A stretch of DNA of 64,000 nucleotides from NCBI GenBank assembly GCA_035221665.1, contig CM069133.1, positions 137,330,001 through 137,394,000 on the forward strand, in the 5' to 3' direction. The notes under the pieces were generated by a model. It was not told where the DNA came from, did not search any database, and saw only the letters and a list, made by a program, of their open reading frames with translations. The position numbers and the translations under genes are program-made. Below, one piece after another: positions 1-64,000 of this stretch (the stretch's first letter is position 1; every line of letters starts with the position of its first letter). Origin of the DNA: Okamejei kenojei. Its lineage: Eukaryota.

Positions 1-1194
1 ATGAATGCACACAAGCTATCCGCAGACAGGGTGGCTGCACAGTTTGGGGAATTCAGAAGTCGAATTAAACTCTTGTTGCTTTCTTGTTGTCCTGTTACTT
101 TGAAACTCTTCGTAACATTCTATACCATGTCCCATTTAGGAAGTACTCCTAATTGCTTCAAGCTAAAACAAATTCACACGTAACTATTTCTGCTGATAGG
201 CTGATGAAGGGGGTTGGCAGATGTGGAATGTCTTAGAAGTGAACCATGTCTGCCAGTGGGTATACAACACCTGGGTAACTTGCTTAACAAAATGTTCCTT
301 CTGAATAGAGAAATGAAAATGTCACTGATCTAGCGACTGAATCTGGACCAATTGGGAAGCATTCAATGTTGCAAAATCAATTTCTTTGGAAGAGTTAAAG
401 TGATTTAATTATGCCACATTCTCTCCACATTTAGTATATTTAGTATTCTTCAACTCTCAAGCGCAGGAAAATATTTTGTTCTGATTTGTATTACCGTATA
501 ATATTGTGCTTTAAAATTCGGAGAAAAAACAATTTAATGATGGCAATGCCATAACTCTCTTGCAGTAAATGCTGTTTCTGAATTCGTGCTCCTTATTTTT
601 CTGTTGGGTATTATGTTTTTATTGAGTTGGTATAATATGTCATTCTTTATGTTCTTATCTCTTTGGGTAATAACTCAGTTAATAGCTGTTAAAAATATTG
701 CATGTTAATGATGTCGCTTTGAAGACTTTATCTTTGCTGAACGGTCGGGGAACAAAATAAGACTCGGTGTATGCTGCACTGCTACATACGGCACTCCCCG
801 TGTTTGATGAAATTAAATGTAGGAAAAATTATACATATAAATCTTCCCTGAAAAGCTATTAATCACCAGTGGGAAAAAAAGTCTTGTTTGAGATCCCATT
901 TCACCAATGTGCATTATATCATATTTTATTTCTTTAGTAAAATGTGAAGAAATATAGAAAATAAGCATGGAGTTTTACCGAGTATAATTTTTATAAGATG
1001 AACAAACCAGTGTATAACATCCTTACCACCACCACCTCCCTCCCCACTTTCTCACTCTGTTTAAAATTGCCCAGAAAGTCTTCTACATTAGATTGTTATA
1101 TTGCAACTAGATACTGAAATTTAATTTGGGGCACAGATCCTTGTTCTATAAATGTCCATTCAACATTGAAAATGTGAGGATTGTTTATATGAGC

Positions 1195-1325
1195 TATAAC
1201 AAAAATGAAACATGCTGGAAAAACTCAGCTGGCCAGGCAGCACCTGAGAAAAGAGAAACAGTTAATGGTACAGGTCCGCGATTATTAGAGAAACAAATTA
1301 GTTGAGGTAACAGAGAAGGTGGGAG
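1195..1325 (-). mobile_element. Old PLE terminal-repeat copy (degenerate)
   Basis: ATGCTGGAAAAACTCAGCTGGCCAGGCAGCA...GAGAAACAGTTAATG matches the reverse complement of the family tail; similar to 56262-56385. Confidence 0.5.
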
Positions 1326-1374
1326 AGGTATTACGAGTATTTATAATTTACAAGGCAAGTTTCAATAAAGTGAC

Positions 1375-1700
1375 ACACTCCAAAGTACCTCACAGGAGTA
1401 TAAACAATCAAAATTTAACACAGATCACACAGGGAACCATAAGGGAAGATGATGACAGCTTGATCATTTAGTATGTTATCAAAAGTGATTTAAAGGAGGG
1501 AAGAGAGGTGGTGGATTTTCGAGAAGGGATTGTAGTTTAGGATCTTGACAGCTGAAGACATGGAATAACCAGATCTGAAGATGATCAAGGATATGAGGGT
1601 GTAAGGCTGATGGACTTCAAGGAAACCAGGGAACAAGACCTTTGAGTGTTTGAAAGATGAAGAATTTTAAAGGAGGAACCCATGTTTGTGATGGGTGAAG
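1375..1700 (-). mobile_element. Degenerate L2-type LINE 3' region
   Basis: Resembles elasmobranch L2 3' ends (CTCACAGGAG...AAAATTTAACAC...TTAAAGGAGGGAAGAGAGG...CAGCTGAAG); opposite-strand counterpart at 7240-7750. Confidence 0.5.
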
Positions 1701-2036
1701 GGGGACATTCAATGATTTTAATAGAGGGGAATAATTCCGAAAAGCATGTAGAAATAAATTCCTTTTGTTATTAAATTCTGATGAGCACAACGTTAAAAAC
1801 TGCATCCTAGGGATTGCGTGCAAATAGACAAACAGATGTTTCATATTTTAGCCTCCCAGTTAATTGCTGTCAGGTGCTGGTGGCAAAGACTCGTATTTAC
1901 AACCACTTTCAATGAAAATTAGATCTGTGACAGCTTGGGTTGCAAACAAGTAATCCAGAGTGCTCCAGTTTGTGGTAAGAGATCAGTTTACCTTACCACG
2001 TCCGTGGCAAGAATTGTGGATAGAGGCCTTAATAAA

Positions 2037-2135
2037 GGTCTGAAGAAGGGTCTCGACCCGAAACGTCACCCATTCCTTCTCTCCAGAGATGCTGCCTGTC
2101 CTGCTGAGTTACTCCAGCATTTTGTGTCGACCATT
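2037..2135 (+). mobile_element. Short PLE-derived hammerhead-bearing element
   Basis: Bounded by 12-bp TSD GGCCTTAATAAA (2025-2036 / 2136-2147); core followed by the family tail CCAGAGATGCTGCCTGTCC...GAGTTACTCCAGCATTTTGTGTC. Confidence 0.9.
2040..2067 (+). ncRNA. Minimal type I hammerhead ribozyme core motif
   Basis: CTGAAGA-A-GGGT(CTCG)ACCC-GAAA-CG-TC: conserved CUGAnGA and GAAA boxes, stem II, palindromic ACGU in place of stem III, GUC cleavage triplet; stem I is weak. Confidence 0.75.
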
Positions 2136-2894
2136 GGCCTTAATAAAATTTGGGTGCAGAGATAGGCACTTTTAAAAATGCCTTTATGTTTAAAAATGTA
2201 CTGGATAGTGCTTACAATGTTCCATCGCCATACGTTACACTTGAAATCATGGAATGTAGGTATTTATCTTATTCTAGTAACATCAGAGTTCCGACTTTCT
2301 TTGTGGCTTGAGATAAAGCTGCTTGATTGACTGGGCCCTAATTCTGGCCGGCATTTGATTGCAAATGCAGCTGGTAAGATGTACGTTGTGAAAATTGTGC
2401 ATGGAATTGACATCACAATGCTCTTTTGAACCCAAACCATTAACAGGATGGTGCTGTATTTCAGTTCCTGACCAGATTTTGCAGGTTGCAGCCATTAGCT
2501 GCTGTTTTGTGGAGGGAGTTTGCATGCTTATATGAAAGAAATACTAACTGAGGATTAAGCAGAATTGCCCAAGGATATCCAGGCTCAACTTACACCATTG
2601 GTATATGCTCACATATTGGTTCCAACAGTGGTGGCTGATGTTCTGTGTTTTCAGAGTTTTTTTCGGTTCTTCATTTAGGCCGGAGGCAACAAACCTTATT
2701 TGGACCCTAGCTAACAAAAGCCGAACAATGCAGGGCATTATTACAATCAGCATAGGTTATAGTAAACTTGTTCTATTTTCTACACACTATTGAAAATAGC
2801 ACAACAGTATTGTTGATCACCTGCACCTTTGCACTCTCGACAACAGTTCATGGCCTTACCAACCAGGTGAACATATGTGTTCATCCTAAATTAA

Positions 2895-3198
2895 ATTTAG
2901 TTTTAGTCCAGAGATATGGTGCGGAAACGGGTCCTTCGAGTCCGCGTCGACCAGCGATCCCCGCACATTAACCCTGTCCTGCACACACTAGGGACAATTT
3001 ACATTTGTACCAAGCCAATGAACCTACAAACCCGTACGTCTTTGGAGGGTGGGAGGACGCCGAAGATCTCGGAGAAAACACACGCAGGTCACGGGGAGAA
3101 CGTGCAAACTCCGTACAGACAGCACCCATAGTCGGGATCGAACCCGGGTCTCTGGTGATATAAGGCAGCAACTCTGCCGCTTCACCGCCGTCTGGCCC
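2895..3198 (-). mobile_element. HE1-like tRNA-derived V-SINE
   Basis: Box B (GGGATCGAACCC on +), central V-domain and (CTAAA)n-like tail; matches the copy at 21791-22103. Confidence 0.9.
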
Positions 3199-6100
3199 CT
3201 TTCTACAACTGTAATGGCAAATCATTCACCTATTTAGTTAATTAGTTGATGTCTATCACTGCTCAACGTCATGACTAGACGAGGTAACAAATTACCCATT
3301 CAAACCTAAAAAAAACGAGTGTACTAGTCTTATAGACTGGAGAACGTAACAATGAAGGCTTTGACCCTTTATACGACATGTTAAACCTAAAGAAGCTTCA
3401 GAGCAAAGTTCCTCTGCAGTATTTCAGGGTGGTGCTGTGTGAGGATAAGTTCAAAGTTAAAATAGTTCCCATTTGTATAGTGCTACAGGCTTGCATGAAA
3501 TAGGTTGAGAAATAGATCAACCTTAAAGGAATGACTGTGCTTGTTTAAAGAAGCATGGGCAACAGAATCGAGTCTGCTTTTTTTTTTGAAGACTTTCTTC
3601 CTTATTACACCTGTCAAGCTTGGGTTTCTGCATTTAAACTGGAACCATGAGATCAAGGAGCAAGACTACAACTCTGCGACAGTTTTCACAGAGATTAGTG
3701 AATATGGTTTTCACATAGCTCTTTCCCCAGTTCAAACATATTAAACAAAACTGAAAGTGGACCTGGAGTTTAGCGCCATGTTGGATTCTGTAAGACAGGC
3801 ATTTTGATTAGATCGATATGAGAATTACTCCTTCTCTGTGGTTGGGGGCACTGTCACATCAGAAGTTCATTTGAAATGAATTGGTATTTTCTTTTTGTTC
3901 CATCAATGGCTTAACTCACAAGAACCTGCTTAAAATGGCCACCTTCCTTCACTGTTCAAAGGACTAATTCCCAGCTCACTGTTCACTCACAATAAAACAT
4001 ATTGTTTGACAACTAATTAATTGTGTTAACTTTTCAATGCTTTTGAGCTGCTAGGCACTGATGTAATCCAGGGATCCAGGGGAACATAATAAACATCCGA
4101 AATAGAAGAGTGATTCTCAAAATAACTCTGCCCAATCAAGAATGTTGCAATCAACCAAAAACACAAATTTCTGGCTCTGGAAATATATCTGACAGAAGCC
4201 CTCTCACATGCCATCAGAGTAGTGGCCATTACCAATGTAAACAGTAAACAAGACTCTAGAGGATGGCTGTGACCAGCCTTTTGAATGGAAGCCTGAAACA
4301 ATCTGTAACATATTACAAAAGAGCAAAGGGCATCCTAGAGAGCTAGCATGGAAACACCTTAATGGAAAGAAAATCCCACCTTGATCTTTTAGGGTGCAGC
4401 TCAGTTGAGATTGAGTTAAAGGTAAATTAAAGACACATTGCCTTTCTTTGATCATTTAGTATATTTTTTTGCCTGTGAAATGTTTCTTCCTGTCAGTGGT
4501 GTGTGTTTCTAGGCTTCTATGTTCTCCTGCTACTCTGTCCATCTGGGATTCATCCGTTATTTACCCCACCTAGTCACAGTAGCCATTGTACCAAAAGGAT
4601 GGAATTCTACCTCTTGGGGTTAAGATTTAAAGCAGATTGGAAATATTGAACAGCAGAAAGCTGACAAAAGAAAACCTCCTGATCACTCCACCTTAACTAA
4701 AAGAAAACCTTCAATTAGAGCAAGTATATTTGATTTTTTTGCAAGAATAGATAGAAGAATAGTTGAAGGAGAGAGTTAACCCTTAGGACGAGTTGGAAAT
4801 ATGATTTGGCTTTGCAAACTCGTACAGAAAATAGTTTTGCAATACCATCAGACAAGGAAGTATGTGAATTAATATTATTCAGAAGAATTTATTTGGCTTG
4901 TAATAACTTGAAACCTGGACTCTGTTACCCAATAGTGAATGGGTGCAGCAATTAAAGATAAGGGTGGTGATATCTGTGTGGGTGAGGAATCATGTATAAT
5001 AAAGTAGTTTTAAATACCTTTGGTACAGATACTTCAGACATTCCATAACCAATATTAAATACACTTAGAAGTCCAAATCCTCAAAGCATGTGCCTTTGCA
5101 TGTAAATATATTTATTGTCCTCCACAACCTGAGCAAAATATCTGTTTGTCTCCTGCGCTGCTATAATAGTCATTTGCACCCCAATATCTTTTGGCTTTTT
5201 TGCTCCTCAAGCTATTGAAGGAGAAATTGCGAACTGTTTTGTTTTCCTTGACACATCGTGTATTGTCTGGCGAAAGCAGTTGTCTGACTTTCATTTGGCT
5301 TGCTTCTCCTTGGTGGTTGCCTGCTGCTCCTTGGCACCACAGATCCTGCTGCTGTTAGTCTAGTGACTAGAAGCCAATCTATCTCTCAGCAAGTTGTTTA
5401 TTTTCTGAATACACAGGGAGGAATCCCCGTAAATGAGTAAGTGTTACTTTTCACTTATTTCCCAGCCAGCAGGTGTCCTGAAACACAATTTGCCTTAACT
5501 ACCTCGACATCTGAGATGTGAATGAAGTCTAATCTGTCATCCCCTCTTGTCAGACTTTCTTGAATAGGACTGTACCCAGGTTATTCAGAGGCCTGTGTGC
5601 TTGGAATGCAGCTTTAATTCTTCAAGAACAGGCAGAATGTCTTATTCTACAGTTTGAACGAGTAAGTCTGGTCGCTGCGTGCATTGACACCTGGCAGAAA
5701 GGATGGCATAAGCCATACTGTGTATTAACTGTACAATATTATGTGTAGTATCCGATTGGGTATCATTCTTTGGTTTTATTTGATAAGAAATATTATGTGA
5801 CTAGAATGGAACTGAGCTGTATATAGCTGGACTAAAATTAATTGCCACTATTATTTGAAGCTTAGTCGGAGAGGACCGAGGTTAATATTTGCTGTGGTAT
5901 AAATCACTGTTAAACTTCCTTTTAAAGAAACTAGCATGCTCACTTGTGACCAGCTGTGTGAACAAGCCCTTGTATATCCAGTCACTAGATTAGAATCCAA
6001 CTTGGAATTAAATATTTACTTTCCTTGTTAGCTGCGGCAGTTTTACTTAGAGTAGTGTTTGTCAGAGTAGGTCCAGTTCCCGTTAGTTGCGAAATTGGCA

Positions 6101-6948
6101 ACAACAAATCACAGACTAATTCAGAAAAGCCATAAAGAGGATTTGGAAAGTGGAGTAGAAAGTGAAGCCGGGAAATTGAGTTATAAGTGTCATCTGACTC
6201 TGCAGTACATGATACCAACATTGGATATCAAAGTTTCTTTCATTCTTCAAATGCAGGTATCCTTAACTTTAATCAGCACAACAAGCCTTGCAAATAAAAA
6301 CTCTTAGCTCTGACTTAAGGGACTGAACCTTTAATCCAGCAACTGAGCAGTGTGATATGAGAATTACATCGCATCAAAGATCCTCATCTTGTTAACAGAA
6401 ATATTATTGAAGAAGAAAGGAAGTTTTAACACAGATTTTTCAACAATAATCAACACTTAAGATTGTAGTGGCTGCCACTTGCTTCCTTTCTTCTATTCCA
6501 GAGAAACCAAACTTTTGTTTGAAACCAAACCAGGCTTTTCTCAGCCCTGTGGTCATGATTGACACCAGGGTAAATTTTCAGAGCATGTGTGATCATAACT
6601 AAGACCACTTATTTCCGCCATTCAGCATACGTCCTCTCACCCTCGATCAACTTAATCTAGATAATGTGCATAAAAACTGACTATCCAGTATTCACAGGAC
6701 TATAGTGGTGTTAGACTAGCAGATATTCCACAATGTTACTCATGTTAATACCCCAACTCACTTTTTTATTTAACTTTTTTAAATTGTTATACGGGATATT
6801 GAGAGCAGGAGGTTGAGACTGGTGAGTTTAAAAGGAAAAATAGAACATTCATCCTATCGGAACTGGTTGCCAAACCATCAGGATTTGCAAACAATAAAAT
6901 ATTTCTGAAGACATATAGTAGTCTTACAGTAGTCTTACTCTAGAAATA

Positions 6949-7079
6949 CAGTCTGAAGAAGGGTTTCGGCCCGAAACGCTGCCTATTTCCTTCGCTCCAT
7001 TCATGCTGCCACACCCTCTGAGTTTCTCAAGCACTTGTCTACCTTCGATTTTCCAGCATCTGCAGTTCCTTCTTGAACA
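6949..7079 (+). mobile_element. PLE-derived hammerhead element, long-tail form
   Basis: CTGAAGAAGGGTTTCGGCCCGAAACGCT...CCAGCATCTGCAGTTCCTTCTTGAAC. Confidence 0.85.
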
Positions 7080-7095
7080 AAATATGAGGTTATTG

Positions 7096-7185
7096 TCTGA
7101 CGAAGGGTTTTGACACGAAATGTCAGCCATTCCTTCTCTCCAGAGATGCTGCCTGACGCACTGAGTTACTCCAGCATTTGGTGTC
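7096..7185 (+). mobile_element. PLE-derived hammerhead element, short-tail form
   Basis: 11-bp TSD TGAGGTTATTG (7085-7095 / 7186-7196); starts TCTGACGAAGGGTTTTGACACGAAATGTC. Confidence 0.85.
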
Positions 7186-7239
7186 TGAGGTTATTGAAGT
7201 TTTACTGCACTGTTGAACAGACATCCTCCTTCTAACATT

Positions 7240-7750
7240 TGTATATATGTTCATCCAAATCTCTGTTGCATGTATCCTTTTGCACCACACCCTGATCCCC
7301 AACGCTCCTGAACATGTAGGAAGGAACTGCAGATGCTGGTTTAAACCGAATATAGACACAAAGAGCTGGAGTAACTCAGTGGGTCAGACAGCATCTCTGG
7401 AGAAAAGGAATAAGTGACGTTTCGGGTCAAGACCCTTCTGAACGTATATGTTGCTCCGGCCCTCATCCCACCTTATTTCTGCCCATTCATCCTATAGCTT
7501 TTCATGATATCTTTATTCCTCCAGCTATAATCCCTGGATGTTATTGCTCCAGTATTGATAGTTGTGCCTTTAACTGGTAAGAGACTAAACTCTAAAATTC
7601 CTTTCCTAAACCTGTCAAGTTGTCTAATTTTCTTCTTTTAAAATATTCTGTAATATCTACTACACCTTGGTTAGCGGTTTGTGGCAGTTAGCGATTTTTG
7701 TTTACCCATACTCCTGTGAGGTAGTTTGCTATGTTGAAGATATTTCACTA
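7240..7750 (+). mobile_element. Degenerate L2-type LINE 3' region interrupted by a PLE element
   Basis: Similar to the reverse complement of 1375-1700 (AAATTCCTTTCCTAAACC...ACTCCTGTGAGG). Confidence 0.45.
7316..7438 (-). mobile_element. PLE-derived hammerhead element, long-tail form
   Basis: GAAGGAACTGCAGATGCTGG...GACGTTTCGGGTCAAGACCCTTC is the reverse complement of the family consensus. Confidence 0.85.
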
Positions 7751-8064
7751 TTATTGCCATTGCAATTTTATTTATAGTTGTTCCCTACTCTTCAGGCATC
7801 AATTAAGTGTCACGTCTTTCAGTTTCTTTGATTCAGCGTCACCCTGACTAAGTCCCCAGAAAATAGCCTTCTATTGTAATGACTACTCGTAGCTTGTTGG
7901 TGTTTTCACGTCTCAAAGCTCTCTACTTTGCCGTCACTCATTATTGCTCCCATTGAGCATGCAAGACAAATCTGTCCACATCAGTTGCCCAAACAATGCA
8001 ACCTATTCAACTCACCAATGATAAGGGAGAAGGGCCATGGAAGAGAACAAGAGTGTGTCGGAGT

Positions 8065-8115
8065 GAGTGTGTGTGCTTGTGCTGTTTCTGCATACGCTGT
8101 GTGTGTGTGTGCGCA
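8065..8115. repeat. Imperfect (TG)n microsatellite
   Basis: GTGTGTGTG runs. Confidence 0.7.
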
Positions 8116-8284
8116 CACGGACTCGGTTTGCCTCTGCCCACTTAGTGTGCATCTTTGCATGCTTATCTGTGTGTATTGATCTCTGCTAAAAAGCCTGACC
8201 TTCAAGGGCTCCAATCATCCTGGACACCAATAACCGCCCTCATGTTAAAGTTAATTCACGCACCGACCGGTGTCTTCCTAGACT

Positions 8285-9000
8285 CACAAACAAAGATTGA
8301 GACCTGGAAAGTCAGGATCCGAGTAGAGAGTGGCAGCAGCATCAGAACTGAAATTCCTTTGTCAACATCTCCCGTGAATGCTGACATTGATGCTGCTACC
8401 TCAGGTGAGCGGTAGGACATAGCCAGCTAAACCGGCAGCTTCATCCTGAGGATTTCGCTACCAGAATGAACTAGTCTTTTGCCTCAGCGATTTCCACTGG
8501 TTGATTATTACAACGCCTCGTGAACCTCCAGCTCGTACTAAAGTGGAAGCAGCATGCTGCAGCAATTAGTGCATATGCTCCAACCCTGAAAGCGATGCAC
8601 AAGGCCAAAGGGGAATTGCACTCTGACCTTGAATTCTGGCCTGAGCCCCTGCAGGAGACTAATGGTTTCACTGACAATTTCAGAAGTCGGAAAGGAAACT
8701 CTGGAAATGTGTGATTGGCAAGGAAGGAGTAGGGAAATCTATCTCCAGTGATGCTCTGCTCCTGACAAAATATTTGAAAGACTGACTTGTTTGTTACGCT
8801 GGGAGTTCACCAGAGAAAATTCAAGGCCACGTGCAATGTGCTTTGATCCAGCATTGATAGGCACCTGCGATATTACACTGTTGTCTGAGTAACAGATTGT
8901 GGGGATGACCAGATCAGTCACATCACCACAAAGGCAAACAACGGCTGGATTAAACCACAAAATCTAGATTTTTTGCTGCTATCCACTTGGCTCTGAAATG
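8285..9000 (+). mobile_element. Decayed RTE-clade (BovB-like) LINE, AP-endonuclease domain
   Basis: Broken frames give ETWKVR (~GTWNVR), DIDAATSGER (~DIAALSETR), KQHAAAISAYAPT and VIGKEGVGKSISSDALLLTK, in RTE APE motif order. Confidence 0.75.
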
Positions 9001-9079
9001 TTTTGGCAATGTTTAACGATCCAAAGATTCCACTAAAAAATAACTACTAAGCCAGACAACTTGACTTCCAACCAGCAGA

Positions 9080-9620
9080 TGGTACTGGCATTGGTCTGGT
9101 ATTGCCATGTGCACCGAGATACAGTGAAAATTGTTATTACATGTTAGCCATGCAAATCATGCCGCACATGCTAATGTCAGGTAGTGCCAAAGTGTTAGGT
9201 TTCCTTGCATAATGCCACTCTGAGTACTTACATGGTCAGTTTCATAGTGAGATGCAGCCATCTCTTCAAGGTACGTTCCGCACAATATAAGCAACGCTTC
9301 CAATTGAACCATACATGAACACATGCAAAAAAATGAAAATTAAAAATGCAGAATATATTGCTACAGCTACAGATAGCAAAATGGAAGAACCACAATGAGA
9401 TAGATTAGAAGTTTGTAATTCATCCTTAGCACATGAGAGGTCTGTTCAAGAGTCTGATAACGGTGAGGAAAATGCTGTTCTTGAAAGTGCTTTTCAAGCA
9501 TTTGTATTTTCTGCCTGACGGGAGAAAAAGGGATCACTTCGACGAGTAAAAGTATCCTTGATTTTGTTGGCTGCTCTCCTGAGGCAGCGTTAAGTGTAGA
9601 TGGAGTCGAGAATGGGGGCA
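9080..9620 (-). mobile_element. Rex1/Babar-like LINE 3' fragment
   Basis: GTTCAAGAGTCTGATAACGGTGAGGAAAATGCTGTTCTTGAA...TGCCTGACGGGAG; tail ATTGCCATGTGCACCGAGATACAGTGAAAA. Confidence 0.6.
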
Positions 9621-9621
9621 C

Positions 9622-9906
9622 GTTTAGTTTAGTTTAGAAAAACAGCGCGGAAACAAGACCCTTTATACCACCGGAGTCCGCACCGATCAGCGATTCCCAC
9701 ACATTAACACTACCCTACACACACTAGGAGCAATTAACCTACAAACCTGTACGTCTTTGGAGTGTGGGAGAAAACTGAAGAACTTGGGGGGGAAAAAACC
9801 CACGCAGGTCACGGGGAGAAATACAAACTCTGTACATACAAGCACCCATAGTCAGGATCGAACCCAGGTCTCTGGTGCTGTAAGCGCGTGAACCACCGTG
9901 TCGCCG
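9622..9906 (-). mobile_element. HE1-like SINE
   Basis: (TTTAG)n tail, V-domain, box B AGGATCGAACCC. Confidence 0.9.
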
Positions 9907-11088
9907 TTTGTATGATGGACTGTATGTGTTCACAACACTGCAATTTCTTGTGGTCGTGGGCACCACAGTTCCCATACTAAGCTCAGTGAGAGTCAAATGT
10001 GTGGAGCACAAGGAGGCTATTTGCAAATAACAGGATGAATGCCCAATCTCTGAAACTACCCACACACTCCCTAGTTCAGCAACACCTTACCCCTTTGTGG
10101 CAGAATGTGTGGGTACCACATTTTATTCATCAGCCACCACGGAAATGTAGGAATGGATTGGAAGGAAATCATCCTTGACCCTGAGCAACTGCAGAAGAAG
10201 AAGGAAGTGGTAGCAGTGAATCAACTCTTTTTTTACAACTTACCTGATTTTTAACTATCATTTTACACTATTGTGCTCTATCCTATTATTTGGCAATTAA
10301 CTGAAACACTGCGGCTTGTCGATTTTGTGAAGCTTTTGCTGATTCACAATGTATAAGTTCCGACGGCTCCTCTTTAAGCTGTTGAAAAATTGCGTTTTTT
10401 AAAAAGACAAGAATTGATGTGACTTGAAAATATGCCAACCAGCTACTTTAACATACAAGAAAAAGCTGGCTTGCAAACAAGAGACCTGACAACAATGCAC
10501 CTATTGAAGGTTTTCAGTTTCTGCTTCTAATCTGTTACATCTGTACATTTCTACACTTCCTATAAAGTTCTAGAGCTGTAAACAGATCATGTTACAATAT
10601 ATCTCACAGAATGATCTTTGGAGAATGACAGCCAATATACTTCTGAAAAATGGCCAGTATAGTTTTAGGTAAGTACATCTCTGATATACTTTGCTTTAAA
10701 GTTCTTTGGAAGAGTTTATCAACTCTTTGGATTAACAGTAAACTGAGCCTTTGCAGCCGGTTTGTTGTTGAGAGTAGTGCGTACTCTGCTATTTTAATGT
10801 CCAAACTATTTCCTTTCATATGACTAAATATAAAACTCTACTTTGCTTGTCTGTGTGGGTTTGTAGTGTACTTTGCTCTTTTCTGGAGGTTAGTGTCAGG
10901 ACTGGCTTTTCTCAGAGTTTGACACGGGATGGCTGGATGCCAAAATTCTTTTGAACGCGATTGTGCCATTTTTAGGATGGTGTTCAGTAATTCTGATATT
11001 TGGAAACTGAATAACAAACCTATTTGACAGTCACGTTAATATTCACATTAATACCAAATTCACATTAATGTCAAGTTATTAAGGTTTA

Positions 11089-11617
11089 GCACTTCAACTC
11101 CCCCTCCCATTCCGTATCCGACCTCTCGGTCCTGGGCCTCCTTCACGGCCAGAGTGAGCAACACCGCAAGTTGGAGGAACAGCACCTCATATTCTGCTTG
11201 GGGAGTCTGCATCCTCTGGGCTTGAACATTGAATTTTCTCAATTCTGTTAACCCTTGCTGTCTCCTCCCCTTCCCACATCTCCCTCAGCCCTCGGGCCCT
11301 GGCATTCCCTCTCTCTCTATCTCCCTCCCCCACCCTAGTCACACTAGCTTCTCATTTTCACACCACAAACAGCTTACAATGGCTTGTTCCCTTTATCATC
11401 GATACTTTTTTGCATATCTTTCATTCATTGTTCTTTATCTCTCCACATCACCGTCTATATCTCTCGTTTCCCTGATCCCTGACCAGTCAGAAGAAGGGTC
11501 TCGACCCGAAACGTCGCCTATCTCCTTCGCTCCTTAGATGCTGCTGCACCCGCTGAGTTTCTCCAGCCTTTTGTGTACCCTCGATTCTCCAGCATCTGCA
11601 GTTCCTTCTTTAACACA
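11089..11617 (+). mobile_element. 5'-truncated Penelope-like element (GIY-YIG C-terminus, 3'UTR and hammerhead repeat)
   Basis: 8-bp TSD AAGGTTTA (11081-11088 / 11618-11625); ends in the hammerhead core (11488-11515, CAGAAGA variant) and the long tail. Confidence 0.9.
11090..11251 (+). pseudogene. PLE GIY-YIG endonuclease C-terminal remnant
   Basis: Manual translation HFNSPSHSVSDLSVLGLLHGQSEQHRKLEEQHLIFCLGSLHPLGLNIEFSQFC*; HF...E...I..L....P.GLN is typical of PLE GIY-YIG. Confidence 0.85.
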
Positions 11618-11714
11618 AAGGTTTATAGAATGATGGGATGTTTTTTTTTTAACCACAAATGTTTGAAACATTCAGAAGGTGTCACACTTTTGGTAATGCC
11701 AAGACGATAGATTA

Positions 11715-12600
11715 ATACAGGGCCTCTGGTGCAACATGCCCAACCAAGATGCCTCATCTAAGCTACTCCCATATGATTCCTATCCCTCCAAACCTTTCCT
11801 ATCATGAACAAATATATATTTTTAATGCTGTTACAGTAAGTACCTGCTTCAACTACTTCTGCTGGCAGCTCTCTCCAGATATTCACCACCCTCAATGTGA
11901 GAAAGTTGATTGTTAGGTTCCAAGTAAATCTTTCTCTGCTCACCTTAAACCTATGCCTCTATTTTTGATTCCCCTATGCTGGGGAAAAGACTGTATTTAT
12001 CCTATCTATTCCCCCCAAAAGATCAACTCTCTGTCTCCTACACTTCAAAGACGAGTCCTAGCCTGTCCACCCTCTCCCAATAGCTCGGGCCCTTGTGTCC
12101 TGGCAACATCCTTGTAAATCTTCTCTTTTAGAAGTAGTTTACTTGTTTATTCGTAAGTTCGCCCTTCGGAGATACCAACTGCATTTTGTTGTCTCTGTAT
12201 TGTACACTGCACAATGACAATTAAAGATTGAATTAAAGAATTAATTTTCAGCAAAATGGCATTTGGCCAAACTGAACACAATACCCCAACCATCTATCTG
12301 AGATGTCCACTTTCAGGGAACAATGTACATGAACTCCAAGATTCCTCTGCTATACAATACAACACTCATCAGGGAGCTACCATTCACTGCAGAGGTCCTT
12401 TGGGTTTGACTTCCCAATATGCGACACTTTGCACTTACCTGAATTAAACTACTAGCCATTCCTCAACCCACTTAGCCAGCTGATTAAGATCCTGCTGTAA
12501 CTCTTGATAATCATCTTCACTGACAACAATACCATCTACTTTAGTGTGATCTGCAAACTTACTTATCATACCTTCTCATTCACATCTAAATTATAGATGT
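11715..12600 (-). mobile_element. Old CR1 LINE 3' fragment
   Basis: ORF 11758-11943 NFLTLRVVNIWRELPAEVVEAG; FADH-type RT motif at about 12545-12560 on the minus strand. Confidence 0.8.
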
Positions 12601-12619
12601 AGAATCTTTTTTTGGATTG

Positions 12620-13142
12620 CAGTGCTTGTTTATTCCTCACTCTACCACCAGGGGCGCCGTACGATTGGCAGCCTCACCAACAATCTGTTTTTTTGTTCTT
12701 TTTTGTGTGTTTTGAAAGTTTGTTTTAATGTTCTCTGGTTTGTTTTATGTGGGGGAGGGGGAAACTTTTTTTTCAATCTCTTACCCTGCCGGAGATGCGA
12801 TTAATTTCTGGATCGTATCTTCGGTCGCTCTACGGCCTAACATCTTGGAGCTGGATGCCTCGCCCAGGTCTGACTTTGAGCCCAACTGCAGGGTGCGGAC
12901 TTACCATGGGAGCCGATCCCTTGCCTGGGGACTTTACCACCGAGAGCTCGCAAGGGAATAGATTTAACATTTTTCGCCTTCCTTCACAGTGAGAATGTGG
13001 AGGAGTCACTGTGGTGGATGTTTATGTTAAAATGTATATTCTGTGTTCTTTTGCTTTTTATTTGTATGACTGACTTGGCAAATGAAATTCCTCCTACGTT
13101 GCAAAACACACTTGGCTAATAAAGTATTATTGTATTGTATTA
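12620..13142 (+). mobile_element. Unclassified non-autonomous retroelement with a GC-rich body and AATAAA-(TATTG)n tail
   Basis: 3' ~180 bp shared with 26560-26862 (AGATTTAAC...TCACAGTGAG...GTTGCAAAACA...GCTAATAAAG). Confidence 0.65.
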
Positions 13143-14124
13143 AAGCCATTACCTTCTAATGAGAATTATATGACATATAGCAATACAAAGATTGTAAATT
13201 CCATTAATGGTTTAGTTATTAACACACTTGCTTGTGAGATTAAACCATCTGGACCATGAGCGTCTCGGGTTACTTCCCAGGGCAAAATGAAGGTGTAAAT
13301 AATCTGTCGATTTCCAACCCCACTGCTCAAACCTTACGCAAATTGATACCACTGGGCAGTCAGCACCAATGGAACTGTATTGAAACGCTAGTCTTTACAT
13401 TAAAGCAAAGACAATGAATTGGAAAATGAGGAAGTTCTGTAATTATTTGTCTGCTTTAAGCAAGCTTTATTTGAAGCACAGGAAATTCATTAAGTTGAGG
13501 AAGTGACTGAGCGGGTGTCTATGCTGCTACTGACCTCAGTGCTTTGATCTGGAACCCACAGTCTTGTTCCTATGTGTCCATTTACTGGGCAAACACAATG
13601 CAAGCAGTGACCACGGTCACTGGCCTACTGCGATCAGCTGTCTGTTTTATTTAAGCACATTTCTGCAACGGGTGAATGCAATGAATATGGAACCAGGTCC
13701 TGGCAAAAATACAGCCAAATGCGCAGGACATTTTGGCCTCTGTTTTCAACTTTGGTTGACATTGTTAAACTCGGCAAAGTAAACTCAAATCAATTTTGAA
13801 ATCCCTTTGCACATTTACACCCAAATGGTTGAAGGTCAAATTGTAATTTGTATCTTCCTGACCTGCCAATGGTGTGCGAAGGTGACCTTCCCTCAGACTT
13901 GGCACGAACATTAAACACAATGTGAGTTTTAATATCATTGACGGTAGTTTGTATTATTAGCAATGTTCTTCAAAGGCCACTAGTGTTTACAAACTGTGCA
14001 AGTGGCACGAAAGTGAATAAAATAAGAATGTAACTTATGTTGCGCATTTATGTTCAAGGTATGTGACAACGAGCGGTGTTGCAGTGAGCCAGGATGCGAG
14101 GAGCTTGGTTTCCTTCTGTATTGA

Positions 14125-14144
14125 GTTGCCATGGTGATGCAAAT
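14125..14144 (+). promoter_or_regulatory. Candidate RFX X-box overlapping an octamer motif
   Basis: GTTGCCATGGTGAT (X-box consensus GTTGCCATGGCAAC) overlaps ATGCAAAT, in a TE-free block; motif match only. Confidence 0.3.
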
Positions 14145-15433
14145 AGAGTGAATAATGAGATAATTGCTTATGGTGGGGAAGTGGAGAAATTCACAGCTTT
14201 TCTAAAAGGAGTGGACGGTGCTTACATGTCTCCCGCTCAACCTTGGTTTTTTGTCCCACCATTTCTAATCTGATTATTCAGTTTATGACTTTAGGAAGAG
14301 TGGGAAATGTGCTCACACGGTAGGCATTCACCTTTTGGCCCTCTTTGATTAGCCACCCATGTCTTTCTATTACCATTTCCTTTATTGAGGAAGAATTAAC
14401 TTCAGACTCTCAAGCTATTTTTCTGATACATTTTGGGGATTATTGTGAAATACTTTCACACCTTTTCTATTGGGGGCAGCGGCTGGAGGAATCGTTTCCA
14501 TGTTAACTTCCAGGAAAGCATTGAATTGAATTAAATTCTGCCATCACCCTTTCACTTCGAGATTAACTTTTTTTCTTCTGTTGATTTTTTAAGAGGGCTT
14601 TGTGGAGAATAGACTTTAGCAGACATTTGTGATGCATGCTTTTGTGTGAGTTATATAGTCACGAAGATCACTTTTTCCACCAGCTTTGCCACGGCAGAAG
14701 AAAAAAGCCCCTCCCGTTCAAGGATGAAAGCTGGAGACTAATCTGCTTCCATCTGGAAAATCAGAGAGCCAGGGGTTGCAGTCATGAGGTCACGTCCCTT
14801 ATGTAAACTGTCAGATTCTTTTTACATTAAAAATTTATCACGTAAATACCAACTGAGGACTTGTCAGAGACACTCCTAAGAATGTAAAGCCAGACTCTTC
14901 TCGAAAAAATGAAGGACTCTGTAAAAGGAAGAAAAATGATCGCCTTGCGTGTCTGCAACTAGTTATTATTCTATTGGGAGTCAGCAGGAAGAGAGAATCT
15001 AAGTTGCTGTGACAAAGCCATAAGACCATTGTGGTAAAAGATGTTCAGAGCATGAACTCACATTGCACTTTCCCTATTATATTTCTCCACTGATTCCTGA
15101 ACGGTTTATTTTTTTTACTCTTTGAAGTGATTAGCTGGGAAGAAATTAGAGGTATTGAATCCCTGGGAATGTTGTTTCTGTATGAGGCAGATAGTGTGCT
15201 CTCCACTGTGACTAAAATTGGTGTGTTTGCTCTGGACGCTCTGGATGCCAGCTGGGCAATGGGATGGCAGGGATTCCTGCCCGAGTGTGCGAAGATCAAA
15301 GATCCGCGGTCGGAGTCTGTAGCGAATGTGTGCTTTGGGTGGAACAGTTTGCCATAGAGAGTGTGCGGCCTCAACTGAAATAATGCGTCTGCTTTTTGTT
15401 TCTGAGGCGTCTCTAAATGATAATGGTGGAAAT

Positions 15434-15513
15434 GACCCGAAACGTCACCCATTCCTTCTCTCCAGAGATGCTGCCTGTCCCGTTGAGTTACTCCAGCTTT
15501 TTGTGTCTATCTT
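15434..15513 (+). mobile_element. PLE-derived element truncated inside stem II
   Basis: GACCCGAAACGTCACCCATTCC...TTTTTGTGTCTATC. Confidence 0.85.
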
Positions 15514-17351
15514 TGGAATGTATTAGGAGACGTGGTTATTGTCCCATGACTGTGATAGTCTATCAAGACTTGCAGCAATAGCAAGGAAGTTGGACTAATT
15601 CCTGGACAACATCATAAACTTAATTGTATATTCATTGAATGGATAATAGAAGAAAGAGGGGAAAAAAACTATTCACTGGATTTCTCTGCTTGGTGATGCT
15701 GTTGTATTTGTTCAGTGTGCCGTTTGCCCACGTTATATGGATTAATGACGAGGATACTGAAACATTTTCACTTTTGTCGCCAGCTCACTATCACTGTCTT
15801 TAGATCAATATTTTGTGTCTAGAACACTTGTCACATTTTAGCTGTTTCACTCTGAATGGGGTTAAATGGAGAGGTACAGCATAGGATCAGGCCTTTTGGC
15901 CCACAATGTCTGCAGTGACCATGATGTCAATCTAAACCAATCCCACGTGTCTGCATGTGATCCATATCTCTCCATTTCCTACTTGTTTGTGTACTTCACC
16001 CATACAGCATGGAAACAGGCCCTTCAGCATGCCTACTAGGGTGCCTGCCTGAGCTGGTCCCATTTGCCTGGATATGGCCGTCTAGTGCACTTTTCAGGGA
16101 ACAGCAGCTTATGTAGGTCCAGTACTTTTCTGATCTTTGAAGTTGGATGCAGTAATATTTGACCCAACGATTGCCACAATTTATGTGCAAATTAGTTGCA
16201 TTTGAGTCATTAAAGACCATACCCGTCCATTCCTTCCGTCCATAACCTTCCACTTTACTCTTAAATGTTAAAATCGAACCTTTTCTGCTGGATCATTCCA
16301 CACAGCCACCACCCTAAATACCCCAAACTTCTGTCCCCTTAAATGATTCCAAAATCAATACCTGTTCAACCTTTCTCTGAAACAGAGTTGTGGAACCCTT
16401 AATCTCCTTGTACTCTCTCTATTTTTGTTTGCGACCAAAATTCATTTCTTACCAGAGTATTGCAGCACAACCAAAGGCTTCTTTACACCATGAACTATAT
16501 ATCTTGACATTAAGGTTTGTTTATCAGTAATTAAAATGATTCAGAAAATACCTTTTGTGTTTTTGCTTCATTTAAGGAGTATTGCATTCATGAACTATAC
16601 ATCTAGCAACTGCTCTTTTGCCAGGACAGCATCCTATAATTAGGTAGAACTGCTGGAAAAACGTATGGCCATCAGATTGGCATCAATCCAAGCAGCCCTG
16701 AGATTCAAAAACACGTCTGTGGACCTTGTTGTTTAACAACTTCCTTTCATTAAGGACTTCAAGGTGTGTGTCGAGTATGCCGATTAATTCTTGGATCTGT
16801 TTTTGGTGAAATGTCATTCTGTGATGAGAGTTTTCAATGCGGACTAGATTAGGTGTTCTCTGTGGGATTACAAAATGAGTTCTGAATGGCCAGTGCAAGT
16901 TCTACTGTGCAAAGTTTGCATAGAAATTACTGTTAGCATTAATTTGGTGGGCGTCAGGATGTGGGAAGGAAAATGCAAATGCTGAATTATTTTTCTTAAG
17001 TGAGCTATTGGACATTATAGGGACAGCCCAACGAGAACCTGATCACTCTGCTATCTTCACACAGCCTGATGAAGTAGGATTTGGTTTATAAAATAATCGA
17101 AAGTTTGTAGATTACCAATACGTAATTGATAGCTAGGAAAAAAAATTGACCCCATTTGTAAATGGTAAGTTTTCTTATTAAAATAGAATGTCCAAGTGAC
17201 AATTGATCCCAGCTGAATTTCTTCTCCAGTAATTCCTCTCTCTGGTGAGTAGATTGGAGGCTAAGCCAGCCTGAGACGGTTTTAGAAACTAGGAGGGTCC
17301 CCTCTAAAAGTTCAAGTGTGCTGTGGCAAACTGTCAGCCACAATCTTCTTG

Positions 17352-17441
17352 TAGACACAAAATGCTGGAGTAACTCAGCAGGACAGGCAGCATCTCTGGT
17401 GAGAACGTAAGGGTTGACGTTTCAGATCAAAACCCTTCTTT
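17352..17441 (-). mobile_element. PLE-derived hammerhead element
   Basis: TAGACACAAAATGCTGGAGTAACTCAGC...GACGTTTCAGATCAAAACCCTTCTT; imperfect flanking repeat CACAATYTTMTTG. Confidence 0.8.
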
Positions 17442-18454
17442 CTTTCTTTCCTACACAATTTTATTGAACAGGCTGCTTTTATTGAGGCATTTGCAACTCT
17501 AATCCCCAAGTTATGTTGCTATTGAAAAGACTTTAACACACTGGTTAAAGTGTTTTTACTTTAACACACTTTAACAGGTACCATCAGAAGTGATCCCAAG
17601 ATGGATTTCACCTCTCCATCGATCCTCAGTGGGCAATTGGTCTCGTACGCTGAGCACTTTTGGTTTTTGTTAACACTTTTGACATCATGATAAATGCCAT
17701 CCTTTGTATTCCAAGGCTGTCCCACTGTGAAATGCGACAGTTGTCATTTAGGCTTACAGGCAGATATATTTAAATCATCCTGTTTTCAGTAATTTCCATC
17801 TTGAAAGCCTCCTGCTATTCGTACCAGGAGCCAATGGCATTACGACAAATTTCAGCAGCGTATTTAGGCAGCAAATATTTAACAGCATGAGTTCAACATT
17901 AATATTCAAACCACAGAGTGAAATGCAAACAGCACCTACCTTGCACCTAGGTCATTTCTCAGGAAGAAATATTGCTCGGTGATTTGGAGAATGGCCATAC
18001 GGTGGCTTTGGAAAAAATGTAATCAGCATAACCTGGGGCTTAGACGGTTAAGATAGAATATGCACTACAGATTTTATCATACACACTCCACTGTTTGCAA
18101 TAATATGAATGATGCCCTTTGTAAAATGGATTTGTACCTGCTCATTCATTCATGCACTACTATTCAGCTGCATAACTGCACAACATTTCAGGAACCCTCG
18201 TTACAAATAGCTGGAGGTGTGTATAGATGATTCGGTTAGTCGGTGGTAAATTGTGGAAGGATTATAGTTTAGCAACTTCAATACCAATTCTTGATATATG
18301 ACGTGAAATCAGTAGTCTTTACATGATACTGAGTGTACAAGGACCGAACACTCATTCTGAAACTTGTGATGACAAACACTATGAACACTTTAACATAACA
18401 TAACATAACATAATTTGGGATGCAAACTTGAGCAAAAACCTGCAGTAGAAATAA

Positions 18455-19014
18455 AGGGCCTGTCCTACTGCAGGGACCTAATTGGCGAGTTTAGAAGAGT
18501 TTGCCCTCGACTCGTACTCGCAGCATGGTCGACACGAGGTCCTAGGAGGTCTTTGTAACTCTCCTTCATGCTCTAGAGTAGTCCCCGCGTACTTGAGGCC
18601 TCAGCTAGGTCGCGGCGCTTTTTTAGCATGCTGAAAAATGCCCGCAAGTAAAGAAATGTCGCCATGGAAAAAAAAATCAATGTTTATTTTACTCGTAGGT
18701 TTAGTCGTCGTAGGTCGGCATGTTATTCGTAGGTAATCGAAGGCAATCAAATGCAATCGAGGGTAGTCGAAGGAGGCTGTCTTCACTCTACACTTCGGTG
18801 TCCGATTTTTCCCGAAGCTAGTCGAGGCTAGTCTTCAACATAGTCGCAGGAGGTCGAAGGAGATTGAAGGAGGTCTTCTACATAGTCAAAGGAGGTCTTC
18901 AACATATTCGTAGGAGGTTCTCTACATAGTCGAAGGAGGTACCATGACACTTTTTCATACTCTCCTAAACTCTTCTGCACTCGGAAATTAGGTCCCCGCA
19001 GTGGGACAGGCCCT
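18455..19014. mobile_element. PIF/Harbinger-type MITE
   Basis: TIRs AGGGCCTGTCCTACTGCAGGGACCTAATT / AATTAGGTCCCCGCAGTGGGACAGGCCCT, TAA on both sides, internal TAGTCGAAGGAGG sub-repeats. Confidence 0.85.
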
Positions 19015-19029
19015 TAAGGAACTTACAAA

Positions 19030-19223
19030 GAAGGACACAAAGTGCTGGAGTAATCCAGTGAGTCGGGCAGTATCACCGTAGAACATGGATAGGTGATGTT
19101 TCGGGTCGGGACCATTCTCCAGACTGCTATTTCCGGTTGGATCATTCTTCAGACTGACGTTTCAGGTTGGAACACTACTTCAGTCTGCTGACCCACTGAG
19201 TTACTCCAGAATGTTGTGTCCTC
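19030..19223. mobile_element. Inverted PLE element pair containing three tandem hammerhead cores (minus strand)
   Basis: Minus-strand tail, three ~30-bp units (19095-19125, 19126-19155, 19156-19187), then plus-strand tail CTGACCCACTGAGTTACTCCAG. Confidence 0.8.
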
Positions 19224-19391
19224 CAGTGGAGCCTGCTTGGCCATGTGGTTGAACAAGAGCCTTTCACTTTTGGAATCTGGTTATAAAGTCATCCCAGACT
19301 CATGAGGGAAGATTTTTTTTTATTCTCAGGTCACCAGCTGACTGATGGAGCCCCTTGTCTTGGAGGGAAACACTGCCTACATTGCAGTCCA

Positions 19392-20360
19392 TCTAGACAT
19401 AACTAAAACTGTGCTCTTCCGGTTTGCCCGATTTTTCTATTTGCGCAAAGGCGGTACACGATAGCGCTACGTATTTTTGTCAGCTCACTCATCGTTCTCC
19501 TGTGCTGCGAGTGCAACAAGTTTCGGTCCGATCAGTAGTATATTGTAAAAGTTAGTGAGGTTTAAAAATCTTTAAAACGCGCCGCACGGATCGGTCTCTT
19601 CTGTCACTGCCCAGGACGGTCCACCCCTTCCTGCGCCATCGTGTCTTTATTGGAGCTGTGGGACGCAGTGGGTGGCCGGCGAAGGTCTCCAACCGGACAC
19701 ACTTTTCGGAGGGACCGGAAGCAGCCTGGCGCGGAGTCGGAGATGTCCGCAAACGGAAAGTGGAGAGTCTGATCCCAGTGGAAGAGAGAGTCCCAAACGC
19801 ACTGCCATCGCAACGCCCGCAGCTGCAGCCCCTTCCCCTCGCTGGCTCCTGCCCCCATCCCCCGTGGTACCCCCCCCCTCCCCCTCCCCCATGGATCTTC
19901 CCCCGTCTTTTCTCCAAGCTCTCCAACCCCCTCCCCCACCCACACATCGGCGTGGCCGTGGCTGCTCGTGTTTCCGGGCTGAGCCGAGGATCCGCGCCGA
20001 CGGCTGATGCTCCTCCGGGGCACGCAAGAAGGGAGAGGAGCGGCAACCTCGAGATCCTGGGGAGGGGAGGAGGGAGTGTGGGGGAGGAGAGGGGATAGAG
20101 GGAGCGGAGGGAGGGGGGGAGGAGGGAGGGAGAGGAGTTATGGAGGAAGGGAGTGACTGAGGGTAGGGGAGGGATTGGGGAGGGGTAGGAAGAGAGGGAA
20201 AAGAAGAGCGAGAGTGTAAAGGAGGGGGGGGAGAGTGGTTGGGTTGAGGGGAAATGAGCTGCGCCTGTGCAGTTGGGGGCTATGGGTGAGCGGTGGAATA
20301 TTGCATTGGGGGACCAAGCCACCTGTGTGACAGGGACCCAACATGTCCCACTTAGTCTAA
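19392..20360 (+). mobile_element. Non-autonomous Helitron
   Basis: 5' A|TC start; 3' hairpin GGGAC-CCAACAT-GTCCC then ACTTAGT-CTAA (CTRR); no TIR or TSD; CpG-rich interior; same 3' end at 42890-43028 and 57216-57305. Confidence 0.7.
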
Positions 20361-20464
20361 CGACTCATTAAAATGGTGCTGCAGAGCTAACTGTCTTGAG
20401 CAGGCATCTCTCTGCAGCTCATTGTCTGTGGGCCAATACAATATTAGATAACTTTGGATATATA

Positions 20465-20660
20465 GCTGTGTTTTCCTCGTGTGCTCTGATTTCCCCCCAC
20501 ACTCAAATACCTCAAAGGTTTGTAAGTTAATTGGCATTAGTAAAAATTGTAACTTGTCCCTAGTGTGTAAGATAGTGTTAGTGTAAGGGGGTGATCGCTA
20601 GCCCACGTGGATTGGGTGGCCATAAGGGCCTGTTTCCACGCTGTATCTGTATGTAAAAAG
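20465..20660 (+). mobile_element. HE1-like SINE 3' half
   Basis: V-domain plus AAGGGCCTGTTTCCACGCTGTATCT tail. Confidence 0.8.
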
Positions 20661-20901
20661 TAACTAAAAAGAATGACCGGGCTCTGACTGTTAATTCAAT
20701 CGATGTGGTGACAACTGATCCAAATTTATTTCCTTAATACTGAGTGATTAAAAATTGATTACAATGAGTTGTTTCTTTTGCTCACGCATTGTCCATTCCC
20801 TTGGTCGAATGCTAGCCTCGGCTGTTAAATGACAGCATTGAGTCACTTTATCGAGCTATTTCATTGGCAATGATAATGTAGAAAAAAATCATGTTGACTT
20901 T

Positions 20902-21001
20902 CAGCCTGAAGAAGGGTCTCGACCCGAAACCTCACCAATTCCTTCTCTCCAGAGGTTCTGCCTGTCCCGCTGAGTTACTCCACCTTTTTGTGTCTATCTT
21001 C
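20902..21001 (+). mobile_element. PLE-derived hammerhead element
   Basis: CTGAAGAAGGGTCTCGACCCGAAACCTC...TTTTTGTGTCTATC. Confidence 0.85.
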
Positions 21002-21282
21002 ATGTCAGAGCACATAACACAGGATTAAATCGGATAAAACAGGGTTTGTGTTACAGAGAAGCGTAATATGGATATTTTTACCTGGGAACAAGACAATCCT
21101 TCCATAATGTGGGGGTGCCAGTGTGATGGAGATTTCTAGTTTGCTCAATGCAATAAGGTTACGATTGGTGACTGGCCAAGGCAACTCGGAAGTTACAAGG
21201 AGGGCACAATTCGCAAGCACAGGATGGCTCAGTAGCCAGCCGAGTATTAATGACATACCGCGTGGCAGCGTGCAAGATAAAA

Positions 21283-21643
21283 TTAGTTAATTCCAGGAAT
21301 GAGTAGGTTAAACTTTGATGAACATTTGTCGGCACTGGGCCTGTACTCGCTGGAGTTTAGAAGAGTGATGGGGGACCTCATTGAATCATAGCCTCAGAAT
21401 TAAAGGACGTTCTTTTAGGAAGGAGATGAGGAGGAATTTCTTTAATCGGAGGGTGGTGAATCTGTGGTATTCTTTGCCACAGAAGGCTGTGGAGGCAAAG
21501 TCAGTGGATAAATTTAAGGCAAAGATAGGTCCTTGATTAGTACAGGTGTCAGATGGGGAGAAGGCAGGAGATTGGGGTTCGGAGGGAGAGATAGGTCAGC
21601 CATGATTCAATCTACTCCTATTCCTTATGACTTTATGACCTTA
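21283..21643 (+). mobile_element. CR1 (HER1-like) LINE 3' fragment
   Basis: LGLYSLEFRR-coding stretch, GAGGGTGGTGAATCTGTGG, (CTTATGAC)n tail. Confidence 0.85.
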
Positions 21644-21740
21644 GTGCTGTCACTTGTCTAACGAGGAAAATGCGGCAGTTAATTTGAGGAGCACTATGCC
21701 CGACATACAACATAATGAGGTATCAAAATCTGTTTTACTA
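21644..21740 (-). mobile_element. Deu-domain SINE remnant
   Basis: Similar to the reverse complement of 39725-39880. Confidence 0.45.
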
Positions 21741-21790
21741 TTATGCGGTTAAGTGATAAATATCCAAAAGAGTTCTTTGTTCTACATTCT

Positions 21791-22103
21791 GCGGCACGGT
21801 GGCGCAGCGGTAGAGTTGATGCCTCACAGCGCTTGCAGCGCCAGAGACCCGGGTTCGATCCCGACTACGGGCGCTGTCTGTATGGAGTTTGTACATTCTC
21901 CCCGTGGTGGGTTTTCTCCGAGATTGAATATTTCGCCCCACGCTCCAAAGATGTACAAGTATGTAGGTCGATTGGCTTAGTAAATGTAAAAATTGTCGTT
22001 AGTGTGTGTAGGATAGTGGTAAATATGCAGGATCACTGGTCGGCACAGACCCGGTGGGCCAAAGGGCCTGCTTTCCGCGCTGTATCTCTAAACTACACTA
22101 AAC
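21791..22103 (+). mobile_element. Full-length HE1-like tRNA-derived V-SINE
   Basis: Box A TGGCGCAGCGG (21800-21810), box B GGTTCGATCCC (21852-21862), V-domain, CR1-derived tail ending CTAAACTACACTAAAC; short ACATTC TSD. Confidence 0.92.
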
Positions 22104-24608
22104 ATTCAGTGATACCATGAGATCTTTCTCAGGGCGCAGATCGGGTGCCTCATCATGGGAATGGAGGTGGGACTACAGGAGGTGCATTTCATTATTGTCT
22201 TTGATCTCTGTTTATGAACCATAGCTCTAATCCATTTCCATGGGGCAGATCGGGTTTTAAATTGTCTCCATGATGTTGAAAGTTCTCCTCACTGTCAGTT
22301 GTGATGTATTTTCTGTGTCTGTGCATTGTTAATGAAAATAAGGCATTAGCAAAAAATGCTGCTAATTTGATTCTGAATATCAATTTCACTTTTAAAGGTC
22401 ACCAAATGGTTGGCATGGGAAATGGATAAGGACACATTGGTGTAATAAGGCCTGCTGTAGTGAGGTTTAATTTGAGGCATAGCTACGACAAAGCAAAAAA
22501 TTACTTTACTCAAAACATCTTTACTGAGCCAGAGAGGACCCTTGGGAGACATAGTATTCTCTGTGCTTCTGCCAATAATCTTTATCATGATGAGCACAAA
22601 ATTCATTTAAAAGGAAATGCTTAAATAAATAATATACTACTGAAACTAAAATAACAATACAAAGTATCAATGACATGTTCTTAATTAACTGTTGTTAATT
22701 TAGGGGTAAAAAATGAAAATAAAACTAGAAATAATATCAATAATTAGTCATTATCTAAAAGTGGGCGGATGCTTTTCCGTGTCTTAATTAGAAAGCACAA
22801 AAGATTGAGATGATTGCCCAGACGCCATTGCAGCTTCCTCATACTAATTGACAATGTGTATGCCAGGTTACTCTTGCGTTTCGTCAGGCGGGGTATGTAA
22901 AGGCATTGAGGCAAGCCACCTGCTTTTCTAAATGTATTAAAACATGGTGTCACTTATGAAATTATTGTTGTTTGACATTTAAAATGGTGCATTAATCACA
23001 GTTAATTATGTGACATACTACAACATGTGCTGGAGGCCGGTTGCAGAACCAGCTACTGTGGGTGATTTAAAGGCAAAATTAAGTGCTATTTACTGCTGAG
23101 TGCAGCTTATGCAGAATAGTCATCGAATATAGGATTGTCTCAGGAAGAAATGCCAGCAGCCTCTGCCTTGTGAGCTGCATAGCAACCTGGATGATTAGAA
23201 AATCCTCCCCAAAAAACTACTGGGACTGCAGGATTTACAGAAGTAAATTTGCTTGTTTATTGGACGAGGAATTAGATGTTTTTGTTAAATCATAAGATGG
23301 GGATAATTTCTGTTTTTATTTTCAACAATCTCAACATCAGGTAAATGCATTTCTTTCAAGGAATTGAAAGACATCCCTGACAAAGGAAAAAAACCCATGC
23401 ACCCACCCATCTCTGAAAAAAGTCTACGTGCAGCTGAGCTTAATCTACAATTGACGACCTCTTTAGAGACTATTTAGGGCTCATGGGTATGTTTTGTTTC
23501 CATTCGCATCTTGCTAAACCACACTGGGCACAGTTAAGTGATTTTTTTCTTTAGATGGAGAGGAAATAATGGCAGGCGTACTGATTAGTTTTGCAAATAA
23601 AGAGGAGGCAGATGGATAAAGAGACAAAATATTAGTGTCGTATGCCTGTGTGTATACAACACTTACTTGCATTTGAATGCACGTAAGGTAGCTGCCACTT
23701 GTTTGAATATTACAGGTGTTGCCACCATCTAATTTCAGAACTGCAGACTTACAGATACAGTTTGATTGTCAGGACAAAAGTTCCACTTTTTGTTGCTAAA
23801 AAGTATTAACAAGTCAGTTACGGCTGCCACTGGCGATGCCTTTGCAAAGTATGAAGGGTTCTGATTTAAATTGCTTGTACATGGACTAAAAGCCAGTTCT
23901 TTTCCATTATGTTGAAAAAAATAGACACATGAATGGCACAAATTAATCAAATTCACGGCAAGAATAGAAGGCTCTCGGCAGCTAAATGCATGTGAAAGCA
24001 GTTCTTAAAACGAGGGTGAGGACCCATCACATCAACATAAAAAATGGTTGGTTTATTAAGTCTGTGGGATTGTGAGGCTTGACCAAGCCTGTATGCCACC
24101 ATTGAAGGGGAACAAGGCAATGGGCTGCGCAGGGGAAATCTCCCCCACCCCGAGTGATACTGCTGTGGCACTGAAAGAACTCCTTGGTGAGCTGGGGTCA
24201 GAGGTTGAAACGCAGTGCCAGCTGACAAGGCTGCCTCGTTGCGATGGTAGTGCCCTATTCAGAATCGGAGAGTGACAAATACATTTTCACTTAGTAATAT
24301 TGTAAGACCACTGCTATGATATGTGACAAGGAGATCTTTCACTGAGAGTGGAAGACTCTATCTAAAAAGTGTTTCAATTTTCCCAGTTTCCAACTCAATA
24401 TTAACGTAAGCAAGAAGCACCGAATAATCATTAGTTTATTTTGCCTTCTTCCATCTAAGTATATTTGAGATCCTATAGTTTAAGCATTCAGAGTGTATTA
24501 TGAAATGAAGGAAATTGTGTAGAATGTGAAGAGCAAAGCCCTTCTAATCAAACTGGAGGTTATTTGCAAGTAGAAAAAATGTGTGATAATCTGAAGTTTA
24601 AAAAAAAT

Positions 24609-24736
24609 GTTTTTGCTCCGATCTTTTTACTATAACATTAAATTGTTCAGTGTTGTAATCTGTCAGGGATATGGTTTTTGCTCCGATCCTTTTACTATAA
24701 CATTCAATTGTTCAGTAGTAATCTGTCAGGGATATG
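24609..24736. repeat. Tandem duplication, 2 x ~64 bp
   Basis: GTTTTTGCTCCGATC...CTGTCAGGGATATG repeated with about 4 differences. Confidence 0.9.
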
Positions 24737-24780
24737 GCTTTGTGGGATTTAAAATGTATCGGATACATGCTCTGGAATTA

Positions 24781-24968
24781 CAGATGCTCCCCTGATTTAC
24801 GATGCTTCGACTTGCGATATTTCGACTTTACGATCAGCAAACGCTCAGCAACGGCGGCGAACCGCACGTTACTTCCGGTCACGTGATCGCATTGTATTAA
24901 ATGCGTTTTCGACTGGCGATATTTCCGATTTACGGGACGTAACCCCATCGTAGGTCGAGGAGCAGCTG
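24781..24968. mobile_element. Tc1/mariner (pogo/Tigger-like) MITE
   Basis: TA|CAGATGCTCCCCTGATTTACGATG ... CATCGTAGGTCGAGGAGCAGCTG|TA; internal TTTCGACTT sub-repeats. Confidence 0.85.
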
Positions 24969-25218
24969 TACATTATCCGTCACATCTCCACGTGACAATG
25001 AACTGTCAACAGTGATGGTTAGGATACGATTCAAAGCATACATTACAAATAACAAAATCATGATGTGTAATTTCAAGAGGTCATGCTTCCTTGTAATCCC
25101 TCATTCTATGTCAGAAATATCTTGGTGTCTACAAGGATTTAGTAACAGTTGGTTTGTAGCAGGTGCAGTCACCATTTCCAAACATATCTAAATCTCATAA
25201 CCTCTAACAAGTTGGCCG

Positions 25219-25523
25219 CTTAGTTTAGTTTCGAGACGACAACATAGAAGCGGGCCCTTTGGCCCACTGAGCCCACACTGACTATCGATCACCTGTTCAC
25301 GTTAGTTCTATGCAATCCCGCTTTTGCATCCATTCCCTAGGGATAATTTACAGAGGCCACTTAACTTAAAAAAAACAGCACCTCTTCAGGATGTGGGAGG
25401 AAACTGAGCACCTGGAGGGAACATGTGGGAGAACGTGCAAACTCCACACAGACGGCATCTGAGATCAGGATTGGGTCTCTGGTGTTGTGAGGCAGCGGCT
25501 TTACCAAACTGCGCCACTGTGCT
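25219..25523 (-). mobile_element. HE1-like SINE (older subfamily)
   Basis: TTAGTTTAGTTT tail; GGGAGAACGTGCAAACTCCACACAGAC V-domain. Confidence 0.85.
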
Positions 25524-25560
25524 TGTTAAACAGTTCAGATGTAAACAACTCAAATGGAAT

Positions 25561-25637
25561 TCCTCGGCATGTCAGCCAGCATCTGTACAGACATACCCAG
25601 GGTTAATGTTTTAGATTGATGACCTTTCAACAGGACT
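25561..25637 (-). mobile_element. Old PLE hammerhead repeat (degenerate)
   Basis: Minus strand CTGTTGAAAGGTCATCAATCTAAAACATTAACC. Confidence 0.5.
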
Positions 25638-25989
25638 GCCTTGATGATTTTGATTGAGTGAAGAATGTCAAGTAAGAAATAATGTAGTTTGTCTTCAATT
25701 TTGCATCAGGCGATCTTTAAAACCCTCTTGAAAGATCCAATAGAAAGTTGCCCATTTATTGTAATCCTGCCCATAAAAGGTAACTGCATCATTAATTTTA
25801 TCAAACAAAAAATGCAGACGATGTTGGCAAGATCAATATTTATTATTCATCTCTAGTTACCTGTTAACCAAATTAATTGCACTTACACTAATCCCTTTGG
25901 TGGATCTAGAGTGACACGTAGGCCAGGGAAGTTTAGATTTTAGGTAGATTTTAACAATAATCTAATTACCATATATGGTCATTATAATC

Positions 25990-26109
25990 CTTTTCTTTCT
26001 CCCCTCCCCCTCCTCCAGCATTACTTCTCTGGCTTCACAATTTGCAACTATCAGTCCGTCCCACACCTTCTCTGTTCTTTGTTCCAACCATTTGCCTAAC
26101 AAAATCTCG

Positions 26110-26152
<43 letters not shown>

Positions 26153-26355
26153 AGCTTTGTCCGGCCTCCTCATTCCTCCCAGCATTCTGCCTCCCCCCCC
26201 CCCCATTAATCAGTCTGAAGCATGATCTTTGGCCTGAAGAAAGTCCCAACCCAAAACGTCACCTGTCCATAGTCTCCAGAGATGCTGCCTGACCCGCTGA
26301 GTTACTCCAGCAGTGTCCTTTAGTGCAAACCAGCAACTGCAGTTCCTTGTTTCTA
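25990..26355 (+). mobile_element. PLE 3'UTR plus hammerhead repeat with an expanded poly-C
   Basis: Pyrimidine-rich UTR, C run at 26109-26152, CAGTCTGAAG...CCTGAAGAAAGTCCCAACCCAAAACGTC, long tail. Confidence 0.8.
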
Positions 26356-26559
26356 TGAAACATGTGTGGAGTTCATCAATGGGAATTGGTCAACCTTCCA
26401 CTATTGTGTGCGTGTTTCCAACTTTTGGAAGTGCTCGGGCGAAAATCTGCCACACTACTATTGGTGATCTGACTTTGCCATTAGTTCAGGCTTTGCTGGC
26501 CCAGATGCTTGATTTCGTATCTGGATAAACTGAGCATCTTTTGTTTGACATATTTGAGG

Positions 26560-26862
26560 GAGCATTGGGCCCCTGCTGCATGACCAGCCCCGAACCGGGG
26601 TCAGATCGCCCCGACGCGAGGGCCCAAACGCCGCCGGCTACGGGAGTCAAGATCACCCCGTCAACAGAAGGCTCGAGGCCCCCGACCGCGGGAGAACAAA
26701 GAAAGGAAGAGATTTAACTTTTTTTCACAGTGAGGAATGTGGAAATTTATGTTAAAATATATTTGTGTGTTCTGCTGCTTTTTATTGGTACGACTGTATG
26801 TCAAATCAAATTCCTTGTATGTTGCAAAACATACTAGGCTAATAAAGTGCGATTATGATTAA
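26560..26862 (+). mobile_element. Second member of the unclassified GC-rich retroelement family
   Basis: Shares its 3' end with 12620-13142; CpG-rich 5' part. Confidence 0.6.
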
Positions 26863-27621
26863 GACACATCTGCCTCAATTGTGATGTCCATTTCTTTTCT
26901 TATGAATAGTTTTTCCTAGTCTAAGAACCCTTGGTGAACCAGTGAATAAAAGAAAGTTAAGTGGACACTGAAATATATTTTATTTCTGCCAAAAGCTGAC
27001 CTGAGTTTGATTTATTTCAGGAGCGCATGATGGCAAAGTCTTACCTGCCCCTTCACGCATGAAATTACTTTTTTGGTTTACGCAGAGCTTTTGTTATCTA
27101 CCTAAACCAAACTTTAGGTAGTTTTTTTAACTGTGAAGGTAATAAAACATATATTTTTCTATTATTCACTGACAGGCCAGTAGTGGTGAGGGAATATTCT
27201 GCGCTTGTACTGACTGTTCTGTGGCCCACCAAGGCAGGTGTTTTACTTGAGGCAGCTACCTGAAATGACTTGCATGCTTTCACTAATCGTGGCCAGACAG
27301 CTGTATTTGACAAACTTTTAAGCACAAGTGTTTGAAGCTGAACAAAACATTTAGGTCTTCTGGTATTTTTATATGTTGCTTGCATGGTGGGAGAGCAGTT
27401 TTCAAAAGGAGTAAGTTTACATTGATTAATGCTTGCCCCATTTTTCTTCTGCAGTGTCCAATTGGAGTGCTGGCATGAATGGGGCTTGTAAGTTATTTTG
27501 CCTCTCACGATCATTCTTAGAACCAACAATCCAAGGATCCACCTTTTATCTTGTCAGATGATCCCAATGATAGGAGTATTGATGTATGTCAGTTTGGATC
27601 AAATTGTATTTACTCTTTGAG

Positions 27622-27863
27622 TACACAAAAGGACACGAACTGTTGGAGTAACTCAGTGGGTCAGGCAGCATCCATGGAGAACTTGGATAAATGACGTTTC
27701 GGGTTGTGACCATTCTTCAGACCCTTTTTCAGTCTGAACAAGAGTCTCAATTCAAGACGTCACCTATCCATGTTTTCCAGAGATGCTGCCTGACCCGCTG
27801 AGTTACTCCAGCACTTTGTGTCCGTTTGTATATTAACCAGCATCTGCAGTTCTTTATTTCTAC
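27622..27863. mobile_element. Head-to-head inverted pair of PLE hammerhead elements
   Basis: Minus copy ends CTTCAGAC; plus copy starts CAGTCTGAAC; ~100-bp imperfect palindrome. Confidence 0.85.
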
Positions 27864-29843
27864 TCTTTCAGTAAATTGCTGGCCCCTGCTGCAGGGATCT
27901 AACATAAACCAATGATTAATAGAGGTTAGTTAAGTGAATACTGTGGAATATTTGATATTGTTACTGTTCTATTATCAGACCCATGTCAAATAGAAACACT
28001 AAATAACTTACAAACTTGGAAATTTGGAAGGGAGAAGATGCAAAGAAAGATATTTGAGTATGATAAGCGAATTATAGATTTACTAATGAAGAAAGCATGT
28101 GTGAGCAACACAGTGGCAGGAAAAGGCAGTGCATGAAAGACCAGATAAATGGCAGATAAAGAAAAGGAGAGTAGAAAGATGGCACAAATCATTTTTAGGA
28201 AAATTGATGGCTATTTTTATTCTTGCCATGGACACTGGAGTAGAAAGTCAGTTCATCATCACACACCGTGTGCATAACTTTGTGACATGCTCCCGCCATG
28301 ATAAAGCAATGTGCCTTCTCAAGGAATTAACATGGGTGCGAATGGCCCCATAGTCATTCCTGACTGTGATGCCTCGTATCTGGCTTTTCTCTTCATTGGT
28401 CGATCGAGATAACATTCCCGCAGGCTGGGAGAAAGTTTTTGAATATGCTCTGAACATGTGTTGCAGTTTCAGTTTTGGTTTCTTGTCTTGTCAGTATCTT
28501 TTGTCAGAGCTGGCAGGCTAAAAAGCTGGCAAAAGCCTCCAGTAATTAGGAGAGGAGTTTAAGATCATATTGGAAATGAAGGGTTGAATTTTTCTGGAGG
28601 CTGCTACATCACACAAATGCTCCCCTTTCTTGTTCTGACTCCTTTGATTTCATCCATGATTTTATTTATGTGTACTTGAAAAAGTAAAAACATTTGGAGG
28701 ATAAGGAGTCTGCAAACAAACCCTTCAGCTGTTCCCGTTGATCCAAACCTCAAAATTACTGTTTTGATAACAGATTCAGCGCTGAACTCCTAACATAACT
28801 GGCCACGAATGAAATCACCCGTGAAATGAGAATTTTGAAAAGCAGCACAATGTCTGCATTCATTTGTCCATTGGGCATTAGTATAATTTTCCTAATTTAT
28901 CTGAAATATTTCGTTCTGTTCTGTGTTGGTTCCTCATTTGGGGGGAGGTTGGAATCAATCCCCTTTTAACTGCTTGAGATGTATGCTTAATAGTATTGTT
29001 ATTTGTGTAGATAATATGCTGTTTCTAATGTACAGGAGCAGTACATTGTGGAATGGTGAAGCACTCTTGTACTAATATATTTTCACCATTGTTAGGAACA
29101 AAAGTGAATGCTGCTGAGGCAGCAATGAGGAACCAATTATTTGAAAAATTGTCAAGGCGGGGCATGGTCAAAGGTCATAAAGGGATGAGTAAACGTGGGC
29201 AGTGTTAAACATTACAGCTATTGGACCTAAATCCACAGCAGTGGGTGCATGATGCTAATTATTTTAATTTGTGAGTGTTAGTGTAACATCAGTGTTTTTA
29301 TATAAACACTGAGGATTCCGTGCAATGGTAATATGCATTTCTGGTGTGTGTGTTGAAGCAGAAACTGCTTAATGTTTGCTCTTGTGGTTTATTTACCTAC
29401 ATTCCTAAATGTGTAATTGCCATACAATACTGACCATATTCAAAAATAATACTTAAACTAAGTCTCCTGACATGTGCAATTACTCTCATTCTTTGATTCA
29501 ACTTAAAATATTTTTTCTGTCCTTTTGAAAGCAGAAGCTGAACAGTATTATAGATTCATCTATGTCACCCCTCCCACATTTTTAGTCTGCATTGTGTGTG
29601 TTGAATGGCAATCTTATCAAAGGAGACATCAGAATTGAGCTTAATTCTGCTCTCATCATCTCCATGGAGCAGCATTTATCATGTAATACAGATCGGTCGT
29701 GGGATACTCCAGTCCCAGGATGCTGAGGCAGAATGAACTGACCCATTGCTTCTCTAATTGAGATTAACTGGCTCCTCCTGGACAGGGAATTGAATCGCGA
29801 TAGGCATTTACTTTAGTGCAGTGAGCCATTTGGGTTTGTTATG

Positions 29844-30038
29844 AGTAAGAAGGAACTGCGGATGCTGGTTTAAACCAAAGGTAGACACAAAAAGCTGGAG
29901 TAACTCAGCGGGGCAGGCAGCATCTCTTGAGGAAAAGGAATGGGTATCTTTTCTGGTCTCGACCCGAAACGTCACCCATTCCTTCTCCCCAGAGATGCTG
30001 CCTGTCCCACTGAGTTACTCCAGCTTTCTGTGTCTATC
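29844..30038. mobile_element. Head-to-head inverted PLE pair within one TSD
   Basis: 14-bp TSD TTGGGTTYGTTATG (29830-29843 / 30039-30052). Confidence 0.88.
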
Positions 30039-30810
30039 TTGGGTTCGTTATGTGCAATGCATGGCAATGAGCCTAATAGAAAATGCTTCTAGTTTCACTG
30101 TTTTCTTGAGAAAGCTGAATGCATTTAAGTGGCCTCTTTCACGGGTTCAGGCTATATTGCTGGCACCAATTTAACGACTGCTGGTGAAACACTAACTGTC
30201 TTGGGTTGCACATGTTAAATAAATGGCCAGTTCAGGTTACCTTCCTCACCTCTTGGATTTATTGCCTGATACTTGGGTATGGGCCAGATGGAGCTCAAAG
30301 CAATGATTGGAATTCCTAGCATTCTACTACTGAAGAGTAGTTGAGGGTAATTAGTTTGCTGATAACCTACACTATGAAATAGTTATTTTATTTGAGTTTA
30401 TTTATTATCACAGGCATAGGTCATTTGGTCCATAATGTTGAGAGATGAAGCATTATAATTCTATATTCTCATTTTATTGCGTAATTACATTACGATGCAT
30501 TCTCATAAGAAAGTCATGGTTGTATCTTGTGCAATGGAATAAAATTTGTGACTGGTTTTGAGAGTGAGAAAAATTCAAATATTTTTGCATACCTTTTGGT
30601 GATTCAACATTGGTTGGTTTGGGGCGAGTTGATTTGCTCCTCTGTAAATAAGCAAGTGACGCTTCCCGTGGATACGTGGAGAGGAAACTCAGCGATGAGG
30701 TAGACTGAGAGAGTCACGGGCATTTTCAATACTTTATTTCCGACTTTAAGTTAACATTTCTAAAAAAAAAACACTGAAAATGCTGGTTGTGCGTGCCCTC
30801 CATTTTGTTT

Positions 30811-30905
30811 GGATGAACGTTCATCAATCTGAAATGTTATCTCAGTTACTTTCTCTCCAGTTGGTTTCTGATCTATCAAGAAATAGCAACCGTTTTTGTT
30901 TATCT
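30811..30905 (+). mobile_element. Old PLE hammerhead repeat (degenerate)
   Basis: GATGAACGTTCATCAATCTGAAATGTTATCTC...TTTCTCTCCAG. Confidence 0.4.
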
Positions 30906-31608
30906 CTTCAGGATTATTTAGTTTTTTGAGATTTGCATTGATGGTGAGTGACCCAGTGTTCCCTGGAGAACAGGAAGAATGTTGGCACTGATAGAACCTT
31001 TCTTCTCAAGCTTCCTGAATCTTTTATGTGTGGCCCTTTACTCTCAGTTGCTTTAGTGTAGGAAAGGATAGTTGCACCACTAGGTAACGGAGGATAACAA
31101 GAAATAGATTGATCACAAAGATCAAATAAACATACTGGAAAAGCCAAACTGTTTGATACATAACGCTACTCTGTTTGTTTAACCTCAGATTAGACTGTTG
31201 AAAACCTAAATGGTATTAAACCAATTGTAGCATTTTTAAATTTTTGTTTAACACCTCCTAAATCATAATTCCTTTACAGCACCTGTTTTCTTTTTAGTTG
31301 GGAATTGGTCATAGCATTGCAGATGTGAGTTGTTCCTCCACTATGTATCGTCCTTTGATAAACCTCATCTCTAGATCTTGGTCAGTGAGGAATTGAACAT
31401 TCTTGAGTGTACGCAGTTTCAATTCAGACCACTTTCAGATGTATTCAGCAACAAAGGGGGAAGTTAAAGCAGCTGAATAATATAACTACCTATTTGTTTT
31501 TCATTGCTCTAATTGTGCTGTGATCAAAGTTGTGTAATTTCAATTTTATTTGACAAGAAATTACTTTTATTTTTTGATTCCTTTTTTTCCATAATTTCTC
31601 TTTTTCTC

Positions 31609-31702
31609 CCTGAAGGATCTCGACCCGAAACGCCACCCATTCCTTCCATTCAGACATGCTGCCTGTCCTGCTGAGTTACTCCAGCATTTTGTGTCTATCT
31701 TC
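31609..31702 (+). mobile_element. PLE-derived hammerhead element
   Basis: CTGAAGGATCTCGACCCGAAACGCC...TTTTGTGTCTATC. Confidence 0.85.
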
Positions 31703-32789
31703 TGTTTTTCCTAATTTGATTTCTAATTTTGCATGAAAGAAATGCCTTATCTGCTCAACTGATGTTCTTATGGGTTTATCTGGGGAAAATCTCGAAATGC
31801 ATCATTGTAGTGCTGAGTTTTTCTATGCCACGAGATGGCTTTTCAAAAAAAAACTCAATTGCTAAACAAACAATGCTCATCTTAGTGAGCCTTGTGTGAA
31901 ACTACAGTTCATACACGGCTCACAAATGGCTGAAGTCTCCAAGGCAGGAATAGGTTCTAACTGGTGTGTTGAGGCCTCCTTCGGTCTTAATTGTTATCAT
32001 CATTTTGGTGTCCCCATCTGGAATGCTGCCATGGTGCCTGAGGTGTAAATACTTCTTTTCAGGCAGGTTTTCTGTTATGTTTTAGTAATTCCTTCAGTTT
32101 TTCTTTTTGGTTTTTGTGTGCCCCTCCTCTTCCCTTGGCCACTAATAAACTCAGACACTACGCAATCATCTTTCTTACCACACCCTCCCCTTTCTTGCAT
32201 CTCAATTATCTCCACAGCTGAACATAATACCCTTCTAAGCTTCTCCCACCATTTTACTCTTTTCTTTCCCTTAAATTTCCTTTTAAAAGTTTAAATTTCT
32301 TTTAAAAGAATCGACAATCAACGACTATCTCTCTCCTGATGTTAGCCACCTGGCATCCAGCCCATAAAAATTATTTCCAAAAACAACCCAGAACATTTAA
32401 CTGATGCTGGACAAAAGTGCATTCCCTTCCAACAGCTGTTTTCAGCATAATGTATTTTCAAATTAAAAAACTGGGTTAGGGTTCGTGCAAGATCTCTCAC
32501 TGCATGTGCCATCATTCATGAAAATTTGCCCTAAGCAGTAACTTAACACTGGTGGGTTTTCTTCTCTTCCTATCCTGTTTCTCAAAATATTAGATATCTT
32601 TTGCCATTTTGCATTTATCCGTTGTATTACAGTAAGAAAATCCTTGTCAAACCCCACGTTGCAATGAGACCCAGAGAATGTTGTGTTAATCCTGAAAAAA
32701 AGGAGAGATTTTCTGCTCCTAATAAGGTTGTTTTAAAATCTAATTCGAGCCACATTATAATTCCATTTGTGGGTCAAATACCCAACATT

Positions 32790-33137
32790 GCTTGGTCACA
32801 AGTGGTGACGATAGGGGACTAGCAGCCAGAGAAATGAACCATTGATCCAGAGCAATGTTCCAATCCCACCACGGCAGATGGGGAATTTAAATTCAAGTAA
32901 TTGAATTAATCAGGAAAAATAAAGGTATTTTTTGGCCTTGGAAACCAGAAATGTTCTGCATTGTGATAAAATGATGTCCTTCAGAGGAGATTTACCATTG
33001 TTACCTGAATTGGCCAACATGTCACTTGGCCAAGTTATGTTTGACTCTTACCTGCCTCCTCAATTTAGGGAACATTAGAGATGAACAATATTTGCTGGTG
33101 TTGGCAGTGATGTCTGCATCTTGTGAATAAATAAATT
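32790..33137 (+). mobile_element. Old elasmobranch tRNA-derived SINE (non-HE1)
   Basis: GGACTAGCAGCCAGAG...GTTCCAATCCCACCACGGCAGATGG...GATGTCCTTCAG...GCTGGTGTTGGCAGTGATG...TGAATAAATAAA, recognised from memory of shark SINEs. Confidence 0.6.
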
Positions 33138-33684
33138 AAGGGTAGCAAATTAATCTAGGCTCACTTGGCAGCTGATTCCTGCTGAGAGTTTTGTTTTTAT
33201 ACTGTGGAAAGCAATTGGTAAGAAAACAAATGCAAGTGTATATAACCCGCTGAGTTACTCCAGCTTTTTGTGTCTATATACAACTACAAGTGGATATAAA
33301 AATTATATAATAGCTTTATGCAATCAAATCTAAATTTAATGCAAAATTATCTTCAACCCTATTGCAAACAAGCCTGAAAGTGAATTGGTTTAACGGATGG
33401 TTCATCCCCAGATTGAACTATCTCTCTCTGGATTTTCATTTATTCAGCAGACTGCTCTATAGTAAGACCTGCCTAACCCAGGCAACCGGTTCTGTGTAAC
33501 AGCAGTGAGCTTCTGTTGGGAGATGAGCACTGGTGTGAAAGTGCTGTTGGGTGTTCCTCAAAGTTTCCCGATGAAATGAATAGCATGGCCTCATCTGTAA
33601 TGTCAGACTGTCTGATAGTGGCAGCATCATCCTTTTGCTTTGTGAGTGCACCTGCTGCAGAAATTTGCGTTCATGTGCCTGTAA

Positions 33685-34386
33685 TAGGCCTGTCCCACTT
33701 TTGGCGATTTTTCAGCAGACTGTTAAGTTGGCGGCAGTTGCCTGAAAAACGGCTACTGTGAGACACACACACACACACACACACACACCACCCCCACCCC
33801 ACACCCCACACACCCCCACACACCCACACACACAGCTTGGCCTGTCTAAAAAAATTCACAAGGGCCACAGCCAAGGAGATACAGACACACACTGTGATGA
33901 ACAGGAAGGTTGGCACTGTAATTAAGACGGCTAAAGCACAGTGTATGGCAAGTCCGTCCTTTAAAAGAGAAGGGGGGGGGGGGAGAAGGAGTCCAGACAA
34001 CTTTTAACGAGCCAGAGAAACACGGCTGTGAAGCTCGGCGGAAATTTAACGTATCCTTGGTTCTGAACACTACTGCTTACCTTTCTTCCCCAATGACCCA
34101 ATGCAATTCACTGGTCAGCACCGGCTACAATCTACGAGAACTTCCGAGGACCTCGACCTCCTGGCGACCCACCTACGGCTCGAGAATTCTCGCTACTCTC
34201 CACGGCGCCTTCATTCTAGTCGGCGCTAATTTTTCAACATGTTGAAAAATTCACGGTGACCATAACGAGGCCGCGACAAGTTGCCAGAAAGCGGGAACTC
34301 CTCACGACCATGAAGGCGACTCCCCGGCAACCACCTGCATGGTCTCTTGCAGTCGCCTAAAAAGTTGCCTAAGTGGGACAGGCCTA
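33685..34386. mobile_element. PIF/Harbinger-type MITE with internal (CA)n
   Basis: TIRs TAGGCCTGTCCCACTT-TTGGCGATTTTT / AAAAAGTTGCCT-AAGTGGGACAGGCCTA; flanks TAA and CAA. Confidence 0.8.
33763..33832. repeat. (CA)n / C-rich microsatellite
   Basis: Direct reading. Confidence 0.9.
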
Positions 34387-35806
34387 CAAAACTGCAGCAA
34401 GTAAGAATTTCATTGTTCCGGTCCCAATGCCTAAGACAGCGAGACCTGGGTCATGGTAACACATCTTGACTGGATTTGTACTGATGTGAACAAAATCCTT
34501 GGTGACTCTATAACTGCACTTGATATTCCCTGATAAGTTTACATGAGGGCTAAAGATTTAAGACCGAGATCAGGGTCCGAGGGTGATAGGACATAAAGTA
34601 CAGGTTCCTCATCAACTGGAAGTTTAGTTTGTTAATCACTGAAAATACTAAGTGGGAGAATACTTGCATGAAAGCAAGAGGATTAAATCTGACTAGAAAT
34701 AAGAATAAGAATGCTGTGAATATGAATATTGTTTTTGGCTATTTTAAACCATATGCAAATATGGTTTTACAGAACCAGCCTTCTGCCTGATGGAAACGAT
34801 TCATCAGTATGCAGACACACAATCCATCAAGTGTTCCATATACATGCATCTCTATGAGATATTATGTGGATGCAATAATTGGATTACATGAATACAAATA
34901 CATAGAATTCAACAAGATTACTGGCATCCTTAATTAACCCACCGTTAATGGGGATTGCAATAGATAAAGAAATAATGTCATGCATAGAACTCATAAAAAT
35001 ATGATTGTTGCAATCATATATCTGAAGAATCATGTGTTCATAACTACAGGTAGGCAAAAGGTCATACACCTTTGAACACAGAGGAAAAATTGTTATTGAT
35101 ATTGGCGTGTACCCACGGAAATAATATTTTATAAAAGACTACATTAACTGTTACCCTGAGTGACAAGTGAAGTGTATTGCTAAACCTAGAAAAATACAGA
35201 GCCAAAAATATAACAAGAAAATGTTATATTAAAAAAAAATGGCTTTCTCAGTCATGTGAGTATGCCATCATCAATCCTTTAATGGGATGTTCTGAGATTC
35301 AGTATGGCTTTTGAGAAGAATATTGAATACTTGGCCAGGAGAATCAAATATCAGTCCTGTTCTTAATTAACTTTAGATCACTCAGTTTTCTTCAGAGAGT
35401 TTGACCTGGCTGAATTGTTGGGGTGGATGTGATATGGTGAATGGCATGTTTTGGGCTTGGTTGTGATTGAAGTTAATTTCTTGCACTGCCTGAGGTCGAA
35501 CAAGAAGCTGTGTTGATATGTTAAATTAAGATTTATTTGTAATCTGGCTGAAGAGTTAGGATGAATGCTGAGGCTGACAGAGGAGGGAAATGAAGATGAT
35601 AGAAATGGCAGCAGAATTTATAATTTTAATTGAAAATAACTTGCATTTTTACTGTAGTCTCACGAGAAGTTGCCATAGTACCATTCCTCTTTTAAACTGG
35701 AAAGCATTGTTTTCTAATCCGAATGTGTAAAGTAAGATTGATAGTGCCTAGAAATTTTAATGGACCTTTAAGACCTTAGGAGCAACGAACATGGATTTGC
35801 ACATGT

Positions 35807-36009
35807 GTAGGAAGGAACTGCAGATGCTGATTTATACAGAAAATAGACACAAAATGTTGGAGCAACTTAGTGGGTTAGGCAGCATCTCTGAAGAAGAGGA
35901 ATGGGTGACATTTCTGGTTGGAACCCTTCAGTCTGAAGGAGGGTTTCAACCCGAAACGTCGCATATGCCTGACCCACTGAGTTATTCCAGGATTTCCTGT
36001 CTATCTTGG
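35807..36009. mobile_element. Head-to-head inverted PLE pair within one TSD
   Basis: 14-bp TSD GGATTTGCACATGT (35793-35806 / 36010-36023); inversion at CCCTTCAG|TCTGAAGG. Confidence 0.88.
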
Positions 36010-36354
36010 GGATTTGCACATGTTTGTCCTCAATTGGGTACCCACTAGTGCTCATTTGGAAGGCTGGGTTCAGAATGGTCAGCAGCTGACCTGAACTGTG
36101 GCTGGGGGCAGCAGTGAAGACTGGAATACTGAGTTGAGATTGGGTGGGTTTACAGAAATCAGATGCGAACTGCAATATTCAAATATTGGGTTGGAAAGGA
36201 AGGTTGGATGTGGAATTGGGAGACCATTTCTCACCTTTGCAAGTTGTTCCGAGAACAATCGGAGTGTTGTTGGTTGGGGAGAAGAGAGTGGAAAACGTGA
36301 AGATTTGCCTTTCAGAAACCTTGATCCATCACTGTGCTGGAAAAACCATTGCTC

Positions 36355-36602
36355 AAAATACATCTATTGATGTCCCCGAACACATCACCAGTGATGTACC
36401 CTGGGGTCATTGGGCATTTCGGGTCTTTCAACATCAGACACCCTCACCCAGGCGACCCAGCCGTGGTTGAACAGACCACCACTTGTGTTCAGGTGGCATT
36501 CGCTTCTCCCCATGGACCTTCTCTCCCGATCCAGAGCCACCTCGAGGCCTTCTCTGCTGCCTCTGTGATGTTCTTGACGGTTCTTCTCCTCGCCACTCTC
36601 GG
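36355..36602 (-). mobile_element. HERO/NeSL-like (REL-endonuclease) non-LTR retrotransposon 3' end
   Basis: Manual translation RVARRRTVKNITEAAEKASRWLWIGREGPW, followed by 3'UTR GGCTGGGTCGCCTGGGTGAGGGTGTCTGATGTTGAAAGACCCGAAA. Confidence 0.75.
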
Positions 36603-36717
36603 AGGTCCATTTTGGTCCACCGTCCCCCAGCAATGCTTTAAATGTTTTGGCGAAGAATTGATGTCATCCTACGATCCTGACATGGAAGTTGTGTCCAAGA
36701 ACAACTCAGTATCCACA

Positions 36718-36886
36718 GGTTAGACATAAAATGCAGGAGCAACTCAGCGGGACAGGCAGCATCTCTGGAGAGAAGGAATGGGTGAGGTGTCGGTTCAAGA
36801 CCCTTCTTCAGACTGTCCCGCAGAGTTACTCCAGCATTTTGTGTCTACCTTTGGTTTAAGCCAGGTTCTGCAGTGCCTTCCTACAC
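36718..36886. mobile_element. Head-to-head inverted PLE pair within one TSD
   Basis: 11-bp TSD CAGTATCCACA (36707-36717 / 36887-36897); inversion right after CTTCTTCAGACT. Confidence 0.88.
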
Positions 36887-38129
36887 CAGTATCCACATGT
36901 GTCAGGCTGAATTTCCAGCATGGTGGAGTACATCTGGAACTAGTTGTTAAGCATCTTGTTTTGGAAAAGTTGATTTTCAAAAGCATTAAACAATTGAATT
37001 TCCTGGCATGTTTTTAAACTATTTTAAATGCCACTTGAGAAATTTAAAATCAACAAATGTTGCTTATAACCCAGCTTACAATTGGTAGGATGTTTTGTAC
37101 ACACACTTGGAGGTCCTGAGATCTCTTTTGTTCTCACTACCCTCCTATTCAGCAGTGAAGTCTTTGACAGAAATGATAAACGCCTCCTTATTGTTAGAAG
37201 GCAAATCAATTGTAACTGGGGTGATAACCTGACCCACAAAACCTCGTCAGCAACCACAAATCTGCCCTAGATTCACTGGCTATTGTGGAAGATCTCATTA
37301 AAATAACTTCCCCAGGCACTTTTTGGTGGGCCTTCAAATAATGAAACATGTTTTTTTCCAAAGCTGCAAGCTTGTTGCACATTATAGAGTATATAATTTT
37401 TGCACAAGTGGATTCTCTTTTAGTACAATTGAAGGAAACCAACGTGTTGCCATGTTGGCATAGCAGCCGTGGCCAGTTTCCATATACATATTCAACAAGA
37501 GAGCTCATCGTTGATGGCTAGGAACAGACTTGTGTGAAAAAGCTGTTCACCTCAGAAACATGATGCATAATGATGCATACATAGTTCAGTTGCAGGCAAC
37601 GTCTTTTGTAATCATAAATATCTTGGCATTCAATAACAGGTAGGATTTGTGTTTGCATTCCACTCCAAATCACCTGTCTTCACTTTGGCAAAGGTGCTCT
37701 GCCTCATTTCTGAGAAATAATCGAAAGAAACAAAGGAGGTATTGTGGAGATCAGTTGGCATCAATGTTCTTCTCACCTCTCTCTACCCATCATCTTGTAT
37801 CTCCTAGATTAGGACATTCTAAAATTTTCATAATCCTTGCAGTTGGCAATGTTTGACAAGATGTGAGTTTGCATGATGGGGCAGGTTTTGACACATACTT
37901 CTTGGCCTTTATCTTCCTGCTGTTGTCAGATGACGTAACTCTGACTCTAGAGAGCTTACTCACCAGAACGTAAATTACAATCAGGAACAACACTTTAGTC
38001 ATTTAAAATTACCATTTTACAACTGGATATATCAGACTACCTGAGTAGGGCTTTTTGAGCATTACGTGAAACCTTTAAAACCTTAAAAAATTATCTTGAT
38101 GCAGCTATAAACATTTATAAGCAGATAAT

Positions 38130-38305
38130 CTCTCTTTGTGCCAGTGACTGAGGGATACAGATTAACCTGGGCACTGTACACTCCTATACTCTTTTTTACA
38201 TTCCCTAATAAGGCAGATGAGGCTTTGGTTAATATTTCATGCAACGGCTGAGTTGTCTGATAGTGCAGTATTCTCTCGGCACTGCTTCAAATTCCAGCCT
38301 GACTA
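38130..38305 (-). mobile_element. Deu-domain (SacSINE1/AmnSINE1-like) SINE remnant
   Basis: GGCAGATGAGGCTTTGGTTAATATTTCAT...GATAGTGCAGTATTCTCTCGGCACTGC resembles the DeuSINE body. Confidence 0.55.
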
Positions 38306-38309
38306 AATA

Positions 38310-38650
38310 GTGTCATAGCACAGAAAAAGTCCCTTCAGCCCACCAAGTCCACACCCGCCATCAACAATCCATTTACACTAATCGTACATGAATCCACCTT
38401 CCAGCAGATTCCACCACTCACCTACACACCGGGGTCAATTTACAGTCAGTGTGTCGGGGAGTGGTAGTCAGTCACCAGCCTGCATGCCTGTGGGAAATGG
38501 GATGAAAGCAGAGCATCTAGAAGAAACCCATGCAGTCATAGGGAGAATGTGCAAACTCCAGACAGACAGAACTGAGGTCTGCATTGAGCCCTAACGTGGG
38601 GGTCTCTGGTGCTGCAACAAAGCGTCTCCGCTCGCTGTGCCATTGTGTTC
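38310..38650 (-). mobile_element. Degenerate HE1-like SINE
   Basis: GGGAGAATGTGCAAACTCCAGACAGAC V-domain; CCCTTCAGCCCACCAAGTCC tail. Confidence 0.75.
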
Positions 38651-39023
38651 TGAGTGATTGAAAGTGATTTTAAACTCGCAACTTTCAGATTTGAAAACGG
38701 CTCACTTGCCAGTCAGCCATGACTGACGCTTAGATCAATGGTTATTCCACATGTAAAAAGGCTGTGATCTGGAACTCTGTTATGAAGTCTTATCCTAGGC
38801 ACTTGAATTCAGATGTTAAATATTTCAGTTTTGGGAATTTGTTTCCCAAAGTGGAAAACTTTGAAGTGGCACCAAATTAACTCCAGACTCTGTTGTCTGT
38901 TGCGTAATGCGAATAGCTAACCACAGATTTAGTAGAATGTAGCAGACACTGCGAAAAACCTTCCCAATCCCTGAAAGAAACTTGAGGTAATAATGGAGTA
39001 TCATTTCAGAGAAAAAAGGAAAT

Positions 39024-39633
39024 GGAGCAGGGAGGTTCTACAGCAGTTGTACAGGGTCTTGGTGAGGCCACACCTGGAGTATTGCGTACAGTTTTGGTCT
39101 CCAAATCTGAGGAAAGACATTCTTGCCATAGAGGGAGTACAGAGAAGGTTCACCAGACTGATTCCTGGGATGTCAGGACTTTCATATGAAGAAAGACTGG
39201 ATAGACTCGGCTTGTACTCGCTAGAATTTAGAAGATTGAGGGGGCATCGTATAGAGACTTACAAAATTCTTAAGGGGTTGGACAGGCAAGATGCAGGAAG
39301 ATTGTTCCCGATGTTGGGGAAGTCCAGAACAAGGGGGTCACAGTTTAAGGATAAGGGGGAATTCCTTTAGGACCGAGATGAGGAAAACATTTTTCACACA
39401 GAGAGTGGTGAATGTGTGGAATTCTCTGCCACAGAAGGTAGTTGAGGCCAGTTCATTGGCTATATTTAAGAGGGAGTTAGATGTGGCCCTTGTGGCTAAA
39501 GGGATCAGGGGGTATGGAGAGAAGGCAGGTACAGGATACTGAGTTGGATGATCAGCCATGATCATATTGAATGGCGGTGCAGGCTCGAAGGGCTGAATGG
39601 CCTCCTCCTGCACATATTTTCTATGTTTCTATG
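39024..39633 (+). mobile_element. Young CR1 (HER1-like) LINE 3' fragment
   Basis: ORF2 C-terminus LVRPHLEYCVQFWSP...FFTQRVVNVWNSLP; 3' stem-loop and (CTATGTTT)n tail. Confidence 0.95.
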
Positions 39634-39724
39634 ACCTGGAACCCTTTTCCTCCCCCCGGTATAACTATTCACAGAAAAGACCGGAAGTTGTTTCAGTGTC
39701 ATGGCCAAAATGTTCCCTGCAAAT

Positions 39725-39880
39725 AGCATCACTAGAGCAGATTATTGGCTCATTATCTACTGCTGTGTGTGGGGGCTTGCTCTAGGAAACGTTGCTGCTG
39801 CGTCCCTGACATTACAATTGTAACTGTGTTTCAACAGCACTGTGAAAACTCCTAAGATACTTTTGTAAATATAACTTGTA
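39725..39880 (+). mobile_element. Deu-domain SINE remnant
   Basis: CAGATTATTGGCTCATTATCTACTGCTGTGTGTGGGGGCTTGCT...GCTGCTGCGTCCCTGACATTACAA. Confidence 0.6.
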
Positions 39881-41749
39881 TGAGAACCAGCCACATCTCC
39901 CTACTTTTTTACTTCTTTCGTTTGGATCCATTTTCTCCTCATTCCATCGATTTCGTTTGTTTTTACTTTGCTGTCAGGATGACATAACTTGTTTTCGCCG
40001 GATAAGTTCTGGAAGGGATTGATCTTAAAGTGTGAGGAAGGAAAGAACTTTACATAAAACCTCCAGGGAAGCTGATGAGAAAAGCAAACCGATGTGGAGC
40101 ACCGTCATTCCTTCTTACCTCTTTTTGGCACACTTCTACTTTTCCCTTGTGAAATATTTCCATTTGCTTTCATGTTTGATGTGTCAAGCTCTTAGGGGGT
40201 TCGTAAAACTGAAGTAGTTACCCTTTTTTCAGGTAGCTGTTCATTTGTTAACTGGGTGCTGTGCTGGTGTAGCTGCAGTTCTAAGAAACAGCAGGATATG
40301 CAAGATGGGAACTTTGCTTCAGTTATCGTGTGAGGTATTTTATATTATTAATGAGAAGATGTGTGAATATATTTTTAATTAATACTGTGGGAATTTTTCA
40401 GGTCTTTCACTTCAACGTAACTCCACTGAAATGGGAGCTCTTAGTTCTGAAAAGTTGGAAACTGTCGCAAAATAAAAGCAGACAATGAAAAATTTGTGAA
40501 CAATTTATGGGATGTCGTTTGTGAAACTGGTGCTATCGCATGATTTCCCAGAATCTTGAAATAAGGAGCCGTGGTTGAGAGCACAGTCCAATGCCTCACT
40601 GTTGTCACAAAGGCATCTCTCAATGCAGGGATGGACCCCTTTGAGACCTCTGAGAATTAATGGGGATTTAAAGTTAGTATCTGAACATGCATTGTGTTTG
40701 AAAGCTCAAGGTTAGCTTCCGAACTTCTAAAGCTGTTTAATGTCCAGTACTATGTACTGTTCTGGATGTGCATTGAAAACACAGAATGAATAGAATTGCT
40801 TTGTATAGTTAAAAACTGATTATTTAGTAGCTGCATAATTTCAATGCAAAGACTATGACTAGGTGCAGAATTCATTTTCCTTTTTAAATTACTTCCACTT
40901 CATTTATTTTGCTCTATATTGCATTTGTCACTTTTTTTGTAGATACATGTGGATATAACCAATTTTAATGTGCTTGACTGCCTTATGAGTCGCCATCTTA
41001 TTTGCATATACTACACATGGTTCATTTTGCAGTTTGCTGTTAACCTTTAAAATCCCTGTATAACACAATCCTCTTCTTCTCTCTATAATCTTCTGTTCTA
41101 ATTTCCTCCACCAGATTTATTTACCAATCTCCTTGTTACCCCATTCCCTAGATTATCCCACCTCAATATGAAGCTTCAATTCTGAGAGAGCTGATTCACT
41201 TCTTCATACTGACTCAAATGGGGATAGATTTATGAATGAGACTTGACAGAGGCTTCTTAAAGTATTCATTATAGAAAACATCATGTTTGACATTACTCCC
41301 AAATTATGCTAATTTTTTGCATGTGCACATTTGAATACCGCTAATTAGCTTGCTATCGCTGGCAGAGCACTGAAATGGCACGAATTATATCTTGTAAGAC
41401 TGTGACAAAAGCGATCTTCCTGCCCTCGTGCTTCACAACTGACCTGCAACTTGCTGGGGTTAACCTTTGAAAGGGAATGCAGGGAATTGAGGGCTATGGG
41501 GAACTGGCACAGAAGAGGAAGTGCGGCCTGGGACAGATCAACCGTGATTATATTGCATAGTGGGGCAGGCTTTAGGCCAACTCGCCGCCTCCTATTTTCT
41601 TATGTTCCTATGACTACAGTTTTCCTGGTGTGCCCAGTGATATTGTCCAATATTTTCCCATTGCTGGCTGAAAATTTTCACATGCCATTTCATGAAAGGG
41701 GACGTAAATAAAACGCACATTCTTCATTGCAGATTGTCTAACACAATGA

Positions 41750-42560
41750 TGGCAGTGCAGTAGAGCTGCTTCTCCCAGTGCCAGGGGCCCAGGTTTGATC
41801 CTGACTACAGGTGCTTTCTGCGCAAAGTTTGTACCTTCTCCCCATGGGTTTCTCCGGGTGCTCTAGTTCCTCCCACATTCCAAAGATGTGCAGGTTTGCA
41901 GTTTAACCCCATGCCGTTAAAGGGAGAATGTGCAGACTTTACCAGGCTGAATCCTGGGATGTCAGGACTTTCATATCAAGAAAGACTGGATAGACTCGGC
42001 TTGTACTCGCTAGAATTTAGAAGATTGAGGGGGGTTCTTATAGAAACTTACAAAATTCTTAAGGGGTTGGGACAGGCTAGATGCAGGAAGAATGTTCCCG
42101 ATGTTGGGGAAGTCCAGGACAAGGGGTCACAGTTTAAGGATAAGGGGGAAATCTTTTAGGACCGAGATGAGAAGAACATTTTTCACACAGAGAGTGGTGA
42201 ACCTCTGGAATTCTCTGCCATGGAAGGTAGTTGAGGCCAGTTCATTGGCTATATTTAAGAGGGAGTTGGATGTGGCCCTTGTGGCTAAAGGGATCAGGGG
42301 GTATGGAGAGAAGGCAGGTACGGGATACTGAGTTGGATGATCAGCCATGATCATATTGAATGGCGGTGCAGGCTCGAAGGGCCGAATGGCCTGCTCCTGC
42401 ACCTATTTTCTATGTTTCTATGAACTTGCAGGTTAATTGGCTTCTGTAAATTGCACCTAGTTTGTAGGAAGCAAAGGTGGGATAACATGGAATGATGGTT
42501 GATTTGGACTTGTTGGGCCAAAGGGCCTCTTCCAATGCCGTATCTCTTAACAATTAACAA
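41750..42560 (+). mobile_element. HE1-like SINE split by a CR1 insertion
   Basis: Head 41750-41906, tail 42426-42560; TTGCAG(T/G)TTAA duplicated around the CR1. Confidence 0.8.
41940..42422 (+). mobile_element. Young CR1 LINE 3' fragment
   Basis: Near-identical to 39150-39633; (CTATGTTT)n tail. Confidence 0.95.
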
Positions 42561-42887
42561 AACTGAAAACAGGAAAGGGAATCTCTCGTATAATTTTTGT
42601 TATATTAGTAAAACAATTTCTTGACTTGACTTTTTGTAAAGTGATTGCACGTTGCAGATGGCAGCCATGTTACTTCCTGTCTTGAACATATCTAGACTTG
42701 AAAATTCTTATGAAATGAAATTTGTATGCACCTGGCCATAAGGATTCCTTTTCATTTCACCCAGGTGTTCCTCATGAAGTGACATCATTTTGGAGATATT
42801 CAAATGCAGGCATGTTCTTTCTTGCTAACGGAGTAGAAATCTTGGCCAGTGAGAGAGAAGAGCAGCTGAAACATCATATTATTTTCC

Positions 42888-42889
<2 letters not shown>

Positions 42890-42922
<33 letters not shown>

Positions 42923-43028
42923 ATGGGGGTGATTGACTCCGGGGGGCTCCTGTCTCCGGGGTGAGCGCCAACGACGCTTCCGCCCGCGTTTAGGAGGACG
43001 AGGCCCAACGGGTCCCACTTGGTCCAGT
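42890..43028 (+). mobile_element. Helitron 3' fragment preceded by poly-G
   Basis: Ends GGCCCAACGGGTCCCACTTGGTCCAG|T, like 20334-20360. Confidence 0.6.
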
Positions 43029-43454
43029 ATTTAATAAATATAATTATTGGACTTTAATCCTTTTTAAAGAAATTTCTGTCATTGGATCCTATCTTATATC
43101 TGGTGCAGGTACAATAAATGAAGTTGGTTTATTTAAACTCCAAATCTGAGCATCATGGTTACATTGACACTTTATATTACACAGTTACGTGAAGTAAAAA
43201 AGCTGGTTATCAGAAGTAAAGGTTTGAGATCGACAAGGTGAAAGTCCAGGGGCATTTTACTTGTATTGCAATTGAGTTGAGAAAGGACGTGCACCTTATT
43301 TTCTGTTGCATGGATCTTTGTACAAGCCATGTCTTCAGTTTGTCTTCCACTTGAATATCCCCGTGAAGGAAGATCCACACTGTGCCCCTTACTAAGTTGA
43401 ACTTTGTTTTACTTGCATGTAGCAGAAAACCACGATCTTTGTTGCAGGTGTGTG

Positions 43455-43587
43455 GACAGAAAACAAGCACAAACTGAAAGGATGAACTCAGCCAGTCAGG
43501 CGGCATCTGTGGAGGAAAAATATCAGCTACTAAAATAAGTGCTGAGATCCTCCAGCACTTTTTGCTCCAGGTTCCAGATGTGTCTTC
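43455..43587. mobile_element. Degenerate inverted PLE pair
   Basis: GAACTCAGCCAGTCAGGCGGCATCTGTGGAG ... GCTGAGATCCTCCAGCACTTTT. Confidence 0.5.
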
Positions 43588-43771
43588 TGATGGTTCAACT
43601 GATTCATATTTCCACTCATCTGGATGGAATTATTTGATGAATGCCATCAGGGTTAAAGTCTGTTTTGAAACATGAAGAGATTCTTATTTTGATTACAAGA
43701 CAGTACATTGCCTTGATGACAGAAATCAAACGTACATCCATCATTGCCAGATTGTCTAACACGATGATTTT

Positions 43772-43988
43772 TACTAGAATGTAGCCAGGGTTCCAGCAAC
43801 TATGTTACAGAGAAAGGTTGAACAGCGCAGAAGGTTAAGGGGGACTCAGAGTTGACGTGGATAGGTTTTCACGGGACTTCCAGGACCGATTTTAACATTT
43901 AAGAGTAAAGTGGAGGGGTATGGTCCCGACGGACTGGAAGGGCCGATAGGGCCTGTTTCCGTGCTGTAATTGTTATATGGTTATATGG
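43772..43988 (+). mobile_element. Internally deleted CR1 3' fragment
   Basis: TTTACTAGAATG...GAAGGGCCGATAGGGCCTGTTTCCGTGCTGTAA, (TTATATGG)n tail. Confidence 0.7.
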
Positions 43989-44550
43989 TGGCTTTGATCC
44001 CGACTACAGGTGCTTTCTGTGTGAAGCTCGTGTGACCGCATGAGTTTCTCCGGATGCTCTGGTTTTCAATTATTAAAGATGGGATAGCAGCATTTGGACA
44101 TTGGACAAAGTCAGCATGGATTTATAAATCATGTCTGACGAATCTTATTTGAATTTTTTGAGATGTAACTAGCAGCTGGACTTGCAAAAGTGTGACAGCA
44201 CCTCAAGCAAGTGGGCTGTGAAAGGGGTGACTGGTTCAGGTGTCTGATAGCTGAGGGGAAGAAGCTGTTCTGATGTCTGGACATTTCAGCTTTCAAGTTC
44301 CTCTATCTTCTCCTGGAAGGTAGAGGACGGAGAAGGCAATGGCAAAGATGCTTTCATCCTTGCTGCTACAATGCATTGTGATCATGGACAGGATGCAAGG
44401 AAGTGATGAGCCTGTGATAGACTGGGCAGTGCTCACCACTGAGCCAGTTCAGGCGGTTAAGAGCAGAGTGGTTGCCATACCAGCTTGAGATGTATTCCAT
44501 TTGAATTATTGCTCTAGGGACTGCAGAGCTTCAAGAGAATCCTTGTGGAC

Positions 44551-45218
44551 ATAGAAACATAGCAAATAGGTGCAGGAGTAGGCCATTTGGCCCTTCGAGC
44601 CTGCACCGTCATTCAATATGATAATGGCGATAATCATCCAACTCAGTATCCTGTACCTGCCTTCTCTCCATACCCCTTGATCCCTTTAGCCACAAGGGCT
44701 AAATCTAACTCCCTCTTAAATATAGCCAATGAACTGGCCTCAACTACCTTCTGTGGCAGAGAATTCCACAGATTCACCACTCTCTGTGAGAAAAATGCTT
44801 TTCTCATCTCGGTCTTAAAAGAATTCTCCCTTATCCTTAAACTGTGACCCCTTGTACTGGACTTCCCCAACATCGGGAACAATCTTCCTGCATCTAGTCT
44901 ATCCAACCACTTAAGAATTTTGTAAGTTTCTATAAGATCCCCCTCAATCTTCTAAATTCTAGCGAGTATAAACCGAGTCTATCCAGTCTTTCTTCATATG
45001 GAAGTCCTGCCATCCCAGGAATCAGTCTGGTGAACCTTCTCTGTACCCCCTCTATGGCAAGAATGTCTTTCATCAGATTAGGAGACCAAAACTGTACGCA
45101 ATACTGCAGGTGTGGTCTCACCAAGACCCTGTACAACTGCAGTAGAACCCCCCTGCTCTTACACTCAAATCCTTTTGCTATGAATGCTAACATACCATTT
45201 GCTTTCTTCACTGCCTGA
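44551..45218 (-). mobile_element. Young CR1 LINE 3' fragment
   Basis: KKANGMLAFIAKG...RPHLQYCVQFWSP; GGACAT duplicated (44547-44552 / 45219-45224). Confidence 0.95.
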
Positions 45219-45317
45219 GGACATGCTGAATCTTCTGAGATGCCGAAGAAAGTAAATGCGCTGATGTGCTTTCTAGATCACGTCCAATTTGTAAGGGACC
45301 AGGTTAAATTGGTGACG

Positions 45318-45860
45318 ATAGACACAAAAAGCTGGAGTTACTCAGCGAGTCAGGCAGCATCTCTGGAAAGACTCTTTTTCAGACCGGTTAGGGAAAAGGG
45401 AAACGAGAGATATAGACGATTAAATGGAGAGATAAAGAACAATGAATAAAAGATATGCAAAAAAGTAACGATGGTAAAGGAAACGGGTCTTCTTTGTTAG
45501 CTGTTTCTAGGGTGAAAACCAGAAGCTAGTGTGATTTGGGTTGGGGAGGGATAGAGGGAAAGGGAATGCCAGGGCTACCTGAAGTGAGAGAAACCAATAT
45601 TCATACCACTGGGCTGTAAGCGGCCCAAGCGAAATATGAGATGCTGTTCCTCCAATCTGCGTGTTGCCTCACTCTGACAGTGGAGGAGTCTTCTGACAGA
45701 AAGGTCTATGTGGGAATGGGTGGGAGAATTAAAGTGTCTGGCAACTGGGAGATCAGGTAGGTTCAGGCTGGCTGAGCGAAGGTGTTCTGCGAAACGATCG
45801 CCCAGTCTGCGTTTGGTCTCGTCGATGTATAAGAGTCCACATCTTGAACAACGGATACAG
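45318..45860 (-). mobile_element. 5'-truncated Penelope-like element
   Basis: GIY-YIG ORF end, 3'UTR homologous to 11250-11490, terminal repeat with a partly deleted hammerhead. Confidence 0.9.
45575..45859 (-). pseudogene. PLE GIY-YIG endonuclease domain remnant (open frame, 94 aa)
   Basis: CIRCSRCGLLYIDETKRRLGDRFAEHLRSASLNLPDLPVARHFNSPTHSHIDLSVRRLLHCQSEATRRLEEQHLIFRLGRLQPSGMNIGFSHFR*; CxxC + YIG(D)ET + R..EH motifs. Confidence 0.9.
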
Positions 45861-46306
45861 ATGTGGATGCTGAGGAACTTTTTTTAAATAATATTTTTAT
45901 TAGAAGTAATCATTCCTAACAACAGTATAATAACTTTTCAAATACACAACCAACTTATTTCAATAAGTATACGGATATTACGAATAATTCTTATAAACTT
46001 CTATTTTTTAGAAAATAGAAAAAAGAAAAGAATAGATTTTAATCAATAAGAATAGTGAATAAAAAATAATTTTGATTATATAGAGAGAGAGAGAAAGAGA
46101 AATGAAAGAGAAATATATATATATATTAAAAAAAAGATTATAGTATACATCTTAATAGTGAATAACACAATTTCAAATAACAATATCAATAGAGACATGT
46201 ATACAAATTTTTAAAAAAAAGGAATTATTTTCATCTAATCTTGCCTGGTACTCATTGAGTTGTGATGCCAAGAACAGCTACCCCTTCAAATATTCTGTAT
46301 ATGGAG

Positions 46307-46434
46307 TCTGAAGAAGGGTCTCGACCCGAAACGTCGCCTATCTCCTTCGCTCCTTAGATGCTGCTGCACCGCTGAGTTTCTTCCAGCTTTTTGTGTACCC
46401 TCGATTCTCCAGCATCTGCAGTTTCTTCGTTAAC
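46307..46434 (+). mobile_element. PLE-derived hammerhead element inserted in L1
   Basis: 15-bp TSD ATTCTGTATATGGAG (46292-46306 / 46435-46449); near-identical to 11487-11616. Confidence 0.92.
46308..46335 (+). ncRNA. Minimal type I hammerhead ribozyme core motif
   Basis: CTGAAGA-A-GGGTCTCGACCC-GAAAC-GTC intact. Confidence 0.75.
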
Positions 46435-46810
46435 ATTCTGTATATGGAGATCATATCTGTTCAAAGAGTTCGTATTTGTCCATTAGGACAAATCTGATTC
46501 TTTCCAAATGCAACGTCTCCAACATTTCCACTGTCCACATTGTAATTGTGGGGGATAATGTCCCCTTCCAAAATTTAAATATTAATTTTTTCCCTATTAT
46601 CAAACAGTAATCCAAGAAATTTCTTTGGTTTACTGTTAATATTTAATTTGAATCCGGAACTCCTAATATTATTAACTTTGGATCTGGGTCCAGTTTAATT
46701 TTAAGAACTTCAGAGATAACTCTAAAGATTTCTGTCCAATAATAATTGAGTTTTATACATGTTACAAAACTATGCGTTAAGTTAACTTTCAAGTTCTTAA
46801 GTTCTTAAAA

Positions 46811-47190
46811 TTACAAAATTCTTAAGGGGTTGGACAGGCTAGATGCAGGAAGATTGTTCCCGATGTTGGGGAAGTCCAGGACAAGGGGTCACAGCTTAAG
46901 GATAAGGGGGAAATCCTTTTAAGACCGAGATGAGGAAGATTTTTTTCACACAGAGAGTGGTGAGTCTCTGGAACTCTCTGCCACAGAGGGTAGTTGAGGC
47001 CAGTTCATTGGCTATATTTAAGAGGGAGTTAGATGTGGCCCTTGTGGCTAAGGGGATCAGAGGGTATGGAGAGAAGGCAGGTACGGGATATTGAGTTGGA
47101 TGATCAGCCATGATCATATTGAATGGCGGTGCAGGCTCGAAGGGCCGAATGGCCTACTCCTGCACCTATTTTCTATGTTTCTATGTTTCT
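46811..47190 (+). mobile_element. Young CR1 LINE 3' fragment
   Basis: Same family as 39024-39633; (CTATGTTT)n tail. Confidence 0.95.
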
Positions 47191-48930
47191 GACGATGCTG
47201 AGGAACTTGAACTACATTTTACACCAAAGTAATATGCGTGGAGAATTTAACTCTTTCCTTTCATCATATACTTGAATGTAAACTGTACTCATTCCGCTTT
47301 CCTGGATATTTTAGCAGTTATTGCATAAAACCTGGTTGGTTTGTTTCATGCTTTCCAGCATTCATCTAATTATCTCAGTTGAAATAACACGTTTTATTTT
47401 GTCAGAGAAAATAGTTCTGGAACTTAATAGCCAGAGTTTTTGCAACCACTAATTGCGTCATGTAAGGCAAAATGTTATTTTTTATTCTGAAGCACTTTAG
47501 TTCTTGCCAAAAAAATGTTGCAGGTCAACACAAAAAAGCGGGATTAGATGCTGCCTGGTGGATTTCCCATGATCTTGGTATTATGTCACCTCCTCCAAAT
47601 TGGAACATCTGACAGAATACAGTAAATGGAGATGTCTCAGTGAGCAACCTCTCCCCTTTCCCCTCACTCTTCCAAAGCAAAGCCATTGACCTTCTGATCA
47701 ATGTTTGTCTAAGTCTGGCTTTGAATGTGAGAAATTTCAAAGTAGGTGACATTGAAATTAGAGTTCAGTTCTGAAAGTGTTTGAACTTCAGTTTGTGTAC
47801 TCTTTAATTTTACACAGCAAAGTGAAGTACATTATTACAAGAAAACATCCCTCTGACAGTTTAAACTATGCATCTTGCATGCATATCACTGGTGAATACA
47901 TAGTTTATATATAGTTGGTCTTATTAAACAAAAACCCCTGCATAGCTGCAGTAGTTGCATATACTTCCATGCAATAGTAGTCGATGTTTTGGTTCTGTTA
48001 CAAAAACAGATATCTTTCCCCAGTTAAAATGCAAAGGCTGTTACAGCTATCACAAACCATAATATTAATGTGTTCAATTAATGTGAACTTCAATGAAAAA
48101 AAGATTTTTAAAGAAAACTAGGTTTTACTTTATGGATTCCCGAGTCGGTGGTTTTGCTTTCTAGCTCCTGGTGCATCTCACATGCTAACGTGTGGCTGTG
48201 TCTGGAAATGCGCAGTGGCATCAGGTGATTTGCAGCTTGTGCCTACCTGCCAGTTCAGTGATACTTCTTTCCCGCTGATGATTGGGAAGCAGTTTTTCAT
48301 TGGCACGCGAGGTAGACTTATATAGGGACTGTGGAGGAGAGCGGGAAATTCCTGATCGACTGATTACACCCATTTGGCAGATTCAGTTGCAACGGGCACA
48401 GTCTGTGGGGAAAGCCTTTAGGAGATCTAGGAAGCTATTACATTTCGAGGAAGTATGGATGGACACCTTTTGCAACTAGAGAAGGTTGTTATGATGCAAG
48501 GTTTCAATGAGTGAGGAAAAAACAGTGTCTGGAGTTTCTCACTGGACTAATCTGACACACCAAATACCTGTCACCTGCGATAATGTAGGATACATTAAAT
48601 GACAGATTAGAGCAGCTTGCGAGCAGTAAATACATAATCGGTTTAATTTCTTGGAAACATTGATCAATAGATAGACACCAAAAATGTAAAAGGAACACTC
48701 TCTTATGAACTTGAAGCCTAATATGGGTCTGATCAGGAAAATGACAGAAGCTGAAGTAGAGCAGTACAAGGGGAAGACGTTAGATTTGAATGATAACTGG
48801 GTTTGTCATTGTGGTTGTAAAATTATCCCAACAAAGAGGAACAATCTTGTGAGGTTAAGAAAAGTCCAAAATGGATAAAGCTATGTGATTGTTGGCACAT
48901 AGATAAAGAAACAACTGTTTTTGTGTGAAC

Positions 48931-49255
48931 GGAGACACTAGAATCTTGAGCAAAAATCAAAGTGCTGAGGAACTCAGCAGGACAAGCACTGTCTGTGGAG
49001 GGAATGGACAGCTGGCATTTTGGGTCGGGACCCTTGAGTGAAAGAGTGGAGGGGAGAAAGCTTGATAGGAGAGGTTGGGCTGGGTTAAAGCTTGGCAAGT
49101 GACAGGTAAGGGAGGGGGGGAGAGAGATTGGCAGATGGTTGGAGTAAGTGGAGTAAGTAATGTGAGGTGAAAAGGAGACAAGATGGTGCCAGGCAAGGAA
49201 AGAATAGGAAGAATGAAATGTAATGGTGGAGGGAGGGGACAGGGGGAGGTGCAAG
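48931..49255 (-). mobile_element. Older PLE 3'UTR plus terminal repeat
   Basis: GTGCTGAGGAACTCAGCAGG...CATTTTGGGTCGGGACCCTT followed by a purine-rich UTR. Confidence 0.7.
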
Positions 49256-49539
49256 AGAACATTCCTAAATTATTTAAAAAACGTGTTTTCAGAATAGAAT
49301 TGTGAATATTTGAATTAAATCGCAATTATTGACAGGAACTGGATATGGAGAGAGACTGTATTCCAGGTTGAGAGTGCAATTTTAACACACGTTTAAAAAA
49401 TAACATGATTATTGAAGGTTAAAAAAATGTGCCTAGTGGTGACACTTTAAGATTTAGTTCCTCCTGGTTAATTTTTATGTGACATTTTCAGCATTTATTG
49501 TTTAGCTAAAACTTTGAAGAAATCAAATGGAATAAAACC

Positions 49540-49730
49540 ACCACCTTTCCTTGATCATCGTTATTTTTTGATACCCTTCATTCATTTGTTGTATATCTGT
49601 TTATACCACCGTCTATATCTTCCCTTTCCCCTGACTCTCAGTCCGAAGAAGGATCTCGACCTGAAACGTCACCTATTCTCTCCAGAGATGCTGCTTGCCA
49701 GCTGAGTTACTCCAGCGTTTTGTGTCAATC
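49540..49730 (+). mobile_element. PLE 3'UTR plus hammerhead repeat
   Basis: UTR homologous to 11385-11490; CCGAAGAAGGATCTCGACCTGAAACGTC. Confidence 0.85.
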
Positions 49731-50689
49731 CGATGTTAGTGGTTTAATCTTAATCATTCACTTTTTTTTTTGCAGTGATCTCCCTCAGGTGCAGTTCATT
49801 TGGCAGAGAGTCAGATAAAGTGATCTGTTGCCCCCCACCCAGCCAGTTTCTAACATCTTTGTTATGGAAGGTATGCAGACAGAGACAGGAACCGCAGACC
49901 TAATTTTCTGGAAGCAAATACCTAACCCCTTTTTTCCTCCTTTCCTCATCACTGATTGGAAAGTCACGAGTGCTTCATCTGTCAAGCATCGAATGTTATG
50001 GGGACATTGAGTGGGAGTGCAGTTTGCTTCTGATAAAAATGGGAACTGTTTTTGAAAACGGTGGACACGGAAGGACATGTTTGCGCAATTAATATTTCAG
50101 GATTTCCAAGTGCAACTCTACTTGTGGCTCAGTTATAGCCACATGCAGGATATGATATTAATTCATGGTGGTTTCTATTGCTGTCGGATTCTTTTATTAT
50201 AGGCATATCAATTGCATTGCACACAGAAAATCAAACCTTCACACTTTGAATGGCTGCAGGTTGTATTACAATGAGTGTGAAAGAATGGAGGCAACTTTCG
50301 TTTCTTACCAGCTTCAGTGCAGATGTCACAACAGGCTTGATTCTGGAAACTATTTTGTTGCTAATATTTTGAGAGTGAGATTTCAAATTACAGTTTTCAC
50401 AAGTTAAATGCTTTTTAACACCCCATTCCACGGATTACTCATTACAATATTGGCTTGCAGATTTTAACTGCTCTGTAAATATTTTATCATGGGAAATTAT
50501 ATCTTTATGGCTTGCAGCAAAATGACAATGTCTCACAACAGGTCATTGAAAGATGTCAGGAAGGCTGACAAAAATGTGGTATATGATGTATATATTTGGC
50601 AAACGCGCATGTCAAAGCTCCCAAATGATCTGTTCAAACATGCCTTAAAAATATGAAGATCTACCCACTATTGGTGCTAATGTGTATTT

Positions 50690-50910
50690 TTGTTTAGTTG
50701 AGAGATACAGCATGGAAACAGGCCTTTTCAACCAGCGATCCCCGCACATTAACACTTTCCTACGCCCACTAGGGACAGTTTTTACATTTACCAAGCAGAA
50801 AACCCAGGCAGGTCACAGGGAGAATGTACAAACTCCGTACAAACAGCGCCCGTAGTCAGGATCGAACCCGGGTCACCAGCGCTGTGAGGCAGTAACCACT
50901 GTGCTGCCCG
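50690..50910 (-). mobile_element. HE1-like SINE with internal deletions
   Basis: TTTAGTTGAGAGATACAGCATGGAAACAGGCC...AGGATCGAACCCGGG. Confidence 0.85.
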
Positions 50911-51004
50911 ATGCTTGACTGGTGCACGTGTTGGATGCTTGATGTGCTATTGTAAGGTGGCCGTGTGAATTTTTTCCATTACTTCATTTATCTCTGCATT
51001 TATC

Positions 51005-51240
51005 AAAATTCTGGAATTCACTCCTGAAGTGGGTACTAGAGGCGGTTATTTGATATATGACAAGCCTTTAGCATTTGAAATACATGCATTATTTCAAATG
51101 CTAAATACATGCATTTGAAATACATGCAATGCTGTGGGCCAAGTGTTGGGAAATGGGATTAGAACAGGCATGTACTCCATGGCCAGCATGAACACAGGTG
51201 GTCCAATGGACTGTTTCCTTTATTCTACAACTCTATGATT
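51005..51240 (+). mobile_element. Old CR1 3' remnant containing a templated palindrome
   Basis: TCTGGAATTCACTCCTGAAG...GGTCCAATGGACTGTTTCC...CTCTATGATTCGAT. Confidence 0.55.
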
Positions 51241-52198
51241 CGATATATTAAAAAATACGGGTCTATGAAAAGCATTTTGAGCTAATAGCACTATGTAAAG
51301 TAGTGGACATTACTGCTTTGTCCACAGATAAGGTGTCTCTACGCTGACTTAGTTAACAATTATCCTGTCTTACCAAATCAACTCTGATAGGACTTGTAAC
51401 ATGGTGTGCCTCAACTTGCCTGAGACGTCTGATAAAAATCCACATGAAATTCCCCAAATTAAATTTGCACCTGAAGCAATACAAAGTAGCTGTGGAAATA
51501 GGTATGAAACATGGTGAAGGGTACAAAGAAATGATTACATATTAGATGAGTTATGACAGGAGATTAAACTCATTAGGGTTTCATACTTTTACATCAGTCA
51601 TATCCTAATTTGGTCCGTTCATAGGTTAATTATGCTTTCTTCGTTGCTTATCTGATTCTACGCAACGCCTGTACACTCTTCCATCTCCTGATTGTTTGAA
51701 ATCTTCACTTGTCAGATGCAATTGGATTTCCACCAGTTAGTAAAATGCCTTCATGTGAATCAGTTAATTCCCTGTGGTTATACATATTCCATAGGAAATT
51801 TATTTTTGTGAATGGATGAATTATATTAACCTTGTGCCTGATTCTTTCTTCTCTTTTTGCTTAATATAAAAGACCAGCTCCATGGATACTTAATCAGTAC
51901 AGATTGTTCTTCACTTGAAGAATCATGTGGATGACTATTAAATCACTTGGATGAAATGGGAAGATAACTCCAGGGCCAAATTTTCTATGGTGAATGGATA
52001 TTAATCAATACCGTAATTAATTCTTTACAAGGCGCAATAAAGATGTTGATTCATGAAAGTGGCAAATTGTAATCAGAGCCATGATATGTTTACGTCAGTG
52101 GACACTCTTCTGCAGTGTATGAGGGTGGAACTTGAATTACTTTATAACGGATCACATCATTAAAGGAAGGAAACAAGTAAACAGTGTTTTATAGTACA

Positions 52199-52232
52199 GC
52201 GTATATATAAGCAATGCGTATATATAAGCAAT
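52199..52232. repeat. Perfect 17-bp tandem duplication
   Basis: GCGTATATATAAGCAAT x2. Confidence 0.9.
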
Positions 52233-53798
52233 ATTCACTTGAACCTAATAAATAGTTTCACCTGGGGAACCTTTTCAGTAATTCACCACTGTTCTTTCAC
52301 AAGCTCTGTTGATTTTTGGATATTTTGCAGGGACGGCAGAAAATGTGATGCCTAATTCATTCCAATAACTATTTGCAATTATCAAGAGGAGTACCTGCCC
52401 TCTACCAGTATTTTGTGCTACCTGTTTGGCTGTAGAGCTGTTCTTTTTAGAAAGCGTTTTTTCAAATGAATTGCATGATGGAATGGAATGTAGATGTGTT
52501 CCTCCTGCACCTCAGAAGGTCAAAAGGGAGACCTTTAGTTATCATTTTCTCCATAATGCTGATTTACAGGGTGCAGGGCTTTATGTTCTGCGGATGAATT
52601 GTCATGTCACAGGGATTTACTCCCTTCAAAGTTCTCAACATCTCAGTCAAATCTTGCCTTTGCATTTTCACATGGTGCGCTAAACAGGTGGAGGGATCAT
52701 GGATCACATTGCCAGCAATGTGCCGAGAGTCTAAGTTACCAAGGAGGGTGTAACAACCTGGTAGCAGATTTCTTTCAGTGGAAATGGAATTAGTTCACTG
52801 TGGAGCTAAATCACGGGGGATGAATGGAATGGTGTTGGCAAGAGAATGACGCTGCTGACGGCCAATCCTTTACACAGTATTTTCAGCCCATCAAAACCCA
52901 TTGTGGCGTGACACTCTCTCCATTCCAGAGGTGTTAATGACCGGAGTCACTTATGGCAGGTAGCAGTTTGCTGAAAAATCAATTAGCGTAGAGGTTTATG
53001 GGATGAGGGAATACACTTGTTTTATAGCCATAGGTAAAGACAGCTAGCTCCATTCAGGTCAAAGTTAGCATTTCACACTCGATATCAGGAAGACTTAACT
53101 GAAGGATGAGGTGGTGACCCTGTGGCGATTCTATCATCATTGATCTGAATGTTATAGGGGTGTCAGGAAAAAATGGACACATTAGATTCTAGTTAGCACA
53201 CCCTTAAATACTTCTTTGTGTTCCTTCCTACTTTGATTGCAATGCAATTATTTATAAAAACATTGGTATAGCATATTAATGGCCCGCAGCCCACTAATTG
53301 CTTGCTGAAAGCCTAAGTGCTCCCATGGAATGGTTAAAATGTCAATATCTATTTCAAATGCTTGGCTTGCTGGCCAAAGCCTGCATTCTTTACAAATTTG
53401 ACAGGGATGGCTGGTTTACTAGAGGATAGTTTGTGGAGGGGGAAGTGGGCACGGCATGCATGGTGGATGGGGTTGGCAGTTTGTTGACTGTGTGGGATGG
53501 TAAAGATAATCATGGTATTAAAAAAAAGGTCTGCTTTAGTTAAATGATGGACGATCGGAAAACCTCACAAACGCAAGAAAATTCCATTTTAGGTTATGAG
53601 GCATGGGCCATAAGTAGATATTTTGTGGCGCAAATCTTTTATCTTACATTTTCACAATTATCATTATGGTTGTTTACAAAGTAGAAAGAGCTTCAATACT
53701 ATAATAAGATTACTGATTCCTACAGCGATTAAAAATCAGCAGATGCATCCAAAGGATTGAAAAATTGTCAACTGCCATATAATAGCATTTGTAGGTGC

Positions 53799-54039
53799 CA
53801 TAGAAACATAGAAAATATGTGCAGGAGTAGGCCATTCGGCCCTTCGAGCCTGCACCACCATTCAATATGATCATGGCTGATCATCCAACTCAGTATCCTG
53901 TACCTGCCTTCTCTCCATACCCCCTGTTCCCTTTAGCCACAAGGGCCACATCTAACTCCCTCTTAAATATAGCCAATGAACTGGCCTCAACAACCTTCTG
54001 CAGCAGAGAATTCCAGAGACTCACCACTCTCTGTGTGAA
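53799..54039 (-). mobile_element. Young CR1 LINE 3' fragment
   Basis: CATAGAAACATAGAAAA tail; same family as 39024-39633. Confidence 0.95.
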
Positions 54040-54769
54040 CACCAGTCATTTTTTGGTCTCCAAGGGAGGAAGATCTTTGTGTTAAATATTTGCTTTGGTA
54101 CACATTGGTTGTGATATTATGTTAATAGACCAATGCAAAATGGATAATTTGTGTGGTTCAAGATGGGATCCATGACCTGAATGGTGCTAGCCAGGCAAAA
54201 GGAAGATGTCCAAAGCAAGTTCTCATGATCTGCAGCAGATCTTATCCCACCTATCCCAGAATGCAGTTGCAGAAATCTTGCTGATTTAAAAAAAAATAGG
54301 ACTTGGTCTAACCATAAAGAAATTCTGAAGTAACCAAAGCCAGTGTTCAGTGAGTCAATCCCATCTCTTCAACAGGAAACTAAAACCACATTGTGATATT
54401 AGTGACATTCAATGACATTGTTCTTCAATAATCAGGATTAATTTTCATACTCGCGTATCTCTGACTTGGTGAGAAGAGTAATTTATGATGCATCAGCTGT
54501 TGATCAGTGACAGTATAATAGCTGTAACAAAGCTTACCTCAAGTTGACACTTCCATTAAAGTGGAAAGTAAACCCATGTTTCTCAGAAATCCAGCGTGAT
54601 CGCAGAATGAATTGGGCATGCATTGTTGACAAGTGTTATGAACTTTGCTGAATTGTGTATTTTGGAGCCTTATCAGCATAGCTTTCAGCTTGCATTCTGG
54701 CAGAACGGAACACAGGACTCCAGAAGCATTTGTGAAGAGTGTGGGCACTTGGGTGCAGGAGGCTAGATT

Positions 54770-54864
54770 ATAGACTCAATGCTGGAGTAACTCAGCGGGA
54801 CAGGCAGAATCTCTGAGAGAAGGAATGGGTGACATTTCGGGTTGAGACCTTCTTCAGACTGATT
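54770..54864 (-). mobile_element. PLE-derived hammerhead element
   Basis: GCTGGAGTAACTCAGCGGGACAGGC...GACATTTCGGGTTGAGACCTTCTTCAGACTG. Confidence 0.85.
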
Positions 54865-56261
54865 CGTGCATTGGAGGCTCTGACCCTGCATGTAGTCTTG
54901 ATATTGATATTAGAAAGATGATTTCCTCTAGCGTGATTCATTGTTTCAGTGTACCTTGGCTGTTTTCTGGTAACTTCATGTGGCTTTGAGGCTTCAATAA
55001 TTACATTAATTATAGAAGGGATTATTGAAAGGAACTTGGTTTTGGTCTGAAAATATATTTGGTATTAAACAGTTTTAACTTTGAAGAAAAAATACCAAAC
55101 TTCAAGATGTATGACATGAATTCAGGGTATATTCCAGAGTATGATGACTTCCCCATAATCATCTAGAAGACTAAATTTGCTTAAGAAGAAAAAATACGCT
55201 TGGCGCTACTTTCCACTACACTTTCCATGGCTCAAATGTTTGAAGTCACAAATTTTGAAATCTAGAAGTTTAGAAACCAGACCGATCTGCTGACCTTCCA
55301 TTTGCATTCCCCAGTTCTGTTTCCCTCCTTTCTGCTCTGCTCCATTGCCAAGAGTTGTCCCCTCCTGATGTACTTCTGGCCACATCTTGCTCTGCACAAA
55401 CCTACCCACAACCGATCTCAGTACAAATGGAAGAAATTACAGCCACTGTACTCTGCCTTCCCCATGCGTGTGAGGATTCCTGCCTGGAATTTAGCAATCC
55501 GTTACAACTTCTGTGTTATTTACAAATATTTGCATTGATGCACAATCGTCGATGGTGGTACTTTGACTGAATTCCAGTAATGTTGGCATCTAAATAAAAC
55601 ACTAATGTTTGGTGATAATTTTGGAATCGATAAAAATTGTGGAAAACTACGTTTAACTGCAGGAAAAGATCTGAGAAAAGAAACAATCTTGGTGGACTGA
55701 ACTTTTTTATCCCCATGTTTAATGAACTGCTGTTGTTCAGTTTAGCTGGACATTCTACCCATTTTATTTATTCTAACAAATGGGGTTTTGGTTAATTTGT
55801 AATAAAAAAAAAACAGGTATTCTGATTTAAGAAGTTACAAACCAAGATTCATCTCTGAAATAAAAGTCCCTCAAATTTGAATAAAATTGTGAAAAGGACA
55901 GTTGTAATGGGACCTAGATAAATGTCTTTTGCAAGTCTCTGATGAATTTTAACAATTATCACATGCGGATTTGTCACAAAATGTTGCTTTTCAATTTAAA
56001 TCTGTAGTAGATTGACATCAACTGTCTTTTACTAATTTGATGTGAGTTTCCTACTGAGCAGCTCCAGAGAAGTGGCTGGGTCATTTTAACAGCTTCCAGC
56101 TAACCACGACCTTTTTCATGAAACCTGATGGAATTGTGTGATTCATTTGGGATCATTCAGACCAAAGTACGAGATGACCTGGATTTCTATTGAAGCAATA
56201 ATTGAGAAGGAGCAAATGTATTTTGCAGAGGAATAATTGGGGGGAGATTATGGATGCGAAT

Positions 56262-56385
56262 ATAGTAGGTACTGGAAATCTGAAATAAAAAGAAAGTGCA
56301 GGATTTACTCAGTGGGTCAGGCGATGTATGAAGCGAGAGAAACAGTTAATGTTTCAGGTTGATGATCTTTCATCAGTACTGGAAA
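56262..56385 (-). mobile_element. Old PLE repeat with a canonical CUGAUGA hammerhead
   Basis: Minus strand CAGTA-CTGATGA-A-AGATCATCAACCT-GAAAC-ATT-AACTG; a degenerate GIY-YIG-like stretch lies at about 56490-56560 on +. Confidence 0.65.
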
Positions 56386-56855
56386 CAAAATGAGAAATAA
56401 AGAAAGTTTAAAGTTGCACCGTTCGAAGTCTATCCATCTTCCAATTTGATCTCTCATCTTGACCTCTGCTGTTCTGAAGTTCTGATGATGCTCGCTGTAA
56501 GCTGAAGCAGCACCACCTCAGCTTGTCATATTCAAGCCTTCAGGGCTTATCACTGAACAATGCAATACAGATAATCATCCAACCTGCAGTTTCAAAGACA
56601 CAGAGACCGCAGGTTGCTGGCATCTGGAACAGAAACCAAAATGCCACACTGGGGTAAGGCCAACTTTGAGGGTATGAGAGAAGGTCTCGCTCAAGTTGAC
56701 TGGAGCAGGTTATTTGAGGGGAAATGAACATCGGCCAAGTGGGATGTTTTTAAAAGTGCTCTGAAGAAAGCTCAGGGTGTGTACGTCCCCAATAGAGTGG
56801 AGGGCAAAGCAGGCAAACGTAAGGAAGCTTGGCTGCCGAGGGAAATTGAGACCTT

Positions 56856-57107
56856 ATGGAAACATAGAAATTTGGTGCAGGAGCAGGCCATTCGACCCTT
56901 TGAGCCTGCACCGCCATTCAATATGATCATGGCTGATCATCCAACTCAGTATCCTGTACCTGCCTTCTCTCCATACCCCCTGATCCTTTCAGCCACAAGG
57001 GCCACATCCAACTCCCTCTTAAATAAGGCCAACGAACTGGCCTCAACTACCTTCTGTGGCAGGGAATTCCACAGATTCACCACTCTCTGTGTGAAAAACG
57101 ATTTTCT
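56856..57107 (-). mobile_element. Young CR1 3' fragment nested in the older CR1
   Basis: Matches 53799-54039. Confidence 0.93.
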
Positions 57108-57215
57108 AAGGAGGAAATCAGAAGGGCTAAAAAAGGAAATCAGAAGGGTAAAAAGGCCAGGAGATAGCTCTGACGGGTAGCATTAAGGACAATCCCAAAA
57201 GATTTAATAAATATA

Positions 57216-57305
57216 CTAGACCAGACCTCCACACGGGAGGCCTGGTCCCCCAAAGCAACTCGTTCCCCCAACGCAATATTCTACGACTCACCCATAGCCC
57301 AACTG
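57216..57305 (-). mobile_element. Helitron 3' fragment nested in CR1
   Basis: A|CTAGACC, then hairpin CCTCC-ACACG-GGAGG; CAATATTCTACGACTCACCCATAGCCC matches the reverse complement of 20275-20310. Confidence 0.7.
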
Positions 57306-59206
57306 TCGTGTTTGAAGGTAGACAAAGCTCCAGGGCCTGATCAGATATATCCGAGGACATTGTGGGAAACTACAGAGGAAATTGCGGGAGCCCTGGTAGA
57401 AATGTACTAGTCTTCCTTAAATACAGGAGAGGTTCCGGAAGACTGGAGGTGGCAAATGTTTTTCCTCTTTTCAAGAAGGGCGGCAGGGAAAATGATGGGA
57501 ACTGTAGGCCGGTGAGCGTAACATCTGTAGTTGGTAAGTTGCTGGAGAGCATTTTGAGGGATAGGATATACAGACATTTGTATGGGCAAGGGCTGATTAG
57601 GGACAGTCAGCATGGTTTTGTACGTTGAAGGTCATATCTCACAAATCTGATTGATTTTTTTTGAAGATGTGACCAAAAAGGTGGGTGAGGGCAGAGCTGT
57701 AGATGTTGTGTACATGGATTTCTGTAAGCTGTTCGACAAGGTTCTGCATGGTAGGCTGCCCTGGAAGGTTAGATCCCTTGGGATCCAAGGAGAGATAGCT
57801 GAATGGATAGCAAATTTGCTCTATGGAAGGAAGCGGAAGGTGATGGTGGAAGGTTGCTTCTCGGACTGGAGGCCTGTGACTAGTGGTGTGCCTCAGGGTT
57901 TGGTGCTGGGCCCGTTACTGTTTGTCACCTACATCAATGATTTGGCTGAGAACTTACAGGGCAAGATTAGCAAGTTTGCTGATGATACAAAAGTTAGAGG
58001 TTTTGCAGGTAGTGAAGATGGTTGTGAATGATTGCAGCAGGATCTGGATCGATTGGTCAAGTGGGCGGAGGGATGGTTGATGGAATTTATTACAGAGACG
58101 TGTGAGGTGTTGCATTATGGGACAACGAAAAAAGGGTAGGGTCAAAACATGTAAATGGTAGGCCTCTAGGTAGTGTTGTAGAGCAGAGGGATCTAGAAGT
58201 ACAGGTGCACGGTTCCTTGAAGGTCGAGTCGCAGGTAGTTAAGGTGGTCAAAAAGGCTTTTGAAACTTTGACCTTCATCAGTCAGAGTATTGAGTATAGA
58301 ATTTGGGAGGTCATGTTGCAGTTGTATAAGACGCTGGTGAGAGTGCATTTAGAATATTGTGTTCAGTTCTGGGCACCATGTTATAGGAAAGATATTGTCA
58401 AGCTTGAAAGGGTTCAGAAAAGATTTAAGAGAATGTTGCCAGGACTAGAGGGTGTGAGCTATAGAGTGAGGTTGAGTAGGCTGGGTCTCTTTTCCATGGA
58501 GCGCAGGAGAATGAGGGGAGATCTTACAGAGATATACAGTCATGAGGAATAGTTTGGGGAGATGTACAGAGTCTTTTGCCCAGAGTAGAGGAATCGAGGA
58601 CCAGAGGATATAGGTTCAAGGTGAAGGGGAAAAGATTTAATGGAAATCCGAGGGGTAACTTTTTCACACAAAGGGTGGTGGGTGTATGGAACAAGCTGCC
58701 AGAGGAGGTAGTTGAGGCTGGGACTATCGCATTGTTTAAGAAACAGTTAGACAGGTACATAGATAGGACAAGTTGGGAGGGACATGGACCAAGCGCAGGC
58801 AAGTGGGACAAGTGTAACTGGGACATTGTTGGTGTGACAAGTAGGTGTGATGTCGTGCGAGCAGAATTTAAAGAGAGGTTTGATAAAAAACACTGGAGTA
58901 ATCATTTCCTGAGACTGAGGTTCTGAACACAGTGGCTGAGTGAACATGACTTCAAACATCAAAGCCTCTGCATATTGTATAGACTAAAAATAAAATATGG
59001 CCAGGATTCAACTGGATGCTAAGCTGGTGCATTGCAAATGTGTTCTCTGCTAATAGGAACTGAAATATTAGTTTGATCCAGCAGAAGAGCTAAAGGGTTT
59101 TTTTTTTTACTTAATGTTGGATAAGTTGTAGAAAGTATTGCAATGGCTAATAGCCGAGGAGGTGTGAAGAGCTACTATGTACTGGGCAAGCTTTCTGTTG
59201 CCTGTC

Positions 59207-59550
59207 CGTCCTGATGTAGGGTCTTGGCCCAAAACATCAACTCACCCATTATGCCTCCACAGAATGCATCTTGACCTGCATACTTCTCATATTCATGCTT
59301 GTTCCAGCATTCTGTTTTTGTTGACGAGCTCGGTGTCCATGTTCACGACAGAGCTGATCTCCAGACTGTGGTGTGGCAGGAGAATTTGCTTGATGCAGCA
59401 AAGGAACAATAAATAAAACTGCTGGAGAACCTCGGTGGATCAGGCAGCATCCGTGAAAGGAAATGGGCGGGTTCTGTTGTTGGTCGACACCCTTGCTCTA
59501 GCAGTTTGTCTTTTTGCTCAAGGTTCTAGCATCTGCAGTCTCTTGTGTCC
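59207..59550. mobile_element. Older PLE repeats (a plus copy, then an inverted pair)
   Basis: CTGATGTAGGGTCTTGGCCCAAAACATC; GCTGGAGAACCTCGGTGGATCAGGCAGCATC; CTAGCATCTGCAGTCTCTTGTGTC. Confidence 0.65.
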
Positions 59551-60663
59551 GTAGAGGAGGAGCTTCTTTGGTTCGTTACTCTGTGGAACCATAAGGGGAC
59601 AATGTCAAAGTAATGGACATCGGGGGCGTGTGGTGTAGTCACTCTGTCAAACAGTAGAAGAGGTTGTAGAGGAAGGGGATACAGTTCAGCTACACCTTGC
59701 CTGTGCGCAATATAATAATACATTTATACTTCATTTTTCCCACGAACACATAAAAAACTGGGATATCAGATGAGTCTACTGAAACCCTTTGAGCATGATA
59801 AGAATCTTTCAATATGCATCTGATAAAGAAAGTTTAAACACTTTCAGTTCCGAGGCAAAGCACTGTGCACAAAACTGTAATCTTCCTTGTCTTACAATAG
59901 CCATTCAGCAGTATCAGTGTCTACGGCAGGAAAAGTGTCAGATTTTGCATTTGGTGCCAACATGCTTTATAAACATCAGCACAATTTGGCACTTAATAGG
60001 ATTACAGTGTTGAATTGTTTTGAGGTAGAATTCATATGGCGGTGTTAAGATGTCTATTATTTTTTAAGTTAGAGCTGTGTCAGTTTTGCATGCTTTCTCT
60101 TATTATAATGACACACTCGCAATGACCCTGAACTCCTTGGGTATCACCGTAGCAAATTGAAGGCCAGGATCCCGAATGGTGAATGGGAAATCACACAAAG
60201 TAATATGATTCACTCTGCTTTGTCACAATTCTGCGCCCTTCACCACTTCTGACATAAACGTTATAGTACTTCCAACAATTCAGTTGTGAATTTTTTGACA
60301 AAAAAAATTGCAGTTAATTTATCTTCATTTATTTTTCTGCTCGGCCATGCAAATAATTAAGAAGACAAGGGAGACGTACAGCAAATCATCGTCCTTTCAT
60401 TAACTTCTTGTTTTTGATGAGAGAGACAAGTTTTCATTTTTCGAACTGATACACTGGCAAATCAAATTTCACTACACCAATTGGTGTATGTGATAATAAA
60501 TGTCCTTTATAAATGAAGCAAATACATTTTGAGTTGTATCTTCTCAGTGCTTGATAAACAAGGCGAACAATTCACTGTATGATTTGTATAAAAGGTGGTT
60601 AGAACGAAGCTTTAGATTCTGTTGTGAGTTGCATTCAAATTCACAAAAACACAACCAGTTATT

Positions 60664-60704
60664 CCGCCTGTCCCACTGAGTTACTCCAGCTTTTTGTGTC
60701 TATC
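60664..60704 (+). mobile_element. PLE tail fragment
   Basis: GCCTGTCCCACTGAGTTACTCCAGCTTTTTGTGTCTATC (a similar fragment lies at 33246-33277). Confidence 0.8.
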
Positions 60705-60854
60705 ACCAATTAGTTATTATTGCAAATCAACTAAAAAACGCAGGATGCACAGTAAATCAGAATTACTCTGCAGAATGACTGATTTGAAAAGTGCTCAAAT
60801 ACCAATTGTAACTACATCAGGAAATCAGAGCAATTTCTTCAATACAGGCCTTCT

Positions 60855-61165
60855 GCGCCCGCACCTCCAGACTCGGGAACAGCTTCATTCCCAGAGCTAT
60901 AGCGGCTCTGAACGGGCCCTGCTGAGTGCCCCCCACCCCATGGACTGTCTCCCCCGGTCACGTCGCACAGACACATCTGCACTTTAGTCTGTGTTGGTTT
61001 TGACTGTTTTACTGTTCTAATGTTCTTTTCACAAACCTTGTTCTCGGGGTATCTAAACCTAAATGTTATTAGTCGTTTAAGTTATGACATCGGATGGAAG
61101 TTGCAAACCAAATCTCGTTGCACTTATGTGTAATGACAATAAAAGATATTATTATTATTATTATT
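60855..61165 (+). mobile_element. Rex1/Babar-like LINE 3' end
   Basis: RTSRLGNSFIPRAIAALN-coding end, AATGACAATAAA and (ATT)n tail. Confidence 0.75.
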
Positions 61166-61858
61166 TAAACTCAACAATATGTAGGATAAATTCAGGCACA
61201 AAACTGATGAAAAATACCAATTTCCTACTGTGGTTTATCTGGAACCTTGTTCTATGAACGTTCCTCAGCTCGGCTGTAATCGTAGCTCATTGTCTCCGAC
61301 AGATGCACAACTCCTAACATTACAGATTATCCTTGCGCACTATTTACTAAGCCCCATTGAGTGTAGAATAGTGTTTGTGTGTTCTGGCTGATTTCACCAG
61401 ACGGAGCTGGGTTTTATCACTGAAGGAGCTTCAGTAAATACTGGTGGCAGTTCTGTCACAAAATAGTACAGTAAATGTGAAGCCTCTGGAAATCTATAGG
61501 TCTGTTTTAACAGTAAGGGTTACATTAAAATTGTACTGGCTATCCCAGTAGGAATCTCCATTTTGACAGGAATGTTTAACCCAAGGCACATGGATGGGAA
61601 GTCATGCGCTTGTAAAATTATTACAGTCTGTAAATATATGTTATATGTATCATCCACTCTGATATTGTATGTGGGGAGTCAAGACCAAATCTCAAGTCAA
61701 ATAGTTTATAACAGATTAGTTGGAAAGCGAAAGGAAGGGGATGAGGGAATCTGAATCTGAATGAGGTTGCAGGAAGGCTGGATCAAGAAGAGCAAAGGGA
61801 AAAAAGCATGGAAAATGGGGATGGATGTGAGGAAGGAAGAAAGAAAGAGATGAAGGCT

Positions 61859-61901
61859 AAGTGTTAAAGAAGGAACTGCAGATGCTGGAGAATCGAGGGT
61901 T
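61859..61901 (-). mobile_element. 43-bp PLE tail-only insertion
   Basis: 14-bp TSD AAGAGATGAAGGCT (61845-61858 / 61902-61915); insert is the reverse complement of 11577-11616. Confidence 0.88.
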
Positions 61902-63112
61902 AAGAGATGAAGGCTGGTATGGGCAGTGGATAGAACACTGGAACGATAGGGATAAGGGGAATGTGAATAGTGAGCAGGAAGAAAGGAAAGTGTAAAGGGT
62001 GGGTAATGAATGATTTCAGCTGGATAGTGGCAGTGATGCAGTAGAAAATTACCACACTCTTATTGCAGATATTCACTCTATCCTATCCATCTCTTCCCCA
62101 CACTGCAGCTTAAAATTAATCAGGGATAGGAATAAATGAGAATATTGGGCTCAGGTAAGGTTTAATTTAATGACAGTTGGGTTGGCGTTGGGCGGAATTT
62201 AATTTTACGACTGAAGAGACGTCCATTGCAACATTGCTCCAACCTTGAGCTCCCTTTGCCTAGCCCAAGTAGTTGTCCATATCTTCCTATTTAAGCAACT
62301 GATAGGAAGCTGCAAGGAAGAGTGGAGTCTCCCATCTATCACAGTTACTGAGGCATCTCCAGACCATTCAACGAAAGCTAGCATTAATCTTGAAGTCAAC
62401 TATTTCCAAACCCTCCCTCCATGTCATCCTCTGCTTATAAGGCCTTGCCACTGCCTGTTATTGGTTCACTGCCTCTAGCCTATATGCCTGATAGTCCCTT
62501 TGTGCTGCTGTGAAGGCATCCATACTTATTTAATAATTATGCCTGCAAACTGCAACTAAATAAATTTGCAATAATATCCAATTAAATGCAACTTAAAGAA
62601 CATTTGTGTAATAATATGTCTTTAGTATTAATGAAGACTCCTTGTTCCTGTTAATGCTCACTAGGACATTCTTGAATGTAGCAGCATGCTTTTGAACAAT
62701 CATTTAATTCCTGATGTGCTTCACAAATCTATAATTGGTTTAAAGAGGTAATAATTACAGTGCTATTTTTCCTTGAAAAGTAGTCTCCATTTTATGGTTA
62801 TTATTGATAGTTTGCAAAGGAAAAAATGGCACTTCTCCAGACTACATAAAATTCAGATGGGGGAGCTAACATTCATCAAACGAGGTCTGACAACTTAAGC
62901 CAGAGTGGGGGTGGGGTGGCCCTGTCTTTACATGGGTATGCGTGTGTATGCACGTATTAGGAGAACGTATCCTTTTGCACCGTTTAAGTGATCTTTACTG
63001 TGGTTTGTGGGAGTTCTGCTGATTAGAAATGAAAGCAACTAAAAGGATTAATGAGGTCTGATTTTCACGGCAATGGAAAAAGCAGACACAAAGCGCAATT
63101 GAGTTAAAGTAA

Positions 63113-63243
63113 AGAGCTGGTCCCACTTGGGTGTCATTTACCCAACATCATTTATGCGTCACGACGCACGGGTCGTGAGGCGCATGTGATACGCACGCAT
63201 GGCGCGTGGTGAGGCGCAATGACGCCCAAGTGGGACAGGCCCT
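63113..63243. mobile_element. Small PIF/Harbinger-type MITE
   Basis: TAA|AGAGCTGGTCCCACTTGGGTGTCATT ... AATGACGCCCAAGTGGGACAGGCCCT|TTA; CpG-rich interior. Confidence 0.8.
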
Positions 63244-63244
63244 T

Positions 63245-63323
63245 TAGACACAAAAAGTTGGAGTAACTCAGCTGGACTGGCAGCGTCTCGGAGGAGGAGG
63301 AATGGGTGCGGTTTTGGGTCAAG
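63245..63323 (-). mobile_element. PLE-derived element
   Basis: TAGACACAAAAAGTTGGAGTAACTCAGC...GTTTTGGGTCAAGAC. Confidence 0.8.
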
Positions 63324-63649
63324 ACTAGTTTAGACTAAGTTAGAGTTCAGACGAAGTTAAAGTATTTGGCTACTGCCTGCTCAAGTGCTAGATAAGTAGA
63401 ACATTTGGAACAAGGCAAGAGGAACATGTTTGCACAGAGAGCTGTGAGGTTGTGAAATTCACTTCCAGGGTTGGTGCATGACAAAATTAAGGTCAGTTTG
63501 GACTGGAAGATAAAGGAGATACAAGAGCAGATCTGAATAGGTCTGTTTTCTCAATTAAAGGGTAAATGCAGACAAAAACTGGAGGGTCAGGCTCTGCAAT
63601 AAAACTTCCAAGCACAAATGCTCAGATGGTCATTCCATAATCTAGGGCA

Positions 63650-63882
63650 CTGACCACTTCACCTCACCTGATTGTGGACATTGGACTCTCTATGGAACTG
63701 ATGCCCGCTAATGCTGCGAACTAGAATCTGCACTCTGTGTCTTCCCCTTTGCTCTATCCATTGCACTTGAGGTTTACTTAATTGTATTAATGTACAGTGT
63801 ACCTGACCCTTATGGATTACGTGCAAAATATAGCTTGTAACTAAGCCTCAATACACGTGACAATAATAAACCTAAACCTAAA
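63650..63882 (+). mobile_element. Rex1/L2-type LINE 3'UTR
   Basis: CCTCAATACACGTGACAATAATAAA-(CCTAAA)n tail. Confidence 0.6.
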
Positions 63883-64000
63883 ATACATGTGTGCCATTAG
63901 AGGCCCTAGCTAGCACACTCAAACATGTTTGTTTTAGACAGCTTGGTTGCACACATTGCAAAAGACATGGTATTTGGAAATGTGACAGTCTGATCCAAAA

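Follow-up and report, generated by a model that had tools for sequence, protein, structure and literature searches.

Short repeats carrying a hammerhead ribozyme motif are scattered over a 64,000-nt stretch of Okamejei kenojei DNA (assembly GCA_035221665.1, CM069133.1:137,330,001-137,394,000, forward strand), which was analysed as a whole and is called the window here. This raises the question whether the repeats are a mobile family in their own right, whether they cut the transcripts in which they lie, or whether they are products of a larger element. The first-pass annotation had counted about 30 dispersed copies; BLAST with natural copies as queries finds 35, whole or fragmentary, across the 64 kb and 0 in a reversed-sequence control. 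A 28-nt pattern allowing up to three mismatches matches the window 7 times, against 0.00 expected. The very high copy number that had been claimed is also borne out, with 52,743 exact intact 28-mers genome-wide and extrapolated totals of about 1.07 million copies and about 87,000 intact cores (the latter from 19 in 600 kb). A complete core is absent from 18 of the 35 window copies and only three, at 2040, 46308 and 27720, pass the intact-core test; an intact core was kept in 66 of 660 copies. No tandem array in the window includes the repeat unit, and the 145 of 287 non-repeat frames that were scanned gave 0 Pfam matches to indicate host exons. The family may already have a name in repeat libraries (Repbase, Dfam). 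The following features were located in the window.

2037..2135, + strand: short stub of tail type A whose hammerhead core, intact, runs from 2040; exact 12-bp TSD (2025-2036 and 2136-2147)
6950..7087, + strand: short stub, tail type C, with the long 3' end (about +135)
7096..7185, + strand: type A short stub with damage to both the palindrome and stem II; exact 11-bp TSD (7085-7095 and 7186-7196)
11089..11617, + strand: 5'-truncated PLE; C-terminal part of the endonuclease (11090-11248), then a pyrimidine-rich spacer and, at 11488, a hammerhead with a single changed core base, type B tail; 8-bp TSD (11081 and 11618)
27621..27855, no single strand: head-to-head stub pair; 8-bp direct repeat at 27611 and 27861
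29842..30040, no single strand: head-to-head stub pair, whose hairpin yields a below-threshold Rfam MIR1507 match
35804..36007, no single strand: head-to-head pair plus an extra partial core; 14-bp TSD (35793 and 36010)
36723..36886, no single strand: head-to-head pair; 11-bp TSD (36707 and 36887)
45317..45862, - strand: 5'-truncated PLE (L031); GIY-YIG-type domain (45581-45859), spacer and tail, hammerhead core mostly deleted
46307..46434, + strand: short stub of tail type B with the long 3' end and an undamaged core from 46308; exact 15-bp TSD (46292-46306 and 46435-46449)
49640..49726, + strand: type A copy extending about 97 nt upstream into PLE spacer
56267..56379, - strand: divergent hammerhead-tail copy, type E, with a second piece at 25602-25636
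1209..63325, both strands: other dispersed stubs and tail fragments, part of the 35 matches

The repeat is the hammerhead-plus-tail module of an RT and GIY-YIG encoding Penelope-like element (PLE), the origin that had been proposed for it. The full-length copy L071 carries a repeat of the same kind as a hammerhead-bearing pseudo-LTR at both ends of a 4003-bp unit; the module ends the element and also makes up its 5' leader, where the tail ends at +130 and the ATG lies at +163, that is, 163 nt past the core start. In copy L067 a single 753-aa frame has RT motifs and a C-terminal YIG motif of a GIY-YIG-type endonuclease. This frame matches Pfam RVT_1 with an E value of 4.5e-6, just under the cut-off, and the protein has 1650 homologs, some with PF01541; the endonuclease fragment of the window by itself has no Pfam match. 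The identity to the long PLE ORF is 94% for 11090-11248 (+) and 71% for 45581-45859 (-). The two coding fragments annotated at 11089 and 45318 do end in the repeat as described, with cores that are changed or mostly lost. The optional 30-40 bp tail and the adjacent inverted, 5'-truncated copy of PLEs are present too, and a CX4CX2C linker joins RT and EN, which suggests that the element may be of Neptune/Nematis type. The TSDs reported at 2037, 7096 and 46307 proved exact (12, 11 and 15 bp) and are of the kind that the PLE enzyme would leave, in agreement with the suggested insertion by that enzyme. The whole unit is derived from the PLE, and no match to an Rfam family was obtained for the repeat.

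The ends of the copies are informative about how they arose. The 3' ends peak at +88/89 and +130 (about +90 and +130). The core start is reached by 295 of 602 tail-bearing copies; 69 of these continue into spacer and 226 end within a few bases upstream of the core, forming a short class that may include copies with spacers absent from the spacer library. No peak of 5' ends exists at the hammerhead cut site (+28): the density is about 25/nt at the upstream edge, against 2.9/nt at the cut site and 4.6/nt around it. In contigs from two runs that are probably DNA and one of unknown kind, depth falls 4-5-fold at the 5' edge of the hammerhead. Several dissimilar spacers, all pyrimidine-rich, end in YCAGTC at this edge. 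About one third of the copies lie in head-to-head pairs, of which there are 114 against 5 tail-to-tail, and 34 of the 114 have an exact flanking repeat of at least 8 bp. Many inverted-pair junctions centre on a small TCAG-n-CTGA palindrome.

Defined ends of this sort, together with clear TSDs in 21 of 103 short copies against a 0.8% null, could be taken to mean that the short unit is an independent non-autonomous family with its own masters, SINE- or retrozyme-like and mobilised by the PLE in trans. The excess of tail-bearing over endonuclease-bearing copies, about 20 to 1 (660 against 30), would suit this, as would the derivation of animal retrozymes from pLTRs in a 2026 preprint. The copies themselves show neither a separate lineage nor a separate age. 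Every tail type contains short, inverted and spacer-bearing copies; divergence is equal across copy classes (0.102 versus 0.106 in type A, 0.028 versus 0.026 in type B), as is the nearest-neighbour distance (0.103 versus 0.108), and copies do not cluster by class (nearest-neighbour value 0.377 versus 0.341 ± 0.031, p = 0.13). No master lineage such as a SINE would have was found, and PLE spacer is attached to 8 of the 30 copies most closely related to the one at 2037. Four alignment columns that differ between short and spacer-bearing copies (p < 0.01 among 440 tests) were rejected as lineage markers because one is a CpG and the other three are at the start of the core, a region in which detection varies with class. 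Tandem units of the kind that retrozymes form are rare, with a direct partner upstream of 17 of 334 core-complete copies, though a few arrays may exist elsewhere in the genome. A cut and circularised RNA would begin at +28, and the position of the 5' edge upstream of the cut site argues against a separate self-cutting mobile family, which we consider highly improbable. The term by-product in the first-pass annotation is fair since truncation is non-random; the independence that it implied is unsupported, given the missing lineage, the few tandems and the absence of a peak at the cut site.

We suggest instead, with a probability of roughly 60%, that the stubs are short insertion products of the PLE encoding RT plus GIY-YIG, made when its RT starts inside uncut RNA. 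The enzyme would start about 90 or 130 nt into its own RNA and run off the RNA 5' end just upstream of the hammerhead, leaving strong-stop-like stubs. The two 3' ends would then be places where RT starts internally, like those measured in the anole element PAc, and the 5' edge would be the transcription start, at an initiator-like YCAGTC. Head-to-head pairs may reflect priming on both nicked strands. Most core-bearing copies begin just before the core and not at the cut site, so they likely mark the RNA start. For PAc, a Poseidon element of Anolis, two RT start sites, nicking and extension of both strands, and an uncut RNA template are described in Frangieh et al. 2024 (PMC11167929). The repeat studied here resembles PAc, as portrayed there, in that its 3' ends are fixed at two sites, separated by 30-40 nt and lying downstream of the hammerhead, and in that nothing points to cut RNA as template. 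It differs in that the PAc ORF begins inside the ribozyme, whereas the ATG here is at +163; neither a fixed 5' edge nor short copies made by run-off figure in the consulted parts of PMC11167929.

In a more specific form of this explanation, for which we put the chances at about even, the stubs would preserve strong-stop cDNA of the PLE as fossils on the scale of a genome. After binding close to the 5' end of its mRNA, capped and uncut, the enzyme would start internally and run off at the cap, which it would sometimes copy into an additional G, before inserting the product; longer copies would come only from read-through, tandem or circular templates. There are 19 short copies that match AGT without matching CAGT, and G occupies the adjoining position in 11 of them (expectation 5.2, p = 0.005, from one of several cells examined), a surplus that gives a hint of a cap-derived G. 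The G lies outside the TSD in 2 of 7 TSD-flanked GAGT copies, and an extra base is seen in 0 of 4 AAGT copies. Against the run-off model, G is not the top base before AGT genome-wide (exact counts: G 2143, A 2449, T 1214), a count that is ambiguous because A is inflated by two composite repeats, into which 12 of 30 sampled A loci fall. Also against it, the 5' edge scatters across several bases, with A at -3 kept in only about half of the short copies; clear TSDs are limited to the fifth of short copies given above; and the surplus of complete arms expected if pairs arose by fold-back from complete cDNA was not seen (34 pairs with no complete arm, 34.3 expected), so that origin was rejected.

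The edge could alternatively mark a point of stalling or resolution within a longer RNA and not the RNA start, the stubs still being PLE products, with the folded ribozyme, a bound protein or the small palindrome as candidate causes. This would fit the quarter or so of core-reaching copies that read into spacer, the position of the edge at the very base where a structured motif begins, the palindromic centres of inverted junctions and the ordinary frequency of complete arms in pairs. It fits less well with the polarity of synthesis: RT moving 3' to 5' meets the 3' side of the structure first, and the stop is on the opposite, 5' side. Stem I has only 2 bp, with predicted pairing near zero, and the G surplus in short copies is not expected from a stall. 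We regard this account as unlikely, though credible.

A third reading of the edge takes the CAG before the core as a 3' splice site, so that the edge would reflect splicing of the template. In its favour, every spacer is pyrimidine-rich and ends in YCAG, and bases -2 to -4 in short copies resemble the exon-end consensus. The Penelope intron has its end on the 5' side of helix I (PMC4209133). The transcription start of D. virilis Penelope lies upstream and its intron ends at the hammerhead, an observation that counts against the run-off model and is compatible with the splice-site reading. For one candidate spliced junction there is 1 genomic match, and the upstream flanks of 132 short copies match the PLE at scattered places with no shared donor. 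The TSD adjoins the edge in TSD-flanked copies, which leaves no room for an upstream exon, and among the joints listed from RNA-run contigs, which are weak data, none is GT-AG. Splicing is thus an improbable source of the edge.

The remaining question is whether the ribozyme acts in the stubs. The master sequence has the layout that had been recognised in the window, a minimal type I hammerhead with a CUGANGA...GAAA core, a UH site, stem II, an extra A and an ACGU palindrome as stem III. At E ≤ 1, the Rfam search that had been proposed as a check detects no hammerhead family anywhere in the window. The MIR1507 match (32 bits, gathering threshold 73) was rejected, as it merely reflects the head-to-head hairpin. 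Stem I is 2 bp in the element, shorter than the usual 4-5 bp; it reaches at least 3 bp in 9 of 66 intact copies, by way of the flanks, and is 2 bp or less in 57. Folding predictions disfavour the active helices, with predicted pairing of stems I and II at 5% or below. The ribozyme is predicted to be mostly folded off, and it would serve the master element and not the stubs. The latter decay neutrally after insertion: the core, which was expected to be better conserved than its flanks, decays like the tail (0.075 for non-CpG core positions versus 0.091 in type A, p = 0.06), and the decay of G12 (0.28) is that of a CpG.

The claim that the repeats seed self-cleavage sites throughout host pre-mRNA fares poorly on these data. 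That intact stubs cut host transcripts in cells often enough to matter could be argued from the tens of thousands of intact cores noted above, from the few inverted copies in which stem I lengthens to 4-6 bp, and from the PAc ribozyme, which cleaves with its protein present (PMC11167929). Only about 10% of cores are intact, and introns show no strand bias, with sense to antisense counts of 190:192 for all copies and 22:20 for intact ones (181:188 and 21:19 in a second count). The neutral decay of the core and the short, barely paired stem I also speak against it. An intact same-strand neighbour lies within 1 kb of only 6 of 66 intact copies, and published minimal hammerheads are uncleaved as monomers and weak as dimers. 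Cleavage on a scale that matters to the host appears extremely improbable.

Comparison with known systems places the stubs among PLE truncation products, with the sharp 5' edge as the testable part. In PMC8557442 and PMC3846280, endonuclease-positive PLEs have a pLTR, an optional 30-40 bp tail, an adjacent inverted copy and 5' truncation. The present element shares with them the single RT and GIY-YIG ORF, the hammerhead in the terminal repeat, steep 5' truncation, the head-to-head inverted arm, a tail often on one arm, and long TSDs; its possible kinship with Neptune/Nematis-type PLEs is suggested by the linker. Measured against the 5'-truncated insertions portrayed there, it differs in that most core-complete copies stop at one narrow site and not at random, and in its million or so copies. 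Single minimal hammerhead motifs are probably truncated PLEs according to Cervera and de la Pena 2014 (PMC4209133), and the motifs in that work share the minimal type I form, the extra base after A9, the G10.1-C11.1 pair and the palindromic stem III. Stem I is 2 bp as in D. virilis, against 4-5 bp in usual PLE hammerheads (PMC4209133), and the at least 52,743 exact copies compare with about 4,000 in coelacanth and about 9,000 in Xenopus. Non-LTR retrozymes are likewise non-coding, pLTR-related dispersed monomers with a type I hammerhead, but they form tandem units, mostly of 150-450 bp, that are processed to circles (PMC7229834; bioRxiv 10.64898/2026.07.22.740005), whereas the stubs are dispersed 90-130 bp monomers or inverted pairs without a lineage of their own.

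These results bear on the role of PLE hammerheads and on the origin of tandem and inverted PLE insertions. With a very large natural sample in which 3' ends are fixed at two sites and the 5' edge at one, the question of the template becomes directly testable. Counting ribozymes by motif in such genomes, which gives over 50,000 exact matches here, mostly tallies dead retroelement stubs and mostly reflects neither functional ribozymes nor a new SINE. If the stubs are indeed strong-stop cDNA, a million junctions would map the PLE transcription start, ribozyme cleavage would not be used in making the template, and the single minimal hammerheads scattered through animal genomes would be accounted for.

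In the window the 28-nt hammerhead pattern was matched 7 times (expected: 0.00), and BLAST searches that used natural copies as queries found 35 copies or fragments (0 matches in the reversed-sequence control). Positions are numbered from the first C of CUGA in the core (0), and we take the predicted cut site to lie before +28. The motif was present where the first-pass annotation had placed it, the TSDs of three short copies (2037, 7096 and 46307) proved exact, and the two fragments described as PLE-coding (11089 and 45318) gave 94% and 71% matches to a long reading frame of a Penelope-like element (PLE). The Rfam search proposed there as a check did not see the hammerhead motif of the repeat in the window. 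The core is intact in only 3 of the 35 copies and 18 lack a complete core. A divergent hammerhead-tail with a different stem II (type E) occurs at 56267-56379 (-) and 25602-25636 (-). In the copy at 56376 a stem I of 4 bp is possible past a single mismatch, so this copy may have come from an older PLE whose ribozyme was closer to the canonical form.

The proposed PLE origin holds. Most of the 20 endonuclease loci show one order after the stop codon: a pyrimidine-rich spacer, then the same hammerhead and tail. The full-length copy L071 carries a hammerhead at each end, 4003 bp apart, and its 5' module continues past the tail end (+130) as far as an ATG at +163. The repeat therefore has two roles: it closes genomic PLE copies at their 3' end and serves as the leader at the 5' end of PLE RNA. 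The encoded protein combines RT motifs with a CX4CX2C linker and, at its C-terminus, a YIG motif; its named homologs at 61-71% identity are from cartilaginous fishes. A linker of this kind is reported for Neptune and Nematis (PMC8557442). Young long copies are 93-99% alike. At two loci, L022 and L233, stubs (short copies) have inserted exactly where the ORF of the PLE itself begins, which suggests self-targeting near the tail-ORF junction.

Copy number was estimated from a 1.54-Mb sample comprising the window, 8 neighbouring bins, 80 intronic bins and 60 evenly placed bins, which held 660 matches. The 60 evenly placed 10-kb bins contained 232 of them, which extrapolates to 1.07 million copies (bootstrap 0.87-1.27 million) in the 2.76-Gb genome. 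The exact intact 28-mer occurs 52,743 times genome-wide, 27,125 times directly preceded by CAGT. Of the sampled copies, only 30 extend as far as the endonuclease C-terminus and 3-4 as far as the RT; first-look candidates numbered 127,270 for the endonuclease fragment and 16,968 for the RT piece.

The first-pass annotation saw in the short copies a SINE- or retrozyme-like family. Such an independent family was rejected: among 236 copies, nearest neighbours shared a class no more often than under shuffled labels (p=0.13), so that no lineage of short copies emerged, short and spacer-bearing copies matched in distances and divergence, and every class was represented in all four tail types. By definition, retrozymes are tandem units that are processed into circles (PMC7229834; bioRxiv 10.64898/2026.07.22.740005), whereas tandems of this repeat are rare. 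The latter source sampled one cartilaginous fish, and its supplements may list related families. Cervera and de la Pena reported dispersed hammerheads of the minimal type, occurring singly, and judged them to be probably truncated PLEs (PMC4209133). Literature searches, with few subscription papers and no Repbase in their coverage, turned up nothing published on this family, nor on a 5' edge fixed at the hammerhead. The repeat is real, abundant and of a known kind, namely truncated PLE insertions.

The further claim, that the copies seed self-cleavage through host pre-mRNA, does not hold either, and activity of the repeat in host RNA is unsupported. Only 66 of the 660 copies have an intact core; in the proposed comparison of core with flanks, the core decays at non-CpG positions about as the tail does, G12 decaying as a CpG. 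Stem I has 2 bp, and folding predicts the core paired with the tail, with stems I and II at 5% or less. In bins flanked on one strand by exon matches of Sushi or Laminin G genes (11 exon series, from which orientation was inferred), there was no strand bias, with sense:antisense counts of 190:192 overall and 22:20 for the 42 intact copies in these few genes. Splicing may tolerate cleavage inside introns. Minimal hammerheads are described as uncleaved as monomers and poorly cleaved as dimers, and Penelope of D. virilis, whose promoter and intron are described in PMC2377424, has a 2-bp helix I like this repeat, with an intron end there (PMC4209133). The master ribozyme may still be of importance to the PLE, because different tail types have the core in common. 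Folding of types A, B and C (window 2040-2085 and 46308-46350) predicts base pairing between the core's 5' strand and CCUUC, a conserved stretch in the tail; this pairing is a candidate off-switch, which the binding of protein could undo.

Among 103 short copies, 21 have clear flanking TSDs; the rate in shuffled pairings was 0.8%. Head-to-head pairs number 114 (228 of the 660 matches) and tail-to-tail pairs 5, a pattern already described for PLEs (PMC8557442, PMC3846280). With about one third of copies so paired, well over 100,000 hairpins may exist genome-wide as candidate input to small-RNA or editing pathways; the pair at 29904-30015 looks like the hairpin of a microRNA precursor and has a below-threshold Rfam match to MIR1507. 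The stub at 19024-19189 (-) and those at loci L132 and L162 are preceded by short direct reiterations of about the first 30 nt of the core, which suggest repeated re-engagement of the template at the RNA 5' end.

The 3' ends cluster near +90 and +130, resembling PAc, the Poseidon-type PLE of Anolis, where a tail of exactly this kind is set by two internal start sites of the RT, nicking and extension take place on both target strands, the main template is uncut RNA, and the ribozyme cleaves only with protein (PMC11167929). At the 5' side, 300 of 602 tail-body copies begin within the module, at a density of 3-5 per nt that does not peak at the cut site (2.9 there versus 4.6 per nt nearby). A further 295 extend to the core start, and 7 were left out because they lie at bin edges. 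Of those 295, 226 end within about -6 to +2, and 119 of 188 still stop at this edge when inverted and tandem copies are excluded. Short copies keep T(-1), G(-2) and A(-3) at 0.81, 0.68 and 0.52, whereas C(-4) falls to 0.35 compared with 0.91 in spacer-bearing copies. Five or more spacer types, dissimilar to one another, share the ending YCAGTC, which fits the initiator consensus YYANWYY.

An extra G at the 5' junction is a sign of an RT copying a cap. G was enriched at the junctions of short copies (11/19, p=0.005 uncorrected), and an untemplated G was present in 2 of 7 TSD-flanked cases. In the genome-wide junction counts (G 2143, A 2449, T 1214), G stands out only once composite repeats, which account for 12 of 30 inspected A loci, are removed, and the cap signature is suggestive only. 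Two larger repeats carry the stub. At eight loci (L262, L268, L269, L271, L275, L276, L277 and L287; about -1500 to +227) it has a short inverted arm, is bounded by TSD-like flanks of its own and lies inside a repeat of at least 1.7 kb that is 88-98% alike, contains a ~107-bp tandem unit and was amplified whole with the stub as passenger. The other, at L258, L259, L263 and L285 (about -430 to +250), holds two stubs head to head; it is ~680 bp long, has terminal inverted repeats and is probably a DNA transposon of the non-autonomous kind, presumably hAT-like.

A sharp 5' edge would arise by run-off where the RNA starts. We consider this the best explanation, at a probability of about 0.6, and the edge is a feature of the family worth following up.
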